This document shows positions 1 to 64,000 of a stretch of 64,000 nucleotides of DNA, piece by piece. Source of the DNA: Spirochaetia bacterium (GTDB lineage Bacteria; Spirochaetota; Spirochaetia; CADAEX01); contig OY759746.1 in NCBI GenBank assembly GCA_963662795.1, positions 608,001-672,000 of the forward strand, in the 5' to 3' direction. The notes under the pieces were generated by a model. The model was given only the letters and a program-made list of their open reading frames with translations, was not told the DNA's origin and did not search any database. The position numbers and the translations under genes are program-made. Positions within the stretch are counted from its first letter, which is position 1. The number at the start of each line of letters is the position of its first letter.

Positions 1-2
1 CC

Positions 3-560
3 GGCAATTACCTCAACATAACAAACAGCTTTGCCCTTAAACAATTGTCCCTGGTCTCAGGATGTACTGAGGGAATTGCGTCGCTTGAGCTTTCTTCAGA
101 GCAGACAGCCTCCCTTGCTGAAAAATCTGAAATACCGGTTTCCATGTTTATCTACTCAGCTGTAAAGCTGATGACTACAAGACAGTGTCTGCTCGGATAC
201 AGATGCGGGAAGAAAACAAGCGATAAAAACTGTTACTACTGCTCCTGCGGAGAGGAGAACCTTGACGAAGTCAAAGGGAGAAGGCTTAAAATATATAAAA
301 GAAGCTGGAATTACACGGAACTTTATGACAGCAGCTTTATTTCTGTTCCCGAAATGGTTCCGGGGTTCAGCGGGAAAGTGTCAAAATTCATAATTGACTT
401 AAGGTCTTTCAGTTTTGCAGGACACTCGGCAGATACAATACCGGTTATTACTGCGGCATTTAAAGAGTATATCGAAAATCCCGACGCAAAGGGAAAAGCA
501 AGAATCAATGAGCTTTGCATCAATATATCAAAAGGCAATATCAGGAAAGGGCTTCAGTAA
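3..560 (+). CDS. U32 family peptidase (RlhA-like), C-terminal part; 5' end outside window
   Basis: Frame open from window edge: GNYLNITNSFALKQL...SLELS...LMTTRQC...C-rich segment...ending KGNIRKGLQ, typical of the U32/DUF3656 C-terminal region. Confidence 0.65.
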   Translation, partial: GNYLNITNSFALKQLSLVSGCTEGIASLELSSEQTASLAEKSEIPVSMFIYSAVKLMTTRQCLLGYRCGKKTSDKNCYYCSCGEENLDEVKGRRLKIYKRSWNYTELYDSSFISVPEMVPGFSGKVSKFIIDLRSFSFAGHSADTIPVITAAFKEYIENPDAKGKARINELCINISKGNIRKGLQ

Positions 561-567
561 CTACAGG

Positions 568-3093
568 TCACCCCTTCCCTTTACCATTAAATATTACCGA
601 AAGAAGTTCCTTTAATTTGGACATGCTGTACGGTTTCTGCAGTACTCCGGCAAGATTTTTGCCCGCGAACCTGGCCCCTACATCATCCTTGTTGTAGCCG
701 CTCGCGATTATTACATTAACCTGCGGATTTATCCTTTTAAGCTCGCTGAAGGCCTGGTTGCCGTCCATATGAGGCATTGTAAGGTCAAGTATAACAAGAT
801 CGATTTTTTCAGGATAACTTTTAAAGAGGTCAACAGCTTCCTTTCCGTCCGCCGCCGTAATCACCTTGAAGCCCAGATGCTCAAGCATGCTGGAGCCAAC
901 CGCCCTTAGACTTTCCTCGTCATCCGCAATAAGGACAGTACCGCTGCCTTTCCACCCCGCGATATCTTTCTCGGGATCAGATTTGCCGCTCATGCTGCTG
1001 TCGGGGAGAGCCGGAAAAAGGACCTTGAATGTCGTTCCCCTGTCTTTCTCGCTGTAAACCTTGATGGCGCCTTTGTGGGCACGGACAATTCCAAGAACCG
1101 CGGCAAGGCCGAGTCCCCTTCCTGCAAATTTTGTTGTAAAAAAAGGCTCAAAAATATGCTCCAGCGTCTCCCTTTCCATACCGCAGCCTGTATCTGCGAC
1201 TTCAAAATAAACATAATATCCGGGGACAATCTCTTTAAAAAGATCTGTCCTGCTTAAATAATCAGCGTCACATTTGACTGCACCGAGCGATATTGTAATT
1301 ACTCCGCTTCTCTGGCCGATTGCATCAGAGGCGTTGATTATGAGGTTCATGATAATCTGCCTTATCTGCCCGGGGTCCGCCATAATCGGGGGAAGCCCTT
1401 TTTCAAGATCAAGGTTAAGTATCGCTTTTTTTGAAATAGATGTCTGAAGAAGATGCACCATTTCCTCGATCATTTCCCTAAGATCTACCCTCTCAAGGAA
1501 AAAAGAGGCTTTTCCTGAATATGCAAGCATCTGTCTGCATAGTTCAGCGGCCCTTCTGGCGGCAGTTTCAATTTCCTTGATACTTCTCCTTGCCGGAGAC
1601 ATGGAGGAAAGCTCGTCAAGGGCAAGCTCCGAATGCCCAAGTACTGCCATAAGGATATTATTGAAATCATGGGCAATACCGCCCGCAAGAACACCGAGGC
1701 TTTCAAGCTTCTGTGTCTGCTGTATCTGCCGCTCAAATACAATCCTGTCTTCTTCCATTTTTTTTACTTCTGTGATGTCCTGGTTAACAACAATGGCCCC
1801 GTCAACATTTCCATCATCATCAAGTACAGGCGCAGTGTGATTCAGAATTATCCTCTTTATACCGTCGAATCCTTCAATTTCCAGAATTTCATCCCTTATC
1901 GTTACACCCTCAGTTATTGTATGGTAAAGGGCCCAGTCCTCGGTTTTTATTTCTTCCCCCGACGGCAGGCGTTTAGCCCTGAAAAGGCCATAATCATCAG
2001 TTCCGACTTTTTTATCAGCGCCCCATATTTTAATCCCGGCCGGATTACCATAATTAAGCTTCCCGGTTTTATCCGCAATCCAAAGGCCCACAGGAAGTAT
2101 CTCCAGTATCTTCCCAAAAAGTTTTTCCCTTTTCCCGAGCGTCTTATCAGCCTTTTTTCTCCTGACAATCGAGTTATACGCTGCCATAATAATAAATGAC
2201 TGTAGAACAAGAATCAAAATAAATATAATAAAAAAAATCCTGGTCCTTTTTTCAAGCATTTCATTTGCGTCTGTATATTTTGTAATATTGCTTATAATGC
2301 CGAACACCTTATTGGTTTTCTGATCATATTCAGCGAATGATCTGACGGAAAGTATTGCCCCGTCTGTATTCCTTTTAATTTTAAAAACCAAGTCATAGGT
2401 TTTATTCTCTTCAATCAAATCCTTTAAGGCGCTGCCTAGCATTTCCCTGTACTCAGGAAGGGCCGTATTTCTGATATAATCCAGGTCATTATCTGAAGCG
2501 CTTAACCCGTACAGCGCCATGGCCCCATCCGATGCATAAAATATTTTTTCTTCTATATCAAAAATCCAATGACCGAACTCCGCTATATTTTCAGCCTTCC
2601 GGTGTTCCCTTTCGCTTTCAATAGTTTTGCTTTCAAGAAGATGTTTTTCAGTTATGTCATGAATTATTGAAATAAGAAGCTCTTTACCTGATGATTTTAC
2701 AGGCCAGGAATATATCTCAACATTTTTAAGCTCGCCATTTGAGATTCTATGGCTGAAAATAAAATAATTTCTGCGCTCTTCCCTGGCCGCCGTCATTTCC
2801 CTTGCTATATCGGCCTGAGGCATAATATTGATTTTGCAGATATTCATTCCCCGGAATTCATCTGCAGAATATCCGTAAAACTTCTCAGCTGCGGGATTTA
2901 CAGTCTGGATAATTCCTGTGTCCGGGTCCAGAACCATTATCGGAATCCCAATATTTGAAAAAGCCTCTTTATAGAAATTGTCGGAATCAGGGATGGAAAA
3001 AAGGAATTGAGCGGAAAAGAACAATAATAAAACCACAGCCGACTTTTTGATAATCCTTGAAACGTTGAAATACATGGTGTTATTAACGCTCAT
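568..3093 (-). CDS. Membrane-anchored PAS hybrid sensor histidine kinase/response regulator
   Basis: PAS repeats, TM segment, H-box LAGGIAHDFNN, N/G1/F/G2 boxes (NLIINA, DTGCGM, FEPFFTTK, GRGLGL), C-terminal receiver (IADDE, LDLTMP). Confidence 0.92.
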   Translation of the reverse strand: MSVNNTMYFNVSRIIKKSAVVLLLFFSAQFLFSIPDSDNFYKEAFSNIGIPIMVLDPDTGIIQTVNPAAEKFYGYSADEFRGMNICKINIMPQADIAREMTAAREERRNYFIFSHRISNGELKNVEIYSWPVKSSGKELLISIIHDITEKHLLESKTIESEREHRKAENIAEFGHWIFDIEEKIFYASDGAMALYGLSASDNDLDYIRNTALPEYREMLGSALKDLIEENKTYDLVFKIKRNTDGAILSVRSFAEYDQKTNKVFGIISNITKYTDANEMLEKRTRIFFIIFILILVLQSFIIMAAYNSIVRRKKADKTLGKREKLFGKILEILPVGLWIADKTGKLNYGNPAGIKIWGADKKVGTDDYGLFRAKRLPSGEEIKTEDWALYHTITEGVTIRDEILEIEGFDGIKRIILNHTAPVLDDDGNVDGAIVVNQDITEVKKMEEDRIVFERQIQQTQKLESLGVLAGGIAHDFNNILMAVLGHSELALDELSSMSPARRSIKEIETAARRAAELCRQMLAYSGKASFFLERVDLREMIEEMVHLLQTSISKKAILNLDLEKGLPPIMADPGQIRQIIMNLIINASDAIGQRSGVITISLGAVKCDADYLSRTDLFKEIVPGYYVYFEVADTGCGMERETLEHIFEPFFTTKFAGRGLGLAAVLGIVRAHKGAIKVYSEKDRGTTFKVLFPALPDSSMSGKSDPEKDIAGWKGSGTVLIADDEESLRAVGSSMLEHLGFKVITAADGKEAVDLFKSYPEKIDLVILDLTMPHMDGNQAFSELKRINPQVNVIIASGYNKDDVGARFAGKNLAGVLQKPYSMSKLKELLSVIFNGKGKG

Positions 3094-3235
3094 ACAATAC
3101 TCCGGATTTTTGATATTACATTGATTATAACAGAGGTTAGGGAATTTTAGTTAATAAAAAATTGCCACATTCCTGTAATATTACCGGGATGAAACGGTTT
3201 AAGGATTCTCTCTGTTAACAGCGGCGAATCAAGTA

Positions 3236-3994
3236 TTACAGCAGGCCCCTGCCGTCGTGGGCAAGATTTGAATGTGCAAGAACGTTATATCCCTGCCATG
3301 GGCTGATGCCCGGCCAGAAGCCGTTTTCATCCTGCCGTTTTTCCAGCTCTTCGACAGCGTAGATTACCCCGGGGATTGCGGCGCTTTCCTCAATTATAAG
3401 TGTTCCCCGAAGGTAATTGTACAGATCCGCCGTTTCTGTGTTTCCGCAGCGCGAAGTGATTCTTTTCCCTTCTTCTTCCGCCTTATCCCGCCACTCTTTT
3501 TCTTTGTGTTTTGTGAAAACAGCAACGCTGAAAAGCCATGCATGAAGGGGGAAATACGGGCTGCAGGCAGGCTCGAACGGCAGATCGCGGAAAGTGTCCT
3601 GAATGAGCGAGCCGCCCCTCCCTGCAGGTGCGGCTGCCGTCACTGCCGCAGGGGATGTATAAGTGAACAGGAGGTCAAGGGCATTTACTGCTCTGTCACT
3701 TGATTCCCTGACAGTAAGGTGGAGAAAGAAAAGTTCCCTTGCAAGCGTGTAAAGGGCAGCCTGCCTGTTCCCGGCTAGCCCCTGCTCAAGGATACTAAAG
3801 AGAGTTTCGATCCTTTTAAAACTGCCCTCCGCAAAGTTAAGCGCCCTTCTTCGCCAATCAGGTGACTGACGCTGTTGTTTCCATTTCCCATCCGCATATA
3901 TCCTGTAGGGGCTTTCAGCCTGCCATTCGTAAAAGCGGGGATCTTTAATACTTTTCATATTACTGTCATAGTAAATATATTTACCTTCAATCAT
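3236..3994 (-). CDS. Hypothetical protein with one QxxxGxW (QW-like) motif near the C-terminus, possibly truncated
   Basis: 252-aa ORF filling the gap between flanking genes; LEKRQDENGFWPG. Confidence 0.5.
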   Translation of the reverse strand: MIEGKYIYYDSNMKSIKDPRFYEWQAESPYRIYADGKWKQQRQSPDWRRRALNFAEGSFKRIETLFSILEQGLAGNRQAALYTLARELFFLHLTVRESSDRAVNALDLLFTYTSPAAVTAAAPAGRGGSLIQDTFRDLPFEPACSPYFPLHAWLFSVAVFTKHKEKEWRDKAEEEGKRITSRCGNTETADLYNYLRGTLIIEESAAIPGVIYAVEELEKRQDENGFWPGISPWQGYNVLAHSNLAHDGRGLL

Positions 3995-4089
3995 GATTAT
4001 AATGCTTCAGCTATCTGCATTCAAGATTTTAAAAAAATACAATTCTTGGTAGACAAAACAGATCAGGATATGTTAACGTTTTTTTCATC

Positions 4090-4734
4090 ATGCTCATTCA
4101 GAAAAGATTTTTTCTTTCTTTTTTATTGTTTTTTAGTTTAACTGCTTCCATATTCGCACACCCCCACACGTTCATTGATTCAGTTATTGAATGTGAATTC
4201 AATGAATCAGGAATATCAGGCTTCTGGATTAACTGGAGTTTTGATTCCATGTTTGCAACCTCAATAATTATGGATTTCGACCGGGACAGAAACGGTTCTT
4301 TTTCAGAGTCAGAAATCGAGGATGTAAGGGAAAATGCCTTTTCAAATCTTGAAAATTTTAATTATTTTATTTATATAACAGAAAACAGAAAAACAAGACG
4401 TCCAATTACAGTAACAAATTTTTCAGCTTCCATAGTTGAAAAAGATATTTTTTACAGATTTTTTGTACCTTATAACTCAATTTCTAAAGAAAATCAAAAC
4501 AGCGTAATCATTGCAATATATGATGACACCTTTTTCTGTGATATTTCAATAAAATCGGCAAAAGCAATTCCTGAGAATATTTCAAATGTTTTTAACATTG
4601 AAACAGAAATAAGAATAAATGAAGAAAAAACAATAAGATATGATAACGCTTATCAGTCAATAACAAGAGACGGAGCCTCATATACAGGGTTTGTCAATCC
4701 ACAGGAACTTGTAATCAGGTTCTCATTAAAATGA
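4090..4734 (+). CDS. DUF1007 family exported metal-binding protein (ZevA-like)
   Basis: Signal peptide followed by AHPHTFID, W.FD.MF, YDDTFF motifs. Confidence 0.85.
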   Translation: MLIQKRFFLSFLLFFSLTASIFAHPHTFIDSVIECEFNESGISGFWINWSFDSMFATSIIMDFDRDRNGSFSESEIEDVRENAFSNLENFNYFIYITENRKTRRPITVTNFSASIVEKDIFYRFFVPYNSISKENQNSVIIAIYDDTFFCDISIKSAKAIPENISNVFNIETEIRINEEKTIRYDNAYQSITRDGASYTGFVNPQELVIRFSLK

Positions 4735-5642
4735 CAAACCGTATAATATTTTTATGTATTATTATATCTCTTTTCATCCCGGGCAGTATTCTTTATTCGC
4801 AGGCCAACAGCTCCAATCCATTTTACAGCGGCACAAAACAAAACCAGTTGACAAAAAAAATACCAGCTGAAAATAATGGTTTTATTCAGAAAATCTCGGC
4901 AATCCAGAAGAATATAAACAAAAAAACATCTGATATCATAAACAGCTACAGGGATAATAAAAGCGGGAATCTTCTTTTATATATTGCCGGAATATCACTT
5001 ATTTATGGCTTTATACATGCCATGACACCGGGACACGGTAAAAGCATCATACTTGGATGGATACTTGCATCACAAAGAACATTTACAAAAGTTCTTTTCA
5101 CATCTGTCTTTGGAATGCTTTTACATGTTTTTAATTCTGTAATCATGGTTTATGTAATCTGGTATTTTATCAAAGGGAAAATCAGTGTCCAGTCTCCGCT
5201 GTTTATAAAATATTTCTCGTTCGCTGCATGCGCTGTTTTAATAATATTGGGATTAGGGGAAATGAAAAATATTCTTACCAGGCATCATAATTCTCACTCA
5301 CACGAGCTTGAATCCATAAACAGTACTACATCGGTAAAAGAATGCCTCATGATCTCTGCCGGAATCGGAATAGTTCCATGCCCTGTTGCATCCATCCTTA
5401 CAGTATTTATGATATCAGCCGGACTATATGCGGAGAGCCTGCTTACAGCCCTTTTTTTCGCATCCGGCATGACATTAACACTTATAATCTACACCTCCAT
5501 AATATGGACGTTAAGATCATATATTACAGGTATAAAAAACATTCACTTTAAAAAAGCAGGAGAGATATTACTGCCGGTTACAGGAAGTTTCTTGCTTATA
5601 ATGTCAGGAATATTTATAATTTTACCTTATGTAAATTTTTAA
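4731..5642 (+). CDS. Nickel/cobalt transporter family membrane protein (NicO/RcnA/ZevB-like)
   Basis: YGFIHAMTPGHGK motif, His-rich loop HHNSHSH, GIVPCP motif; ATGA overlap with DUF1007 gene. Confidence 0.88.
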   Translation: MTNRIIFLCIIISLFIPGSILYSQANSSNPFYSGTKQNQLTKKIPAENNGFIQKISAIQKNINKKTSDIINSYRDNKSGNLLLYIAGISLIYGFIHAMTPGHGKSIILGWILASQRTFTKVLFTSVFGMLLHVFNSVIMVYVIWYFIKGKISVQSPLFIKYFSFAACAVLIILGLGEMKNILTRHHNSHSHELESINSTTSVKECLMISAGIGIVPCPVASILTVFMISAGLYAESLLTALFFASGMTLTLIIYTSIIWTLRSYITGIKNIHFKKAGEILLPVTGSFLLIMSGIFIILPYVNF

Positions 5643-5659
5643 AAATTACACTTTGAAAT

Positions 5660-5687
5660 ACGGCAGGAGCACTTAACCCCTGCCGTT
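5660..5687. terminator. Hairpin between convergent NicO-like gene and feoB
   Basis: ACGGCAGG-loop-CCTGCCGT inverted repeat. Confidence 0.55.
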
Positions 5688-5692
5688 AACTA

Positions 5693-8005
5693 CTATGCCA
5701 TTTTCCTTACAAGCTTATCGTCCCTGCCAAGGATTTTAAAAAACAATACTGTAAGTACCAGGAAGAGGATCCCTGCAGCAATCCATAACAAGCTGTGACC
5801 CAGTGTAATCTGATAGAAAAGTACTGCTACAATCCACGCAAGAAACGTCAGATAGGAGGTTATAAGTATCCCGAAAAATTTCCCTGCTTCCTTTATGAGA
5901 GCTCCGAAAGCTGCAAGACACGGAAAATATATCAGCACAAACAATAGATAGGCAAAAGCCTGCAATGGCCCTTCTGTAAAGTATTTCCCCATTACGCCGA
6001 ATGTATCAGATGTTGAACCAATCTCTTCCGCAAGCGCATCGTTATCAGTTTCTTCAAGAAGAGATGTGCCCAAGGGATCGCTTAGACCTCCTCCTGCTCC
6101 GGCAAGCGCTTCAGGAATTGAGGCAAATGCTTCTGTCACGCCGCCAAAGAAATCGAATGAATCATCTTCACCATCATTTTTTCCTGAAATCTCTTCAACT
6201 GAAGATGACTCAATCTGGGAGTATAGCGCATCAAGAGTTCCGACTACCGCCTCCTTTGCAAAAAGCCCTGTAAAAAGACCTACTACTGCCGGCCAGTTTT
6301 CTTCTTCCACACCCATTGGCCGAAACACAGGACTCAATGTTTTTCCGATTCTTGAAAGAACAGAGTTATCCGAATCCTCATTGCCGAATGACCCGTCAAG
6401 TCCTAAAGAGTTTAAAAAAGCAAGGACAAGAACTGCTATTATGATGACCTTACCGGCCCTTATCATAAAGTGTTTAAGCCTCATCCATGTGTGGATCATT
6501 ATATGATTAAATTTCGGAGCATGATATGGAGGAAGCTCCATGATAAAATAGGAAGCTTCGCCTTTAAAAAGTGTATTTTTGAGCATCAGCCCTGTAAGAA
6601 CAGCAAGAACAATACCTGAAAGATAAAGAAGAAAAACCATTGTACCGCGGGAATCAGGGAAAAACACTGCAGCAAAAAGAGCATATACAGGAAGCCTTGC
6701 TCCGCAGGACATAAAAGGAGCCATAAAAAGAGTCATAAGCCTGTCGCGCCTGTTTTCTATAGTTCTTGTTCCCATTATTGCGGGAACTGTACATCCAAAT
6801 CCTACAAGCATTGGTATAAAAGCTTTACCGGGAAGACCGATTGCCCTCATAAGACGGTCCATTACAAACGCTGCCCTTGCCATGTACCCGGACACCTCAA
6901 GTATAGACAGACACAGGAACATCATAAATACAATCGGAACAAATGTAGCAACAGTCTGCAAACCTGCGCCTACTCCTCCGGCAACAATGGATATAATCCA
7001 TTCAGGGGATCCGGCTGCAGCAAGAAGATGGGCAACACCGTCTACAAATATCGTGCCGAACAGGATATCAAAAAAATCAATAAATGCACCGCCGACTGTG
7101 TTGGTCAGCCAGAAAACCATATAAAGAGCAAACAGAAAAACCGGAATACCAAGAAACCTGTTAAGGACAATACTGTCAATTACTTCTGTAACTTTTACTT
7201 TAATATCCGATCTTTTTACAATATCTCCCAGAATCCCCTTGATATAACCGTATCTGTAATCTGCAATAACAATATCGGCAGAATCTCCGAGAATCTTTTT
7301 CAGGTATTCTTTTTTTTCAGTAATTTCATCCTGTGTCAGCTCAGTTTTAGCGACAATTTCTTCAGTTATTAATTTATCATTTTCAAGTATTTTTATTGCT
7401 GTCCATCTGACAGATTCATTCTGGACATTTTTTATTTTCTTTTGCCAATTATTTATTACATCTTCCAGTTCATTAGGGTATTCAACAGCTTGACCGGTAG
7501 GCGAAGACGAAGAAAAATAATTATATAAAGAGTTTTTTACTCTTTCAACATCGTTTTTATTTACTGCAGAAATTGACTCTACAGGAACTCCCATTTTTTT
7601 TGAGAGTTTCTCTGTATCGATGCGGATTCCGTTTTTTGCCGCAATATCAAGCATATTAACCACAACAAAAACAGGCACACCCATCTCAATAAGCTGGGTT
7701 GTAAGATAGAGGTTTCTCTCAAGATTATTGCCATCTACTATATTGATAATAAACTGAGCTTCTCCGCTGAGAATGTATTCACGCGCTGCTTTTTCATCTT
7801 CAGATGATGCATAAAAAGAATAAATACCGGGAAGATCGACTATGGTAACCTTTTCTTCAGGATATGAAATTACGCCTTCAAATTTTTCAACCGTAACGCC
7901 GGGCCAGTTGCCTGTTCTTACATGACCGTTTGTAAGGCCGTTGAACAGGGTAGTCTTTCCGCAGTTGGGATTACCGGCTATAGCAATTATTTTTTTATCA
8001 CTCAT
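5693..8005 (-). CDS. feoB: Ferrous iron transport protein B
   Basis: G motifs GNPNCGKT, GNWPGVTVE, DLPG, NMLD; membrane domain with GFGC, FMSCGARLP, YFPC. Confidence 0.97.
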   Translation of the reverse strand: MSDKKIIAIAGNPNCGKTTLFNGLTNGHVRTGNWPGVTVEKFEGVISYPEEKVTIVDLPGIYSFYASSEDEKAAREYILSGEAQFIINIVDGNNLERNLYLTTQLIEMGVPVFVVVNMLDIAAKNGIRIDTEKLSKKMGVPVESISAVNKNDVERVKNSLYNYFSSSSPTGQAVEYPNELEDVINNWQKKIKNVQNESVRWTAIKILENDKLITEEIVAKTELTQDEITEKKEYLKKILGDSADIVIADYRYGYIKGILGDIVKRSDIKVKVTEVIDSIVLNRFLGIPVFLFALYMVFWLTNTVGGAFIDFFDILFGTIFVDGVAHLLAAAGSPEWIISIVAGGVGAGLQTVATFVPIVFMMFLCLSILEVSGYMARAAFVMDRLMRAIGLPGKAFIPMLVGFGCTVPAIMGTRTIENRRDRLMTLFMAPFMSCGARLPVYALFAAVFFPDSRGTMVFLLYLSGIVLAVLTGLMLKNTLFKGEASYFIMELPPYHAPKFNHIMIHTWMRLKHFMIRAGKVIIIAVLVLAFLNSLGLDGSFGNEDSDNSVLSRIGKTLSPVFRPMGVEEENWPAVVGLFTGLFAKEAVVGTLDALYSQIESSSVEEISGKNDGEDDSFDFFGGVTEAFASIPEALAGAGGGLSDPLGTSLLEETDNDALAEEIGSTSDTFGVMGKYFTEGPLQAFAYLLFVLIYFPCLAAFGALIKEAGKFFGILITSYLTFLAWIVAVLFYQITLGHSLLWIAAGILFLVLTVLFFKILGRDDKLVRKMA

Positions 8006-8009
8006 AATT

Positions 8010-8240
8010 TTAAAGCCTCCTCAAGTTTATGATTTCAGCTTCTTCTTTTCTGAGTGTAAGCTTATAACCCCTGACTTCAATTTCCACAGGATCGCCGAGC
8101 GGTGCTTTTTTTGTAACTGTAATTTCTGCATCTTTTGAAATACCCATAGAGAGTATTTTATTTCTATAATCCTCATTGCCATTTTCAAATCCGGTGACGA
8201 CAGCTTTGTCCCCGACTTTCATGTTTTTGATTCTATCCAT
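8010..8240 (-). CDS. feoA: Ferrous iron transport protein A
   Basis: LSMGI...APLGDPVEIEVRGYKLTLRKEEA. Confidence 0.95.
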   Translation of the reverse strand: MDRIKNMKVGDKAVVTGFENGNEDYRNKILSMGISKDAEITVTKKAPLGDPVEIEVRGYKLTLRKEEAEIINLRRL

Positions 8241-8260
8241 AAAAAGAAAACCTCCATATC

Positions 8261-8551
8261 TTATTCTGCAGTAACATAAATCTGCTCTGCAGTATTTGAA
8301 TCCATCATAATTTTATTGTCTCCGGTTGAAATCAGGCACGGATGATTTTTCCTTCCGCATATCAGTGTTAGCGATATTCCAGGGAAAACACCCTGCTCAA
8401 TCATCTTTATTCTGAAATTTTCATCACCAAGAATTTGACGGACAATCAGCTTTCTTCCGCATGCAGCTTCAGGTAAAAGGCAACTCCTACACCGCGAATG
8501 TCTTTTTCTTCCATGTCTTAACCTCATATACCCGCCTTTAAAAATGTTCAT
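8261..8551 (-). CDS. feoA: FeoA family protein (second copy; start may be later, at MRLRHG)
   Basis: FeoA-like KMIEQGVFPG...AEQIYV directly upstream of feoA/feoB. Confidence 0.75.
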   Translation of the reverse strand: MNIFKGGYMRLRHGRKRHSRCRSCLLPEAACGRKLIVRQILGDENFRIKMIEQGVFPGISLTLICGRKNHPCLISTGDNKIMMDSNTAEQIYVTAE

Positions 8552-8578
8552 TCATAATATTTGTTGTTTCTAATTTAC

Positions 8579-8592
8579 TTAGACATGCCTAA
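8579..8592. promoter_or_regulatory. DtxR/MntR-family-like operator palindrome at the feo transcription start
   Basis: TTAGACATGCCTAA (near-perfect palindrome) immediately downstream of a minus-strand sigma70-like promoter (TTGACA 8616-8621, 17 bp, TAAAAA 8593-8598). Confidence 0.6.
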
Positions 8593-8748
8593 TTTTTAAC
8601 ATGGAAGAATCATTCTGTCAATATTTTTTTAATATTTTACAGGGAATTACAGAAAAGCATTATGAAATAAAGGGATTAGAGGTTTAAGGGCATCTTAAAA
8701 AATGAAATTACCGGGGAAAACCCGGTTATTAATAATGTTTTACGGATT

Positions 8749-9135
8749 TCAGGAAAGCCTTTCGGCCCCGCAGTAGACCTCATCCACTTTCATGAAAAAT
8801 GCCGCTTTAGGGGAGAGGTGAGGAAATTTCCCGTGGACCCATTTGACAGTTTCATCAAATCTGGTTCCTTCAGTATAACACTTCATCCTACCCTTGACCT
8901 GATATGCTTTTTTTGTATCCTTGTCGAGGACTACAAATGCCATAACCGGATTTGCATCCAGATTTATCCTTGTCTTGAAAAATTTATTGTCAGCGATTAC
9001 AACTGTATCATCATCGATAACCTTCAGGCATTTTATATAAACAATGTTTGGAATCCCGTTTTTATCCGCAGTCGCTATGCAGATCGGGTCTGTTTTTTCT
9101 ATCGCTGTCTTTACTTCCGGTGTCAGTTTTATCAT
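8749..9135 (-). CDS. Pyridoxamine 5'-phosphate oxidase family (FMN-binding split barrel) protein
   Basis: IATADKNGIPN, ADNKFFKTRINLDANP, AYQVKG, PKAA..V.EVY motifs. Confidence 0.85.
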   Translation of the reverse strand: MIKLTPEVKTAIEKTDPICIATADKNGIPNIVYIKCLKVIDDDTVVIADNKFFKTRINLDANPVMAFVVLDKDTKKAYQVKGRMKCYTEGTRFDETVKWVHGKFPHLSPKAAFFMKVDEVYCGAERLS

Positions 9136-9232
9136 CGATATATCCTCCTTAAATGATTTTTACATATTATCATACACATCCATCTTCAATATAATAATGG
9201 CAGATACTTTTTTTTACAACAAGAGAGGGAAG

Positions 9233-10123
9233 ATGAATAAATCATATCTTTACATGTTTTTCGCCGCGTTATGCTGGTCCGGCGCTTTTATCGCGGGAAA
9301 AATAGGCGGAGCAGAGATAAGCGGACTTGTGATGAGCTTTTACCGGTTTTTGATCGCTGTCATCTGCCTTTTCATCTACGGGAATGTTAAAAAAATATCT
9401 TTCAGAATCGCACCAAAAAATGTTTTAATACTGATGGGTATAGGGATTTTCGGAATGGCAGGATACCATATTCTTTTTTTCGAAGCACTGCACACAATCA
9501 ATGTGCTTGAGGCAAGCGCTATAAACACATTAAACCCTGTCCTGTCCGCCCTGCTCGGATTCATTATTTTCCGCGAGCCCTTAAGCAGAAAAGGACTGCT
9601 ATTTCTGATAACGGCGGCATTCGGGGTGCTTACAATTGTTGTTAAGTGGAATTTTTCACTCCTTTTATCCGGGACAGGGACTGCGGGAACTGTTCTGATG
9701 ATTTCCGCAATGGTTATCCTGGTAATATATTCACTTTTAATCCGTAAATTCGCTGCCGGCATAAAATCCGTAGTATCTTCATTTTATACATTTATGGGAG
9801 CTTCCCTTTTCCTTCTTCCGTTTATCGCCGCCGGGGGGGAATCCCCCGTCACCTGGTCAGGCAATGTCTGGGGTTCAATAGTATTCATGGGAGTTTTCTC
9901 TACTTTTCTGGGCTATACCCTGCAGCAGGAATCCATATCAAAGATAGGTGTATCACGTACCAATTTTTTCATCAATTTTGTCCCGGTTTTTTCCATGTTT
10001 CTCGGAGTGCTTATGCTCGGGGACCAGTTTTATCCGGTTAATATTTTAAGCCTCGCAATAGTAATTGCAGGAATGATCGGATATCTCGGAGAAAAAGAGA
10101 AGCTGGCCGTCAGACAGGGATAG
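9233..10123 (+). CDS. DMT/EamA family transporter
   Basis: ~10 TM with two EamA repeats (CWSGAFIAGK...RF; NFVPVF...LG); start reassigned to ATG 9233 after GAGGGA. Confidence 0.88.
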   Translation: MNKSYLYMFFAALCWSGAFIAGKIGGAEISGLVMSFYRFLIAVICLFIYGNVKKISFRIAPKNVLILMGIGIFGMAGYHILFFEALHTINVLEASAINTLNPVLSALLGFIIFREPLSRKGLLFLITAAFGVLTIVVKWNFSLLLSGTGTAGTVLMISAMVILVIYSLLIRKFAAGIKSVVSSFYTFMGASLFLLPFIAAGGESPVTWSGNVWGSIVFMGVFSTFLGYTLQQESISKIGVSRTNFFINFVPVFSMFLGVLMLGDQFYPVNILSLAIVIAGMIGYLGEKEKLAVRQG

Positions 10124-10138
10124 ACAGGCGGTATGTTT

Positions 10139-10810
10139 TCACTCTTCTGATATGTCCTCAAGTTTATTGCGGTCAAGAATATGAATTGCGCGCCCTTTCA
10201 GCTGGAGGATATCCGCTTTAACAAATCTCGCAAACACACGGGAAAGAGTCTCCGGTGTTGTCCCGAGAACCCTCGAGAGCTCTCTCTGGCTAACGGGGAG
10301 TTTTATGTCTTCAGTTTCTCCATCACAGTCCGCCGCGACAAGGATATAGGAGGCAAGCCGCTGGGGGATTTCCTTTAACGCAAGAAACTCGACTGTCCTG
10401 ATACATTCATTCATCCTCATCGCAAGGGCGAAAAAAAGATTAATCAGAAGAGAAGGGGCAGCTTCTGCCGTATTCTCAAGGTTTTTACGCGGGAACATAA
10501 GGACAACACTGTCTTCAAGAGCTACAGCGTTGGCAGGAAAGGGAACGCCTGTAAACAGGGTAAAAAGGCCTATCATCTCTCCGGGTTTATACATCTGTAT
10601 AGTCTGTTCCTTGCCGTTATACGATGATTTAGTCAGCTTTACCCTTCCCTTCCTTAAAAGGAAAAGTGCGCCTGACTCTTCCATTTCTTTTGTAATGTAT
10701 TGCCCGGAGGAATATTTTTTTTCAACTGCAGCACGGTTTAACGCTTCAATCTCCTGATCCGAGAGCCCCTGAAACAGCGCGACAGTGCTGATAAATTCAA
10801 TCCTGTCCAT
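10139..10810 (-). CDS. Crp/Fnr family transcriptional regulator (HcpR/Dnr-like, no Fe-S cysteine cluster)
   Basis: cNMP-like domain (LFQGL, GRVKL, PGEMIG) and HTH LGTTPETLSR. Confidence 0.92.
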   Translation of the reverse strand: MDRIEFISTVALFQGLSDQEIEALNRAAVEKKYSSGQYITKEMEESGALFLLRKGRVKLTKSSYNGKEQTIQMYKPGEMIGLFTLFTGVPFPANAVALEDSVVLMFPRKNLENTAEAAPSLLINLFFALAMRMNECIRTVEFLALKEIPQRLASYILVAADCDGETEDIKLPVSQRELSRVLGTTPETLSRVFARFVKADILQLKGRAIHILDRNKLEDISEE

Positions 10811-10953
10811 GTTATCGCCTTTTTGTGATGATCTTCAGTATCCACCTGAGGGCATTTTTTATCAAGTGCCAGCCACATATTACAGGAATGCAGCACCTGC
10901 CGGATTCTAAAAAAAGAGACTTTTTAAAATATTTAAGTGACATTCCGGAAAAA

Positions 10954-10967
10954 TTGATCCAGGTCAA
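10954..10967. promoter_or_regulatory. FNR-type binding box
   Basis: TTGAT-CCAG-GTCAA (AATTGA...TCAATT palindromic flanks) between the divergent Crp/Fnr gene and the oxidoreductase; regulator has the ExxSR recognition helix. Confidence 0.72.
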
Positions 10968-11042
10968 TTACAGGACAATTTATCAGGTATAGCTTTGAAT
11001 CATATTACCGGATTTCAAACAAAAACATTTAAGGAGATTTTT

Positions 11043-12389
11043 ATGATTAAAGCTGATGTTGTCATATTGGGAGGACTGTCAGGAATTACCGCAGGAATAA
11101 GCTGCAGAAGACACTATCCTGACAAAAAGATAGTTCTTGTCCGAAGGGAAGGGACAGTTCTTGTTCCCTGCGGAATTCCCTATATTTTTGGCACTGTGGG
11201 AGGGCCTGAAAACAATGTTGTGCCTGACGGACTTCTTGAAAACAACAAAATTGACCTTATCAAGGATGAAGCGGTCGATGTGGACAGGGAAAAGAAGATA
11301 GTTACATTAAAGAACGGCGAAACATTAAACTATGAAAAGCTCGTATTTGCCACAGGATCCCTTCCGATTATTCCGCCGATTTCCGGAATTGAAAAAGAGA
11401 ATGTATTTCCCGTTAAAAAGGATTTCGCTTATCTTAAGGACCTTCTCGCGAGAATGGACAATGCAAAGGACATTGTGATAATCGGAGGAGGATTTATCGG
11501 TATGGAATTTGCCGATGAATGCCGCAAGAACAGAAAAGTCAATGTTACAGTAGTGGAAATGCTCGACAGGTGCCTTCAGATGGCAATGGATGATGAATAC
11601 TGCGATGAAGCGCAGAAGAAACTTGAGAACACCGGAGTAAAGGTTCTGACAGGGGAAAGAGTAGTCTCGCTTGAAGGGGGAGATGCTGTTGAATCCGTAC
11701 TTCTAGCAAGCGGGAAAAAAATAAAAGCCGATATTGTAATCCTTGGAATAGGTGCGGTACCGAACAGCAAACTCGCTGAAAAAGCGGGGCTTGAAATAGG
11801 CTTCAGGAAAGCAATCAAGGTTGACCGCTTCATGAGAACCTACAATGACAGCAGTGTTTTCGCATGCGGCGACTGCTGCACGAAAGAATCATTTTTTGAT
11901 GGTAAACCTTCGGGCGTAATGCTTGCTTCTGTCGCTACAGCTGAAGCCAGAATGGCGGGAGCAAACCTTTTTTCCCCGGTTCATCACAACTGCGGAGTAA
12001 TAAGCGTATTTGCTACAGTTATAGATGAAAGGGCTTTCGGCGTAGCCGGAATTGTTGAGAGGACGGCAAGGGATAGCGGAATGAATATTGTTGTCGGCAG
12101 GGCGGAGGCCGCCGATACACACCCCGGAGGAATGCCGAATTCAACCATGCTTAAAGTTAAAATGATATTTGCCAAAGATACAGGCATCCTGGTCGGAGGA
12201 GCTGTTTCAGGCGGCAAATCCACAGGAGAGATGATCAATGTAATCAGCGCCTGTATCCTTCACCGGATGACAGCGGATGATATTGTGAAGTTCCAGATGG
12301 GGACACACCCTGCGCTCACTTCTTCGCCGATAGCCTACCCGATAGTAACAGCCGCCTGCAAGGCAATTATCCCGATCCACAGGGGATAA
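11043..12389 (+). CDS. FAD-dependent pyridine nucleotide-disulfide oxidoreductase (NADH oxidase/CoA-disulfide reductase family)
   Basis: Single redox Cys in PCGIPY, ATGS, IIGGGFIGME NAD site, GDC; RBS AAGGAG before ATG 11043. Confidence 0.88.
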   Translation: MIKADVVILGGLSGITAGISCRRHYPDKKIVLVRREGTVLVPCGIPYIFGTVGGPENNVVPDGLLENNKIDLIKDEAVDVDREKKIVTLKNGETLNYEKLVFATGSLPIIPPISGIEKENVFPVKKDFAYLKDLLARMDNAKDIVIIGGGFIGMEFADECRKNRKVNVTVVEMLDRCLQMAMDDEYCDEAQKKLENTGVKVLTGERVVSLEGGDAVESVLLASGKKIKADIVILGIGAVPNSKLAEKAGLEIGFRKAIKVDRFMRTYNDSSVFACGDCCTKESFFDGKPSGVMLASVATAEARMAGANLFSPVHHNCGVISVFATVIDERAFGVAGIVERTARDSGMNIVVGRAEAADTHPGGMPNSTMLKVKMIFAKDTGILVGGAVSGGKSTGEMINVISACILHRMTADDIVKFQMGTHPALTSSPIAYPIVTAACKAIIPIHRG

Positions 12390-12399
12390 TAAAAACAGT

Positions 12400-12424
12400 A
12401 AAGCCGCCTTTACGGCGGCTTTTT
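12400..12424. terminator. Rho-independent terminator, likely bidirectional
   Basis: AAAGCCGCC-TTTAC-GGCGGCTTTTT. Confidence 0.85.
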
Positions 12425-12425
12425 A

Positions 12426-12449
12426 TTTATGGGCCCACTTGAACTTGAA
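12426..12449. repeat. att-like direct repeat: duplicated 3' end of tRNA-Ile2
   Basis: TTTATGGGCCCACTTGAACTTGAA matches 32598-32621 TTTATGGGCCCACTTGGACTTGAA at 23/24 nt. Confidence 0.88.
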
Positions 12450-12661
12450 TTTAACCAGCCCTTTAATGTTTCTAATATACAGCTTCATAAAATGATCGCC
12501 ACGCTAAAAGCCAGTCTATCCTGTTGTTTCGATTACAGTATGATCGGGGAAAAAATAAATATTTTTTTATTTTCTTTATTTTCTTTATTTATTATTACCC
12601 TATCCCGCAAGGTATTTAATGCTACAATTCTTATATTTCCAAAATTAGTCGGGAGGTTGTG

Positions 12662-12808
12662 ATGTCATTAAAAACTAATATTCTATCAGGATTAAGTGCC
12701 GGTGCTTTAATTTATCCAGAAGTTATAAAAGGGAATCAAGTTCCGGCAGAATGGATGATAAAGGATACAAGGAATAGTAATAAAATTAAATTCTATTTTG
12801 CAATATAA
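12662..12808 (+). CDS. Putative 48-aa small protein or gene remnant
   Basis: GGGAGG RBS before GTG/ATG; MSLKTNILSGLSAGALIYPEVIKGNQVPAEWMIKDTRNSNKIKFYFAI; ends 26 nt before the HD-GYP gene. Confidence 0.35.
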   Translation: MSLKTNILSGLSAGALIYPEVIKGNQVPAEWMIKDTRNSNKIKFYFAI

Positions 12809-12834
12809 ACTGAACCTTAATCTGGAGAAGGGAC

Positions 12835-14004
12835 ATGAATAAATCAAATATTCTGATTTTAGATGATGAACCTCTAATTAGAGATCTTCTTGAAAATTAT
12901 CTGTCAAATGATTATGAAATATTTCAGGCAGATTCCGGATATAAAGCGCTTGAGATGCTTTCAAATATTAAAATAGATTTAGCTTTTGTTGATATAAATA
13001 TGCCGGCAATGAAAGGAACTGATTTTATTAAAAAAGCAAGAATAAATTATCCTGACATTGCCTATATCATTATTTCCGGTGAAAAAGATATAGATGCCGC
13101 GATTGAAGCTTTACATTCAGGAGTTTTTGACTTTATCAAAAAACCTTTTACTGATTTAAAATATTTAAAAAAAGTAATAAACAACTCATTGGAAAAAAGA
13201 AAGCTTATTACAGAAAACAAAAAATATAAAGAAAATCTCGAATCTCTTGTCGAAAAAAGAACAGCAGAACTGGAGATAAAAAATAAAGAGTTAATACATT
13301 CTCAAAACAGGATAGTAGGTATTTTATCCCGTGCAGCAGAGTATAAGGATTATGAAACTGGTCAGCATTTTATCAGGGTATCCCAATATTCAGGCATTAT
13401 TGCAGAAGCCTTGGGACTTGAGGAAAAAAAGATTGAGATTATCAGACAGGCAGCGCCAGTTCATGATATAGGGAAAATAGGGATCCCGGAAAAATTACTA
13501 TTAAAACAGGGAAAACTGACTGATGAAGAATATTCAGAAATGAAAAATCATTGTATATATGGTGAAGAAATATTAAATAGCCAGTCTCTGGATATCTTTA
13601 TACAAAATAAGCATTTTGATGTTGACAGCATGATATATACTGATGAATTGCTTAATACTGCTGCGGTTATCGCAAAATCGCATCATGAAAGATATAACGG
13701 AAGCGGATATCCGGATAGACTTAAAAAAAATGAAATACCAATTGAAGCAAGAATAGTTTCAGTTGCAGATGTATATGACGCGATAGGAACAGAAAGAGCA
13801 TATAAAAAAGCCTGGGATGAACAAAAATGTCAGGATTATATAAAAAATAACGCTGGAGAACTTTTTGACCCTGTTGTGGTTAATGCTTTTATATCAAATA
13901 TAAATAAAATAACAATGATAAAGCGTGTTTTTAAAGAAGAGCAAAACACATCAAATTCTTACGTGCTCCAAAAACTGGAAAAAGAAATGGCCTTAATTAA
14001 TTAG
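12835..14004 (+). CDS. Response regulator with HD-GYP c-di-GMP phosphodiesterase domain (RpfG-like)
   Basis: REC (LDDE, VDINMP) plus ETGQH, HDIGK, HHERYNGSGYP, VADVYDA. Confidence 0.93.
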   Translation: MNKSNILILDDEPLIRDLLENYLSNDYEIFQADSGYKALEMLSNIKIDLAFVDINMPAMKGTDFIKKARINYPDIAYIIISGEKDIDAAIEALHSGVFDFIKKPFTDLKYLKKVINNSLEKRKLITENKKYKENLESLVEKRTAELEIKNKELIHSQNRIVGILSRAAEYKDYETGQHFIRVSQYSGIIAEALGLEEKKIEIIRQAAPVHDIGKIGIPEKLLLKQGKLTDEEYSEMKNHCIYGEEILNSQSLDIFIQNKHFDVDSMIYTDELLNTAAVIAKSHHERYNGSGYPDRLKKNEIPIEARIVSVADVYDAIGTERAYKKAWDEQKCQDYIKNNAGELFDPVVVNAFISNINKITMIKRVFKEEQNTSNSYVLQKLEKEMALIN

Positions 14005-14113
14005 ATTAATTATCTTATACTGAGACATAAATCCCTGACGATATATATTTTATTATTATAGAATTTTCAAATACGTTCTGCAGGAAACCTTTAAATAAAA
14101 AACAGGGGAGAAA

Positions 14114-15434
14114 ATGAGTATTACACTGATGAATGAACGGGCATCTGAAATTAACTCAACAACAGAATGTTTATTACACAGGTAAGCTTTTTTATAGTAT
14201 TGGTTCTTATTCTTTCTATTTCAAGTGTCTTTTTTTTTAACAATGAGACATATATAACACATAAAGTTTTATCAGACTTTAATCATGAACTTGAGTTGAT
14301 TGCAAATCAGTTTAATTTCAAGCTCCTAGTGACCGAAGAACAAATCAAGGCAATTACAAGCCGATCAATGATAAAAAAAAGCTTCATGAATTTCACTTAA
14401 ACAATATTTCAATTGATGAAGTAAGGGCCTTTACACAAACAGAATACGCAGACGACACCTCTGTATATGCAAACCTGCTCCATGCAGTCAGATTTGATGC
14501 AAACAATAACATTATTGCATCCTACGGGAACTCCCCGATTAAAATTAAAAAGACAAATGACAAAGAGTTTTTTAATAATGAAAACGGATGTAATATTATT
14601 CTGAGAAATGAAATCATTCATAACAATGAACTAATCGGCTATGATAATGCAGCTTTTCTGCTATGCAATTTTAAAGATCACAAATCACTTTTACTTAAAA
14701 ATATTTCAATAATTAAAAATCCTGTTCAAAATATAAATCGAGTCAAATATTTTTACTCAGTTGCAATCGAAAAAACCAGATATTCATTATATGCAGAATT
14801 AAATCGGGATTAATTAAAATCAGAGTTATTGACTCAGTTAAAATAAATTTTGCTCCAGTCTGCTTTATTAATAATTATAGTCTCAGATTTTACAATTTTA
14901 AAATCAACATTTCACATAATACAGGACTTGAAACAGTCTTCACGGAAAGACCCATTGACCGGCTTGGCAAACAGAAAAGTTTTATGGGAAAAAGCAGCAT
15001 ATTTACTGGAACAATCAAAAAGATACAATTTTAAATTCGCATTACTATATATTGACGTTGACAGCTTCAAAACAATTAATGATACATACGGGCACAAGGC
15101 TGGTGATGATTTATTAATAATGATTGCTTCAAGATTATCAGAAAGTGTGCGCTCAACTGATGAAGTTATAAGAATTGGCGGAGATGAATTTGTTATAATA
15201 ATTTCAAGAATTAATGAGCATGGGGACGGCGGGAAAATAACAGAAAAAATTCTAAACAATTTTTTCAGGATTTTTAAGATCGGATTATATGATTTAAAAA
15301 TAGGGGCAAGCATAGGTATTTCTGTTTCAAAACCTGACAACAAATTAACAGTAGATAAATTATTGTCGGAAGCTGATCTTGCGATGTACGAGATTAAAAG
15401 ATCAGGTAAAAACAGCTTTAAATTTTCCAATTAA
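14114..15434 (+). pseudogene. Decayed membrane-bound sensor diguanylate cyclase; GGDEF domain still intact (14850-15434)
   Basis: RBS+ATG 14114, frameshift near 14165, frameshift in A8 run 14373-14380, in-frame TAA at 14811 and 14844, then DPLTGLANR...RSTD..RIGGDEF. Confidence 0.8.
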
Positions 15435-15439
15435 ATAAT

Positions 15440-16039
15440 TTATTTCTGATCATCATTAAATAATATAATTTTAGAATTATTTTCAATGTTTTCCTTCACA
15501 ATATTATCCATATATTTTTTTTCATAAAGCATTAAAAGATTTGTGCTTTTTATAATTTTTCTTACAAGAACTTTCCCTGTTTCGGGGAAAAAGTATATTT
15601 TACGTCCGTAATCTTCTCCTGTATCTCTTGCAATTACCGGAATATTTTCAGCTGCAAGAAATTTAAAAACAAACTCTGTATTTTTTAGCCCGATATGATA
15701 CTTCACGGAAGAATCCGTATAAAGGACATTGCCACCTCCAAAAACTTTAGCAATAAGCTCTCTTTTTTCAACACTTCTTTTCATCAGGCTGTTGATAAGG
15801 AGTTCCATTGCATATACTCCGTATCTCCCAGGGAAACTGTTTTCCAAGAAAACAATTTCAGATGATGCAGGAAGCATAAAATGATTAATACCTCCAATAT
15901 GTTTTTTATTGGAGTAAAGAACAACAGAAACGCACGACCCGAGTATTGTGCATATTACATCTTCCGCGCTTGTATAATACTCTCCCGGGTTAATAAGCAT
16001 AACTTCCCTGTCAATTTTAGAGTTGTAGATTTTTTTCAT
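15440..16039 (-). CDS. cheD: Chemoreceptor glutamine deamidase CheD
   Basis: TILGSCVSV, GGINHFMLP, AKVFGG, DTG...GRKI. Confidence 0.93.
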   Translation of the reverse strand: MKKIYNSKIDREVMLINPGEYYTSAEDVICTILGSCVSVVLYSNKKHIGGINHFMLPASSEIVFLENSFPGRYGVYAMELLINSLMKRSVEKRELIAKVFGGGNVLYTDSSVKYHIGLKNTEFVFKFLAAENIPVIARDTGEDYGRKIYFFPETGKVLVRKIIKSTNLLMLYEKKYMDNIVKENIENNSKIILFNDDQK

Positions 16040-16063
16040 ATTATTTGCTGCAGAGTGCAGACA

Positions 16064-16426
16064 TCAATCCAGTACTTTTTTTACAGTATTGAGCAACCCT
16101 TCATTTGTAAAAGGTTTTACAATCCATCCGGTAGCTCCTGCCGCCTTCCCCTTCTCAAGCATATCATTGGCGCTTTCTGTAGTAAGAACAAGGATGGGAA
16201 CATACCTGGTAGAATCCTGCGCTCTTAATTTTTTAATCAGATCTATTCCATTCATGTTCGGCATATTTATATCTGTTATAACAAGATCTATATTAACGCC
16301 TGATGATTTTGCAACCCCGTCAACCCCGTCAACGCCTTCCAGAACATTGAAACCGTTTTCCTTGAGAAGATAACTGAGACTCATTCTTACTACAGAAGAA
16401 TCATCAACAATCAGTATTGTTTTCAT
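16064..16426 (-). CDS. cheY: Chemotaxis response regulator CheY
   Basis: Single REC domain VDDS, TDINMP, LTTES, GATGWIVKPF inside che operon. Confidence 0.93.
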   Translation of the reverse strand: MKTILIVDDSSVVRMSLSYLLKENGFNVLEGVDGVDGVAKSSGVNIDLVITDINMPNMNGIDLIKKLRAQDSTRYVPILVLTTESANDMLEKGKAAGATGWIVKPFTNEGLLNTVKKVLD

Positions 16427-16575
16427 ATTGCACCATCCTATAATTTATGGACCCCTCAAAAAACTGTATTTTCCCCGGGGCAAGGAAGCAAAATACCCTA
16501 AGGCACATTGCATGGGGATAAACCTGTTTACACAGGATTATTCAAAAGTTATTCGATATCACCTTTTATACTTTT

Positions 16576-18312
16576 TCAGAACAACGTTATACTGCTTTCA
16601 GATACACTTTGCTCAAAATTTTCTTCATTCATAATTTTACCTTTATGGCGGAAAATTGTAAATTTATTTAAAAGATTATCAATTTCGCTGCTCTTAGCCA
16701 AAACAGCAAGTCTCTCCTTATCAATCATGTTGTATGATTGATTAATTTCTTCAAGACTCCGGATAATTTCGACTTTCATAATTTTCAGGGACTGTTTCGA
16801 TTCACCGATCAATCCGATATTTTTCTTTATGCTATCATAAATCATCACAAAGGGCCTGTTTATAAAGGTCAGTTTATTTAACAATTCTCTGAAAATATAT
16901 CCTGATTGCTCTGACAATTCAGCAAGTTTTTTAATTTCATTTTTGAAATTTTCAGTAAATAATTTATTATCATTGATAATTTTTCTCAATTCAGTGTCGG
17001 TTGCTTTATTCAGACTATTAAAATTATCATAGATACTTTCAATCTGTTTTGCAGATTCTGAAATAATATCAACTTCCCTTTGAATATCATTTATTGATGT
17101 TTCAACATTTGCTATTGCCGGGTGCCTTGCGATTTCAATCCTTGCCAGAACTATTGTATGATTGAATACCGAAACAGGATCGGTAAATGCAGCTATAAAA
17201 TCATGAAGCTGAGCAAATGCATTTAAAAGCAAATTTTTATGTTTTATTAACTCTGCCTCAAAACCGCATATATTTTCACTTTCCGAAACTACTCCTTCAA
17301 GCGTTGACGACATACCGTTAAGACATCCAATAAGGTTCACCCTTTCTGAATCTGCATTGAACTGCTCTTTTGCGAATCCTTCTTTCTTTTTTTGAAGTTC
17401 TTTAAGAAGAGTTACCATTTTATCAATGTTATCTTTTAAAACTACTTCATCAGTATCAAGCCGGTCAGCAACCTCATCCAGGACAAATACTGATAAATCA
17501 TATATCTTTTTACTTAGATAGGTTACTTCATCAGAACTTCTGTCAGTTTTCAGCTTTTCAAGCTCTTCAAGTGATAGAAGTATATGGTCCATGGACTGTC
17601 TTATAATATCCTGATTCTGAAGTCCCTCGAAAACAGAAAGAACAGCAGGTTTCATTTTCTGTGCTTCATTATAGACTGTCTCAATAAAATCAACAGCAGA
17701 ACTGATTGATTTCTTCAATGCAGAAAAATCACTTGTAAGTGCGCTATTAATAATTGTTGCTATTTTTTTCTGGAGAATCAGTATCCCTTCCGACTTATTT
17801 TTAAGCTTATCAAAATGTTCGTATACTATTCCGCGCTGAGTATTGAGATTCCCTGCCAGATAAAATGTATTTTTTGCGTTTTTCTGGAATCCGTCAGTGA
17901 TGCAGGTAAACCCTCCTCCATGCTTTCCGGCCTGTATTGCAACTACCATCGCATTTAGGGCAAGAAGCTCCATCTGTTCAGCTGATTTAATAATTTCCCC
18001 TATTGGGTGATGCATTTTATTGAGAACTTCAAAACTGTCAAAAATCCTGGACAGGACAGAAACGAACCCTTCAGTGTATTCTTTATGTTCTTTCTGAGCT
18101 TCTGTTACTTTTTTCTCCAGAAGAAATATGACACTGCTCAGACTTTTTTCAGAAGTATTTTCAAGATTATTCCTGAACTCATCTATAACTGTTTCTGATT
18201 CTGACAGGGAACTGTCTACCTCAATTTTTAATTTTTTCAGCAAATCTCCTATTTTGAGATAAGATTCTCCGAGTATATTCTGTGTTTCAATAAGAGATTC
18301 TATGTTTTTCAT
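16576..18312 (-). CDS. Soluble atypical chemoreceptor-like protein (BB0569-like)
   Basis: No TM; degenerate MCP hairpin LLALNAMVVAIQAGKHGGGF, LQNQDIIRQ motif, second degenerate tip LARIEIAR; between cheB and cheY. Confidence 0.72.
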   Translation of the reverse strand: MKNIESLIETQNILGESYLKIGDLLKKLKIEVDSSLSESETVIDEFRNNLENTSEKSLSSVIFLLEKKVTEAQKEHKEYTEGFVSVLSRIFDSFEVLNKMHHPIGEIIKSAEQMELLALNAMVVAIQAGKHGGGFTCITDGFQKNAKNTFYLAGNLNTQRGIVYEHFDKLKNKSEGILILQKKIATIINSALTSDFSALKKSISSAVDFIETVYNEAQKMKPAVLSVFEGLQNQDIIRQSMDHILLSLEELEKLKTDRSSDEVTYLSKKIYDLSVFVLDEVADRLDTDEVVLKDNIDKMVTLLKELQKKKEGFAKEQFNADSERVNLIGCLNGMSSTLEGVVSESENICGFEAELIKHKNLLLNAFAQLHDFIAAFTDPVSVFNHTIVLARIEIARHPAIANVETSINDIQREVDIISESAKQIESIYDNFNSLNKATDTELRKIINDNKLFTENFKNEIKKLAELSEQSGYIFRELLNKLTFINRPFVMIYDSIKKNIGLIGESKQSLKIMKVEIIRSLEEINQSYNMIDKERLAVLAKSSEIDNLLNKFTIFRHKGKIMNEENFEQSVSESSITLF

Positions 18313-18313
18313 A

Positions 18314-19375
18314 CTATCTTACCAGATCTATCACTCTAGGGGCTATTTTTAAAAGAGGAAGAACTTCATCTACAGCGCCTCTCTTTACTGCTTCCTTAGG
18401 CATACCGTAAACTACGCATGATTTTTCATCCTGTGCTATCGTATAAGCACCGTTGTCTTTCATCTCCTTCATCCCCCTGGCGCCGTCATCACCCATGCCC
18501 GTCATTATAATCCCTATAACATTCTCCCCGGCAAAGCGGGCAGCGGATCTGAAAAGGACATCAACACTCGGACGGTGTCTGCTTACAAGAGGGCCTGTCC
18601 TTACTTCAATAAAATATTCTGTTCCTGAAGTTTTTAAAAGCATATGATCATCTCCGGGAGCCACAAATACATCTCCCCTCTTCATTTTCATACCGTTTAC
18701 AGCTTCCTGGACATGCGCTTTTGAAAGAGTATTCAGCCTGTCTGCAAAAGCTTTGGTAAAATGCTTAGGCATATGCTGTACAATTAAAATTGGAGGCATG
18801 TTATCTGGAATCATCATAAGAAAATCCTTTAATGCCTCAGTTCCTCCAGTTGAAGCTCCGACTACAATAACCTTTTCCGTTGTTTTAATATTCCCCGCTT
18901 TTCCTGCAGGAAGTATTACATCTGCCGTAAGTTTAGAAGTTACGGAAATTGTTTTTTCAGGACTCTTTTTCCCGACTTTTGCATTTACAGCAGCCTTTAC
19001 AGTATCCTGGATCTTTGTTTTGGATTCTTCGATAAATTCTTTCGTTCCAAATTTGGGCTTTTCAATTATCTCGAGTGCTCCGTGATCAAGAGCAGATATC
19101 GCATTTATGGAATTATGCTGGGAAAAACTTGAGCAGATAATAACAGGAAGGGGTTTTTCAGCCATTATTTTCTTTAGATATGTAAGACCGTCCATCTGGG
19201 GCATCTGAAGATCAAGAATCAGAACATCAGGGCTGAAACTTGCAAATTTATTTTCTGCAAAGACAGGATTGGATGCAGAAAGAGTCTCAAATCCGTCTGC
19301 TTCAGGCAGAATAGCCTGCATTGTCTGCCGGACAAGTGCGGAGTCATCAACAATCATAACTTTAATTTTTTTCAT
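18314..19375 (-). CDS. cheB: Chemotaxis methylesterase CheB
   Basis: REC plus GASTGG, VQHMP, HRPSVDVLF, MTGMGDDG. Confidence 0.97.
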   Translation of the reverse strand: MKKIKVMIVDDSALVRQTMQAILPEADGFETLSASNPVFAENKFASFSPDVLILDLQMPQMDGLTYLKKIMAEKPLPVIICSSFSQHNSINAISALDHGALEIIEKPKFGTKEFIEESKTKIQDTVKAAVNAKVGKKSPEKTISVTSKLTADVILPAGKAGNIKTTEKVIVVGASTGGTEALKDFLMMIPDNMPPILIVQHMPKHFTKAFADRLNTLSKAHVQEAVNGMKMKRGDVFVAPGDDHMLLKTSGTEYFIEVRTGPLVSRHRPSVDVLFRSAARFAGENVIGIIMTGMGDDGARGMKEMKDNGAYTIAQDEKSCVVYGMPKEAVKRGAVDEVLPLLKIAPRVIDLVR

Positions 19376-19393
19376 TATTCCCTCAATCTAACT

Positions 19394-20218
19394 CTATATT
19401 TTTTTAAAAACAGCAGGCGCACAGGATTTGAGATTAAAATTCATTCCAGCCATTGATTCGGAATGCCCAAGAAAGAGATGTCCTTCGGGACAGATTTTTT
19501 TTACCAGATTCCCGATAATATATTTCTGCTTTTCTCTCTCAAAATAAATCAAGACATTCCTGCAGAAAACAATATCAAAAGTCCCGGGAACATTATAATT
19601 ACTGCTCATCAGATTAAAGGTTCCAAGTTTAATATTATTTTTCAGAAAGGATTTAAAACGGTACTTTTTCTGTCCGGAATCTGCAGGTTCCAGATATCTG
19701 TCAATAAAGCCGGGAAAAGGGATGGTCTTTACATTGTCTTCTGAATATTCCCCGCTTTTCGCAATTTCAAGTACTTTTGTGGAAATATCTGTACCAATTA
19801 CAGAATACTTTAGTCTGTAATTATGCTTTTTTATATACTCTTCTATTTCCATGGCAATAGAATAAAGTTCCTCTCCGGAAGAACTTGCGCATGACCATAT
19901 TTTAAGCTCTTTTTTCCCTTTTTTCTCATATTCAGGGAGAAGGACCTCCCGGATATAATTAAAATGCCCTATTTCCCTGAAAAAGTCTGTTTTATTCGTT
20001 GCAATAGTGTTACAGAATTCAACAAGCTCTTTTTTTGAATTACTGTCACCCGTCTTCAGATAGTCGCAGTAATCCTGAAAAGAAGTAAGACTCAGAATCC
20101 TTAATCTTTTTGTAAGACGGGTTTCCATCAGCTGTTTCTTTTCAGGTGTCATTTTTATACCCATTATTTTCTTAACCAGTTCTGACAGGTATAAAAAGCT
20201 TTTATCATCAATATTCAT
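19394..20218 (-). CDS. cheR: Chemotaxis methyltransferase CheR
   Basis: TNKTDFFRE, IWSCASSSGEE.YS, GTDIS, FCRNVLIYF, LGHSES. Confidence 0.96.
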   Translation of the reverse strand: MNIDDKSFLYLSELVKKIMGIKMTPEKKQLMETRLTKRLRILSLTSFQDYCDYLKTGDSNSKKELVEFCNTIATNKTDFFREIGHFNYIREVLLPEYEKKGKKELKIWSCASSSGEELYSIAMEIEEYIKKHNYRLKYSVIGTDISTKVLEIAKSGEYSEDNVKTIPFPGFIDRYLEPADSGQKKYRFKSFLKNNIKLGTFNLMSSNYNVPGTFDIVFCRNVLIYFEREKQKYIIGNLVKKICPEGHLFLGHSESMAGMNFNLKSCAPAVFKKI

Positions 20219-20236
20219 GGTTTGTACCGCATTACG

Positions 20237-22282
20237 TTAAATCTTTTTAGTCAGATTGTTTACATTAAGAATAAGGGCTATTCTCCCGTCTCCCATAATT
20301 GTTGCGCCTGAAAATATTTTTGCGTTGCTGAAAACTTTTCCAAGATTTTTAATTACTGTCTGATAATCTCCAATAACCTCATCAACTACAAGTCCGTATT
20401 TTGTGTTTTCTGTGTTAATAATTACAATCTGCTCCCGATCAGGCAGAACTGTTTTGTAACTAAGCAAACCGCGCAGGGAAAGATAAGGGACAAACAAATC
20501 CCTGTAAAGAATTATATTTTTATCACCTTCTTTCTTTTCTTCAGCATTATTCCGGTCTATACAGGCCTCAATACTTGACAGAGGGAGAATATAATGGTCG
20601 TCATCAACTTTAACAAGAAGACCGTCAATTATTGCAAGAGTCAAAGGCAATGAAATAATTACCCTGGTATTCTTCCCCTCTTCCGAGGAAAGGACCACAT
20701 TTCCCTGTAAATTATCAATCTCTTTTTTTACGACATCCATTCCGACACCGCGGCCTGATACTTTTGAGACAGTTTCAGCAGTGGAAAATCCGCTCTGAAA
20801 TACAAGGCTGTAAAGTTTATCATCAGACAATGATTCATCAGGCATCATAAGCCCTCTTTCAGCTGCTTTACGTCTTATAACTTCCCTGCTAATCCCTTTT
20901 CCGTCATCTTCAATTGTGATATTGACATGTCCTCCTGAATGCTCAGCGGAAAGCCTGATTGTTCCGGTTTCATCCTTGCCGGAACTTATTCTGATATCAG
21001 GTCTTTCTATTCCATGATCAATGCTGTTCCTTATTATGTGAACAAGGGGTTCTTTAAGTTTATCCAGCACAGTTTTATCAAGTTCAGTTTCCTCACCGTA
21101 TGTCACAAGCTGTATTTTTTTCCCCAGTTCCGCAGAAAGATCTCTTACAAGACGTCTGAAAATCCCGAAAGTCTGCCCTACCGGAATCATTCTTACCCCA
21201 AGGACAGAATCCCTGAGTTCCTCTGTAAGTCTCTGAAGCGATTCTGCAATGTTGGAAAGTTCATAATTGTTGGTATCGAGAGTATACTGATTAAGCTGCG
21301 CCTGGAGAGTAACAAGTTCTCCCACAAGATTTACAAAATCATCAAGTTTTTCAGTACTTATCTTGATGTTCTGTTTTGCAGTCTGTTTACTGTGGATTTT
21401 TTTCAGGTGCTCCTGTTCAAGAAGCGCCACCTCAAGATCATCCTTTGATACAAGATTCTTTTCAACAAGCTCTTCGCCGATTTTCTTTTTATTTTCAAGA
21501 ATATTATTTATAACATCAGAACTCACAGAGCCCCTGTCAATCAGGATCTCTCCAATTCTGGCTACATCGTCATCATCGGAAATCAGATCGTGGGCCGCTT
21601 CTTCTATTGTAATTTCACAGTCGTTCTCGACAAACAGAAAGACATCCTTTATTTCAGTAATCTTTTTTCCAGTAGTAAGAAACAGATTCCATCCGATATA
21701 ACACTTGTCATTTCTAAGCTCACCAAGTGAAGGCAGCATTACATCATCGACTTCAATTGTAAGAATCCCAAGATCCTTAAGCTCCTTTATAATAAGAAGG
21801 GGATTAACGCCTTTTTTGAAAATGTTCTCATCCGGAAAAAATTTGATCTGATATGTTTTTTCCTTTTGTGATCCGTTATTTTTGGAATTTGCAGGAGCCG
21901 ATCTGTTTTTCCGTTCAGGAGCACCCAGCTTTTCTTCAATTTTTTTAATTTTCTCGTCAACAGAAGGATCTGAATTATTGAGAAGAGAAAAAATAATATC
22001 TCTGGATTCAAGCGCAAGGTTAGCTGTTTCTGATGAAAATGACATTTCCCCGGTTCTTATCCTGTCAAAAACATCTTCCACCATATGTGCAAATTTATAG
22101 ATTTTATCCGCACCTACCATCCCCGCAGAACCCTTAATTGTATGCATTACCCTGAATACGGCATCAAGGTTTGATTTATCATCAGGATTGCTTTCAAGAT
22201 CGAGGAGAAGCCCCTCAAGTTCTGAAAGAAGCTCTTCCGACTCATCAACAAAAGTCTGTTTTATCTGATCAGCTATTTCCAA
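20237..22282 (-). CDS. cheA: Chemotaxis histidine kinase CheA
   Basis: P1 FRVMHTIKG, LVGELV, HIIRNSIDHGIE, SGRGVGMDVV, P5; TTG start at 22282 after AAGGAG. Confidence 0.96.
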   Translation of the reverse strand: MEIADQIKQTFVDESEELLSELEGLLLDLESNPDDKSNLDAVFRVMHTIKGSAGMVGADKIYKFAHMVEDVFDRIRTGEMSFSSETANLALESRDIIFSLLNNSDPSVDEKIKKIEEKLGAPERKNRSAPANSKNNGSQKEKTYQIKFFPDENIFKKGVNPLLIIKELKDLGILTIEVDDVMLPSLGELRNDKCYIGWNLFLTTGKKITEIKDVFLFVENDCEITIEEAAHDLISDDDDVARIGEILIDRGSVSSDVINNILENKKKIGEELVEKNLVSKDDLEVALLEQEHLKKIHSKQTAKQNIKISTEKLDDFVNLVGELVTLQAQLNQYTLDTNNYELSNIAESLQRLTEELRDSVLGVRMIPVGQTFGIFRRLVRDLSAELGKKIQLVTYGEETELDKTVLDKLKEPLVHIIRNSIDHGIERPDIRISSGKDETGTIRLSAEHSGGHVNITIEDDGKGISREVIRRKAAERGLMMPDESLSDDKLYSLVFQSGFSTAETVSKVSGRGVGMDVVKKEIDNLQGNVVLSSEEGKNTRVIISLPLTLAIIDGLLVKVDDDHYILPLSSIEACIDRNNAEEKKEGDKNIILYRDLFVPYLSLRGLLSYKTVLPDREQIVIINTENTKYGLVVDEVIGDYQTVIKNLGKVFSNAKIFSGATIMGDGRIALILNVNNLTKKI

Positions 22283-22646
22283 TTTCAGCTCCTTTTTTAC
22301 CAAGAAAAGGAAATAAAACTTCTGAAATATTCCCTCTTTCAAGAAAACCGCAGTCATAAAGCCTGTTTGAAAACAACTCCTTTAGAGGACCCCTGAATGC
22401 AACCTGAAAATCATTTATCATGCATTCTTTATAAAAGGACAGAAGGATCTGAAGCGAGGAGAGATCTGCATTATTCACCTTCCTGAGATCCAGAGTGATT
22501 TTTGTGTACTCACTTTCAAATACAGATTTAAGTTTTCTGAGAAGTATCTCATTATTGGTAATTTTAAGTTCCGGCGGCAAAGTTAAAACAGCTCCTTTGG
22601 CTGTTTTAACAACTGCTTTACCAGAATCAGCTGTTTTCGCTATCAT
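22269..22646 (-). CDS. STAS domain protein (chemotaxis-cluster associated)
   Basis: ITLDLRKVNNADLSSLQILLS STAS motif; start ATG 22646 overlapping the end of cheW. Confidence 0.8.
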   Translation of the reverse strand: MIAKTADSGKAVVKTAKGAVLTLPPELKITNNEILLRKLKSVFESEYTKITLDLRKVNNADLSSLQILLSFYKECMINDFQVAFRGPLKELFSNRLYDCGFLERGNISEVLFPFLGKKGAEIGNS

Positions 22647-23145
22647 TTTTTTCTTCCTTTGATATATCATTTTTGACTTTCGGAATAAGAATAAGCTCCT
22701 CATTACTTAAAACTCTGTTTATATCAAGAATTATAAGAAACTTGTCATTATGCTGGCACATTCCCTGAATGAAATCAGTCTTGAGATTGAGTCCGATTTT
22801 TGGCGCCGGCTCTATCTGGGCGGATGATATATCAATAACTTCCTGCACAGAATCAACAAATGCGCCGATAAGCATAACATCATCATCTTTTGATTCGATT
22901 TCAAGTATTATTATGCTTGAGTCTATAGTCTGATCTTCCTCTTTTATTCCGAATTTTTTTCTCAGATCAATAACAGGAACAACACTTCCCCTGAGGTTGA
23001 GAACACCTTTCATAAAATCAGGCATTCCCGGCACCCGTGTTATCGGAACAATTTCAAGAACCTCTCTGACACTTAAAACAGACACTGCATAATTTTCACT
23101 ATGAAGTGTAAAAGTAAGATATTGTGACATTTCATTGTTAAGCAT
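22627..23145 (-). CDS. cheW: Chemotaxis coupling protein CheW
   Basis: QYLTFTL, ITRVP, GVLNLRGSVVPVIDLR, VDSVQEV. Confidence 0.96.
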   Translation of the reverse strand: MLNNEMSQYLTFTLHSENYAVSVLSVREVLEIVPITRVPGMPDFMKGVLNLRGSVVPVIDLRKKFGIKEEDQTIDSSIIILEIESKDDDVMLIGAFVDSVQEVIDISSAQIEPAPKIGLNLKTDFIQGMCQHNDKFLIILDINRVLSNEELILIPKVKNDISKEEKNDSENS

Positions 23146-23431
23146 ATTTTCATCTCCATTCAGTTTTATATAAAATACTTTGATTACAGAAAAGCAGGAT
23201 ATTACTGCCCCCGATAATTTATCAGGTCAAAAACTTTAAACTCCGTAAAATCTTTTTTACATCAAATATCAGTATAAAGTCCTTATATATCAATATAGTT
23301 AATTTTATCAAATCAAATCCATTTTTTTTATTTTTTAAACTTTTTTTATTTTCTAAATTAAACAGATCCTGTTTCTTTATGCTATTTTATATCTATCTTT
23401 CAGTGAAATATAAAAACATGTGAGGAAAATT

Positions 23432-25447
23432 ATGAAAAACATGAAACTTGCATTAAAAATGTTTATCGGTTTTGGTGCAACAATACTAATTGTGTCTCTT
23501 GTGGGTCTTATCGCTGTTATTAATATGCAGAGAATAAAAAACAGCACAGAAATTCTCAATAATGAATATCTGCCGGAAGTTGAGATTGCAAACAATCTGG
23601 AAAGAAATGCTCTCCAGACAATGTTCAACATGAGAGGATACAGCCTTAATTTCAGCGACAGCTACCTGTCAGCCGGAATGGATTTCTTTGGAAAGGTTAA
23701 AGAAAATTACAAGGAAGCAGTCGCTCTCTCAGAAAAGGCAGATAATCTGACAAAGCTTAAAGAACAGGCCTCTGTGATAAACGAAGAAATAAAAACCTAT
23801 GAAAAAGAAACTTCTACAACTGTTGAAACAATTAATAAGATAAAAGAACTCAGAACAGAACTTGATAATGAGGCCCCTTTATTCATGAAAAACTGTGAAG
23901 ATTATCTTGAAAGCCAGGATATAAAAATCAAAGAGGAAATAGATTCCGGTAAATCACGGAATGCTTTGAAGGAAAGGGTTTTCAAGATGAAACTCATGAA
24001 CGAGGTTATTGATCACATAAACAGTGTAAGGCTAAGCAACTTCAAGGCCCAGCTTCTGGTTGACTACAAGATAATGGAAGAAGGAATAAGCAATTTTGAA
24101 TATATCTATAAAACTCTTGCTGAAATCCGCAAAATAACTTTCCAGAAAGCAAATATTGAACAGCTGGATCGTATCGAAACATCCGGGAATACATACAAAA
24201 AAGGGATGGAGGAAATCCTGTCGCTTTATAAAAAACTCGCAGAATTAAACAAAGTCCGGAACGAAGCAGCCCTTAATGTTCTTGAAGGTTCAAAGAATCT
24301 TTCCGTTGCAGGAGTATCAAACACTCTGGGAAAAAACAGCTCAGCCCTCAGGCTGATAATATCCTCAACAGTGATTGTTGTAGCAGGCCTCCTTGCAGCT
24401 CTTGCAATATCAATAGTTATTGCAGTTTTTCTCACAAGAATGATAACTGTATCACTCAATAAAGGAGTTATTTTTGCCCAATCCATTGCGAAAGGAGATC
24501 TTACATCAGTAATTGATCTTGATCAGAAAGATGAAATAGGAGTTCTTGCTGCATCTCTAAATGAAATGTCTTCAAAACTCAAGGGAATAATGGAAAATAT
24601 TATTTCAAGTTCCAGAGATGTTGCGCAGGGGGGGGATGAGCTTAAAAATCTTGCAATGAATATATCCTCAGGAGCAAGCGAGCAGGCATCATCCAGCGAA
24701 GAGGTAGCCTCATCAATAGAGGAAATGGCTGCAAACATAAAGCAGAATACTGGAAATGCGTCCATGACAAGCGATATAGCTGACAAGGTTGCAAAAGATG
24801 CAAAAGTGAGCGGCGATGTTGTAAAGGAAGCAGTTGAATCAATTAAAAAAATATCGGAAAAGATAGAAGTAATTGACAATATATCAAGACAGACAAACAT
24901 GCTTGCCCTTAATGCAGCAATTGAAGCTGCACGGGCAGGAGAACACGGGAAAGGCTTTGCGGTAGTCGCATCGGAAGTAAGAAAGCTTGCCGAAAACAGC
25001 CAGAAAGCGGCAATTGAAATAATGGAACTCTCATCCCACACTGTAAATAAAGCAGTTACTGCAGGGAAAATGCTGGAAGAGCTTGTTCCTGAGATTATCA
25101 AGACATCAGATCTTATAAAAGAAATCAGCAGCGCAAGTTCTGAACAGGAAAAAGGTGTGGATCAGATGAATATAGCCATCAATCAGCTTAATGAAGTAGT
25201 CCAGACAAACGCATCGTCGAGCGAAGAAATGGCCGCAACTTCTGAAGAACTTAATGCAAAATCCGATTTTATGCTTCAGACAGTGAGCTTTTTCAAAATA
25301 GGAAAAAATACCGGCAGCAGAAAAAATCAGAAAAGCACAGGGAAAAAAGAAGATACCAATATAAGAGACAAAAAATCCGAGAAAAAAGAGGACTATGATA
25401 CTGGAAACGACTTCCCCGACCAGGAAGGCGGGTTTAAGGAATTTTAG
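23432..25447 (+). CDS. Methyl-accepting chemotaxis protein with helical periplasmic sensor, HAMP and C-terminal pentapeptide
   Basis: Two TMs, [46 protein letters not shown], ends GFKEF; start ATG 23432 after GAGG. Confidence 0.95.
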
Positions 25448-25461
25448 GCAGAATTAATCCT

Positions 25462-25491
25462 ATCCCGGCAGTTTTTTATATCTGCCGGGAT
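25462..25491 (+). terminator. Terminator-like hairpin after MCP
   Basis: ATCCCGGCAG...CTGCCGGGAT. Confidence 0.6.
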
Positions 25492-25673
25492 AAATAATCA
25501 TAGTCTTTAAAATGCCTGGCAATGCAGCAGAAGAATATTATTCAAAGGCTGTGCAATCAGGCAGACCAAAAATCCAGAATCTGAAAAGACGTATTACCAT
25601 ATACGCAAAACCTGATAATTGTACATAAATGAATCGGTTTTCATCTGCATCTTACAGGGAGGAAAAAGGCAGA

Positions 25674-26075
25674 ATGATAGCAACAGATAATAAAGCTGAT
25701 AAAAAAAGTAAAATATTGATAATGGATGATGATGATTTTATACTTGATATTTTGACAGAAATGCTTGATTTGCTGGGACACACAGCTGTAGCAGCAACAG
25801 AAGGGGATGAAGCACTGAGGATTATAGAATCATCATATAAAAAAGGTGAAATATTTGCTGCCTGCATACTGGATCTTGCAATACCGGGAGGGAAAGGAGG
25901 ACTTGATATAGTCAAGGAAATCAGAAGTATCTCGGAAAAAACAGAAATTATTGCTTTAAGCGGATATACAGAAAATCCTGTAATTGAATTCCCTGAAAAA
26001 TATGGATTCAGCGGCAGCCTGAGGAAACCTTTCAAACTTGATGAATTTTCTGAAATTATCAGAAGGTATGTCTAA
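25674..26075 (+). CDS. Stand-alone response regulator receiver domain
   Basis: ILIMDDD, LDLAIPGG, ALSGY, KPF; resembles the C-terminal receiver of hybrid kinases; GGAGG upstream. Confidence 0.8.
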   Translation: MIATDNKADKKSKILIMDDDDFILDILTEMLDLLGHTAVAATEGDEALRIIESSYKKGEIFAACILDLAIPGGKGGLDIVKEIRSISEKTEIIALSGYTENPVIEFPEKYGFSGSLRKPFKLDEFSEIIRRYV

Positions 26076-26169
26076 ATTCCCCCCCAACAAGCATTACACC
26101 TAATAAAAATTATAAATTCTACGATAATTAAATATAGTTCTATATATTTAATTATCAGGAATTTGGATA

Positions 26170-26862
26170 ATGATTAAGATACTTATAGTTGAAGATGATC
26201 CCATGGTAATTGAAATAACAAAATCCTTTATTGATAAAATATCCGGATACACTATCTCCGGGGAGTGCAGAGGCGGGATATCTGCACTTGAATTTTTAAA
26301 AAAAAATGATGTAGATCTTATCATGGCAGATATATCCATGCCGAATATGGACGGGTTAACCTTTGTTAAGGAACTCCGGAAAGAACAGAATAATTCAGAT
26401 ATAATATTTGTTACAGCATTAAATGACTCAGAAACAATTAAAACCGCATTAAAATACGGAGCGGTAGACTATATTGTAAAACCATATGATTTTAATCGCT
26501 TTAAAAAAACAATGGAATCCTACAAAGACCGGTTTAATACATTAAACCGGAAAAACAGTATAGAGCAGAGTGATATCGACAGGATAACCAACATAGAAAG
26601 TACTAATAATACAACATCAGAACTTCCCAAGGGAATTCATTCATCAACACTCAAAAAAGTCCTTAAGACTTTTGATGATTCTGATCCTGATATGGAACTT
26701 ACCATAGAATACTTTTCAAGTATTTTAAAAATGAGTGTAGTTTCACTGCGCCATTATATGGACTATCTATGTTCTGAAGGTATAATTGAGTACGATACAA
26801 AATACGGAACAGTAGGAAGACCAAAATATCTCTATCGTAGAACCAATAAACCAGCTGAATAG
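26170..26862 (+). CDS. CitB/DctR-family response regulator
   Basis: VEDDPMV, DY.VKPY.F.R, LPKGI...TL, YGTVGRP..Y C-terminal motif. Confidence 0.88.
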   Translation: MIKILIVEDDPMVIEITKSFIDKISGYTISGECRGGISALEFLKKNDVDLIMADISMPNMDGLTFVKELRKEQNNSDIIFVTALNDSETIKTALKYGAVDYIVKPYDFNRFKKTMESYKDRFNTLNRKNSIEQSDIDRITNIESTNNTTSELPKGIHSSTLKKVLKTFDDSDPDMELTIEYFSSILKMSVVSLRHYMDYLCSEGIIEYDTKYGTVGRPKYLYRRTNKPAE

Positions 26863-26868
26863 GAAAAA

Positions 26869-29055
26869 TTACAACTGTTTATTAATTTTTTCAATTATCT
26901 TGTCAAATTTAATAATAGAAAAAGGCTTCTGCAGTGTGATACAGCCATCATTTATCATTTCCGCTATATCGTTTTCATTAGTGCTATAACCAGATGACAG
27001 GATAACCTTTTGATCCGGTTTTATTGATTTTATTTTATCATAAACTTCTTTTCCGCTTATATCAGGCATCATATAGTCAAGAACAACTAAATCAATGTTA
27101 CTATATCTGTTACTGAAATATCCCAGACCGTCCAATCCGTTGTTGACCAATTTAACAATATGGCCGGAATCTTCAAGATGTTCCTTCAGCATAATTGAAT
27201 ACTCAATATTATCATCAATAATCAAAACAGATAACTGATTTTGAAAGTGCCGGCTGGATTCGTTTTTATTATCGTTAATAGTGATTTCTGATTTGCTTAT
27301 CCATGGCAAATATATAATAAATTCAGTCCCAATATTGACTTCTGATTTTACTTCAATGGCTCCATCATGGCTTTTTATTATACCGAATACTGAAGCAAGA
27401 CCCATTCCCGTTCCTTTGCCTACTTTTTTTGTAGTAAAAAATGGTTCAAAGATCCTGCCAAGAGTTTCAGCGGTCATTCCTGAACCATTATCAGTTATTC
27501 TTAATTTAACATAATTCCCGGGACCTACCTCAAAACCATGCTGAAGTTCTTTTCTGGTTTCAATATTTATCAATCCAATCTCAAAAAATATTTCACCTGT
27601 TCCATGTATTGCGTCTTTTGAGTTCAGGGCAATATTAAGTACAGCATTCTGGATATTTGTATAATCTCCGTTTATATTTGCATCCAGAAGATTAAGCTCT
27701 TTTTTAATTTTAACCCGTTTATCAAGGGAATGATTTAAAATATCTATTACATCCTCAACAACAGGAACAAGATTAATAACTTGTTTTTTATAATTCCCTA
27801 TCCTGGCAAAAGACAGAAGCTGCTTTGTCAGAACAGAGCTGTTTTGAACAGATTTTATTATTTTTCCAATATAATTTTTAAGCTGCTGATCAGTAATTTT
27901 ACTGCTTAAAAGTTCTGAATACCCTAAAATTGAGGATAACTGATTGTTGAAATCATGCGCAATTCCTCCGGAAAGCTGACCTATCGACTCCATCTTCTGA
28001 CTTTGAAACATTTTCCTTTCAAATAATTCTTTTTCCTCTTCCTGTTTCTTCAACTCTGTAATATCCTGAACAATGCCTATGGCTTTACAAATTTTTCCAT
28101 TATCATCACATATATGTACACACTTTTCAAAAACAAATCTTGTCTCTCCTGTTGTCTGGTTTATTATCCGATGCCGAAGCTCATAAGATTCACGATTGTT
28201 TTCCAGGGATTGTTCGTATTTATCATTTACTGATTTTATATCTTCCGGATGTACCATTCTTAAGAAGAATTCATAGTTTATTTCCCTTGATTTATCATCA
28301 ATACCGAAAATTCTGTAAGTTTCTTCTGACCAAATCAGTTTATTGTCAGCTAAATTCAATTCCCATGATCCTGTATGGGATATTTTCTGTGTTTCAGTTA
28401 ATAAAAAAGTCTTATCTTTAATTTCATTTAGTGTTCTAATAAGATCCTCTTTGTTTTTCTTGTAATAAATAAAAATAAAACTGAACGCTATTGCAAATTC
28501 AAATAATGCGCCAAGAAAAAATCCGATCGGGGCAAACCATACTGATGTTCCTAAAAACGGATAATTCATTTTATGTATGCCCCATAAAATGAATGTTACA
28601 CCAGCTATTTTATGCTCAGTATTATTTATAGTTTTATCTTTAAATAATATAACCCCTGTTTCGATATATATAATTCCCATAAACAAAAAAGTAGGAAGCG
28701 TAATATAAAGATATGAGAAATGCAGAACTACACCCGAAATTATCCATATCTGTAGAATAATATAAATAATACCCCATTTTTTTACTGTTTTTTTGTCAAG
28801 AAATAATAAAGTCCCGTATAACAAAAAAATTCCGCTTAACAATGAGGCTGATTGCTCTATGCTTATTAAAAAATGTGTTGGGGAATATTTCTGTATTAAA
28901 AATGAAAACATAAAGCGGAAAGCATATAGCCACCAGCTGATGGCCCATATTTTTAAATAGTCTTTTCTTTCATTTAAATAAAGAAACGAGTAAACAAATG
29001 AAATTGCCAGAGTCCCTATCAATGTTGATACGATTGCCGGTAATATCCAATTCAT
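26869..29055 (-). CDS. Multi-TM PAS hybrid histidine kinase
   Basis: ~7 N-terminal TMs, PAS_3 (GSWE..L, VHPED), GGIAHDFNN, GTGMGL, receiver LDYMMP. Confidence 0.92.
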   Translation of the reverse strand: MNWILPAIVSTLIGTLAISFVYSFLYLNERKDYLKIWAISWWLYAFRFMFSFLIQKYSPTHFLISIEQSASLLSGIFLLYGTLLFLDKKTVKKWGIIYIILQIWIISGVVLHFSYLYITLPTFLFMGIIYIETGVILFKDKTINNTEHKIAGVTFILWGIHKMNYPFLGTSVWFAPIGFFLGALFEFAIAFSFIFIYYKKNKEDLIRTLNEIKDKTFLLTETQKISHTGSWELNLADNKLIWSEETYRIFGIDDKSREINYEFFLRMVHPEDIKSVNDKYEQSLENNRESYELRHRIINQTTGETRFVFEKCVHICDDNGKICKAIGIVQDITELKKQEEEKELFERKMFQSQKMESIGQLSGGIAHDFNNQLSSILGYSELLSSKITDQQLKNYIGKIIKSVQNSSVLTKQLLSFARIGNYKKQVINLVPVVEDVIDILNHSLDKRVKIKKELNLLDANINGDYTNIQNAVLNIALNSKDAIHGTGEIFFEIGLINIETRKELQHGFEVGPGNYVKLRITDNGSGMTAETLGRIFEPFFTTKKVGKGTGMGLASVFGIIKSHDGAIEVKSEVNIGTEFIIYLPWISKSEITINDNKNESSRHFQNQLSVLIIDDNIEYSIMLKEHLEDSGHIVKLVNNGLDGLGYFSNRYSNIDLVVLDYMMPDISGKEVYDKIKSIKPDQKVILSSGYSTNENDIAEMINDGCITLQKPFSIIKFDKIIEKINKQL

Positions 29056-29228
29056 TATAATCCTTAATCTTTTTATGTATGCACTCTGGAATTATCTTTG
29101 AGCTGCAAAACATAAATCCCCAGATATGTTCAAATTGTTTTATGATGGAAACTTTTTTTTCAATAATATGTTAATGTATATTGCCGGTATTTGCTACAAA
29201 AAAATTAAAATGACTAAAGCAGATATCT

Positions 29229-29258
29229 AAAAAAAACACCCTAATAGAAGGGTGTTTA
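29229..29258 (-). terminator. Rho-independent terminator of the small TPR-like gene
   Basis: AAACACCCT..AGGGTGTTT stem followed by a T-run on the minus strand. Confidence 0.7.
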
Positions 29259-29261
29259 TAT

Positions 29262-29390
29262 TTACATGATTTTACCTGTTTTCTCAGATAAATCCCTTGC
29301 TTTCCTGAAAAGCTGTTCAGCTGTACTGTAATCACCTGCCTGCATCATTTCCATTCCTCTCTCAAAAAGTTCAGTTATGTTTTTTTCCAT
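29262..29390 (-). CDS. 42-aa small protein, single TPR-like helical hairpin (not in ORF track)
   Basis: MEKNITELFERGMEMMQAGDYSTAEQLFRKARDLSEKTGKIM; AGAGGAG RBS upstream, terminator immediately downstream. Confidence 0.7.
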   Translation of the reverse strand: MEKNITELFERGMEMMQAGDYSTAEQLFRKARDLSEKTGKIM

Positions 29391-29520
29391 TATTAGTAGC
29401 TCCTCTTATAGTCTATCTTGTATATCGGGAAAAAAAATAAATATTAAAGGTTTTTAGCAGTTTTTTTATAATATATTTCATAATTTCAAATGCTGTTCAT
29501 TGCTGGGATGTAAAAAAATA

Positions 29521-32256
29521 CTATTCGAATTCAAAAGCAGGACTCAGTATTTCATTAATTTTATAAGATAATTTTTCAATAGTAAAAGGCTTCTGTATGA
29601 AGATATTTGTTGAATAAATATTCTGTCCACTAATACTAAAATCATTGGAATAACCGGATATTAAAAGGAACTTGATATTTTTATATCTCGCCGACACAAT
29701 TTCATAAAGACCAATACCATTCAGTTCCGGCATTATTACATCAGAAATTATTAAATCAAAGTTTGAATCTTTATCAAGGAGCTCCAATGCCTTTTTCCCG
29801 TTTGAAACTTTTTCAATTCTAAATCCTTTTTCAGTCAGTATTTCTCCCAGCATTTCGAGTATTTCTTCATCATCTTCAACAATCAGAATCCTTTTTGAAT
29901 CGGAATTGTCTTGTACTCTATTATTAATCTGGACATCTTTCATCCTTTCCTGAAATTCCGGAAAAGCTATTATAAACTCCGTTCCATTTCCGGAAGATGA
30001 TTTAACATCAATCTCCCCGTTATGCTGCTGTACAATACCATAAACAATGGATAAACCAAGTCCTGTCCCATTGACACCTTTTGTGGTAACAAATGGCTCG
30101 AAAATATTGGAAAAAACTGATTCGGGGATTCCCGTACCGGAATCCTTTACAGACAAAATAATTTTGCTGTTCCTGGAATAAGTTGCAATTATGATTTCAC
30201 CGCCGTCAGACATTGAATCCTGGGCATTTACACATAAATTCATAATGATTTGTTCAATCTCTCCCTGATCGCCGTTTATATAACCGATACTGTTATCAAG
30301 GTTTAATTTTATCGTAATATTTTCATATATTGTTTTTCCAAGTATTTTAATGAAATCCTCGATAATTTGATTCAGGTTTAATGATACATATCTTAAAGGC
30401 TGCTTTCTGCTGAATGCAAGAAGCTTGGTTACAAGTGAAGAGGCTCTTATTCCAGCTCCATATATTTTTTCAACATGAAGTATTTCTTTTTCATTCATAT
30501 TTTCACTGTATTTCAGAAGTTCACTATATCCGAGAATAGGGGTCAGTAAATTATTCAAATCATGTGCAATACCTCCGGCAAGTTTGCCGATTGATTCCAT
30601 CTTTCTGGCCTGCAGTATTTCTTCTTCCAGGTTTCTCTGATTAGAATAATCAGCAAATAAAACAATCATTTTACCATCAGGCAATTTTGAAACACGAATT
30701 TCCAAATACAAGGTAATTCTATGGTTTTGATAATCAGTTCTAGGGATAAAATTTGGTTTTCCGGTCTTGTAAACACTTTGAATTACTTTCAGAATTCCAT
30801 AATCTTCCACACCAAAAAACACTTCAGTAATTATTTTCCCTCTTATATTTTCTATATCACAATCAATAATTTTCTGCCCGGCAGGATTCATATCAAAAAT
30901 AATAAAATTTTCTCCACCATTTACAGCTTCACATAATGCAACGCCTGTGGAAATATTCTCAAACATATTTCTAAAATACGATTCCCTCTCTTTTAAAATA
31001 TTTTCCGCTTTTTTTTTCTCAGTAATATCATTAAGAATACAATGGGTTTGTTTAAATGAACCATCAGGATTATGAGCAATCCGGCCTTCAAAAGCAATAT
31101 AACAATCTTCTCCGCTTTTTTTCCGCATATAAAATTCGCTGTGGATTTTACCTTTTCTTATAAAAAGAGGAAATCTTTCTTTAAAGGCACTAACAAAATC
31201 AGGATGTAAAAAATCGCCAAACCATTTGCCAAGCACTTCTTCCTTTTGATAACCAAGAGTATCAAGCCAGGCCTGATTAACTTCTATAAAACAGCCATTT
31301 TCATCCAAAGACTGATATCCCAAGGGGGCTTTATCAAAAAACATTTGAAAACGTTCTTCGCTCTCTCTCAATGATTTGATTGCTTTATTCCTGTCTGTCA
31401 AATCATGTATTAAACATATTATACTGTTTTCAGGAGATGTGATATTTTTACTTACAGATATTTCAACATCAATTTCTTTGTCATACCTGTTTTTTATTAC
31501 TGACAAAAAAGACAGGAAACCAGTAGAAATTACTTTTTCAATATTATTTTTTATATGATTTATTAAGTTTTCAGAAAATATCTGAAATATTTTATAATTG
31601 TTTTCTGATAGATCAAAATTAAAACATTCATCAGCCGCATGATTCATAAAAAGGATATCACCTGTTTTGCTAATAACAAATATTGAATCCCTTGTATTAT
31701 TAATAATAGTTTCATAATTATATACAAGACTGATATTCTGATCCCTGTTTTTCAAGTTAAAAAGAGCATAACTTAAATCATCCACCATCTCTGTAAACAG
31801 AGCCTGCTCTTCACTATCTTCTGCATACTTTTTCGGAACAGAAACAGTAATCCATCCCAATAATTTATTTTTCCAGATTAACGGACAAGAGAAACCCGCA
31901 CATTCATTATGATTATTAAAAAAGGGGCAATATTTACATTTTCTGACCGGATCTTTTATTACAGATAATGAATGTGTATTTAATGCCTGCTCAGCGCATA
32001 CAGGGAAAATACTTTTTTCCAGGAGAATTTTCATTTCATTAAAACGGGAACCAAACCCCGCATGATAGTAAGGCTGCACAGGCATTCCATTTTCAAGGAG
32101 AACTATCCATGCATTATTGTACTCTCTTGAATCAATAAGTAAGGTGCATATACCGTCACACAATTCGGTTACATCATCAGCATGAGTTATTAATCTATTT
32201 ACAGTTCTAATTGCTTTTAATACTTCCAATTGGTGTGAATAATATTCAGAACCCAC
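29521..32256 (-). CDS. Cytoplasmic GAF-PAS-PAS-PAS hybrid histidine kinase
   Basis: GAF with Cys motif (PVCA...CKYCP), PAS repeats, GGIAHDLNN, GTGLGLS, receiver SDVIMP. Confidence 0.92.
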   Translation of the reverse strand: MGSEYYSHQLEVLKAIRTVNRLITHADDVTELCDGICTLLIDSREYNNAWIVLLENGMPVQPYYHAGFGSRFNEMKILLEKSIFPVCAEQALNTHSLSVIKDPVRKCKYCPFFNNHNECAGFSCPLIWKNKLLGWITVSVPKKYAEDSEEQALFTEMVDDLSYALFNLKNRDQNISLVYNYETIINNTRDSIFVISKTGDILFMNHAADECFNFDLSENNYKIFQIFSENLINHIKNNIEKVISTGFLSFLSVIKNRYDKEIDVEISVSKNITSPENSIICLIHDLTDRNKAIKSLRESEERFQMFFDKAPLGYQSLDENGCFIEVNQAWLDTLGYQKEEVLGKWFGDFLHPDFVSAFKERFPLFIRKGKIHSEFYMRKKSGEDCYIAFEGRIAHNPDGSFKQTHCILNDITEKKKAENILKERESYFRNMFENISTGVALCEAVNGGENFIIFDMNPAGQKIIDCDIENIRGKIITEVFFGVEDYGILKVIQSVYKTGKPNFIPRTDYQNHRITLYLEIRVSKLPDGKMIVLFADYSNQRNLEEEILQARKMESIGKLAGGIAHDLNNLLTPILGYSELLKYSENMNEKEILHVEKIYGAGIRASSLVTKLLAFSRKQPLRYVSLNLNQIIEDFIKILGKTIYENITIKLNLDNSIGYINGDQGEIEQIIMNLCVNAQDSMSDGGEIIIATYSRNSKIILSVKDSGTGIPESVFSNIFEPFVTTKGVNGTGLGLSIVYGIVQQHNGEIDVKSSSGNGTEFIIAFPEFQERMKDVQINNRVQDNSDSKRILIVEDDEEILEMLGEILTEKGFRIEKVSNGKKALELLDKDSNFDLIISDVIMPELNGIGLYEIVSARYKNIKFLLISGYSNDFSISGQNIYSTNIFIQKPFTIEKLSYKINEILSPAFEFE

Positions 32257-32570
32257 TTTATTCTCCGCATATATTTTTCCCTGTCAGTATAAATCAGTAT
32301 AAATCAGGATCAAGACTTAAACAAATATATTTTGGTTTATAAACAGATAATAATCCTATATTCTAATGATTACTTAAGATAATCATTTCAGCATTATCTG
32401 TCATTCAATGATGTGATCCTAAAGCAGCCTTATATACAGGACAGCGGTCCGGCAAGCTTAATATCGGTTTACAGTTCTGTCTTCCAGGCTGCTAAAACAC
32501 AAACCGATTAATTAATTATAAATTGATATTGGAAGGACTGCTCAATCTGATATTTTAAAGTATTAAATAT

Positions 32571-32600
32571 AAAAAACACCTTCTTTAGAAGGTGTTTTTT
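32571..32600 (-). terminator. Terminator downstream of tRNA
   Basis: AAAAAACACCTTC-TTTA-GAAGGTGTTTTTT perfect hairpin. Confidence 0.85.
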
Positions 32601-32601
32601 A

Positions 32602-32675
32602 TGGGCCCACTTGGACTTGAACCAAGGACCACTCGATTATGAGTCGAGGGCTCTAACCAACTGAGCTATAGGCCC
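32602..32675 (-). tRNA. tRNA-Ile2 (anticodon CAT, lysidine type); CCA not encoded
   Basis: GGGCCTATAGCTCAGTTGGTTAGAGCCCTCGACTCATAATCGAGTGGTCCTTGGTTCAAGTCCAAGTGGGCCCA folds as a cloverleaf; ACTCATAATC anticodon arm resembles ileX rather than Met tRNAs. Confidence 0.93.
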
Positions 32676-32855
32676 GTGTTTAATTTACAGTTAATTTATA
32701 TAAACATGGCTCTTTTTGTCAATAGGATTTGCCTTTTTTATAACGACTGATGACAGGTTATTGCAAAGGTAAGGCAGGAGCATCCGCAGAGTGAAAGCTC
32801 CTGTTTATTGTCAAAATCCCTGATTACTGATAAAGTATATGCAAATCTCAATTTC

Positions 32856-32950
32856 AGGTAGAAAAAAAACACAGCCCTGTAGGTAGTCAGGGCGGTCTTC
32901 AGGCAGTTTCCGAAGATCCCGTAACCATCGCAGGATGTCCGTTTTTACCT
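32856..32950 (+). ncRNA. yjdF riboswitch (azaaromatic-sensing)
   Basis: Blocks AAAACAC...GGTAGTC...GTAACC...GGATGTCC enclosed by P1 AGGTAGAAA/TTTTTACCT, directly upstream of a YjdF gene. Confidence 0.85.
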
Positions 32951-32978
32951 CCAATATATTTATATCTGGAGGATTAAA

Positions 32979-33362
32979 ATGGAAAGGGTTGTATCAAACA
33001 TCATCTTTAACGGGCAGTTCTGGATCGCTTTGATTGAAAAATATCAGGAAGACGGCTCCCTGCTGGTCGGCAGGTATACCTTTGGCCCTGAACCTGCAAA
33101 TAATCATCTGCTTGACTTTTACTTGAATAAATATCACCTGTTGAAATTCCATCAATGTGAACCGGGATATAAGGTAAAAAAAGAGTATTCCGGAAAGGAA
33201 ACGGAAAATAACACTGGGAAATCACTCGAGTCATATAAAAAAGAACAAAAAAAATATTTAATGGAAAAGAAAAGAATAAGGAAGATAGAGAAAAAAGCCG
33301 CAGATGAAGATAAATTTATAATGAAGCGGAAAAAAAAGATCAAAAAGAGACGCGGACATTAA
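32979..33362 (+). CDS. yjdF: YjdF family protein (DUF2992)
   Basis: F.GQFW...E, RYTFGPEP, basic C-terminus KKKIKKRRGH; GGAGG RBS. Confidence 0.85.
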   Translation: MERVVSNIIFNGQFWIALIEKYQEDGSLLVGRYTFGPEPANNHLLDFYLNKYHLLKFHQCEPGYKVKKEYSGKETENNTGKSLESYKKEQKKYLMEKKRIRKIEKKAADEDKFIMKRKKKIKKRRGH

Positions 33363-33444
33363 TCAGCCGCATTAAAAACTGCTTCTGCAGGCGTCCTCCC
33401 GATTACCGGTTGACAAATTTTTCCGAATAATAAAACATGCCTTC

Positions 33445-34389
33445 ATGAATGAAAATACTTTGAAAGGCAGCATGATAACTGACCATAAGAATATACTTTA
33501 TACATTTATGCTTGGGGACGGTAAGATAAAGGGATACTTTATCAACGCAACCGAGCTTGTAAACAGGATAAGGGAAACCCACTCACTCGGCGTAATGGAA
33601 ACCCTTCTCCTCGGCCATGCACACATTGGATCCGCCCTTATGGCGGCAACACTGAAAAATAATGAAAGCATAAAACTGAAAATCGAATGCTCAGGGCCTG
33701 TAAAAGGACTTTCAGTCGAAGCTCACTCAAACGGAGAGATACGGGGCTACCTCTTCCAGAACCCGATACCGCTTGAGCCGGACATGAATACTTTTGATAC
33801 ATCACCTGTATTTCAGGCAGGGTTTCTCTCAGTAACAAGATTCGCTGAAAACAATAAAAGCTATTCAGGCCAGGTCATGATTGAACACGGAAGGATTGCG
33901 GAAGATCTTGCGAATTACTACCTCGTCTCGGAACAGAAGAAAACAGCTTTTAACCTGAGTGTCTTTTTTGACAAAGAGGGAGTTCCCAAGGGTGCGGGGG
34001 GGATTTTTCTCCAGACGCTTCCCGAAGAACAGAATATTACAGCTGTACACGGTATCTCTGAGGAACAGGATCTTCAGCAATTGCTTGAAAAAGCTGAAAA
34101 TGTTATAGGGACAATCCCTTCAATCGGTAAATATTTTTCTGAGAATTCAGACGCTGTCAGCTTTATCATGAACGCTTTTTCATCGCTCGGAATAGAGATA
34201 ATCGGATCAGCCCACGTCAATTTCAAATGCAGATGCAGCAGGGAGAGGTTTTTCTCCTTCCTCTCAGCTATGGATAAAAAAGAAATAAAATCAATTCTTG
34301 AGGATGGTGCGCTGCCGCTTAAAGTAACCTGCCACAACTGCAGCACGGATTATTTCTTTGATAAAGAGGAGATTACAAAATGTCTTTAA
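33445..34389 (+). CDS. hslO: Hsp33 redox-regulated chaperone
   Basis: YY..SEQ, AGG..LQ.LP, zinc motif CRCS...CHNC. Confidence 0.93.
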   Translation: MNENTLKGSMITDHKNILYTFMLGDGKIKGYFINATELVNRIRETHSLGVMETLLLGHAHIGSALMAATLKNNESIKLKIECSGPVKGLSVEAHSNGEIRGYLFQNPIPLEPDMNTFDTSPVFQAGFLSVTRFAENNKSYSGQVMIEHGRIAEDLANYYLVSEQKKTAFNLSVFFDKEGVPKGAGGIFLQTLPEEQNITAVHGISEEQDLQQLLEKAENVIGTIPSIGKYFSENSDAVSFIMNAFSSLGIEIIGSAHVNFKCRCSRERFFSFLSAMDKKEIKSILEDGALPLKVTCHNCSTDYFFDKEEITKCL

Positions 34390-34447
34390 TTATGAAAATC
34401 ACAACCTTGGATGGCATATCTGATAAAATATTAACCGGGGTGTATTT

Positions 34448-34695
34448 ATGGAACCTTATCAAAAACGAATTGTAAATAAGAAAATCAAAGTTCTTGAGCA
34501 TTCAGAAAAAACAGGAAATGTTTCTCTAACCTGCAGGTATTTTGAAATATCAAGGCAAACTTTTTATGAATGGGAAATGTTTTATAATTTGCACAGGCCC
34601 CATTATTCACTTTCAGGGAAAACCCCTTTCGAAGTTCTCATGAAAAAGTTAAAATCAGAGAAGAATTGTCACCCTTGGTCATGATCCACACAACA
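34448..34695 (+). mobile_element. IS481-family transposase remnant with internal in-frame deletion
   Basis: N-terminal HTH GNVSLTCRYFEISRQTFYEW fused directly to C-terminal WEMFYNLHRPHYSLSGKTPFE; DDE core absent; ...ACA after the stop. Confidence 0.75.
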
Positions 34696-34725
34696 TCTCA
34701 TCTTAAACATTACAAAACATGACTC

Positions 34726-35910
34726 TTAACATTTGTAAATAGCATCATTTATATCGGGAATTCTTTCAATAGCCTCCATTAATTTTTCTTCACTGTTAAC
34801 AAGTGCAATCCTTACACAATTATATGAATTCCTGCCATATGTTACTCCCGGTGTAACCAGTACCCGGCTTTTTTCCCATAACCTTTTACTGAAATCAAGT
34901 GAATTGGCAATTGGTATTTCAGCCCAAACATAAATGCCCCCATGCGGTGTATGGCATTTCCAGCCTTTTTTTTCAAGCAACGGGATTACGGCATCCCTTC
35001 TGTTTTGATATTTTTTCGACTGTTTTTCATGTATATTATTTTTAAAAAACAGTTCAAGTGCCTTTGCTCCCGCTATCTGTACAGGGGCAAAAACTCCTGT
35101 CGTATAATCAACAAGTGAGGCTCCATAATTCTGCACAATTTCAGGATTTCCGACAATACATGCCAACCTCCATCCTGCCAGATTAAATATCTTTGAAAAA
35201 GTGAAAATTTCAATTCCTGTATTTTTAGCTCCGTTTGCCTGTAAAAAACTGACAGGTTCTCTATTGTCAAATAGAATTTCACCATAAGCATTGTCATGAC
35301 AAACTATATAACCATTTTTTTCAGCAAGAGCGGTTATTTTGTTAAATAAATCAATGTTAATGGTTGTTCCTGTTGGGTTATGGGGGTAATTCAAGTATAA
35401 CAAATCGCAATCACTACGGTCAAAAGCAGCGATATCCGGATTGTAATCATTTGATGAATCAAGGGCATATTCAATTTCCAGACCCCTGGCAATTTTAGCA
35501 GCAATTCTATAGGTTGGATAGCATATATCGGGAAGAAGAACTCCTCTTCCTTCATTTACAAAATTCACTGATAGATCAATAATTGCCCTTTTGGACCCCA
35601 TAATCGGAATAATTTCTTTTTCAGGGTCAAGTGTTACATTATATCTTTTTTTATACCATTCAGCTACAGATTCCCTGAATAACATTACCCCCCATTTCCC
35701 GGCATATTTATGACTACTTTCTTTATGTACTTCCGAACATAAAGTTTGTATTACATCAATTTCAGGAGCACCATCAGGGGATCCGATAGTTAAATCATAC
35801 GTTATCTCTCCATTTTTTATGCTTTTTTTCATATCTTCAAGTATGTGAAAAATATTGGATTCATCCCCAAAACTATTAATCAATGAAGATTTAATATTGG
35901 TTTTCATCAT
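34726..35910 (-). CDS. PLP-dependent aminotransferase class I/II
   Basis: LNYPHNPTG, HDNAY, FSKIFNLAGWR, PG..YG, VRIAL; start ATG 35910 after GGAG. Confidence 0.9.
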   Translation of the reverse strand: MMKTNIKSSLINSFGDESNIFHILEDMKKSIKNGEITYDLTIGSPDGAPEIDVIQTLCSEVHKESSHKYAGKWGVMLFRESVAEWYKKRYNVTLDPEKEIIPIMGSKRAIIDLSVNFVNEGRGVLLPDICYPTYRIAAKIARGLEIEYALDSSNDYNPDIAAFDRSDCDLLYLNYPHNPTGTTINIDLFNKITALAEKNGYIVCHDNAYGEILFDNREPVSFLQANGAKNTGIEIFTFSKIFNLAGWRLACIVGNPEIVQNYGASLVDYTTGVFAPVQIAGAKALELFFKNNIHEKQSKKYQNRRDAVIPLLEKKGWKCHTPHGGIYVWAEIPIANSLDFSKRLWEKSRVLVTPGVTYGRNSYNCVRIALVNSEEKLMEAIERIPDINDAIYKC

Positions 35911-35923
35911 CTTACTCCAGTTG

Positions 35924-36667
35924 CTATATATCAATGATATGGCTTAAAAATGCTTTTGTTCTGTCAGATCCATTACCGGTAAAAAATTCTTTTGGGCTTC
36001 TCGTCTCAACTATATTTCCATTATCAAAAAATGAAATATGAGACGACACTTCTCTGGCAAAACCCATCTCATGCGTAACCACGACCATAGTCATCCCTTT
36101 TTTAGCCAGATTTTTCATAACATCAAGTACTTCTTTTATCATTTCTGGATCCAGCGCTGAAGTTGGTTCATCAAATAAAATTACTTCCGGATCCATGGCA
36201 AGAACCCTGATAATGGCTGTACGCTGTTTCTGTCCGCCTGAAAGCTGATATGGATATAAATCAGTTTTATCTGCAAGACCCACTGATTGAAATAGGCTGA
36301 TAGCCTTTTCTTCTACATTTTTTTTATCCCTTTTTAATATTTTAACCGGGGCAAGAAGTACATTTTCCATAGCCGTTAAATGAGGAAACAATTCAAAATG
36401 CTGAAAAACCATTCCTATTTTAGTTCTGATTCTTCTGATGTTTTTTTTATCAAGTATTTCATCTTTATAAACAATTTCACCGTCATTGATTTTTTCAAGC
36501 CCATTAATGCAATGGAGCAAAGTACTTTTCCCGGAACCGCTTGGACCGCAAATAACATGGACATCGCCTTTGCAGACATTTAAGTCAACACCTTTCAGTA
36601 TTTCCTGATGACCATATTTTTTATGTATATTTTTTATTCTCAGAATTGGTTTTTCATTGTTGTTCAT
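35924..36667 (-). CDS. Polar amino acid ABC transporter ATP-binding protein
   Basis: [37 protein letters not shown]. Confidence 0.95.
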
Positions 36668-36686
36668 ATCAAAAACTCCTTAATAT

Positions 36687-37340
36687 TTAAAACTGCCCGA
36701 TCATTTTCATTTTACCTTTTTTTTCAAAAAATCTTGCAGCAGTGGATAATGTATGACAAAGAATAAAATACAGAAGCATTATATAAATAAATATAATATG
36801 AGGATTCCCGTATGTTTCCATTATTTGTGTACCCATACGGGTTATTTCTACATACCCAATTGCCGAACACATTGCTGTTGATTTTATCAGCAGTATCAGC
36901 TGCCCGATTAAGGCAGGCATGGTCTGATATAAAACCTGTGGTAAAATTATATGCCACATTATCTCAAAGGTATTCATACTTAGTGATTTTCCGGCACTGA
37001 ATTGCCCTGCACTTATTCCAATTATTCCACCACGTATTATTTCAGCAACATAGGCAGTATTAAAAAGAGTAAGAGTAACAGTACTTGAAATAAAAATATT
37101 TCTTACAGGCAGGCCAAAAAAAACAAGTAATAACAGTATAAGGAAAGGGGTACCTCGCATAAACCCAATATATGCTGAAAGTATCTGGTCAACGACAGGG
37201 ATTCGCCTCGATCGGATAAATCCGACAATAATTCCAAAAATAAATGAAAAGAGAAGCGCAGTTAGGGATAGTTTCAGCGTATAAGGAAGTCCTTTTATTA
37301 TTAATAGCCTTATTGCTATAATATGTTTATCTATATCCAT
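36687..37340 (-). CDS. Polar amino acid ABC transporter permease
   Basis: RGTP, AYVAEIIRGGI, ILPQ. Confidence 0.92.
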   Translation of the reverse strand: MDIDKHIIAIRLLIIKGLPYTLKLSLTALLFSFIFGIIVGFIRSRRIPVVDQILSAYIGFMRGTPFLILLLLVFFGLPVRNIFISSTVTLTLFNTAYVAEIIRGGIIGISAGQFSAGKSLSMNTFEIMWHIILPQVLYQTMPALIGQLILLIKSTAMCSAIGYVEITRMGTQIMETYGNPHIIFIYIMLLYFILCHTLSTAARFFEKKGKMKMIGQF

Positions 37341-38001
37341 TATTCGCCCCGCTTTTTAGATAATATTTTTGAATGATATATACTGCCAACTGAAGACTCC
37401 AGAATGTAATATTGTAGAAAATTGCAGCTCCTAAAAAAGTAGTTCCAGGTATCAGATACATACTGTTTAAATATCTTGATGCTGATGTTAACTCTGCTAT
37501 TGCCACAAGCGTTAATAATGAAGTGTCCTTTAAAATATATGAACTTTGCCCGATAAGGCTAGGAAATATACTTTTTAACGTTTGCGGCAATATAACATAT
37601 CTTAATGATTGTAAATTACTGAAACCCAGTGCCAGACTTGCCTTTTTCTGTCCGGGAGAAACAGCTTCGATACCGCCTCTTACAATTTCTGCTATAAAAG
37701 CACTTTCATTCAAAGTAATGGCCAGGATACCTGCAACTGATGCCGGCAGCATTATACCAATATATGGAAGCCCGTAATACATCAGGTATAACTGCACTAT
37801 AAGAGGTGTTTCCCGGAAAAGATCAATATACCATTTAAAAATATTTTTAATAACCGGAAGTCTGAAACTGCATAATATTCCTAAAAAGAAACCAATGATG
37901 ATTGATAACAATATACAAATAAATGTAAATTTTATAGTAACGGCAAATCCATTTAAAAATATTGGGAAAAACCGTATAAAAAGTTTTAAATTAAATTCCA
38001 T
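37327..38001 (-). CDS. Polar amino acid ABC transporter permease
   Basis: FRETPLIVQL, AEIVRGG, ILPQ, LKDTSL. Confidence 0.92.
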   Translation of the reverse strand: MEFNLKLFIRFFPIFLNGFAVTIKFTFICILLSIIIGFFLGILCSFRLPVIKNIFKWYIDLFRETPLIVQLYLMYYGLPYIGIMLPASVAGILAITLNESAFIAEIVRGGIEAVSPGQKKASLALGFSNLQSLRYVILPQTLKSIFPSLIGQSSYILKDTSLLTLVAIAELTSASRYLNSMYLIPGTTFLGAAIFYNITFWSLQLAVYIIQKYYLKSGANNGYR

Positions 38002-38021
38002 AATACTTCCATTGTTAATTA

Positions 38022-38058
38022 TGTTGCTGCCGGTATATAAAAATCACAGCAGCAACAC
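38022..38058 (-). terminator. Intra-operon stem-loop after the solute-binding protein gene
   Basis: TGTTGCTGC...GCAGCAACA inverted repeat between SBP and permease genes. Confidence 0.5.
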
Positions 38059-38073
38059 AACATAATTATTGAA

Positions 38074-38931
38074 TTATATTGATCCCAGCTTACTGTCAGG
38101 GTCCCAGTCCCTATTCATCCACTTCTTATAAAGTTCAGCATATTTTCCGGAAAGTTTGATCTCCTGAAGAAACAAGTCAATACTGTTTTTAAACCCCCAC
38201 TCTCCGTACCCTACAGCAAATCCATATGTCTCTGTTTCATAGAATCCTTCAGGAATTAATTTAAATTCTCCGGGATAAAGCTTAAACATATCTGATGCAG
38301 CAATAGCGGATTCCATAACACAATCAATTCTGCCTGTCTTCAATGCCTCAGACCATTCCATTTTTGACTGAAATATTTTTAAATTTGCCTTTGGGAATTT
38401 TTCCTGAATTAATTTTATATAAACATTCCCTTCAGTTGAAGCAATAGTCATATTTGAATTATTTAAATCAGCGTATTTTTTTACATTTGATTTAACCGGG
38501 AGTATTGCCACTGTGCCGGTGATTAAATAGGGATCGCTTAATGCAATACTTACAGTTCTTGGAATCGAACGGGTCATATGAGCTGCAACAATATCAAAAT
38601 CCCCTTTTAACAGTCCGGGGATGAGAGCTGACCAGTCAACATCCTTAAATTCAACTTTAACACCTAATTTTTCCGCATATAAATTGATCAGGTCAATTAC
38701 AAGTCCCTCGATATTGCCGCTTTCGGGATTGATAAAACCGATAGGCGGAAATTTTGCTCTTACCCCTACCACAATTTTACCATTTTCCAAAACTGTTTTA
38801 AGTGTATCCTTTGCTATTACATTTTCTCCGGACTTCGAATCATTTGCACCGCACCCTGTAAAAAAAGACAGAGCAACAGCAACTGACAACATGATTGCAA
38901 AAAGTTTGAATTTTCTCATAAAAACCTCCAT
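38074..38931 (-). CDS. Amino acid ABC transporter substrate-binding lipoprotein (SBP_bac_3)
   Basis: Lipobox FFTGC, FPPIG, W..LIPGL..G.FD, MT...R. Confidence 0.9.
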   Translation of the reverse strand: MEVFMRKFKLFAIMLSVAVALSFFTGCGANDSKSGENVIAKDTLKTVLENGKIVVGVRAKFPPIGFINPESGNIEGLVIDLINLYAEKLGVKVEFKDVDWSALIPGLLKGDFDIVAAHMTRSIPRTVSIALSDPYLITGTVAILPVKSNVKKYADLNNSNMTIASTEGNVYIKLIQEKFPKANLKIFQSKMEWSEALKTGRIDCVMESAIAASDMFKLYPGEFKLIPEGFYETETYGFAVGYGEWGFKNSIDLFLQEIKLSGKYAELYKKWMNRDWDPDSKLGSI

Positions 38932-38981
38932 TAAAAATTTTTCATTTTATTACTTAAGAGCTCTATTAAAAGGCTCTTGTA

Positions 38982-39875
38982 TTAACCTAAAATATTATAA
39001 TTTTCCAGTAATATTTTTATGCTTCTGTCTATTTCGACATCAGGAACAACTGCGGGTAACCTGTTGTTTCCGACTGATAGATCTTTTAAATAAAGAGCTC
39101 TTTTCACTAATGCAGGGGCATAACCAAGCTTATATAATGATTCACGGAAAGAAGATAATCTGCTTTGAGCTTTTTCAGCCTCAACCATGTTCCCATCAGT
39201 AGACGATTTATAAATCAGGTTAATCCATTCAGGAACAACATTGGCAAGGCCGGAAACACATCCGGTGGCTCCAAGCTGAAAACCTTTTAAAATCAGATTA
39301 TCCGGCCCGGTATATATTTCAAAATCTTTTTTTCCGTTATCCCTGATAGAACAGTACGCTTTCATATTTTCAATATTCCCGCTGGTATCTTTTATTCCCC
39401 TGAAATTCTCATGTTCAGAAAGACGGGCTACAGTTGCAACATCAACAGGATTATGGGTAAGATTTGGTATATCATATAAATAAACAGGCGTATTAAGTGA
39501 ATCAGCAAGCATGGTAAAATGCTGGTAAATTCCTTCCTGAGTACATTTAATAAAATAAGGAGTAATTGCAGCAATTCCGTCAACTCCGCATCTTTCATAT
39601 TCCCTTGCAAGCCTTATTGTTTCAAATGTTGAAGGGTATCCGGCATTGGCGAATACTTTTACCCTCCCCGCAGCTTCGTTAACCACAGTTTCAACAATTT
39701 TGACCCTCTCTTCAAAAGAAAGTGCAGAAAAATCACCGTTCGTGCCGGAGCAGAAAATATTATTTCCGGCATTGATTTGTTTTCTTACCTGCTTTCTTAA
39801 GGAATCATAATTAACTGTTTCATCGTTGTTATAGCATGTAACTAAAGCCGTAAATGGCTGGGTCGTTTTAATCAT
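38982..39875 (-). CDS. Dihydrodipicolinate synthase/N-acetylneuraminate lyase family aldolase
   Basis: GTNGDF, ITPYF, LYDIP, Schiff-base Lys in GIKDTSG. Confidence 0.88.
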   Translation of the reverse strand: MIKTTQPFTALVTCYNNDETVNYDSLRKQVRKQINAGNNIFCSGTNGDFSALSFEERVKIVETVVNEAAGRVKVFANAGYPSTFETIRLAREYERCGVDGIAAITPYFIKCTQEGIYQHFTMLADSLNTPVYLYDIPNLTHNPVDVATVARLSEHENFRGIKDTSGNIENMKAYCSIRDNGKKDFEIYTGPDNLILKGFQLGATGCVSGLANVVPEWINLIYKSSTDGNMVEAEKAQSRLSSFRESLYKLGYAPALVKRALYLKDLSVGNNRLPAVVPDVEIDRSIKILLENYNILG

Positions 39876-40896
39876 TATTCCCTCCCAGTTTTATAGCATA
39901 ATCTATTGCATTTATCATACTGGTCTCATTTGCCGTACCCTTACCCGCCTTGCCGAAAGCTGTCCCATGATCAACAGAACACCTGATTATTGGCAGTCCG
40001 AGGGTAATGTTGACACCGGAGACATCAAGCCATTTGTTTTTTTCCTGATCAAAAACAAAACCAATAAGCTTAAGCGGTATATGCCCCTGATCATGATACA
40101 TGCATACCACCATGTCAAACTGACCTCCCCTGGCCTTTGAGAAAACAGTATCTGCAGGAAGAGGTCCTGTTACATTTATACCTTCTGATAACGCTTTTTC
40201 AATTGCCGGAGTTATTTCTTCAATCTCTTCCCTTCCGAACATTCCATTTTCACCGGCATGGGGATTTAACCCCGCTACAGCAATACGCGGATTTACAAAT
40301 CCCATTTTTTTCAGGACTTTATCCGCAAGACAGATTACATTATATACTCTTTCCTTTTTAACTTTTTTACAGGCTTCCATCATCGATACATGTGTTGAAA
40401 CATGCACAACCATTAACCCTTCACCCGCAAGCATCATCGTGTAATCTTTTGTTCCCGTAAAATGAGCATATATTTCAGTATGTCCTGCGTAATGGAATCC
40501 TGCCAAATTGATTGATTCCTTATTTATTGGCGCGGTTACCGTAGCATCAATTTCTTTATTTATGGCAAACTCAATGGTTTTTTTTATGGATTCAAATGCT
40601 GCACGTCCGCATTCTGCAGAAACTTTTCCGAATTCAAATTCTCCTGTTTTACAGAGTGAATGCTCATAAACATCCAAAAATCCATGCCTGTATATCCCTT
40701 TTTCAATTTTATCAATTGAATTTATTCTCAGATCAGCACCAGCTATTTTATTAGCCTGTTGCATTATATCCGAGCTTCCAATTACAAGAGGGTTGCATTT
40801 ATCATAGATAGCTTTTTTATTTAAAGCTTTTATGATAATTTCAGGGCCTATACCTGCAGGATCTCCCATTGTAATGCCGATTAAAGGTTTTCTCAT
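39868..40896 (-). CDS. pdxA: PdxA2-type 4-phospho-tetronate/4-hydroxythreonine-phosphate dehydrogenase
   Basis: TMGDPAGIGPE, TAPINKE, GHTE, GLNPHAGE, MYHDQGH, SVDHGTAF. Confidence 0.93.
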   Translation of the reverse strand: MRKPLIGITMGDPAGIGPEIIIKALNKKAIYDKCNPLVIGSSDIMQQANKIAGADLRINSIDKIEKGIYRHGFLDVYEHSLCKTGEFEFGKVSAECGRAAFESIKKTIEFAINKEIDATVTAPINKESINLAGFHYAGHTEIYAHFTGTKDYTMMLAGEGLMVVHVSTHVSMMEACKKVKKERVYNVICLADKVLKKMGFVNPRIAVAGLNPHAGENGMFGREEIEEITPAIEKALSEGINVTGPLPADTVFSKARGGQFDMVVCMYHDQGHIPLKLIGFVFDQEKNKWLDVSGVNITLGLPIIRCSVDHGTAFGKAGKGTANETSMINAIDYAIKLGGNND

Positions 40897-40898
40897 TT

Positions 40899-42059
40899 TT
40901 ATCCCCTTAATACCTTTTTATAAATATTTTCAATATCACTTACTGTCATCTCTTTCGGATTATTATCCAGAAGTCTTCTGACATTAAAAGCTGATTCTGA
41001 TAACGAAGGTATATCACTGACAGGAATATTAAATTTATCAAAGCTTTCCTGTATTGCAAGATCATCAACAAGTCCATATAAATGCCAGATAAATAAATCA
41101 GCTTTATCCCCAGTTTTCATATGTTTATCAGCAATTCCGGCAGTTTCTGCAGCAATTGCGAGTTTATCGATTATTTTTTCCTTGTTGAAATCCATTACCG
41201 GTGCAAGCAGTACTGCATTTGCAACTCCATGCGGTACCCTGTATTTTCCTCCAAGAGGGTATGAAAGGGCATGTACCGCGGTTGTGCCGGAAGATGCAAT
41301 TGCCGCTCCGCCGTAAAAAGAGGCAAGCAGCATCGAAGATCTGGCTTCTATATTGGAACCTTCAATAAAAGATTTTTTTAAAGAAGAAAGTATGAGCCTG
41401 ATTCCTTCCAGCGCTATCATATCACTGAACAGATTTGCCTTTTTTGATATATAGCATTCCAGAACATGGCATAGGGCATCAACGCCTGTCGATGCAGTGA
41501 GGTGTTTCGGAAGAGATACAGTAAGCTGGGGATCAAGAATTACATAGTCAGGAAGAAAAAATCTGCTGATAATACCTTTTTTGATATTTTCTCCCCTTAT
41601 TGCAATAATTGAATTTGGGGTAGCTTCAGAGCCTGTTCCTGAAGTAGTCGGTATCATGACTACCGGTATCCCTCTCTCATTTACTCCGTTTTCAATTATT
41701 TCAGAAACACTTGAGTTGTTTTTAAGCATAACCGATATCAATTTTGCAGTATCCATCACACTGCCGCCACCTACCGCAATTATCAGGTCAATTCTCATGC
41801 CAAACAAGTTTTTATTTATTCCTGTAACTTCATCATCATACGGCTCTGCAGGAATACCATCGATAATTATTATATTGCCAGCAATAGTCTTGATATTGTT
41901 CAGTACCAAATCACAAATACCAGATTTTCTAACGCCCTGATCAGTCAGTAATATTATTTTTCCGTCTTTAATATTTTTTGAAATTTCGTTTAATTTTGAA
42001 ATCTCTCCAAAGCCGAAAAAAATATTGCCTGGAAGAGATGAACTGAATTTATCTGACAT
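40899..42059 (-). CDS. Iron-containing alcohol dehydrogenase
   Basis: GGGSVMDTAK, PTTSGTGSE, DALCH, HALS, PHGVAN. Confidence 0.92.
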   Translation of the reverse strand: MSDKFSSSLPGNIFFGFGEISKLNEISKNIKDGKIILLTDQGVRKSGICDLVLNNIKTIAGNIIIIDGIPAEPYDDEVTGINKNLFGMRIDLIIAVGGGSVMDTAKLISVMLKNNSSVSEIIENGVNERGIPVVMIPTTSGTGSEATPNSIIAIRGENIKKGIISRFFLPDYVILDPQLTVSLPKHLTASTGVDALCHVLECYISKKANLFSDMIALEGIRLILSSLKKSFIEGSNIEARSSMLLASFYGGAAIASSGTTAVHALSYPLGGKYRVPHGVANAVLLAPVMDFNKEKIIDKLAIAAETAGIADKHMKTGDKADLFIWHLYGLVDDLAIQESFDKFNIPVSDIPSLSESAFNVRRLLDNNPKEMTVSDIENIYKKVLRG

Positions 42060-43317
42060 TATCAATGACTCCTATTAATTGCAGTATTTTAATTATTGCG
42101 TCTTCTTCTCCAAAACCGCCGGCTTTTGTGACTATGGATATATCCCCCATATTTTCTTTTCGTATCAATTTCATAAGAGGTATTCCGGGAAGTATTTCCC
42201 TGTCAAATATGACACATTCGGTTTCAAGAAATGATACAACTTCATAGGCAGTATCACCTCCTGTAATAAAAAGCGTATCAATACCATATTCAGCGATGAG
42301 ATCCCTTATAAGTTTGCCCAGAAAACCAGAAACAACTTTACCGTCTTCCGGCTGGGGAAGATTTTTCTTAATCGGGGTTTTATCACTGCTGGCTGTTGTT
42401 CTGATCACTACAGGCAGCAAATTGCTGTTTTCAGTTATTTTAGCTTTTATCCGCTCAATTTCTCCGGCAGGATCTGTTTTCATTCTAGCAATATCAAGAA
42501 GAATTGAAAGATTTTCAACTTCTCTGGCAAATCTGTCACCCTGAAGATTGCTTGTCCTGGTAAGACTTCCAATAACTATTAGAACTTTTTTCCCTATTGA
42601 TATTTTTTTCCCATTATGATTGTCCTGTTTTGAACATAATGCCTCTGCCATACCTGAAGATCCTGCGATGAGTATTTCACTGTCAGTTTCTATTGAAGAA
42701 ATAATTTTCAAATCATTTATCGTTTCTGCATCTGCAATAATTACCTTTTTACCGTTGTTAATCTGATTGTAAAATTCCTTAAGAAAATCAGCCTCACCTT
42801 TCCTGATTACAGAAAGACCGATATGCCCTGTCTGATGGCGGAATCTGTTTTCAATTATTTTAACAACATTTGAGCTGATTACAGGATTAAATGGATCATC
42901 ACCGGATTCAGTGTTTTTGACAGGCATACCGTTTGCATAGCATATCCCGTTTTTTACTGTTCTGTTGTTACGGGGAGCAGAAGGAGCAACTAATGCGGCC
43001 CTAAAACCGGCAGCATCGATAATAGCTTCAATCTCGATACCTATATTGCCCCTCATAGTTGAATCAATTTTTTTAAATATCTGCTTTATTCCATGGGAAA
43101 CACAATCAGCAGCCACATCGTAAACTTTTTTATAGGCAGTTGCTTCATCATCAAATCTTGATTCAGTATTAATTACCTTTACATCACATTCTTTATATTT
43201 TGATGCCGTATTGTTATTAATAAATAATACCGGCATATATCCGGCTTTGCGGTAATGAATGGCAGAATCGGCGGAACCTGTAAAATCATCAGCTATTATA
43301 CATTTTTCTGGTTTCAT
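42049..43317 (-). CDS. Four-carbon acid sugar kinase (DUF1537, DtnK/DenK family)
   Basis: IADDFTGSAD, KKIDSTMRGN, TGGDTA, TKAGGFG. Confidence 0.93.
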   Translation of the reverse strand: MKPEKCIIADDFTGSADSAIHYRKAGYMPVLFINNNTASKYKECDVKVINTESRFDDEATAYKKVYDVAADCVSHGIKQIFKKIDSTMRGNIGIEIEAIIDAAGFRAALVAPSAPRNNRTVKNGICYANGMPVKNTESGDDPFNPVISSNVVKIIENRFRHQTGHIGLSVIRKGEADFLKEFYNQINNGKKVIIADAETINDLKIISSIETDSEILIAGSSGMAEALCSKQDNHNGKKISIGKKVLIVIGSLTRTSNLQGDRFAREVENLSILLDIARMKTDPAGEIERIKAKITENSNLLPVVIRTTASSDKTPIKKNLPQPEDGKVVSGFLGKLIRDLIAEYGIDTLFITGGDTAYEVVSFLETECVIFDREILPGIPLMKLIRKENMGDISIVTKAGGFGEEDAIIKILQLIGVIDNVR

Positions 43318-43331
43318 TATGGCAACTTAAC

Positions 43332-43348
43332 TGCATTTTCTGTGCCAA
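43332..43348 (-). promoter_or_regulatory. Sigma54 (-24/-12) promoter of the catabolic operon
   Basis: Minus strand TTGGCACAGAAAATGCA = GG-N10-GC; adjacent to a sigma54 activator gene. Confidence 0.8.
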
Positions 43349-43453
43349 TTTATGAATCCAGGAATTTATTAATGATAACTCCATACATTATAATTATTTA
43401 TTTATATTTTTTTTATTAAATATTTATTGAATCACAATACTAATGGTGATTTT

Positions 43454-45373
43454 TTAATCATCTATGATAGATAATTCACCAGCTAATTTCTTTTTCAAAG
43501 TGTTCCTGTCAATGACAAGACGTCTGGCTGTTCGTGATATATTCCGGTTTTCTTCTTCAAATATTTTTTTTATAATGCGGTTTTCTATTTCTGCAAGCGA
43601 ACCTTCACCTATGCTGTAATTACCAGATAAGGCTGAAGCAGTAAATAATCTCTCAAGATTTTTTTCTGCATACTCATTCCCATTCATATTATAAAGAATA
43701 GAAAACCGTTCCGCCATATTTTCCAATTCACGGATATTTCCCGGCCAATAGTATTTTTTCAGTATTTTTTTAAAACTACTGCTGAGTGAATTAAGTGCAA
43801 TTGTATTCCCGCTATATTTTTTAATATATATCTCGAATATCGGAAGTATATCCTCTACCCGCTGCCGAAGGGGAGGAATATTTATTTCGAGGACATTCAA
43901 CCTGTAATAAAGGTCTTTTCGGAATTTTCCCTTTAAAATTTCTTCTTCAAGGTTCCGGTTTGTAGCTGCTATGATTCTAACATTGATCGGGATAATCTTG
44001 TCATCGCCTATTCTTCTGATCTCTTTTTCCTGAAGAACACGAAGAAGTTTTGTCTGCAGATTTATATCAATTTCACTGATTTCATCAAGAAAGATTGTTC
44101 CATTATGCGCAGCCTCAAAAAGCCCATGGTGACCGCTCTTTGAGGCACCGGTAAAAGCACCCTCGATATAACCGAAAAGTTCACTTTCAAGAAGATTATC
44201 AGTCAAGGCAGCACAATTTACAGCTATAAACGCTCCGTCGTGAACAGGACTGTTGTTATGAATGCTTTGTGCAACAAGTTCCTTACCAGTACCGGTCTCT
44301 CCATATATTATAATATTACTCCTGTTTCTGCTGTACTGTTTTGCTATGGCAATGCAGTCTTTCATACAGCTGGATACATAGAAAATATCCTGAAAAGTGT
44401 ACCTGGCCTGATGACCTTTGTTTTGAAGCTGTTTCCGTATTGTTATTTCAAAGTCACGGATTGTCTCGGATTTCAGAAATGAAATAACAAGTCCTTCTGT
44501 TTTTCCACTTATAATAATGGCACGTGTATTATAGGCAAAACTCCCGCAGGAAAGATTAAAAATACCACCTGCCGATAGATTGTTTTTTTTAATCAAATTC
44601 TCATATTCTATTGACGGAATAATATCGCTAATATGTTTTCCTGGAATTGTTCTGAATTCTGTGCCAAGATAAGCCAATCCCTGCTGGTTAATCTGCCTTA
44701 TTATCCCTTTTTTATCTATATTGATGATACCTTCACTTACTGAATTCAAAATAGCATTTATTTTAGCAGCATTTTCCAGATGGTCTTTTGTACTTTTATA
44801 GATCAGTACTGCTTTTTCAAAAGCTTCTTTTAACGCTTCTCTGCCTGATTCTATCAAAAGATAATTCAAATTATATTCTTCAGCTTTTTTTACTGATATT
44901 ACATCCCCGATAACAATATCAGCTTCCTTGTCTGCAATTTCAGACATTATATCAGGCAAATCCTGATCACTTTCAAGAGTAAATATTTCAGCAGGAATAT
45001 CCAGGATATTGCAAATGGCTTTTGCAGGATGCGTTAAATTTTCAAAACCTACTATTGCTATTTTTTTTCTCAATCCTTTTAATTTCTTAAGATTTTCAAG
45101 AAGATCATAAAAAGAAACTCCTACTTCAATTACAGGTATTTCCAGCTGTTTTTTTATAAGGCTGGCAGTTCCGCCCCTGCTTACAAAAATACATCCGTGT
45201 TCATACCTGTATCTGTCAGCAATTTTAACTCCTTCAGAAAGGTCTCCAATGTGAGTCTTGATCTCTATATCATAATCATCAGCAATACTATCCGCAATAT
45301 TCTTAAGTTTTTCATATGGAGCTATAAATACAATCATTACTATATAATTATAACATAAAAAGCAGACACTCAA
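43454..45373 (-). CDS. PrpR-like sigma54-dependent transcriptional activator (start probably MIVFIAPY)
   Basis: PrpR_N (SRGGTA), PAS, GETGTGKE, GAFTGA, FLDEI, WPGNIREL, Fis HTH. Confidence 0.93.
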   Translation of the reverse strand: MSVCFLCYNYIVMIVFIAPYEKLKNIADSIADDYDIEIKTHIGDLSEGVKIADRYRYEHGCIFVSRGGTASLIKKQLEIPVIEVGVSFYDLLENLKKLKGLRKKIAIVGFENLTHPAKAICNILDIPAEIFTLESDQDLPDIMSEIADKEADIVIGDVISVKKAEEYNLNYLLIESGREALKEAFEKAVLIYKSTKDHLENAAKINAILNSVSEGIINIDKKGIIRQINQQGLAYLGTEFRTIPGKHISDIIPSIEYENLIKKNNLSAGGIFNLSCGSFAYNTRAIIISGKTEGLVISFLKSETIRDFEITIRKQLQNKGHQARYTFQDIFYVSSCMKDCIAIAKQYSRNRSNIIIYGETGTGKELVAQSIHNNSPVHDGAFIAVNCAALTDNLLESELFGYIEGAFTGASKSGHHGLFEAAHNGTIFLDEISEIDINLQTKLLRVLQEKEIRRIGDDKIIPINVRIIAATNRNLEEEILKGKFRKDLYYRLNVLEINIPPLRQRVEDILPIFEIYIKKYSGNTIALNSLSSSFKKILKKYYWPGNIRELENMAERFSILYNMNGNEYAEKNLERLFTASALSGNYSIGEGSLAEIENRIIKKIFEEENRNISRTARRLVIDRNTLKKKLAGELSIIDD

Positions 45374-45472
45374 ATATATATATTTGGCATTGATCTCTAT
45401 TAACTTTCAGGAGTACATCATTATGCATAAATTTCTTGACAGATAAATCATTGTACCTGAAAATAAATCACG

Positions 45473-45820
45473 ATGAAACTGCTTGTGTTTGTCTTAAACA
45501 AGGAAGAGCTTCTCGAAGAAGTGCTTGCCGCATACCTTGAGGCAGGCATTCCAGGCGCTACAATTCTTGATTCCGAAGGAATGGGGAGATTTCTAACCTA
45601 TGAAGTTCCCCTTTTTGCCGATTTCAAGGAATTCATGAAGGGAAATAAACCATACAATAAAACAATTTTCTCTGTCATTCAGAACGAAAAATCGATTCCC
45701 CGTCTTGAAAAACTGCTTGATAAGGTCTGCGGCGGCCTTGATGAACCTGGAACAGGAATTCTCTTCACTCTCCCTTTAGATTATGCCAGGGGCCTTGTGC
45801 CTGCAGATACGGAGGATTGA
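45473..45820 (+). CDS. PII-like (GlnB-fold) signalling protein
   Basis: GIPGATILDSEGMG and PGTGILFTLP motifs; 115 aa. Confidence 0.72.
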   Translation: MKLLVFVLNKEELLEEVLAAYLEAGIPGATILDSEGMGRFLTYEVPLFADFKEFMKGNKPYNKTIFSVIQNEKSIPRLEKLLDKVCGGLDEPGTGILFTLPLDYARGLVPADTED

Positions 45821-45821
45821 T

Positions 45822-46283
45822 TTGCTTAAATTATCCAGGATGCTTGATAAAGAGTGTATTAAACTTGAGATGAGCGCTGTCAGGAAAAGGGACGCGATTT
45901 CGGAACTCCTCGAAGTCCTTAAAGATAACGGGAAAATAGATGATACAATACCGCTGCTTAACGATATCTGCGAGAGGGAAAAATCAGCTTCAACCGGAAT
46001 AGGCTATGGAATAGCCATCCCGCATAAAATTGTTGACGGGCTTGAAAAAACAATAATAGCGTTTGGAAGAAAAAAAGAGGGGATCAATTTTGATTCAATT
46101 GACGGGAAACCGGTCTCCCTCTTTTTCCTTATACTGGGGAAGGAAGGAAGCACGGGAAGTCATCTGCGGCTCTTAAGCAAACTGGCAAGACTTCTTCATG
46201 ACCCTGATTTCAGGGAATCACTTTCCAGCGCGCAGTCGGCTGAGGATATCATTAACGCCTTTGCCCGGGAGGATGATGAATGA
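45822..46283 (+). CDS. PTS EIIA (Fru/Ntr-type) domain protein
   Basis: RE...STGIG.GIAIPH, FDSIDGKPV, HL.LLS.LA; TTG start after GGAGG. Confidence 0.9.
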   Translation: MLKLSRMLDKECIKLEMSAVRKRDAISELLEVLKDNGKIDDTIPLLNDICEREKSASTGIGYGIAIPHKIVDGLEKTIIAFGRKKEGINFDSIDGKPVSLFFLILGKEGSTGSHLRLLSKLARLLHDPDFRESLSSAQSAEDIINAFAREDDE

Positions 46284-46792
46284 ACCTGGCTGCAAAATGG
46301 AAAATCACAAGGATATTACTTACTTCAGTTTATCTTTTCGCGGGGTGGATGCTGTTTACGGGAAGCCTTAATCCCTTTTCCATGGCTATGGGCCTTTTTT
46401 TTTCAGTATTAACAGCGCGTTTAACCTACAGCCTCTTCATAGATGAAAAAGAGGCTGAAAGACGGGGGCTTGTCTTTAAGGTTCATTTTCTTGTTTTTTA
46501 TCTTTTATTTCTATTATTTAAAATGTATGCCTCGAGCTTTGCGGTTTTATACAATGTCATAAGGGGCAACATAAATCCGAGAGTTGTTCATTTCAGAACA
46601 AGGCTCAAATCCGACATTGCGCGCGTTATCCTTACAAACTCAATTACGCTTACTCCCGGAACAATAACCTTAAGCCTTGACGATGACCATCTGATAGTCC
46701 ACTGGCTTGAGGCAAAGACAACACATTCGCGCTATGCCGGGGAACTTATCAAGGGTAAAATGGAAAAAATACTGAAAAGGATTTTTGTATGA
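46280..46792 (+). CDS. mnhE: Na+/H+ antiporter subunit E (MrpE/MbhA-like)
   Basis: INPRVV, LTNSITLTPGTIT, LIVHW. Confidence 0.9.
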   Translation: MNLAAKWKITRILLTSVYLFAGWMLFTGSLNPFSMAMGLFFSVLTARLTYSLFIDEKEAERRGLVFKVHFLVFYLLFLLFKMYASSFAVLYNVIRGNINPRVVHFRTRLKSDIARVILTNSITLTPGTITLSLDDDHLIVHWLEAKTTHSRYAGELIKGKMEKILKRIFV

Positions 46793-47061
46793 ATACGCAG
46801 ACCGCATTCAGCGTTATTATCTATCTTTTTATCGGTTCCGGCGTTATAAGCCTTTACCGGGTTATCTCCGGCCCTACAGCAGCAGACCGCCTGATCGGGT
46901 TAAATATTATATCAGCCCAGATACTTGCGGTTCTGGTTCTGTTCGCTGCTATGGAAAACCTGCATGTTTATCTTGATGTGGCGCTTGTCTACGATATATT
47001 CGGATTTGTCGGCATACTCGCTATCGCAAGGTATACCGGAAAAAAAGAAGAGTTAAAATGA
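46789..47061 (+). CDS. mnhF: Na+/H+ antiporter subunit F (MrpF/MbhB-like)
   Basis: RVISGPTAADR, YLDVALVY...FVG...ARY. Confidence 0.9.
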   Translation: MNTQTAFSVIIYLFIGSGVISLYRVISGPTAADRLIGLNIISAQILAVLVLFAAMENLHVYLDVALVYDIFGFVGILAIARYTGKKEELK

Positions 47062-47366
47062 CAGAATGGATAGTCTTCGGTTTTCTGATTCTGGGAGCCG
47101 TATTTAATCTGATGGGGCTTCTCGGCGTCCTTATTTTTCCTGATCCCTATACGCGGCTTCAGGCTTCATCGACATGCAGCACTACCTCGGTTATGTCAGT
47201 ATTTATTGCGGCAATGATAGAATCAGGCATCTCGGCCGTTACCGGAAAGATACTTGTAATAACCCTGTTCTTTTTCATTTCAAGCCCGGTATCAGCCCAC
47301 ATCATAGCGTGTTACGCCTGGAATAATGAAATAATCCCCTGGCGGCGAAAGGGGGGACCGGAATGA
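47058..47366 (+). CDS. mnhG: Na+/H+ antiporter subunit G (MrpG/MbhC-like)
   Basis: FPDPYTRLQA, SPVSAH. Confidence 0.9.
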   Translation: MTEWIVFGFLILGAVFNLMGLLGVLIFPDPYTRLQASSTCSTTSVMSVFIAAMIESGISAVTGKILVITLFFFISSPVSAHIIACYAWNNEIIPWRRKGGPE

Positions 47367-47596
47367 CAACACTGCTTCTTGCCCTGCACGTCCTGCTTGC
47401 TGTTATAATCCTTGTATCACGTAATATGCTGACCGCGGTAATCCTCCTTGCGGTTTTAAGCCTTTTCAGCAGCCTTCTGTTCTTCATACTGCACGCGCCT
47501 GATGTCGCACTCACAGAGGCGGCCGTAGGAGCAGGCGTCTCTACTTTTCTTTATATCTGGATAATACGGAAAACTGAAATGGAGATAAAACCTTGA
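47363..47596 (+). CDS. DUF4040 subunit (MbhD-like)
   Basis: APDVALTEAAVGAG. Confidence 0.88.
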   Translation: MTTLLLALHVLLAVIILVSRNMLTAVILLAVLSLFSSLLFFILHAPDVALTEAAVGAGVSTFLYIWIIRKTEMEIKP

Positions 47597-47847
47597 AAAG
47601 GCTGTTTCATATTCTGATAATTGCTGTATTCTCACTTTTGCTTATCTTTGCTCTTCTCTTCGCTGACCACAGGGCGCCGGATACGGCAAAACAGTTTCTT
47701 CTTGAAAAAAGCTACGTTGAAACGGGGGCGGCAAACCTGGTTACGGCGATATACCTCGGATACAGGGCTTTTGATACGCTTGGAGAGACAATTGTGCTTA
47801 TCGCCTCTGTTACAGGCGTTGTATTTCTTATGGGAAGCAGACAATGA
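47593..47847 (+). CDS. MbhE-like subunit
   Basis: NLVTAIYLGYRAFDTLGE. Confidence 0.85.
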   Translation: MKRLFHILIIAVFSLLLIFALLFADHRAPDTAKQFLLEKSYVETGAANLVTAIYLGYRAFDTLGETIVLIASVTGVVFLMGSRQ

Positions 47848-48266
47848 AAAAAACAGATATACTTGATGTCGTATCACGTAAATTGGCTCCTTTCATACTG
47901 CTCTTCGGATTTTACCTGCTGACATACGGGCACCTCTCCCCCGGCGGAGGGTTTCAGGGAGGGGTTACAATAGCATCGGCTGTAATCCTGCTGTTTCTTG
48001 CCAGGGGGACCGCAAGGGTCCTTGAGGTGTTTCCCCTTAAATCTGTTCATTACACCGAAGCATACGGATTTTTTGCATTTTTATTGACAGGTATTGCGGG
48101 TCTTGTTTACGGACAGGGTTTTCTATCCAGTTTTCTGAAAGTACAGGGGACCGGAGCAATCCCCGGCGGCGGCACAATCTTATTACTCAACATTATAATC
48201 GGGCTTAAGGTAGGCGCAGGCATAACGCTTATCTGCTATTACCTTTTCAAAGAGAAAGAGGAATAA
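47844..48266 (+). CDS. mnhB: Na+/H+ antiporter subunit B (MrpB/MbhF-like)
   Basis: GHLSPGGGFQGG, GLKVG. Confidence 0.9.
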   Translation: MKKTDILDVVSRKLAPFILLFGFYLLTYGHLSPGGGFQGGVTIASAVILLFLARGTARVLEVFPLKSVHYTEAYGFFAFLLTGIAGLVYGQGFLSSFLKVQGTGAIPGGGTILLLNIIIGLKVGAGITLICYYLFKEKEE

Positions 48267-48604
48267 TGATTAACCTGACACTTATCGCGGCCCTGTTTAT
48301 TACCGGCGTTTCCGGTCTCATACTTTCCGGAAACCTTATAAAAAAGGTTATTGCCCTTGGAATCATAAACTCATCTGTTATTATTTTATTTATATACACA
48401 GGTTCCCTTTCAGGCGTCCTTGCTCCGATAATTACCGCCGGAGAAATGAATATTGTAGATCCTCTTCCTCAGGCCCTGATGCTTACTGCAATTGTAGTCG
48501 GGTTATGCATAACAGCCCTTGCGCTTGCCTTAATCTACAGGTTATACAGGCTTTACGGATCGCTTGATATAAGAGAAATTGAAAAAAAGGCAAGGCGCCC
48601 GTGA
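48266..48604 (+). CDS. mnhC: Na+/H+ antiporter subunit C (MrpC/MbhG-like)
   Basis: NLIKK, DPLPQALMLTAIVVG. Confidence 0.92.
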   Translation: MINLTLIAALFITGVSGLILSGNLIKKVIALGIINSSVIILFIYTGSLSGVLAPIITAGEMNIVDPLPQALMLTAIVVGLCITALALALIYRLYRLYGSLDIREIEKKARRP

Positions 48605-50304
48605 ACAATCAGCTGATTATCCTGTTTGTAATCATACCTCTTGCCGCCTCGTTTTTCGCTCTTATCGGCAAGATCAGTCACAGCAGGAATTCCGTCATGG
48701 CAAAAACTGCGGCAGCTTTCTCATTCGCGGCCGGGTTTTTACTCCTGATGCTCTTTTCCGATGTGGTATCAGGCGGGAATGTTTACAGCAATGTTATAGG
48801 GAACTGGTCAATCATTACAGGAATAAGCCAGAAACTTGACCGGCTTTCATGGACAGGACTCGCACTGATGAACATAGTCTCATCCCTTTCACTGCTTTAT
48901 GCTTTTTCAGAAAATAAATATGACAGCGATTTTTATTTTTTCTTTTTGCTTCTTCACGCGGGAATGGCGGGCATGCTCCTTGCGGATGATCTTTTCAATC
49001 TGTTTGTATGTCTTGAGATTACAGGAATCAGCACCTACGTTCTTATCGCATATACCAAAAAGGAAAAATCAATATTCGCAAGCTTTAAATATCTTATGCT
49101 CAGTTCACTCGGGATAAGTCTTTTCTTAATAGGCATTTTTATTGTTTACAGACAGACCGGATCTTTATTTTTTGACGATATGAAGAGAGTATTTTCTTCG
49201 AACAATACACATACACCTGAAACTGCTTTTGCCGTTTCAGCTTTGATTTCCGGGATCGGGGTAAGGACCGCGTTTATCCCCTATACGTGGCTTCCTGACG
49301 CGCACGCTTTTGCCCCCCACCCTGTCTCTGCCGTGCTTTCAGGCGTGCTTATAAAAGTTTCCTTTTTCGCGGTCTGGAAGCTTATAACTGTGCTTGATAT
49401 TTTTGAGGCAGGAATGTTCCTCCTCTGGATGGGAGCGGCAATCGCGCTGATAGGAGTACTGCGGGCGCTGTCGCAGACAGACTTCAAGGTACTGCTGGCA
49501 TGGCACTCGGTGTCCCAGATGGGCTTTATCTTCGCAGGATTCGGAGCCGGCACCTCCCTTTCAGTTACAGGGGCAATGTTCCATGCCATAAGTCACGGTC
49601 TTTTCAAAAGCCTCCTCTTCCTCTCTGTCAGCCTTGTAATAATAAAAACAGGAGAAAGGTCGCTTGACAGGATTTCAGGGATGGCAAAAAAAATGCCTCT
49701 GGCGGCGCTGCTTTTCGTTATCGGAGCGTTAAGCATAACAGGCATTCCCCCGTTTACAGGGTTTGTCAGTAAAAATCTGATCCTTTCGGGATTAAAGGAT
49801 TACCCTGCCGCATACTGGATTCTTATTGCCTCATCAGTTGGAACAGTGGCCTCTTTTACCAAGCTGTCGCTTGTTTTCAGGGGAAAACTTTCACCCTCAG
49901 CATCAGCAGCTTTTACCGCAGTTCCTGCCGCAGGACCTGATGGCGGTACACCCGGTGTAAAAGCCGCAGGAGGTAACAGCTTTTTTGCAGGATACACAGG
50001 CATGGGAATTCTCGCCCTCCTTTGTCTTCTTGCAGGTATATTCGGCGAACAGCTTGCATCAGCACTTAACTTTTCTGTTCCGGGACCCGGCGGACCGGAG
50101 ACAGCTTCACCATGGAAAATATCAGAATATATTAAAACCGCTTTTATCATAATTTCAGGGATATTATGTTATTTTTTTATAATGAGCAGGCCCGGTAAAT
50201 ACCTGCAGAAAAAAGCAAGAAATATTCAGCTTTCATTTGATTCACAGCTAGTGCTTTTACTGGCCGGTTTTCTGGCTTTATTGGCTTTTTTATATTTCCA
50301 ATAA
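48601..50304 (+). CDS. mnhD: Na+/H+ antiporter subunit D (MrpD/MbhH-like)
   Basis: DLFNLFVCLE, FKY, WLPDAH, SAVLSG..IK, LLAWHSVSQMG, HGLFKS.LF, GIPPF.GF.SK. Confidence 0.9.
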   Translation: MNNQLIILFVIIPLAASFFALIGKISHSRNSVMAKTAAAFSFAAGFLLLMLFSDVVSGGNVYSNVIGNWSIITGISQKLDRLSWTGLALMNIVSSLSLLYAFSENKYDSDFYFFFLLLHAGMAGMLLADDLFNLFVCLEITGISTYVLIAYTKKEKSIFASFKYLMLSSLGISLFLIGIFIVYRQTGSLFFDDMKRVFSSNNTHTPETAFAVSALISGIGVRTAFIPYTWLPDAHAFAPHPVSAVLSGVLIKVSFFAVWKLITVLDIFEAGMFLLWMGAAIALIGVLRALSQTDFKVLLAWHSVSQMGFIFAGFGAGTSLSVTGAMFHAISHGLFKSLLFLSVSLVIIKTGERSLDRISGMAKKMPLAALLFVIGALSITGIPPFTGFVSKNLILSGLKDYPAAYWILIASSVGTVASFTKLSLVFRGKLSPSASAAFTAVPAAGPDGGTPGVKAAGGNSFFAGYTGMGILALLCLLAGIFGEQLASALNFSVPGPGGPETASPWKISEYIKTAFIIISGILCYFFIMSRPGKYLQKKARNIQLSFDSQLVLLLAGFLALLAFLYFQ

Positions 50305-50356
50305 ATTATTTATTTTATATAATAAAATATCTCATCTGCAGTATGGAGACAGAAAC

Positions 50357-51829
50357 ATGATCAGCGTGCCTACGATTATTACATTTGTTCTTTATTTCTT
50401 TTTTCTTCTCTGGGTAGGAATCCACTTTTACAGGAAAACAACAAATATTGACGACTACCTTCTCGGGGGCCGTAAAATGGGAAGCTGGGTTACAGCCCTC
50501 TCCGCCCAGGCAAGCGATATGAGCGGATGGCTTCTGATGGGTCTCCCCGGCGCCGTATACCTTTCAGGCGTCAACCAGAGCTGGATTGCGATAGGCCTTC
50601 TGATCGGAACATTTCTGAACTGGATTCTTGTAGCTCCAAGGCTTCGCCTGTATACACAGGAGAAAGAATCCATAACGCTTTCAACATTTTTCGAAAGAAG
50701 ATTTAACGACCCCACAGGTCTTTTAAGAATAATATCGGCTATAATAATACTTGTTTTCTTTACAATATACGCTTCATCCGGTCTTGTCGGAGCGGGCAGG
50801 CTTTTTGAATCAATGTTTAAAATTGATTTTAAAATAACAGTAATAGCCGGCGCATTTGTAATGATTTTATATACATTCCTCGGCGGTTTTATGGCTGTCT
50901 GCTGGACCGACCTGTTTCAGGGAACACTTATGTTTATAGCCATAATATCTGTCCCTGTTACAGCATATTTCCATATTGGAGGATATTCCAATATTGCCGC
51001 GGCAATAGAAGCGAACAGGATATCGATGTCGCTCTTCAGGGACGGCACCGGAGCACTTTCCTTTTTAACTATAATATCCACAGTAGCATGGGGCCTCGGA
51101 TACTTCGGCCAGCCCCACATTCTTGCAAGATTCATGAGTATCAAATCCATAAAAGAGCTGCCAAAATCAACAGCAATTGCAATGATATGGGTTACGATTT
51201 CCCTCACAGGTGCAGTTTTTGTCGGGCTTATAGGGATTCCTATTTTCCCGGGTCTTTCCGGCGGATCGGAGGAAAAAATATTTATCTACATGATAGACAA
51301 ACTTTTCAATCCCTGGCTGGGAGGAGTATTCCTGGCTGCTATTCTGGCAGCCATAATGTCGACAATTGATTCCCAGCTTCTCGTTTCATCATCAGCGTTG
51401 ACAGAAGATTTCTATAAGCATCTTGTCAAAAAAGACGCATCAGATGCCCAGCAGATATGGATGGGAAGGGTCTGCGTCCTGATAATTTCAGCGATAGCGC
51501 TGTTCCTGGCGTTAACGCCCGGAAATACGGTTATGGGACTTGTTTCATACGCGTGGGGGGGATTCGGAGCAGCGTTCGGGCCTATAGTCTTAACCTCGCT
51601 CTTTTCAAAAAAAACATCATGGCAGTCTGCTCTCGCGGGAATGGTAACAGGAACAGTTGTCCTTGTCCTCTGGAAAAATACAGGCATGGGAAATTATCTG
51701 TATGAAATAATACCGGGATTTATTTCCAATTTCATCGCAATCTGGCTGTTCAATCTGAAATTCTCCCATGACAGTTCCGGAGAGATTGAAAATATTGAAA
51801 AACAGATTAAAGAGATAAAAAATCTGTAA
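50357..51829 (+). CDS. putP: Sodium/proline symporter
   Basis: ALSAQASDMSGWLLMGLPG, WGLGYFGQPHILARFM, AAIMSTIDSQLL, YEIIPGF. Confidence 0.94.
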   Translation: MISVPTIITFVLYFFFLLWVGIHFYRKTTNIDDYLLGGRKMGSWVTALSAQASDMSGWLLMGLPGAVYLSGVNQSWIAIGLLIGTFLNWILVAPRLRLYTQEKESITLSTFFERRFNDPTGLLRIISAIIILVFFTIYASSGLVGAGRLFESMFKIDFKITVIAGAFVMILYTFLGGFMAVCWTDLFQGTLMFIAIISVPVTAYFHIGGYSNIAAAIEANRISMSLFRDGTGALSFLTIISTVAWGLGYFGQPHILARFMSIKSIKELPKSTAIAMIWVTISLTGAVFVGLIGIPIFPGLSGGSEEKIFIYMIDKLFNPWLGGVFLAAILAAIMSTIDSQLLVSSSALTEDFYKHLVKKDASDAQQIWMGRVCVLIISAIALFLALTPGNTVMGLVSYAWGGFGAAFGPIVLTSLFSKKTSWQSALAGMVTGTVVLVLWKNTGMGNYLYEIIPGFISNFIAIWLFNLKFSHDSSGEIENIEKQIKEIKNL

Positions 51830-51848
51830 CAGAAAAAAAGAGAAAGTA

Positions 51849-52445
51849 ATGGACGAATTGTCTTTACCTGAAGAAAAAAAACATCTCAGAAACAGCATGA
51901 AAAAGCTGCTGCTTCAGCTTTCAAAGGAAATGCGGTCTGAAATGAGCCTTAAGGTTCTTGAGAATTTACAGAAACTCGATGCCTGGAAAAATGCCGATAC
52001 CGTACTTGCTTTTCTCTCAATGAAAGATGAAATTGAAACAGAAAATATAATTAATGCCGCTCTCAAGGAAGGTAAAAAATGCGCGGTCCCGAGATTAGAC
52101 GGGGAGGTCATGGAGTTTTACTATATTGATTCCTTATCAGATAAAAGCCTTTTAAAGCACAGTTACGGAATGTATGAGCCCTCTCCCTCCTCCCCAAAAG
52201 TTTCCGGTGATGACTTTAAATCGCGCAGCATCCTTCTTCTTGCGCCAGGTCTCGCGTTTGACAGCAGATGCATGCGCCTTGGCAGGGGGAAAAGCTTCTA
52301 TGACAGGTTTTTGTCAAAACATGAAAATGAGTGCGTCAGGGCTGGAATTGCATTCCAGTTTCAGATAACTGATAAAGTTCCTGCCGAAGTACATGATATC
52401 AGGCTTGATTTTGTAATCACCGAAAACAGGGTATATTCAGCATGA
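51849..52445 (+). CDS. 5-formyltetrahydrofolate cyclo-ligase
   Basis: K..LR, PGLAFD...RLGRGKSFYDRFL, HD..LD..ITE. Confidence 0.92.
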   Translation: MDELSLPEEKKHLRNSMKKLLLQLSKEMRSEMSLKVLENLQKLDAWKNADTVLAFLSMKDEIETENIINAALKEGKKCAVPRLDGEVMEFYYIDSLSDKSLLKHSYGMYEPSPSSPKVSGDDFKSRSILLLAPGLAFDSRCMRLGRGKSFYDRFLSKHENECVRAGIAFQFQITDKVPAEVHDIRLDFVITENRVYSA

Positions 52446-52452
52446 AGAAATT

Positions 52453-53301
52453 ATGAACACGAGTGTTTTTATCCTTGTCCTGTTTGCAGCTTTTACCCAT
52501 GCGGTATGGAATTTTTTTACAAAAAAAGTATCAGGTAATTTTACAATTTTCTGGTACGGTCTTGTTATTGTAAATCTTCTTATGCTGATTTATACAGTTT
52601 ACTCTGTCATAACAGCCGGAATTGACGGCAGGGTTTTTATTTTTATTCTTGTTTCAGCCGCAGCCCACGGACTTTATTACCTGGCGCTTCTCTATACCTA
52701 CTCGAGAGGGGATATCTCAACAGCCTACCCCATAGCAAGGGGAACCGGAGTTGCGGGGACAACACTGCTCTCCTACTTTCTGCTGAAAGAGCTGATCACA
52801 CCGATGGCCGCGCTCGGTATCACAGCGGTCTTTTCCGGTATAGTATTTATCGGGTTAAGCAGGATTAAAAACCAGAAGAGGGATATAAAATCATACGCAG
52901 TCTCAATACTCACAGGTGTTTTCATCTTTACCTACTCAATAACAGACAAGCTGGGGGTAGGAATGGCCAACCCGGTAGTATATGTCAATATTCTCGACCT
53001 TATTGCCCTTACCGCTCTTGCCGGATTTGCAAACCAGGGCGGAGTAAAAAAATCCATTAAGCTTGTCAGGGCCAATTTAAAGGAAACACTGATAATCGGG
53101 ATCGGCTCATCAGGAACCTATCTTATTATTCTTTTTGCCATGCAGCTTGAAAGGGCAAGTTATATTGTCTCGATGAGAGAGTTCTCAGTAGTTATTGCAT
53201 CTGTCATGGGGTTTGTTTTCCTCAGGGAAAAACCTACATTATTTAAAATAACAGGGATTATCCTTATTACAGCAGGACTTGTACTGATAAAACTCGGATA
53301 G
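52453..53301 (+). CDS. DMT/EamA family transporter
   Basis: AAFTHAVWN, GDIS.AYPIARG, REFSVV. Confidence 0.85.
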   Translation: MNTSVFILVLFAAFTHAVWNFFTKKVSGNFTIFWYGLVIVNLLMLIYTVYSVITAGIDGRVFIFILVSAAAHGLYYLALLYTYSRGDISTAYPIARGTGVAGTTLLSYFLLKELITPMAALGITAVFSGIVFIGLSRIKNQKRDIKSYAVSILTGVFIFTYSITDKLGVGMANPVVYVNILDLIALTALAGFANQGGVKKSIKLVRANLKETLIIGIGSSGTYLIILFAMQLERASYIVSMREFSVVIASVMGFVFLREKPTLFKITGIILITAGLVLIKLG

Positions 53302-53304
53302 TAT

Positions 53305-53333
53305 TTGACTATGACAGAGAATGTTATTAAAAT
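53305..53333 (+). promoter_or_regulatory. Sigma70-type promoter
   Basis: TTGACT-17 bp-TAAAAT upstream of the 53393 gene. Confidence 0.6.
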
Positions 53334-53392
53334 TCAGTTATACGGGACTTCGGTATGTCCCGATTAAAGATTAAAAACTGGAGATCAGATAT

Positions 53393-53983
53393 ATGGGTGA
53401 AATAAAATCCGCGCTTGAACTTGCGCTTGAAAAAACAGACAGTGTAAAAAGCGACAGGACCCTTATAGTAAAGAATGAGGCTGATGAAGCCGGCAGAAAA
53501 GCCGCATTTGAATACCTTGAAGAAAGCAGTATAAAACCCTCTTCTCTTGAGGCAAAGTTAAAAGCCGCGGACAAAAACAACAGGCAATGGGTAAAAGAGG
53601 GGATGTTCAAGGTGTTCAGCAACAATTTAAAACTGCCTGAAGATAAAAGCTCATTTGAAAAAATCGGCAGGCTGAAAGAAGGGTTTGCTGCAATTGCCGA
53701 GAAGAAGAAAGAGGTGCTTTTTCTGTTTGACCAGATTGAAAGCCTTTATAACAACTATCTCCAGAATAAGACTTCTGCGGTTGAGAAGCTTAAAAACAGC
53801 TATGCCCGCAAACTAAAGGAAAAGGAAATGGCGCTATCGCAGCAGCTTGGAAAAGAAGTCCATCTCACTCCGGAGAAAGACCCTGAGTTTCTGGAGTATC
53901 TTCACAAAACCATTGGCCAGCTTGACGATCAGTATCAGGAAGTTCTGGGCAAGGTAAAGGAAGAGCTTAAGAAAAGGATATAA
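53393..53983 (+). CDS. Conserved helical hypothetical protein (DUF6657-like)
   Basis: N-terminal MGEIKSALELALEKT and C-terminal PEKDPEF motifs; GGAG RBS. Confidence 0.65.
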   Translation: MGEIKSALELALEKTDSVKSDRTLIVKNEADEAGRKAAFEYLEESSIKPSSLEAKLKAADKNNRQWVKEGMFKVFSNNLKLPEDKSSFEKIGRLKEGFAAIAEKKKEVLFLFDQIESLYNNYLQNKTSAVEKLKNSYARKLKEKEMALSQQLGKEVHLTPEKDPEFLEYLHKTIGQLDDQYQEVLGKVKEELKKRI

Positions 53984-54020
53984 AAATTGCTGCCGCTTAT
54001 TAAAGCTGTAAACTTAAAAT

Positions 54021-54057
54021 AAAAAACCCGGTTCATGACGCGAACCGGGTTTTTTTT
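54021..54057. terminator. Bidirectional Rho-independent terminator
   Basis: AAAAAACCCGGTTC-loop-GAACCGGGTTTTTTT between convergent genes. Confidence 0.88.
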
Positions 54058-54080
54058 ATCCAGATAATTCAGGGCGTATT

Positions 54081-54530
54081 TCAGTCTTCCCTGAAAAGCT
54101 CCACAACTTCTTCGGGAGTAGCAGCATTTACAAGAAGCCGGCAGAAACTCTGCGAACGGGTTATCCTTGCAATTTCAGCAAGCGCTTCAATATGAGGGCC
54201 TGACTGATTGGGCTGGGCAAGAAGAAGGAAAAAAAGCTTTGACTTTTCACCGTCAAGAGCGTCAAAATCAACTCCGTCCGGAGCAATTCCGATAGCAAGG
54301 GTGAGGTTTTTAACTTTTTCTGTTTTGGCGTGGGGAACAGCAATCCCTTTTTCAAGGCCTGTGCTTCCCATGTTTTCCCTTGCGATTACAGCATTGAAGA
54401 CGCTTTCCTTATCGCTGATTTTATCTGCTTTATCGAGAACATCAACCAGTTCCCTGATTACTTCTGTTTTGGTTTTTGATTTCAGCGGGACTCTTACCAC
54501 GCTGGTTGATATAAGATCTACTATAGCCAT
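54081..54530 (-). CDS. PTS EIIA (Fru/Ntr-type) domain protein
   Basis: RE.MGSTGLEKGIAVPHAK, FDALDG, HIEALA. Confidence 0.9.
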   Translation of the reverse strand: MAIVDLISTSVVRVPLKSKTKTEVIRELVDVLDKADKISDKESVFNAVIARENMGSTGLEKGIAVPHAKTEKVKNLTLAIGIAPDGVDFDALDGEKSKLFFLLLAQPNQSGPHIEALAEIARITRSQSFCRLLVNAATPEEVVELFRED

Positions 54531-54569
54531 TCTTCTCCATCCTTCTTAAAAACGGTTACCATTGTATAT

Positions 54570-55058
54570 TTAAACAAGCTGATTGTAAAGACTCCAGATG
54601 CGCTCTTCATCCTTGGCAATCAGTACAGAACAGTTTACACTTCTCATTGCCCTTTCTGTCTCGTTGTAAAGCTCATCTCTCCTGCTTCTTATTTTTGAAA
54701 GTTCACCTATTATTAAAAGATCAATTTCATTTTCATTAACCTTGTTCTTTATTTCCACATTGACGCTTCCGCTTGATTTAAGGGTTTTTACAGCTACCCC
54801 TTTCTCTCTTGCCATTTGTTTAATATGGTTAAGATACCTGTCAGCATCATGTTCAAGGTCTTTTTTATATTCCTCTTCCTCAGCCTGCAGGAATATTTTA
54901 GCGTTCACAAGGTCGCTCAGGGCCCTTGTATTTACAATGTATAATGCATAAAACTCTGCTCCGGTCGCCCTTGCAAGGCAGATTCCGTACTGGGCAGCTG
55001 TTATCGATTCTTCAGTGCCGTCAACATATACCATTATCTTTTTAACAGGTCCGTCCAT
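54570..55058 (-). CDS. Universal stress protein
   Basis: KIMVYVDGTE.S..AA, DLLIIG, CSVLI. Confidence 0.85.
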   Translation of the reverse strand: MDGPVKKIMVYVDGTEESITAAQYGICLARATGAEFYALYIVNTRALSDLVNAKIFLQAEEEEYKKDLEHDADRYLNHIKQMAREKGVAVKTLKSSGSVNVEIKNKVNENEIDLLIIGELSKIRSRRDELYNETERAMRSVNCSVLIAKDEERIWSLYNQLV

Positions 55059-55072
55059 GAAGCTCTCCTGAA

Positions 55073-55711
55073 TTAATTATCGCTTTTTTCTTTTTTCTTT
55101 TCCAGTCTTGTTTTAATCATTTTAAGGAGGATAATCATATCCCTCTCATTCTCCTCAAGCCTGTTCTGAATATATTTTACTGTTTCCTTAAGTTCCGGAA
55201 TGGCAATCTTCTCAAGAGCGTTAACCTTCCGGATTGTTTTTTTGACTTCCCTTGCAAGCCGCATGATTGATATTTTAAGCTCAGCAAGTTTTCCCATAAT
55301 CTGGAGAACTGCCTTGAATTCATTAAGGGAGCTGTCAATCCAGAAACTGTTGTTCATCGGGCTGTAGTAAGGGGGATAATCATCAAACTCCGTATCAACT
55401 ACAGGAAGACCTACCCCCATTACTTTTCTCTGGGTAATTTTAACCCGGCTTTCAATATTTATGGCGCTTGCTACCTGAGTCACTTTCAGTTTACCCATGT
55501 CGATGACAGCCTCTTCAAGTGTCCTGTACGCTTCAGCAAGGGCTTTTTCCACTTTCTCCTCATGATCTGCGGCCTGGTCAACAAGATTTAAAAGCTCTAT
55601 GACGAGAATGTTTCTTTTCTGGTCAAGCAGCTCATAACCCAGTCTTGCGAATTTTAATTCATGGCCGAGAGAGAGCAGGTTGGTTTTTGTAGGCGCTATA
55701 TTGGTTTTCAT
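55073..55711 (-). CDS. V/A-type ATP synthase subunit D
   Basis: APTKTNL, GYELLDQKR, MGV, KVNALE. Confidence 0.93.
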   Translation of the reverse strand: MKTNIAPTKTNLLSLGHELKFARLGYELLDQKRNILVIELLNLVDQAADHEEKVEKALAEAYRTLEEAVIDMGKLKVTQVASAINIESRVKITQRKVMGVGLPVVDTEFDDYPPYYSPMNNSFWIDSSLNEFKAVLQIMGKLAELKISIMRLAREVKKTIRKVNALEKIAIPELKETVKYIQNRLEENERDMIILLKMIKTRLEKKKEKSDN

Positions 55712-57123
55712 TATCTGCCGTAATACTTTTCGATCTCTTCTTCAGTAACCCTGTGAAGTTCATCCTGGGGAAGAAGGCCGAGACATTCCCATCCTAAATT
55801 CAATGTTTCCTCAATTGATCTGTCTTCGCTCATTTTCTGGGAAACAAACCGTCTTTCAAAAGCTTCGCCGAATTCCATATACTGATGATCAAGGGGGGTC
55901 AGCTCCTCCTCTCCGATAACAGAGGCCAGGTTTCTTACATCCTTGACATAGCTGTAGGCAGCGAAAAGCTGGCTGGCAAGATGGGGATGGTCCTCCCTTG
56001 TCATTCCTTCTCCGATACCGTCTTTCATAAGTCTTGAAAGGGAAGGCAGCCCCGCTACCGGCGGATAAATATTTCTGCTGTACATCTCTCTTTCAAAAAC
56101 TATCTGCCCTTCAGTAATGTATCCTGTAAGGTCAGGGATCGGATGCGATATATCATCGTTAGGCATGGTCAGAATAGGAAGCTGGGTGATTGACCCGCTG
56201 AAACCTTTTACCATTCCTGATCTTTCGTAAAGTTCTGCAAGGTCAGAGTAAAGATATCCCGGATATCCTTTCCTTGAGGGTATTTCACCCCTGATTGTTG
56301 AAATCTCGCGGAGCGATTCGCAGTAATTAGCCATATCTGTCATGATTACAAGTACGTGCATGTTCTTGTTGAATGCCAGGTGCTCGGCAAGGGTAAGGGC
56401 GGTACGGGGTGTAATGGTTCTTTCTATTGAAGGGTCATCTGCCAGAGAAAGGAAAAGCGCGACATTGTCGAGGACTCCTGTCTCTTCAAAAGACCTTACA
56501 AAGTACCTGGCAACATCATGCTTTACACCCATTGCCGCGAAAACTACGGCGAAATTTGTCTTGCTCCCCTTTATTTTTGCCTGCCGCGCTATCTGTGCAG
56601 CAAGTTCGTTATGAGGCAGCCCGTTGCCCGAGAATATCGGAAGTTTCTGCCCCCGGATCAGGGTATTCATGCCGTCAATTACGGAAATACCTGTCTGGAT
56701 AAAGTCTTTCGGATACTCTCTCGCTGTGGGATTGATTGCCATGCCGTTTATATCAAGTTCAGTCTCTGCGACAGGCATCGGCCCGTTGTCTATCGGGTGG
56801 CCGAGACCGTTGAAAACACGCCCGAGCATTTTCTCGCTTACGCCGAGCTTGAGCGGTTCGCCCATGAACCTTATATGTGTATCCGGCATCGTAAGACCGG
56901 AAGTCCCCTCAAAAACCTGAACACAGACTATATCGCTTGAAGTATCAAGGACAAGGCCGAGCCGTGTTGCACCTGAAGGGTCAACGCATTCCACCAGCTC
57001 GCGGTATCCGACAGCATGTGTCTTTTTTATAAATACCAGCGGCCCGTCAATCCTGTCTACACCGATATATTCAAGCCCTGTTTTGAGTTTTTTCTGCTTT
57101 TCATGCATATCTATCTTAGACAT
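55711..57123 (-). CDS. V/A-type ATP synthase subunit B
   Basis: [52 protein letters not shown]; start reassigned to ATG 57123. Confidence 0.95.
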
Positions 57124-58888
57124 ATACGCTCTCCAGTTGATCAAGTGACCTTTCAAGTCTTGCGGTAAGCTTATCGAGAAGTTTAAGATCTTCGTTAGGC
57201 ACATTGAATTTCATCTTTACAATGTCCTGGTTAACACTCATTTTCTTGAGCTTCACAAGGGTACCGCCCCTCTTTAAAACCTCGGCTCCCCTTCTGTAAT
57301 ATGTCAGAATTACCTGAAGCATCTTCATCTGTTTTTCAACAGTTGAGAATCTGTCAATATCATCAAAAGCGTTCTGCTGAAGAAACGCGTTCTTGAAAAG
57401 GGTACAGACATCAATTATGAATTTCTGACTGTCGGGAAGTGCGTCCGGCCCTACAAGTTTTACAACCTGCTGAAGCCTTACCTCTTTCTGCAGCAATTCC
57501 ATAATCTCCGCCCTGTCATCAGACCATGTAGGGCCGGCATGCTGTTCCCACCAGGGAATAACCTCAAGAAGGTATTCGCTGTAGCTCTCAAGCCATGAAA
57601 TAGCCGGATAGTGGCGCGCGTTGGCAAGCTGCCGGTCCAGGCCCCAGAAACACCTTACAAACCGTTTTGTATGCTGTGTTACAGGTTCTGAAAAGTCGCC
57701 GCCCGGAGGAGATACAGCTCCGATAAGGGAAACCGAACCATCTTTGCCGCACAGCGTATTCATGTAGCCGGCCCTTTCATAGAACTCGGCTATCCTTGTT
57801 GGAAGATACGCCGGAAAGCCTTCCTCTGCAGGCATCTCTTCCATACGGCCGGAAAGCTCTCTTAAAGCCTCTGCCCATCTTGATGTCGAGTCTGCCATTA
57901 CGGCCACATGGTAACCCATGTCCCTGTAATATTCCGCCAGTGTTACACCGGTGTATATGCTTGCCTCTCTTGCGGATACAGGCATGTTGGATGTATTCGC
58001 GATAAGAATCGTCCTTTCCATAAGGCTTCTGTTTGTCCGCGGGTCGATGAGCTTGGGGAATTCCGTGAGAACATCTGTCATCTCGTTTCCCCGCTCGCCG
58101 CAGCCTATATAAACAATAAGGTCTGCATCGCACCACTTGGCAATGGCGTGCTGAGTCATTGTCTTTCCTGTCCCGAACCCTCCCGGGATTGCGACAGTAC
58201 CGCCCTTGGCAATCGGGAACAGGGTGTCTATAACCCTCTGTCCTGTGATAAGGGGAATATTAAGCGGCTGCCTCTCTTTTACAGGGCGGGGGACACGTAT
58301 GGGCCATCTCTGGATCATGGTAACATTGACATCGCCGTCTTTAGTTTCAACAACTGCTATAGGATCTTCTACAGCGTATTCCCCTTCAGGGAATAATTTC
58401 TTTAAAGTGCCGCTAACGCCTGGAGGAATGAGAATTTTGTGATTTATCCTTTCTGTTTCCTGCACTGACCCTATAATCTCACCAGGATAGATAATATCGC
58501 CGGTTTTTATATCTTCAGGGACAAAACTCCATTTTCTTTCCTTATTGATGGAAGAAACCTGGATTCCCTTTTCAATATAATGACCTGATATTTTGTATAT
58601 TTCTTCAAGCGGCCTCTGGATACCGTCATAGATTGTTCCTATAAGACCGGGGCCCAGCTCTACCGATAAAGGCATGCCTGAACCGTAAATATTATCTCCG
58701 GGGCAAATACCGGTTGTATCCTCATATACCTGGATTACAGCGGTCTGCCCTTCAAGTTTTATTATCTCACCGATAAGACGAACTTCAGCTACCCTTACCA
58801 GTTCAAGCATCATCGCGTCTGTAACGCCTTTTGCTTCAATTACAGGTCCATTAACCCTTCTGACCTGTCCGATTATCCGTTCTCTCAT
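57116..58888 (-). CDS. V/A-type ATP synthase subunit A
   Basis: P-loop [37 protein letters not shown]; no intein. Confidence 0.96.
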
Positions 58889-58941
58889 TCCGAACCTCTA
58901 TCTTGTTTCAGGCTGCACTACTTTGCTTAATCAATATCAGT

Positions 58942-59583
58942 TTACGCGAAAAACTCTTTATGTATTGTTTTCCGCATTTCAGCCTGATATCTTAAAAGCC
59001 TTGTAGGTACCTGATTGTTAAATGCTGTTTTATTATTCCTTGATGTTAAAACCACGCCCTGGGCGAAAAGAGGATTTTTATCTGATTTTACAAGATGTAT
59101 TTTCCCGCCTGTCAGATCAAAATACCTTTTTTCAGTTTCCCTTAAAAAACTATCACTTAAGATTTCAAGTTCTTTTACAGAACCGTTTATTACAGCCTCG
59201 TCCTCGCCAAGCCCGATAGCAGCATCAAGAATCCAGCCCCGCAGGATTTCAGGATAATCTTTTGATTTTCCTATCTCCCCGATTATATCCCGGACCTTCT
59301 CAACAACATTGTTAATTACTTTTTCCCTGATCTTGAGTACTACCCTTTTCTTTTCAACAGATATTGCCGACGCGCTGTTCTTTTCAATTACTGCTACCTG
59401 CTGCTCAATTTTTTTTGCCGTATCCCTGTCTATGGATTTAATCTGCATCTCTTTGGACATCTGTTTATCTGAGGCTGTTTTTTCGGCATCTTCAATAATT
59501 CTTTTTGCCTCTTGTTTCGCGTCCAGGGTAATACCTGAAATCAATTCGCTTCTATCGTCACTGGATGTTTTCATATTCTGCAC
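58942..59583 (-). CDS. V/A-type ATP synthase subunit E
   Basis: N-terminal coiled coil, C-terminal GVVL..FNN..RL; operon position. Confidence 0.85.
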   Translation of the reverse strand: MQNMKTSSDDRSELISGITLDAKQEAKRIIEDAEKTASDKQMSKEMQIKSIDRDTAKKIEQQVAVIEKNSASAISVEKKRVVLKIREKVINNVVEKVRDIIGEIGKSKDYPEILRGWILDAAIGLGEDEAVINGSVKELEILSDSFLRETEKRYFDLTGGKIHLVKSDKNPLFAQGVVLTSRNNKTAFNNQVPTRLLRYQAEMRKTIHKEFFA

Positions 59584-59592
59584 CTTAAAACC

Positions 59593-59898
59593 TTAAAGTT
59601 TTATGCCTATAGCCTCGTTAACCATAGCCCTGATACCCGGCCTGCCGGGGAGCCTCCCTTCCCGGCCGGGAACTTCAACTATCAGCGGAAACTGCTCTGT
59701 AAAAATATACCGGTCGACAAGGGGTCTTATCATATCAGCGATTTTGTAATCAATGATAATAATCCCGACATCGCTGTCTTCAAGAGCTGAGTTGAACGCG
59801 GTTTCTGCTTCTGCCGGGTTCTCTGCTTTTACACCCTGAACTCCCACAAGACCAAAACCTAAAACAGCATCTTCATCGCCGATAACAAAGTATTTCAT
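59593..59898 (-). CDS. V/A-type ATP synthase subunit F
   Basis: VIGDEDAVLGFGLVGV, P.IVEVP, AIGIK. Confidence 0.92.
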   Translation of the reverse strand: MKYFVIGDEDAVLGFGLVGVQGVKAENPAEAETAFNSALEDSDVGIIIIDYKIADMIRPLVDRYIFTEQFPLIVEVPGREGRLPGRPGIRAMVNEAIGIKL

Positions 59899-59907
59899 GA
59901 CCGGGCC

Positions 59908-60276
59908 CTAAATTTTACCCAGTATCATCAGCGCAGTTATAAAACCGAATACGACAAGACCTTCAGCAAGCGCGATAAAAATAAGTGCCTGGGAAGCCAG
60001 TTCAGGTTTTTCCGCGATTGCGCCCATGGCGGCGGAACCTACATTTCCGATTGCAAGACCTGCGCCGAGAGCCCCGAAACCAAATGCAATAGCTGCTGCA
60101 ATAAGACCGAATTTTGCGACTCCCGCTTCCTGTTCTGTCATTGCCGCGTTTCCAGTTGAATGGTCCTGGGCAACTACATCCGCTACACTTCCTACCGCAA
60201 ACATTGTAATGGCGGCGAACAGAATAACCAGACTAAAATTGACCTTTTTCCTGAATTCCCCTGTTGTGTTATTCAT
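59908..60276 (-). CDS. V/A-type ATP synthase subunit K/c (single hairpin with N-terminal leader)
   Basis: GSAAMGAIAEKPE, IALAEGLVVFG. Confidence 0.92.
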   Translation of the reverse strand: MNNTTGEFRKKVNFSLVILFAAITMFAVGSVADVVAQDHSTGNAAMTEQEAGVAKFGLIAAAIAFGFGALGAGLAIGNVGSAAMGAIAEKPELASQALIFIALAEGLVVFGFITALMILGKI

Positions 60277-60293
60277 AAGTAACTCCTCCTTCT

Positions 60294-62342
60294 TTAGCTG
60301 TTTCCCTTCAACGCGATCGGAGCATAAGCTTTACCGGTACCGCTGAAATATTTGGAAAAGAATTCATAATAATTTAATCTCAAAGACTGAATGCCTGCAG
60401 AGAGGCCTTCAAGTCCGATAACCAGTATATTGCCGGCAACAATTATAAGAATGGACCAGATGTTAAATCCGCCAACTCCTCCTGTTACCATTTTTGAAAT
60501 CTGGTCAAACGCCATCATAAGGCTTACATGGGCTATTCCAAGCCCGGCAACCCTCATGAAGGAGAGCGTATTTGCCAGATATCCGGAAAAAATCTCAAGC
60601 ATTTCGACAAGCCAGTCCATCGAAAAATTCATCAATGAAAATACCGTGAATTTATGGGGGTTATTGGGATGTTTCCTGTTATGAAGTACCATTTCAAGAG
60701 GGGACTTCATCATAAATAAAACAGCCGGAAGGCCGACCAGGAAAAAAAGTGTATTGCCTTCAGGCAGCTGTTTGTAGTCATGCTGAGCGAAAAAGAAAGC
60801 AACATAGGTTCCGGCGCCGTACATCCAGCCTCCGAGCAGTCCGCCCTTATCCAGAAAAAGCCTGAACCAGTTTCCTTTTGAAATACAGTTTATCCAGTTC
60901 AGGATCAGCCCAAGCCCTATTACAGTAATACCGAAATAGATTGTTACAAGGAGTATGCCCGAGATGTCAGTTATAAGTCCCGGCCCTGCATGGCCCGCGA
61001 TTATACCGTGATAGTCAAACCACACAGGATTAAACCATTTATGCCCGAAATATGAACCGAACAGTATTCCTGTTATTATCGCTGATGCGCCGCACCATAT
61101 CATAAGCTGAAACAGCTTATTTGTTCCGCTTCCTGATTCTTTCCGCGTCATGAATATCCCGAAAAGGCCGATTAATGCGATAACAAACCCATGGCCGGCA
61201 TCGCCGAACATCAGACCGAACATTATAAGATAGGCGACAGCAACAATCGGAGTCGGGTCGATTGTTCCGTATTGCGGAATAGCGTAATTTGTAACCAGCA
61301 TTTCAAAAGGGGAAAGAAGCTTCGGATTTTTCATTTTCACGGGAACATCCGGATCTTTTTTATTTATCTTTTTTATTTCCTGGGGATCGCTCCACTCAAG
61401 ATAGCATCTCTTATCTGTGACCTTCAATATAGCGGATTCAAGGGAATCCTTCTTTGATGCCGGAAGCCATCCGGAAAAAAGCATAGTCCGGGATGTCTTG
61501 CTGTAGAAAGACTGCATTTTATAAAAAAGTTCGTTCATTCTCAGATTCGACCACATATCCTCAAGGAAATCCTTTCTGGCAAGGATAAATTCCTTTGCCT
61601 CATTAGCGGTCTCTTCCTGTTTAATTTTAAGATTGTTTATTTTTTCATCAATTTCAGATTTTGCGTTAATTCCAAGATTATCAATATTGCCTGAAACATC
61701 CATTTCTTCCCATTCAAACTTCTGAAGAAGCTTTTCAACCCTCAGGGAATCTCTTTTCATTGTTATCAGCAGTATTGTAATAATTTCTGCCTGCTGACCC
61801 AGCTTTATCTGTACCGACGGAACAGACTGAAAGCTGTTTATAAATTCTTCCTCTTTGGAGTAATGAAGTTTACCGGTCTGGATGGAAAGAAAAGCATATT
61901 TATTTCCTGTTTCAATATTTTCACCAAGACTGTCAAATAAGGCAAGCTGTCTTTTAATTTCTTCAAGCTTGTGAATTTCCTGCTGTATGTTTTTCTGTTT
62001 ATCCCTCATCTTCTGAAGACCGGATGCCACAGAATCAAGCTCATTATTGCACTCTTCAATATCTACAGGGCTTAATTTTGAAACATCAAGGTCCTTTACA
62101 TCAACAGGATTGTGTTCAACAATATTGAAAAAAGAATCAATCCTTCTTCTTGTATCCGCAATTTTACTCTGCGGGACCTTTGGAGAGACATTCGCAAGAT
62201 AGTTTCCTGAATTTTCCGCAACCTCGGTTACTTTAACAAAATGAAGCACTCCCTGCTTAAGCAGTTCTTTGGTTACATTATCAACATCCTGTTCCAGAAC
62301 AATTGCCGCCAGCTGGCACATTTTTGTGGTAAACATTATCAT
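60294..62342 (-). CDS. V/A-type ATP synthase subunit I/a
   Basis: GWLP, DPTP, FGLMFGDAGHG, NTLSFMRVAG...H, LRLNYYEFF. Confidence 0.94.
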   Translation of the reverse strand: MIMFTTKMCQLAAIVLEQDVDNVTKELLKQGVLHFVKVTEVAENSGNYLANVSPKVPQSKIADTRRRIDSFFNIVEHNPVDVKDLDVSKLSPVDIEECNNELDSVASGLQKMRDKQKNIQQEIHKLEEIKRQLALFDSLGENIETGNKYAFLSIQTGKLHYSKEEEFINSFQSVPSVQIKLGQQAEIITILLITMKRDSLRVEKLLQKFEWEEMDVSGNIDNLGINAKSEIDEKINNLKIKQEETANEAKEFILARKDFLEDMWSNLRMNELFYKMQSFYSKTSRTMLFSGWLPASKKDSLESAILKVTDKRCYLEWSDPQEIKKINKKDPDVPVKMKNPKLLSPFEMLVTNYAIPQYGTIDPTPIVAVAYLIMFGLMFGDAGHGFVIALIGLFGIFMTRKESGSGTNKLFQLMIWCGASAIITGILFGSYFGHKWFNPVWFDYHGIIAGHAGPGLITDISGILLVTIYFGITVIGLGLILNWINCISKGNWFRLFLDKGGLLGGWMYGAGTYVAFFFAQHDYKQLPEGNTLFFLVGLPAVLFMMKSPLEMVLHNRKHPNNPHKFTVFSLMNFSMDWLVEMLEIFSGYLANTLSFMRVAGLGIAHVSLMMAFDQISKMVTGGVGGFNIWSILIIVAGNILVIGLEGLSAGIQSLRLNYYEFFSKYFSGTGKAYAPIALKGNS

Positions 62343-63412
62343 ATTACACTCTTTATCCTGTCTTCTTCAATATTATAGTATTTGGCATTAAGTATTGTCA
62401 TAACCTTGCGAAGTTCATTCTTCTTGAGCACAAAGTATGCAAGCACAATACCGATATTAAAGGGATAACCGCCTTTGACTTTCTTCACTTCATAGAGGAT
62501 AACCTGATCGAGAAGCCTGCCGAGCAGCACAAGCTTTGACTGGTTGTCCGAGCTCTGTACAGCCAGCATTGAAGAGAGCGCTGTGTATTTTTTGCTTATC
62601 AGGCTTCTTAAAATCTCTGTTGAGTCTCCTGTATTAAAAGCATCTTCAAGCGCTTTTTTATCAAGATGATGGCCATAGGGGATCATATTAGCCAGGGACT
62701 GATCCATTGTCATCTTGTAAAAATCCCTGAATCTGACAAGCCAGGAGATATTCTCCATATCGATTTCCACGCCGAGCATTCTCTTTGTAATATCAAAATC
62801 CATTTTATCAAGTTTCTTCATCTTGTCATAAAGCTGCTTGTAAAAATATCTGTCAAGAGCAATTTCAACAGGAAAGAGGTTCCTGGCAACATCCATCTGG
62901 GAAGAGTTTTCTTTAATTATCTGGGCATAAGGGGTTCCTGAAAGAACTTCAACAATTCCCTCTATTGAATCGACATTAATTATCTGGTCTACATGAAGAT
63001 CATAATGGATTTTTTCCCTGAAAAGATAACCGGTAAGACCGTCGATATTTCTTTTCCTGATTACACGGTCAAACCATAGTCTTATTGCTGCTTTAAGGTT
63101 TTCAATCTCGTATTTTCCTGTAAGGGCTTTTACAAATTCAAGAACCTCGCCGCTTATATATCTTTCAAGCTCGTGATAAAGCTCAATTTCTTTTTTATAC
63201 AGTTCAAGCTCCGCGAGCTTAAGATCGCCTGTCCTGTTATATACCTCTTCAAGGATCTGAAAAGAAGTATCGTGCAGAATTCTTACGGCTTCGCCGAGAG
63301 ACCTTGACTTGGCCATATTGATAAGTACTTCGTCCGGTAGTATATTGCTTATCCTGGCCCTGAGTTTGGCGTTGATAAAGGCATATTTTTTAAGCCTCGC
63401 CTGCCCGATCAT
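62339..63412 (-). CDS. V/A-type ATP synthase subunit C/d
   Basis: YAFINAKLRA, EIENLK, EIALDRY, IDMENI. Confidence 0.9.
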   Translation of the reverse strand: MIGQARLKKYAFINAKLRARISNILPDEVLINMAKSRSLGEAVRILHDTSFQILEEVYNRTGDLKLAELELYKKEIELYHELERYISGEVLEFVKALTGKYEIENLKAAIRLWFDRVIRKRNIDGLTGYLFREKIHYDLHVDQIINVDSIEGIVEVLSGTPYAQIIKENSSQMDVARNLFPVEIALDRYFYKQLYDKMKKLDKMDFDITKRMLGVEIDMENISWLVRFRDFYKMTMDQSLANMIPYGHHLDKKALEDAFNTGDSTEILRSLISKKYTALSSMLAVQSSDNQSKLVLLGRLLDQVILYEVKKVKGGYPFNIGIVLAYFVLKKNELRKVMTILNAKYYNIEEDRIKSVI

Positions 63413-63430
63413 GATTTTGCTCCTGATGTT

Positions 63431-63760
63431 TTATTCGCGTTCATATTCAGGCCTGATCAGCGACTGGGCTATAAGCCGTGCAACCGCTTCTGTCCTGCCT
63501 GAACTTTTTTCAAGAAAAGCGTTGTTTTCCTTTTCAGCTTCTTCTACAGCTTTTTTAAAATCCGCTTCTGCTTTTTCCTGGGCTGCCTTGACTGCGGTTT
63601 GTATTCTTTTCTGGGCTTCTTCTTTAGCGGACAAAACAGACTGGTTATAATCTGCATCTGCGGCCGAAATAATCTCACCGGCTTTTTCACGTGCCTGCTG
63701 AATAAGCTTTTCCGCTTCTTTTTCTGCGTTAATAATTTCTTCAAGAACTGATTTCTGCAT
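63431..63760 (-). CDS. V/A-type ATP synthase peripheral stalk subunit G/H
   Basis: A/E/K-rich coiled coil (I..AEKEAEK.I..A), first gene of the operon. Confidence 0.8.
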   Translation of the reverse strand: MQKSVLEEIINAEKEAEKLIQQAREKAGEIISAADADYNQSVLSAKEEAQKRIQTAVKAAQEKAEADFKKAVEEAEKENNAFLEKSSGRTEAVARLIAQSLIRPEYERE

Positions 63761-63785
63761 ATTAATACTCTGCTTATTTTTTTTT

Positions 63786-63814
63786 ACTATGCGCTTTAGG
63801 GCAATCTATGTCAA
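63786..63814 (-). promoter_or_regulatory. Sigma70-type promoter of the V-ATPase operon
   Basis: Minus strand TTGACA-17 bp-CATAGT, 26 nt upstream of ATG 63760. Confidence 0.7.
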
Positions 63815-64000
63815 GACTGACTGTCTTTTTGATATTCCGGACTCTTTTCCCCCGCACCTCCATGAAAAACAGCTGGTATCAATGCAGCTGCCGGAGAAAA
63901 GGACTTTCCGTTATTCCTTATTTTATCAGCAGTTATTTAAACTGATAAAGCAAAAAAGATGCAGAATAAATCTGACTTAATGGAATTCCATGCTCTCTCC

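Follow-up and report, generated by a model that had tools for sequence, protein, structure and literature searches.

A cargo-only sensory island at a spirochaete tRNA(CAT) gene: a probable CIME-like relic of site-specific integration

Classical genomic islands at tRNA genes carry an integrase gene inside the island, usually beside the tRNA, and crossover usually falls between the T-loop and the 3' end of the tRNA. Accessory chemosensory (Che) clusters are also known to move horizontally. The cis-mobilizable elements (CIMEs) described so far come mainly from streptococci. As characterised in a passage of PMC5704250, CIMEs have lost their integration and transfer genes and have kept both attL and attR.

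The locus described here lies in a window of 64 kb (608001-672000), meaning the whole stretch of DNA that was analysed, and occupies ~20 kb between two direct repeats (12452-32599 of the window). With a probability of roughly 0.7, it is best explained as an integrase-less, CIME-like relic of site-specific integration with a horizontally acquired sensory module. The island would have entered the 3' end of a tRNA with anticodon CAT, probably tRNA-Ile2, by site-specific recombination of the tyrosine-integrase type. The final ~24 nt of the tRNA would have been duplicated in the process, with the island supplying its own terminator for the tRNA. The recombinase, excisionase and transfer genes would since have disappeared, leaving a cargo-only relic. 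This explanation draws on the repeat, the empty site in relatives, the absence of a recombinase and the nested phylogeny of the che genes, each of which has been observed. Since neither a recombinase nor a remnant of one has been found, the integrase that would have made the island junctions is deduced from the anatomy of those junctions.

The borders of the island are formed by the following features.

12400-12422, both strands: bidirectional terminator, belonging to the pyridine-nucleotide-disulphide oxidoreductase gene of the left flank
12428-12451, no strand assigned: left direct repeat, a displaced copy of the tRNA 3' end (21/24)
32571-32600, minus strand: hairpin with T-run in the tRNA-proximal island arm, island-borne, the predicted present terminator of the tRNA
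32600-32623, no strand assigned: right direct repeat, the functional tRNA 3' end and 2 nt past it
32602-32675, minus strand: tRNA with anticodon CAT (ARAGORN and Rfam), the putative integration target

This is the one tRNA that ARAGORN calls in the window, and its Rfam score is 70.6 bits. The whole genome encodes 46 tRNAs, three of them with a CAT anticodon. One of the other two looks like an initiator and the second has a different body; the tRNA at 32602-32675 has an Ile-like body. By elimination it is most likely tRNA-Ile2, an assignment that leans on general tRNA identity rules.

A preliminary description of this DNA had placed a 23/24 copy of the tRNA end at 12426-12449. The recurrence stands, and its extent is corrected here to 21/24 at 12428-12451. 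All three mismatches face the island, on the side that an attP arm would supply, and the outer 14 nt are perfect. The repeat runs from the T-loop of the tRNA to its 3' end. That end points into the island and the partial copy is oriented alike, giving the layout of attL and attR. The 24-mer has no further copy in the genome, a point on which the preliminary description had depended. No copy is expected in the shuffled window (100 shuffles), and only these two are present at ≤3 mismatches in the 3,931,449-bp genome (reversed-pattern control, 0). Within 150 kb of the other tRNAs of the genome, no displaced 3' copies were found. Inside the island, no internal copies of the 24-mer or accretion borders were detected, only short AT-rich chance families.

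The strong bidirectional terminator that had been noted at the left copy is called on both strands. It has a 9-bp stem with six GC pairs and folding energies of -15.4 and -16.8 kcal/mol. The idea that the island brought a replacement terminator also holds up, as the hairpin at 32571-32600 folds (-17.8 kcal/mol, z = -8.9) and a close relative has the 12400 terminator in that position instead. A pattern scan for terminators does not flag this hairpin; it is visible by folding.

The island DNA was used to search 41 relatives. This genome (G000) belongs to a genus that we will call g1, which also includes the closest congener, G001, and a more distant one, G002. The sister genus, g4, includes G005, G008 and G011. 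In G001 (locus L013), the left flank extends to 8139 and the right flank starts at 8113. The order at the junction is terminator, TTTATTTA, then tRNA, with no scar. The metagenome scan yielded three contigs only; two of them, L023 and L025, have the same junction and the third, L024, is of unrelated context. The predicted empty site, with the 12400 terminator joined straight to the tRNA, is therefore present in G001, L023 and L025. These three sequences share 98.5-99.5% mutual identity and form one clade, so the empty site counts as one event. In sequencing runs, the left flank has a word share of 1.00 in three runs of one organism and of 0.53 in three runs of a second organism.

G002 shows a third state of the site within the genus. 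Here, a filling of 1.5 kb contains the tRNA-side arm, which aligns with the island arm carrying the hairpin at 32571-32600, together with its terminator and an intact GGDEF gene. This gene encodes 432 aa and is 81.7% identical in nucleotides to its island orthologue, similar to the 79.6-82% of the flanks. A left repeat was sought in G002 and the candidate was rejected, the best local alignment to the tRNA end being 7 nt, a score equalled by 8.6% of 2000 shuffles. The fillings of this tRNA site within g1 are thus 20 kb, 1.5 kb and empty, none with a recombinase. Because the GGDEF gene and the tRNA-side arm occur in G002 too, at this very site, the insertion may predate the radiation of the genus, with a later precise loss in the G001 clade. 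That the island entered before the split of G000 and G002, and that the G001 clade later lost it by precise excision and G002 kept a trimmed form, has close to an even chance of being right. Separate entry of related elements into G000 and G002 is possible, on the doubtful side.

In the sister genus, the end of the G005 tRNA recurs 183 nt downstream of the gene with 20/24 matches, the old terminator lying outside the copy and a new one beside the tRNA. The like anatomy indicates that the tRNA site has been used more than once in the family. No homology was found between the 158-nt insert of G005 and the arms of the G000 island, and no repeats at the same tRNA were found in the eight g2 and g3 loci examined.

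The genes and other features between the repeats are the following.

12835-14004, plus strand: REC-HD-GYP response regulator, putative c-di-GMP phosphodiesterase (Pfam Response_reg 5e-24, HD_5 8e-29)
14167-15434, plus strand: GGDEF diguanylate-cyclase pseudogene (Pfam GGDEF 7e-44, three-frame translation)
15440-16039, minus strand: CheD (Pfam CheD 1.7e-30)
16064-16426, minus strand: CheY-like single-domain response regulator (Response_reg 1.2e-26), 88% aa identity to G005
16576-18312, minus strand: MCP-like protein of 578 aa (MCPsignal 32.1 bits, below the cut-off of 34.6)
18314-19375, minus strand: CheB methylesterase (REC and CheB_methylest; Pfam)
19394-20218, minus strand: CheR methyltransferase (Pfam)
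20237-22357, minus strand: CheA histidine kinase (Hpt, H-kinase_dim, HATPase_c, CheW; Pfam)
22269-22703, minus strand: STAS-domain protein within the che operon (Pfam STAS 2.2e-07)
22627-23145, minus strand: CheW (Pfam CheW 8e-38)
23420-25447, plus strand: transmembrane MCP (4HB-like sensor, HAMP, MCP signalling domain), divergent from the che operon
25629-26075, plus strand: orphan receiver-only response regulator (Pfam)
26170-26862, plus strand: response regulator (Response_reg 1.2e-29) with a weak DpiA-like HTH (HTH_64 21 bits, below the cut-off)
26869-29055, minus strand: hybrid histidine kinase (PAS, HisKA, HATPase_c, REC; Pfam)
29234-29390, minus strand: 42-aa ORF (29262-29390) with a weak TPR match, followed by a terminator hairpin (29234-29257)
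29521-32256, minus strand: hybrid histidine kinase HHK911 (PAS, HisKA, HATPase_c, REC; Pfam)

The cargo proposed for the relic would be an accessory chemosensory pathway (CheW-STAS-CheA-CheR-CheB-MCP-like-CheY-CheD) with a divergent MCP, plus three response regulators (one of them REC-HD-GYP), two PAS hybrid kinases and a decayed GGDEF gene. All island ORFs of at least 90 aa encode signalling proteins by Pfam, in agreement with the preliminary description, which had recognised only che, MCP, HD-GYP, GGDEF, hybrid-kinase and response-regulator genes between the repeats. The GGDEF gene had been counted among them; its domain is there and an intact gene is not. A frameshift and two in-frame stops break the N-terminal transmembrane/sensor part, and a 194-aa C-terminal GGDEF ORF (14850-15434) is still open. 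The Che set of CheA, CheW, receptor, CheY, CheR, CheB and CheD is complete, and all members score above the Pfam cut-offs except the MCP-like protein. The position of the latter is conserved in G005, G008 and G011, and tblastn returns no second match to it in the genome. The ORF start of CheA overlaps the STAS gene, and the true start may lie downstream. The 42-aa ORF may not be a real gene. The hairpin that follows it looks like the one beside the tRNA, and no sequence like the direct repeat was found next to it. The first island gene begins 314 nt from the hairpin beside the tRNA.

Other che clusters are located near 2.26 and 3.60 Mb of the genome. The paralogues of the island genes are at most 43% identical, and this lack of close paralogues indicates that the island genes are not a local duplication. 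HHK911 has no orthologue in any relative searched; its best match in G005 is 36% identical and its best paralogue in the genome is 39% identical over 387 aa. Homologues of other island genes are present in the G005 cluster, with aa identities of 84.6% for CheA, 76.8% for the transmembrane MCP, 74% for REC-HD-GYP and 69.7% for the hybrid kinase at 26869-29055, which is inverted there.

The relationships of the che genes differ from those of their surroundings. For seven of seven Che proteins, the identity between G000 and G005 is higher than between G005 and G011. The reverse is found for the ORFs beside the tRNA, where G005 is closer to G011 than to G000 in 11/11 cases, eight of which are syntenic non-overlapping genes. 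A rooted maximum-likelihood tree of CheA and CheR (12 taxa, 993 columns) gives (G011,(G000,(G005,G008))) with support of 96/98. A monophyletic g4 is rejected by the AU test (p=0.023), the clade having been named after the distances had been seen. The root is reached through a long branch (nearest outgroup 54% identical) and the longest branch of the ingroup is that of G011; long-branch attraction could therefore mimic the nesting. The G011 operon is found at another genome position and could be a divergent xenologue. No nucleotide match to the che operon was found in G001 or G002, and no CheA match at E≤1e-100 in five g2 and three g3 genomes; in the sampled genomes outside the family, the best CheA match is 54%. 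The horizontal acquisition that had been suggested from the start is thus supported, as the che genes nest in g4 and were not found in the other two g1 species or in the searched g2 and g3 genomes. Judging from these comparisons, the che core probably came horizontally from the lineage of the sister genus g4. No counterparts of HHK911 and the GGDEF gene were found in g4, which makes the island a mosaic whose assembly is unexplained.

The composition of the island deviates mildly from that of the genome. Its GC content, 34.1%, falls at the 10th percentile of the genome's 20-kb windows (genome as a whole, 39.7%), and its tetranucleotide distance is at the 89th percentile. The compositional shift proposed as a check is therefore present, and only mild. 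GC3 is 0.23-0.36 in the island versus 0.45 in the two flanking genes. In the homologous G005 cluster, GC3 is 0.26-0.40, near the 0.37-0.44 of its neighbours.

An unlikely alternative to acquisition is an ancestral neighbourhood, in which the cluster has been linked to the tRNA since before the split of g1 and g4 and the smaller-genome G001 and G002 lost it by deletion. The G001 deletion would have occurred between the two short repeats, restoring a clean site by chance. The position of the G005 homologues is what such a history would produce: the che-MCP-REC block is found 28-54 kb from the same tRNA, on the matching side and with matching orientation, a placement that fits old vertical linkage as well. 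G011 also holds MCP and REC homologues ~23 kb from its tRNA, the che operons of G000 and G005 are 75% identical in nucleotides, much as core genes are (72-76%), and G001 and G002 are without other blocks of the window too. The mild compositional shift points the same way. However, vertical descent is hard to reconcile with Che proteins whose order of similarity is the reverse of that of the core genes, or with the rejection of g4 monophyly. It would need several independent losses, since searches of g2 and g3 genomes did not find the cluster. It also offers no reason for the tRNA-end copy that marks the far border so exactly, or for the separate terminator beside the tRNA.

The preliminary description had seen no integrase, relaxase or phage gene, and this is borne out. 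A six-frame search of the genome with PF00589 gives nine matches, none of which lies within the window. The small ORFs at the island ends, searched for excisionase and recombination genes, have no Pfam match at E≤0.1, and no excisionase, relaxase or transfer genes were found in the island. In G005, PF00589 has no match between 2.64 and 2.715 Mb. The suggested search for a tyrosine integrase elsewhere in the genome did return candidates, but none tied to tRNA-Ile2. Three intact non-Xer tyrosine recombinase genes are located near 1.847, 1.882 and 2.051 Mb; as tRNA-linked integrases they were rejected, no tRNA lying within 160 kb of any of them. The only tRNA-adjacent match, 639 nt from a tRNA-Val, was rejected for an internal TGA. 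Further tyrosine recombinase loci are situated near 3.633 Mb and, as two Xer-like genes, near 3.08 Mb. No intact parent ICE or IME was found among the 41 relatives searched with the island DNA.

Continued mobility offers another account, which we consider improbable. On this account the island, though non-autonomous, would still excise and move, its attL and attR being served by a recombinase whose gene lies on a helper element or in the host chromosome, just as an incoming ICE can mobilise a CIME. The three intact recombinase genes could supply such an activity, and the perfectly kept outer 14 nt of the repeat would suit it. So would the three fillings of one site in the genus and the ~160-nt repeat-bearing insert in the sister genus, all without a recombinase. 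Against this, the distance of those recombinases from any tRNA and the lack of displaced 3' copies at other tRNAs give no sign of such activity, the G005 insert has no sequence in common with the arms of the G000 island, and the GGDEF pseudogene suggests a long quiet residence. A broader proposal, about as improbable, is that the tRNA-Ile2 3' end acts as a family-wide docking site for recombinase-less cassettes with their own terminators, which would be inserted and removed by a recombinase encoded elsewhere and would shuttle whole sensory pathways between genera. If so, the states of the site (20 kb, 1.5 kb, 0.16 kb and empty) would record a single exchange system at work and would not be relics.

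It is highly improbable that no site-specific event took place and that illegitimate or homology-facilitated recombination was anchored in the conserved tRNA with an incidental 21/24 repeat: although no recombinase is present and the tRNA, 93-100% identical across the family, is a possible homology anchor, the repeat is unique in the genome, is not expected by chance and lies exactly at the insertion border, the empty site is flank, repeat and tRNA without a scar, and the architecture recurs in G005.

As a relic of site-specific integration, the island would show a complete accessory chemosensory circuit moving between genera as one unit and landing at a tRNA gene. The circuit includes the kinase, the adaptation enzymes, the receptors, extra regulators and c-di-GMP enzymes. 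Judged by its domains, the module would serve as an additional sensory circuit, possibly feeding c-di-GMP turnover, and the island is a candidate for lineage-specific sensory behaviour. The genome that bears it is ~1 Mb larger than those of its congeners. An insertion border, an empty site, a trimmed version and a probable donor lineage are all visible in this one case, which is otherwise an ordinary kind of genome plasticity. With it, the cargo-only islands known at tRNA genes, a growing group, gain a spirochaete member.

Among the known systems, the island resembles CIMEs in its direct repeat at the tRNA 3' end, in having cargo only, and in a site that is empty or otherwise filled in relatives. 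Its repeats are a putative attL/attR pair, with a perfect 14-nt core. The island differs in having no trace of a parent ICE or IME, no remnants of conjugation or recombination genes and no tandem partner, and also in its spirochaete host and its cargo, which is a complete sensory pathway. With classical tyrosine-integrase islands it shares the intact tRNA at one end and the displaced 3' copy at the other, a repeat between T-loop and acceptor end, a close relative with an empty site and a GC content somewhat below that of the host. A foreign origin by che phylogeny with only mildly deviant composition is a further likeness, whereas the defining integrase gene beside the tRNA is absent here. Like exchanged Che clusters, the island has a CheA/W/R/B/Y/D set with receptors, is additional to other che clusters and has a phylogeny incongruent with the species tree. 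Here, however, HD-GYP, GGDEF and hybrid-kinase genes travel along, and one can see both the vehicle, an att-bounded island, and the place of insertion, which is empty in a relative. Overall, the locus is a clear instance of an already known type of genomic island, one that carries cargo only.

The genome under study (G000) is a single contig of 3,931,449 bp with 46 tRNAs, three of which carry a CAT anticodon. One of these resembles an initiator, another differs in its body, and the one adjoining the island has an isoleucine-like body. By identity rules that we presume to apply, the last is likely tRNA-Ile2, as the preliminary description named it.

Features of the tRNA site and the island (window positions)
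12400-12422, both strands: bidirectional terminator, left of the left repeat
12428-12451: left copy of the 24-nt repeat
First genes after the left repeat: REC-HD-GYP, then GGDEF
Minus strand: operon CheW-STAS-CheA-CheR-CheB-MCP-like-CheY-CheD
Divergent from the che operon: MCP
After the divergent MCP: receiver-only protein and REC-HTH protein
26869-29055 (HHK728) and 29521-32256 (HHK911), both minus: two PAS hybrid kinases, the last genes before the tRNA-side repeat
32600-32623: tRNA-side copy of the repeat
32602-32675, minus: tRNA, anticodon CAT (ARAGORN, the sole tRNA in the window; Rfam concurs)

The repeat at 32600-32623, which spans from the T-loop to two bases beyond the tRNA end, is found again at 12428-12451 with three mismatches, 20,148 bp separating the two copies. 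The outer 14 nt are identical and all three mismatches lie on the island-facing side. From shuffles of the window, no such repeat is expected by chance. The preliminary description had reported a 23/24 match at 12426-12449; the repeat itself holds, with the match corrected to 21/24 and the position to 12428-12451. Genome-wide recurrence of the 24-mer, which had been named as an argument against an island, has not been found, the whole G000 genome containing no further copy.

A second hairpin, different from the terminator at the left repeat and followed by a T-run, directly adjoins the tRNA (-17.8 kcal/mol, z = -8.9); it was found by folding and was not flagged by the pattern-based terminator scan. 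Two look-alike hairpin terminators, AAAAACACC...GGTGTTT, are located at 29228-29257 and 32568-32597, 3.3 kb apart, and flank HHK911 on either side; no tRNA-like repeat is found beside the inner one (29228-29257). The pair may be due to chance or may be a trace of HHK911 joining the island.

The signalling genes listed in the preliminary description are present, except that the GGDEF gene is not intact. Its N-terminal part is broken by a frameshift and two in-frame stops, leaving a 194-aa ORF, and by its sequence it is a pseudogene; the orthologue in the congener G002 is intact (432 aa). Close paralogues of the island genes have not been found elsewhere in G000 (identity at most 43%), which has further che clusters near 2.26 and 3.60 Mb. 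Judged from domain content, the cargo would form an additional chemosensory circuit, in which CheY, CheB, and the REC-HD-GYP enzyme may receive input from the CheA kinase. The expected compositional shift is present yet only mild: the GC content is 34.1% vs 39.7% for the genome (10th percentile), the tetranucleotide distance is at the 89th percentile, and GC3 is 0.23-0.36 vs 0.45 in the two flanking genes.

No tyrosine recombinase domain has been found in the window, and none of the nine matches of a six-frame PF00589 search of the genome falls within G000:C1:608001-672000, the genome coordinates of the window. Pfam yields no match at E<=0.1 for the small ORFs at either end of the island. The longest non-coding gap is 465 nt, so there is no space for a gene remnant of appreciable size. 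Elsewhere in the genome, 639 nt from tRNA-Val(TAC), there is a tyrosine-recombinase domain that contains a single internal TGA (G000:C1:3633229-3633723). It may mark a further tRNA-linked island in decay; the tRNA-Val(TAC) 3' end was not seen again as a displaced copy within 150 kb. Two more tyrosine-recombinase domains outside the window, at G000:C1:1881794-1882276 and 2050815-2051297, share 92% identity, which suggests that a mobile element is repeated in the genome.

In the congener G001, one contig carries both the left flank (window 8746-12449, 88% identity) and the right flank (32595-34374, 90%), which overlap by 27 nt. The junction order is terminator, TTTATTTA, tRNA, an empty site without a scar. 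Searching metagenome contigs with 57 nt of the tRNA returned three, two of which have the G001-type junction; the predicted direct joining of terminator and tRNA is therefore seen in three sequences. Their right flanks are 98.5-99.5% identical mutually and each 93.8% identical to G000, which makes them one clade and one event. The flanks of G002 are 80-82% identical to G000 and 74-81% to G001, giving the congener tree ((G000,G001),G002). At the same site, G002 has only the GGDEF gene (81.7% identity to the G000 pseudogene), then a hairpin and arm homologous to that adjoining the G000 tRNA, with no significant left repeat. Sequencing runs with the left flank also exist, including a close relative, 'organism B' (word share 0.53).

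Other blocks in the window also differ among the congeners. An 11-kb block at 34375-45434 is absent from G001 and G002, which have about 1.1-1.35 kb there instead, and is also missing at that position in G005, a member of the sister genus g4. It encodes an aminotransferase, an amino-acid ABC transporter (ATPase, two permeases, binding protein), a DHDPS-family enzyme, a PdxA-family dehydrogenase, an Fe-alcohol dehydrogenase, a four-carbon-acid-sugar-kinase-like protein (SBD_N/NBD_C), and a PrpR-type sigma-54 activator, and appears to be a second block specific to this lineage, with metabolic content, across the tRNA from the island. An azaaromatic (yjdF) riboswitch at 32853-32958 (+; Rfam 59 bits vs a gathering score of 45) lies immediately upstream of a DUF2992 gene (ORF 32979-33362), and 32743-33407, containing both, has no match in G002. 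The segment 3949-8745, some 4.8 kb long and containing most of the 770-aa ORF 5693-8005, is missing from the G001 contig, to which both of its sides align; G002 has it.

In G005, the che operon, MCP, REC, an inverted HHK728 homologue, HD-GYP, and REC-HTH all lie in one neighbourhood, at a distance of 28-54 kb from the same tRNA; its side and orientation agree with those in G000, and the amino acid identity to G000 is 52-89%. The composition of this cluster is closer to its own surroundings than that of the island in G000. On the right-hand side of the tRNA, G000 and G005 share synteny over Hsp33 and the genes of window 50357-57502. The G005 tRNA end is duplicated 183 nt downstream (20/24, the first 20 nt perfect), with the older terminator outside the copy and a new hairpin beside the tRNA. 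The repeat (G005:C1:2703849-2704055) encloses about 158 nt with a strong fold (-55 kcal/mol on one strand) and no match in G000 or G011, another g4 genome; this insert is either a deleted-island remnant or a tiny element. Behind its tRNA, G011 has what looks by eye like an IS-type transposase fragment, and its che operon is located elsewhere in the genome. Neither the signalling cluster nor a repeat was found at the tRNA in eight loci from genera g2 and g3 of the family.

All seven Che proteins show higher G000-G005 than G011-G005 identity (CheA 84.6% vs 77.1%; CheW 89.5% vs 77.9%; CheR 78.8% vs 69.6%), as does the C-terminal half of the MCP (79.8% vs 77.4%). The ORFs adjoining the tRNA show the opposite pattern, G005 being closer to G011 than to G000 in 11/11 (Hsp33 75.9% vs 54.7%); these comprise eight syntenic non-overlapping genes, two probable shadow ORFs, and one that is non-syntenic in G000. 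CheA has a match at E<=1e-100 in 71 of 201 genomes of the class, within the family only in G005 of nine sampled, and the best match outside the family has 54% identity. The ML tree of CheA+CheR (12 taxa, 993 columns) is (G011,(G000,(G005,G008))), with support 96/98, a long root branch, and G011 as the longest ingroup branch. Monophyly of g4, a clade picked after the distances were known, is rejected by the AU test (p=0.023). The che phylogeny points to the g4 lineage as the source of at least the che core.

Site-specific integration at the tRNA end is indicated by how the borders are built, by an empty site that bears no scar, and by the recurrence of this architecture in G002 and G005. Its timing can be read in two ways. 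An old insertion with later precise loss in the G001 clade is favoured by the GGDEF gene and tRNA-side arm shared with G002, whose divergence is flank-like. A later insertion is favoured by the perfect 14-nt outer repeat and the other blocks gained nearby by G000. Read as a circle, the island has the order che-MCP-REC-(REC-HTH)-HHK728-(HHK911)-att-HD-GYP-(GGDEF), roughly collinear with che-MCP-REC-HHK728-HD-GYP-REC-HTH in G005. This would fit a circular intermediate.

The initial observation of a tRNA-end duplication around an integrase-less signalling block is thus confirmed, with the repeat found only twice in the genome and no PF00589 match in the window, and its interpretation as an island is supported by the border anatomy, the empty site, and the che phylogeny. 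Elements without integration and transfer genes that have kept attL and attR are termed CIMEs in a review (PMC5704250). The island is a well-documented example of an already known class, the integrase-less tRNA-site island, and involves no new mechanism.

Follow-up and report, generated by a model that had tools for sequence, protein, structure and literature searches.

A sigma-54-controlled operon of a Spirochaetia bacterium that probably degrades a hydroxylated amino acid

The ten co-directional genes at positions 34726-45373 of the 64-kb stretch of DNA analysed here (the window) make up a locus which, judging from the families and arrangement of its genes, probably degrades a hydroxylated amino acid to pyruvate and dihydroxyacetone phosphate (DHAP). 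Four of the genes, encoding a DUF1537 kinase, an iron-dependent alcohol dehydrogenase (Fe-ADH), a PdxA-family enzyme and a DapA-like aldolase, form a conserved module. The front ends of this module are interchangeable; in the window the front end is an amino-acid ABC importer with an aminotransferase. The four-gene set is widespread yet apparently undescribed.

Gene content and control of the operon

ORF coordinates and Pfam domains confirmed the gene content listed in an earlier sequence-only reading of this DNA. All features are on the minus strand. The kinase gene (42049-43317; four-carbon acid-sugar kinase, Pfam SBD_N 1e-53, NBD_C 4.9e-25) is followed by genes for the Fe-ADH (40899-42065; Fe-ADH and ADH_Fe_C), a PdxA2-like oxidative decarboxylase of the PdxA family (39868-40896; PdxA 2.1e-110), a class I (Schiff-base) pyruvate aldolase belonging to a distinct subfamily of the DHDPS family (38982-39875; DHDPS 1.8e-65), the lipoprotein substrate-binding protein of a polar-amino-acid ABC importer (38074-38931; SBP_bac_3 8.4e-30), two ABC permeases (37327-38001 and 36687-37340; both BPD_transp_1), an ABC ATPase (35924-36667; ABC_tran 6.4e-35) and a class I/II PLP aminotransferase (34726-35934; Aminotran_1_2 3.1e-50). 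From the kinase to the aminotransferase gene adjacent ORFs overlap or are separated by 2-72 nt, and from this spacing we infer that they are co-transcribed; a scan for promoters and terminators inside the operon gave no signal above chance. Across the operon the cut-offs of the specific NCBIfam equivalogs were all missed, except those of TIGR00557 (pdxA) and dapA.

The remaining gene (43454-45373) encodes a sigma-54 enhancer-binding activator (PrpR_N 1.8e-47, Sigma54_activat 2e-67, HTH_8 2.1e-05), whose translation contains the Walker A sequence GETGTGKE and GAFTGA, and whose true start is likely an internal methionine at residue 13. It scores 353.6 against the NCBIfam PrpR equivalog, below the cut-off of 499.2. 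Between the activator and kinase genes, at 43332-43347, there is a -24/-12 element, TGGCAC-AGAAA-ATGCA, the sole match with at most one mismatch that the motif scan found in the window. Matches with at most two mismatches numbered 21 where 26.6 were expected, so the pattern by itself is not significant; the site is supported by its location downstream of the activator gene, and by a perfect site in the equivalent place in a second genome, G398 (see below). Its -12 GC lies 16 nt ahead of the ATG of the kinase gene, with no Shine-Dalgarno sequence in between. The genome of the window contains rpoN. These findings agree with the sigma-54 and PrpR-like control proposed earlier: with an effector bound to its PrpR_N domain, the activator would be able to open the promoter in front of the kinase gene, and the operon would then be an inducible catabolic regulon.

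A conserved four-gene module with interchangeable front ends

The neighbours of the aldolase gene were counted in 41 metagenome loci with an aldolase ortholog that were at least 12 kb long. Fe-ADH and PdxA each accompanied the aldolase in 39 of the 41, and in annotated plasmid loci of Shinella and Qingshengfaniella a four-carbon acid-sugar kinase was also present. The order kinase-ADH-PdxA-aldolase with a PrpR-type activator was found again in two loci (L014 and L089). A third (L079) had the four genes and the activator, but in the order kinase-PdxA-ADH-aldolase, and two short contigs (L074 and L088) carried the four genes in the order of the window, with no activator detected. The literature searched did not describe this combination of genes, in line with the earlier view of the pathway as a candidate undescribed one.

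What stands in front of the module varies. A BNR_2 protein of sialidase fold was the front end in 32 of the 41 loci, adjoined by SBP5 ABC genes where the loci were annotated or scanned; the best structural matches of its model were GH33 sialidases (TMq 0.65-0.72). Sialidases release 2-keto-3-deoxy acids. In 7-9 of the 41 loci the front end was a TTT transporter with 2-hydroxyacid dehydrogenases (a D-2-hydroxyacid dehydrogenase in 7/41 and an Ldh_2 dehydrogenase in 7/41). None of the 41 had the amino-acid ABC importer and aminotransferase of the window. Hydroxyacid dehydrogenases, sialidase-fold protein and aminotransferase could each provide the aldolase with a 2-oxo acid. In the BNR_2 variant the SBP5 proteins are similar to the peptide binders DppA, OppA and MppA, which is not an obvious match to a sugar-acid glycoside.

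The top NCBIfam match of the window kinase was D-threonate kinase (244.8 bits, cut-off 450), with 3-oxo-tetronate kinase at 167.4, and its nearest solved chains are uncharacterised DUF1537 proteins. The top matches of the Fe-ADH (ErcA, lactaldehyde reductase, sulfoacetaldehyde reductase and 4-hydroxybutyrate dehydrogenase), all under cut-off, are without exception aldehyde/primary-alcohol enzymes. PdxA was above the cut-off of TIGR00557 (360.3 vs 290.35) and below that of the D-threonate 4-phosphate dehydrogenase model (342.7 vs 583). It is the sole PdxA of the genome.

Aldolase orthologs with 51-76% identity are common, and the best match among 30 relatives had only 37%. The nearest solved relatives are all DHDPS enzymes, and the NCBIfam dapA cut-off was passed by 0.5 bit (206.7 vs 206.15). 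In the alignment the subfamily retains the Schiff-base Lys161, Tyr133 and Thr44 of DapA. Compared with E. coli DapA, the window aldolase keeps these three residues, but has Asn for Thr45, Phe for Tyr107 and Leu for Arg138, the residue which in DapA binds the carboxylate of aspartate semialdehyde, a C4 acid-aldehyde. Arg138 is retained in 10 of the 12 aligned sequences of the subfamily; Leu was found in the window enzyme and its 76% relative P0002. These two also have Lys110, where the other aligned sequences have Ser, Thr, Ala or Gly. Lys110 may or may not compensate for the lost arginine, thus the aldehyde product in the window could differ.

The amino-acid front end and its recurrence in a second genome

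The solved chains closest to the binding protein carry the PDB names AncCDT-1 and AncQR; next come chains labelled as binding proteins of amino-acid ABC systems, among them ArtJ and glutamine-binding protein. It reached none of the NCBIfam equivalog cut-offs for Gln, Arg, cystine or Glu. Its subfamily is rare, with only 21 other clusters at E<=1e-40 among 5.8 billion proteins. C23, T116, R117 and R121 are invariant in the family; C23 reads as the lipobox cysteine of a lipoprotein. With positions assigned by alignment and from the residues of the LAO protein, we read the family as retaining the arginine of the motif that binds the amino-acid carboxylate and, where the ammonium group is bound, an acidic residue; a second arginine is invariant as well. 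Both permeases exceed the cut-off of the NCBIfam HEQRo_perm_3TM domain (98.7 and 77.5 vs 42.2). The top matches of the aminotransferase were LL-diaminopimelate aminotransferase models (333.5 and 332.7 bits, below the cut-offs of 593 and 507), and it scored 257 and 263 bits against alanine and aspartate transaminase models. Its nearest solved chain is 2x5d, a "probable aminotransferase".

In G398 the same ten families occur as two divergent operons around an orthologous activator. One operon consists of the activator (47% identity to the window protein), then the binding protein (55%), two permeases (65% and 60%), the ATPase (66%) and, directly after it as in the window, the aminotransferase (62%). 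The other contains kinase, ADH, PdxA and a DHDPS-like gene with 31-56% identity. The kinase gene is preceded by the sigma-54 site TGGCAC-AATAA-TTGCA and the binding-protein gene by TGGCAT-AGAAG-TTGCT. This recurrence in rearranged form supports a real coupling of front and back ends, and thereby the link between ABC system, aminotransferase and four-gene module that the sequence-only reading had drawn. The front end is better conserved between the two genomes than the back end, and the window aldolase is closer to its alphaproteobacterial orthologs (51-54% identity) than to that of G398 (40%), which suggests that the same combination was assembled independently. The DHDPS gene of the operon is the only one in the G398 genome (92% complete), in which DapB was not found. 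The G398 aminotransferase gene is followed by an alanine-racemase-family gene, the sole full-length one of that genome; the racemase may be a housekeeping enzyme and tells little about the substrate.

Conserved as it is in G398, the linkage is rare elsewhere. Of the 401 genomes in the class sample, two (G000 and G398) had the aminotransferase ortholog, and 150 further genomes of the family of G398 lacked it. The binding protein was in none of the other 400 genomes sampled from the phylum; neither protein was in any of the 80 metagenome loci with an aldolase ortholog. The window-type front end thus occurs in 2/401 genomes of the class sample, 1/401 of the phylum sample and 0/80 metagenome loci.

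Proposed pathway and its alternatives

In the pathway we propose, the lipoprotein binding protein and the ABC importer would bring in an alpha-amino acid of an unusual kind. The likeliest candidate is a dicarboxylic one with a hydroxyl group and about seven carbons, a hypothetical class (we know of no natural 2-amino-4-hydroxy C7 diacid that would fit). The aminotransferase would convert the imported 2-amino acid to a 4-hydroxy-2-oxo acid, which the DapA-like Schiff-base aldolase would cleave to pyruvate and a four-carbon acid-aldehyde. The Fe-ADH would reduce the aldehyde to a primary alcohol, yielding a tetronate, e.g. D-threonate; with an amino group on the C4 piece the product would be 4-hydroxythreonine. 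The DUF1537 kinase would phosphorylate the new alcohol (the 4-OH of the C4 hydroxy acid), and the PdxA2-type enzyme would convert the 4-phospho-tetronate to DHAP and CO2 by oxidative decarboxylation. Such a route would be redox-neutral, because one NAD(P)H is used at the ADH and one recovered at PdxA. We infer the enzymatic steps, their order and the substrate alike, and give the whole route, from amino acid to DHAP and CO2, about an even chance of being correct. It is supported by the best matches of the kinase (D-threonate kinase) and of the Fe-ADH, and weakened by the Leu at Arg138, the missed equivalog cut-offs, the peptide-binder likeness of the SBP5 proteins and the rarity of the window-type front end, the nearest aldolase relatives having others (an SBP5 system in L014, a TctC-type gene after the aldolase in L012). 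The order of steps suggested earlier, transamination, aldol cleavage, redox adjustment, phosphorylation and PdxA2, fits the modular pattern of alternative front ends.

One of the imported substrates suggested earlier, 4-hydroxythreonine, fares less well. It, or a close C4 amino acid, could be phosphorylated to 4-phosphohydroxythreonine, which the aminotransferase, acting as a reverse SerC, would convert to a 2-oxo acid; reduction of the latter would give 4-phospho-tetronate for decarboxylation by PdxA2. PdxA could instead act on 4-phosphohydroxythreonine directly. Aldolase and Fe-ADH would form a side branch. A passage of PMC7954711, citing Thiaville 2016, states that DUF1537 enzymes can turn 4-hydroxythreonine into the 4-phosphate, a PdxA substrate, and the pathway list of the same paper gives SerC and PdxB as steps of PLP synthesis. 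The variable partners aminotransferase and D-2-hydroxyacid dehydrogenase belong to the SerC and PdxB enzyme classes, the TIGR00557 score is suitable, and the binding protein is of amino-acid type. We nevertheless think a C4 substrate unlikely: it leaves aldolase and Fe-ADH without a necessary role, though Fe-ADH is as constant a partner as PdxA, it offers no explanation of the front end with the sialidase fold, the matches of the Fe-ADH are aldehyde/primary-alcohol enzymes and not 2-oxo-acid reductases, and the aminotransferase is of class I/II, not class V as SerC. Another candidate substrate is a hydroxylated diaminopimelate, or a comparable diamino diacid derived from cell walls. In this case the DapL-like aminotransferase and the DapA-like aldolase would run lysine biosynthesis in reverse to pyruvate and 3-hydroxy-aspartate-semialdehyde, followed by 4-hydroxythreonine, its phosphate and, by PdxA decarboxylation, 3-amino-2-oxopropyl phosphate. 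The best matches of the aminotransferase, the DHDPS relatives of the aldolase with Arg138 in most family members, the pdxA equivalog score, and the similarity of the L089 SBP5 protein to binders of murein peptides (MppA and DppE), among others, would all agree with this. We know of no such hydroxylated diaminopimelate, 3-amino-2-oxopropyl phosphate would lack an onward enzyme since PdxJ was not found, no DapB- or DapF-like gene was detected in the operon with Pfam, and the front ends with a TTT transporter and 2-hydroxyacid dehydrogenases suggest hydroxy analogues, not diamino compounds; we regard this origin as quite improbable. The pdxA and dapA models reached would also suit a biosynthetic operon, which we consider highly implausible. 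Neither PdxJ nor PdxS was found in the genome (estimated 98% complete), and a separate dapA, the true one, adjoins dapB at C1:3024150-3025440, and on these grounds we exclude PLP and lysine/diaminopimelate synthesis as the role; the replacement of Arg138, Thr45 and Tyr107, the inducible sigma-54 control and the importer argue in the same direction.

The locus could also combine two functions on a shared transcript, the ABC system and aminotransferase importing and deaminating an ordinary amino acid (alanine, glutamate/glutamine) for nitrogen or amino groups, and the other four genes degrading an acid sugar that enters via another carrier. Sigma-54 regulons are often nitrogen-related. The pairing of the back end with quite different front ends elsewhere, the rarity of the combination in the window, the matches to alanine and aspartate transaminase models and the racemase gene in G398 are consistent with such a division. 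It seems doubtful to us, since the subfamily of the binding protein is rare and the protein missed the cut-offs for common amino acids, no further transporter gene was found in or next to the operon, and the pairing recurs in G398 with an orthologous activator and two sigma-54 promoters, in spite of rearrangement and the unequal divergence of the two halves.

The operon and its predicted control

Ten ORFs fill the minus strand at 34726-45373, and Pfam assigned a family to each of them: a PrpR_N/Sigma54_activat/HTH_8 activator, a DUF1537 kinase (SBD_N and NBD_C), an iron alcohol dehydrogenase (Fe-ADH), PdxA, a DHDPS-family protein (hereafter the aldolase), an SBP_bac_3 binding protein (38074-38931), two BPD_transp_1 permeases, an ABC ATPase and a class I/II aminotransferase. 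From the kinase gene to the aminotransferase gene the ORFs overlap or are separated by 2-72 nt, and it is from this spacing that we infer their co-transcription. The activator contains a Walker A motif, an AAA+ domain with the GAFTGA loop, the PrpR_N sensor and a C-terminal HTH_8 domain. Its score with the PrpR equivalog TIGR02329 was 353.6 (cut-off 499.2), thus it is not PrpR itself.

The 136-nt gap between the activator and kinase genes contains the sequence TGGCAC-AGAAA-ATGCA (43332-43347), which has one mismatch to the sigma-54 consensus TGGCAC-N5-TTGCW and is the sole match in the window at up to one mismatch. Looser matches were not more frequent than expected by chance (21 observed, 26.6 expected), hence the case for this promoter rests on its position, on the presence of rpoN in the genome (G000), and on a perfect site at the equivalent place in G398, the second genome in which the importer and aminotransferase genes were found. 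A scan of the operon for promoter and terminator consensus sequences gave nothing above chance. The site has its -12 GC just 16 nt 5' of the kinase ATG, with no Shine-Dalgarno sequence in between (43317-43347), thus the predicted transcript would have almost no leader; the corresponding promoter of G398 is located 27 nt upstream, and GAGGTGAG comes after it. Inspection by eye revealed inverted TCACC/GGTGA half-sites upstream of each sigma-54 promoter, at 43425-43455 in the window and at 17715-17745 and 15800-15825 in L094, the G398 locus, which has two such promoters. These may be binding sites of the activator. An inverted-repeat search, whose seed was longer than these half-sites, returned AT-rich repeats only.

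A four-gene back end shared with other bacteria

The kinase, Fe-ADH, PdxA and aldolase genes (the back end) can be distinguished from the genes that would deliver a 2-oxo acid to them (the front end). Both domains of the kinase are full length (SBD_N, residues 7-227, 1e-53; NBD_C, residues 246-408, 4.9e-25). The best of three kinase models was the D-threonate kinase equivalog NF047819, with 244.8 bits under a cut-off of 450. PdxA is a full-length domain (Pfam, 369.1 bits), which scored above the cut-off of TIGR00557 (360.3, cut-off 290.35) and under that of NF002891, the equivalog of the D-threonate 4-phosphate dehydrogenase PdxA2 (342.7 bits, cut-off 583).

The role of the operon in G000 is not biosynthetic. 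Its PdxA is the single PdxA of G000, a single-contig genome with an estimated completeness of 98%, in which neither PdxJ (PF03740) nor PdxS gave a match; PdxA thus cannot feed PLP synthesis, and salvage is the probable source of vitamin B6 for the organism. Another DHDPS gene of G000 (C1:3024150-3024995) adjoins DapB_C (3025054-3025440).

G000 has a second DUF1537 kinase gene (C1:3732271-3734153; 8272-10154 of locus L098), located directly after a class II aldolase-family gene, a pairing that would be expected for a 3-oxo-tetronate kinase and its decarboxylase. A gene for an LpoB-family lipoprotein is found near this kinase.

The aldolase scored at the borderline of the dapA model TIGR00674 (206.7, cut-off 206.15); the second-best family model was TIGR02313, the DapA-like HpaI aldolase for C7 diacids (137.7, cut-off 396.7). 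In a set of 30 relatives all matches were DapA-like, the best having 37% identity, and a single-protein scan of genome contigs yielded a 35% match among the matches listed. In the alignment with E. coli DapA the columns of Lys161, Tyr133 and Thr44 (E. coli numbering) are invariant, and Arg138 is kept in 10 of the 12 sequences. DapA residues Arg138, Thr45 and Tyr107 correspond to Leu, Asn and Phe in the window aldolase. The Asn and the Phe are found throughout the subfamily, the Leu is shared with a 76%-identical relative (P0002), and Lys occupies position 110 of these two proteins, which is Ser, Thr, Ala or Gly in the other sequences. In DapA, Arg138 holds the carboxylate of the C4 acid-aldehyde substrate (aspartate semialdehyde). 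The replacement of Arg138 by Leu, together with Lys at 110, means that the aldehyde product of the window aldolase may be a different one. We considered the Leu as a mark of the amino-acid front end and rejected it, since G398 keeps Arg and the Leu-bearing P0002 precedes a TctC gene.

The search of a database of 5.8 billion proteins identified at least 119 other aldolase relatives with 51-76% identity. The named ones among the matches listed were all alphaproteobacterial (Ensifer, Sinorhizobium, Rhizobium, Shinella, Thalassospira, Falsirhodobacter), and 156 plasmid records matched at E<=1e-60 (Sinorhizobium 65, Pantoea 23, Agrobacterium 17, others). At two annotated plasmid loci, of Shinella and Qingshengfaniella, the ortholog is accompanied by a four-carbon acid-sugar kinase, a GntR regulator, Fe-ADH, an 'exo-alpha-sialidase' and a family-5 ABC system; PdxA is annotated in the former and was detected by tblastn in the latter, where it is unannotated.

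A metagenome scan with an 18-sequence alignment found 131 relatives, of which 80 loci were kept, and the 41 loci of at least 12 kb were tallied by tblastn. Fe-ADH and PdxA were each present in 39 of the 41, and the sialidase-fold protein BNR_2 in 32. Less frequent were TctC (9/41) and TctA (8/41), the D-2-hydroxyacid dehydrogenase and the Ldh_2 dehydrogenase (7/41 each) and a PrpR-type activator (3/41). The kinase was detected in 11 of the 41. This figure is a lower bound: in Shinella the kinase and aldolase genes are about 9.5 kb apart, the kinase being at the margin of the fetched stretch, and with such a spacing it would be missed by the 9-kb flanks of the metagenome loci. None of the 41 loci had the window's binding protein, first permease or aminotransferase, or the racemase of G398, and the second permease was absent from all 80.

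The gene order closest to that of the window was seen at L014 and L089, where a PrpR-type activator accompanies kinase, ADH, PdxA and aldolase in this order; L079 has the activator and the same four genes as kinase-PdxA-ADH-aldolase, and on two short contigs (L074, L088) the four genes are in the window's order with no activator detected. The front ends of these loci differ: a family-5 ABC system with BNR_2 at L089, a TctA/TctC-type (TTT) transporter with a D-2-hydroxyacid dehydrogenase at L079, and a family-5 binding-protein gene at L014, while at the locus of the closest aldolase (L012, 76% identity) a TctC-type gene comes next. L014 contains two PdxA paralogues (9907-10860 and 15455-16477; 45% and 59% identical to the window's), one after the aldolase gene and the other after Fe-ADH, and has PALP and Cys/Met-PLP genes upstream of the aldolase gene. 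The best structural matches of the BNR_2 model (pLDDT 79.6) were GH33 sialidases, with 11-17% identity to the solved sialidases among the Foldseek matches listed; a sequence search of the PDB gave matches at the level of the Asp box only (E about 1e-3). The family-5 binding proteins of the BNR_2 variants resemble DppA, OppA and MppA.

The amino-acid front end and its recurrence

The importer genes make up a complete polar amino-acid ABC set: a family-3 binding protein, two permeases with the HEQRo 3-TM domain (TIGR01726; 98.7 and 77.5, cut-off 42.2) and one ATPase. No cut-off of the substrate-specific ABC equivalogs of NCBIfam was reached. Cys at residue 23 is invariant in the binding-protein family, thus the protein is probably a lipoprotein. 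The subfamily is rare (21 other clusters). Alignment with AncCDT-1 showed that the Arg of the carboxylate motif is kept and that the ammonium-binding position is occupied by an acidic residue; one further Arg is invariant in the family. The aminotransferase is nearest to the LL-diaminopimelate aminotransferase models TIGR03540 and PRK09276 without belonging to them (333.5 and 332.7 bits, cut-offs 593 and 507). These features suggest that the imported substrate is an alpha-amino acid that carries a 4-hydroxyl group and is acidic, probably with two carboxylates. We know of no described natural product that fits this description.

The sequence-only reading had named conservation of the linkage between importer, aminotransferase and back end in other genomes as a test of its proposal. 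The linkage turned out to be rare: among 401 genomes of the class it was found in G000 and G398 only. The aminotransferase search of this sample returned, besides G000, G398 with 62% identity, and none of the 150 further genomes in the 151 searched from G398's family had an ortholog. The binding protein was absent from the 400 other genomes of the 401-genome phylum sample. Against plasmids the aminotransferase gave generic matches of about 34% identity (best 8 of 58).

In G398 the activator (47% identical to the window's) is followed on the same strand by the genes of the binding protein (55%), the permeases (65% and 60%), the ATPase (66%), the aminotransferase (62%) and an alanine-racemase-family protein; on the divergent side are the kinase (31%), Fe-ADH (41%), PdxA (56%) and the DHDPS-family gene (40%). 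A sigma-54 site is found ahead of each half, TGGCAC-AATAA-TTGCA before the kinase gene and TGGCAT-AGAAG-TTGCT before the binding-protein gene. Since G398 keeps both halves despite the rearrangement, each with a sigma-54 site, the two halves form one regulon in two genomes of different families. The DHDPS gene of G398 is the only copy in that genome, in which no DapB was found, thus it is not a lysine gene. The front-end proteins of the two genomes are more alike than the back-end proteins, and the window aldolase is closer to the alphaproteobacterial orthologs (51-54%) than to that of G398 (40%), a pattern more in line with shuffling of modules than with simple inheritance.

The racemase gene of G398 (C3:22255-23418; L094 10256-11419) shares 11 nt with the 3' end of the aminotransferase gene, and thus appears to be read from the sigma-54 promoter that precedes the importer genes. 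As it is the only full-length alanine-racemase-family gene of that genome, we gave it little weight and rejected it as proof of a D/L amino-acid substrate.

Proposed pathway and genomic setting

Judging from their families, all three types of front-end enzymes should be able to yield a free 2-oxo acid: the aminotransferase from a 2-amino acid, the D- and L-type 2-hydroxyacid dehydrogenases of other loci from a 2-hydroxy acid, and the sialidase-type enzyme of the BNR_2 loci from a ketoside of a 2-keto-3-deoxy acid. The DHDPS-family enzyme would then cleave the 4-hydroxy-2-oxo acid to pyruvate and an aldehyde. Fe-ADH, which resembles aldehyde/primary-alcohol enzymes (NCBIfam), would reduce the aldehyde to a primary alcohol, exactly the group phosphorylated by a four-carbon acid-sugar kinase, and the PdxA-type enzyme would oxidise the adjacent hydroxyl and then decarboxylate. 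Such a route would be linear and redox-neutral, leading from a C7 acid to pyruvate, DHAP and CO2 with one step for each conserved gene. The coupling of import and transamination to the back end, and the order of steps, had already been proposed by the sequence-only reading; both are strengthened by the comparison with G398 and the related loci, which gave no such support to 4-hydroxythreonine as the imported compound.

To our knowledge, DUF1537/PdxA2 clusters have so far been described solely as short pathways that degrade free four-carbon acid sugars. In D-threonate and D-erythronate catabolism a DUF1537 kinase (DtnK/DenK) acts with PdxA2 (Zhang et al. 2016, PNAS, via PMC9997740 and PMC7954711). 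In the window the same two families adjoin, the kinase scores best with the D-threonate kinase, PdxA does not serve PLP synthesis, and DHAP and CO2 would be the expected end products. Several features set the window apart from those systems. Both proteins are under the equivalog cut-offs, and the pair is accompanied by a DapA-like aldolase and Fe-ADH, through which the tetronate would be formed intracellularly out of a longer precursor. The route is fed by an amino-acid ABC importer with an aminotransferase instead of TRAP, TTT or KdgT, and control is by a sigma-54 PrpR-type activator. By analogy, the locus may extend the DtnK/PdxA2 tetronate pathway on its upstream side. The biosynthetic PdxB-SerC-PdxA route also combines PdxA with a 2-hydroxyacid dehydrogenase or an aminotransferase, and C4 phospho-acids are likely substrates of PdxA in both cases; however, PdxJ was not found in G000, the aminotransferase is of class I/II and not class V, and importer, kinase, aldolase and ADH point to catabolism.

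The aldolase shares with DapA and the DapA-like HpaI aldolase the fold, the Schiff-base Lys161, Tyr133, Thr44 and, in most subfamily members, Arg138, as well as the reaction type, in which pyruvate and a four-carbon acid-aldehyde are interconverted with a C7 2-oxo-4-hydroxy diacid. It differs from DapA in that the gene is away from dapB, with dapA elsewhere in the genome, and that the proposed direction is cleavage. The glucarate/galactarate pathway, with the GarL aldolase, the tartronate-semialdehyde reductase GarR and the glycerate kinase GarK, follows the same logic of cleaving a 2-keto-3-deoxy diacid to pyruvate and an acid-aldehyde, which is reduced to a hydroxy acid and phosphorylated, but it is one carbon shorter (C6 to C3), lacks a decarboxylating last step and uses enzymes of unrelated families (class II aldolase, beta-hydroxyacid dehydrogenase, glycerate kinase). 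Sialic-acid utilisation (GH33 sialidase and NanA lyase) resembles the BNR_2 variants in pairing a sialidase-fold protein with a DHDPS-family lyase, whereas the downstream enzymes of these variants point to a C4 acid and not to an N-acetylhexosamine; the window has no BNR_2-type gene. Overall, the window proteins belong to the DUF1537, PdxA, DHDPS-fold, sigma-54 activator and polar amino-acid ABC families, but substrate-specific equivalogs were reached only for pdxA and, marginally, for dapA, and three DapA residues are replaced.

It is possible, although on balance unlikely, that the back-end set represents an undescribed, widespread pathway for C7 2-keto-3-deoxy diacids with three interchangeable front ends, the window variant being directed to a natural 2-amino analogue. 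The front ends would be a sialidase-fold ketosidase, 2-hydroxyacid dehydrogenases or an aminotransferase, and the analogue would be a hydroxylated aminopimelate-type amino acid serving as a nutrient in subsurface habitats. DHA, which is present in RG-II chain D and in prasinophyte scales (PMC13501991, PMC3355577), is a doubtful candidate for the substrate of this diacid pathway. By our own stereochemical reasoning from its D-lyxo configuration, an aldolase would split DHA into pyruvate and D-threuronate, and reduction of the latter would yield exactly D-threonate. D-threonate is the substrate of the kinase and, as its 4-phosphate, of the dehydrogenase named in NCBIfam; the agreement with the best model of the window kinase counts for DHA, and the likeness of the family-5 binding proteins to DppA, OppA and MppA calls for caution.

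Searches of the literature on DUF1537/PdxA2, DHDPS, 4-hydroxythreonine catabolism, sialidase and Fe-ADH found no description of the gene set; the neighbourhood data of Zhang et al. 2016 and Thiaville et al. 2016 may list DHDPS or Fe-ADH. No account of breakdown was among the best matches for heptulosaric acid with aldolase and catabolism, and PdxA, DUF1537, dihydrodipicolinate and threonate are absent from the main text of a paper on the Clostridiales sigma-54 regulon (PMC6615313). The locus and its relatives suggest that the DUF1537/PdxA2 pair often forms the end of a longer route, where the tetronate would arise within the cell from a larger 2-oxo acid by the action of a DapA-like aldolase and an iron alcohol dehydrogenase. 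If this is true, it would assign a function to many mis-annotated 'dihydrodipicolinate synthase family', 'PdxA' and 'exo-alpha-sialidase' genes, which are common on rhizobial and Pantoea plasmids, offer a possible pathway for the breakdown of DHA-type sugars (pectin, algal scales), which lacks an explanation so far, imply an unrecognised amino-acid nutrient, and provide a clear example of a single catabolic back end that combines with three entry steps of different chemistry.

The possibility that the operon is located on a mobile island was rejected: no mobile-element genes flank it, the flanks encoding Hsp33, a DUF2992 protein, a hybrid kinase, a PTS EIIA and an Mrp antiporter. Downstream (29521-34389) are the genes of a 911-aa hybrid histidine kinase (PAS, HisKA, HATPase_c, receiver), the DUF2992 protein and Hsp33. 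On the plus strand at 45783-50304 a PTS EIIA_2 gene is followed by those of the Mrp-type Na+/H+ antiporter (MnhE, MrpF, MnhG, MnhB and a Proton_antipo_M subunit); the G+C content of this region (0.43-0.47) is above that of the operon (about 0.35). One near-identical assembly covers the whole stretch from 34300 to 45500 with 4 differences over 11.2 kb, and short identical or near-identical fragments of the operon were found in a second sample labelled with the same organism and in metagenomes labelled subsurface and groundwater.
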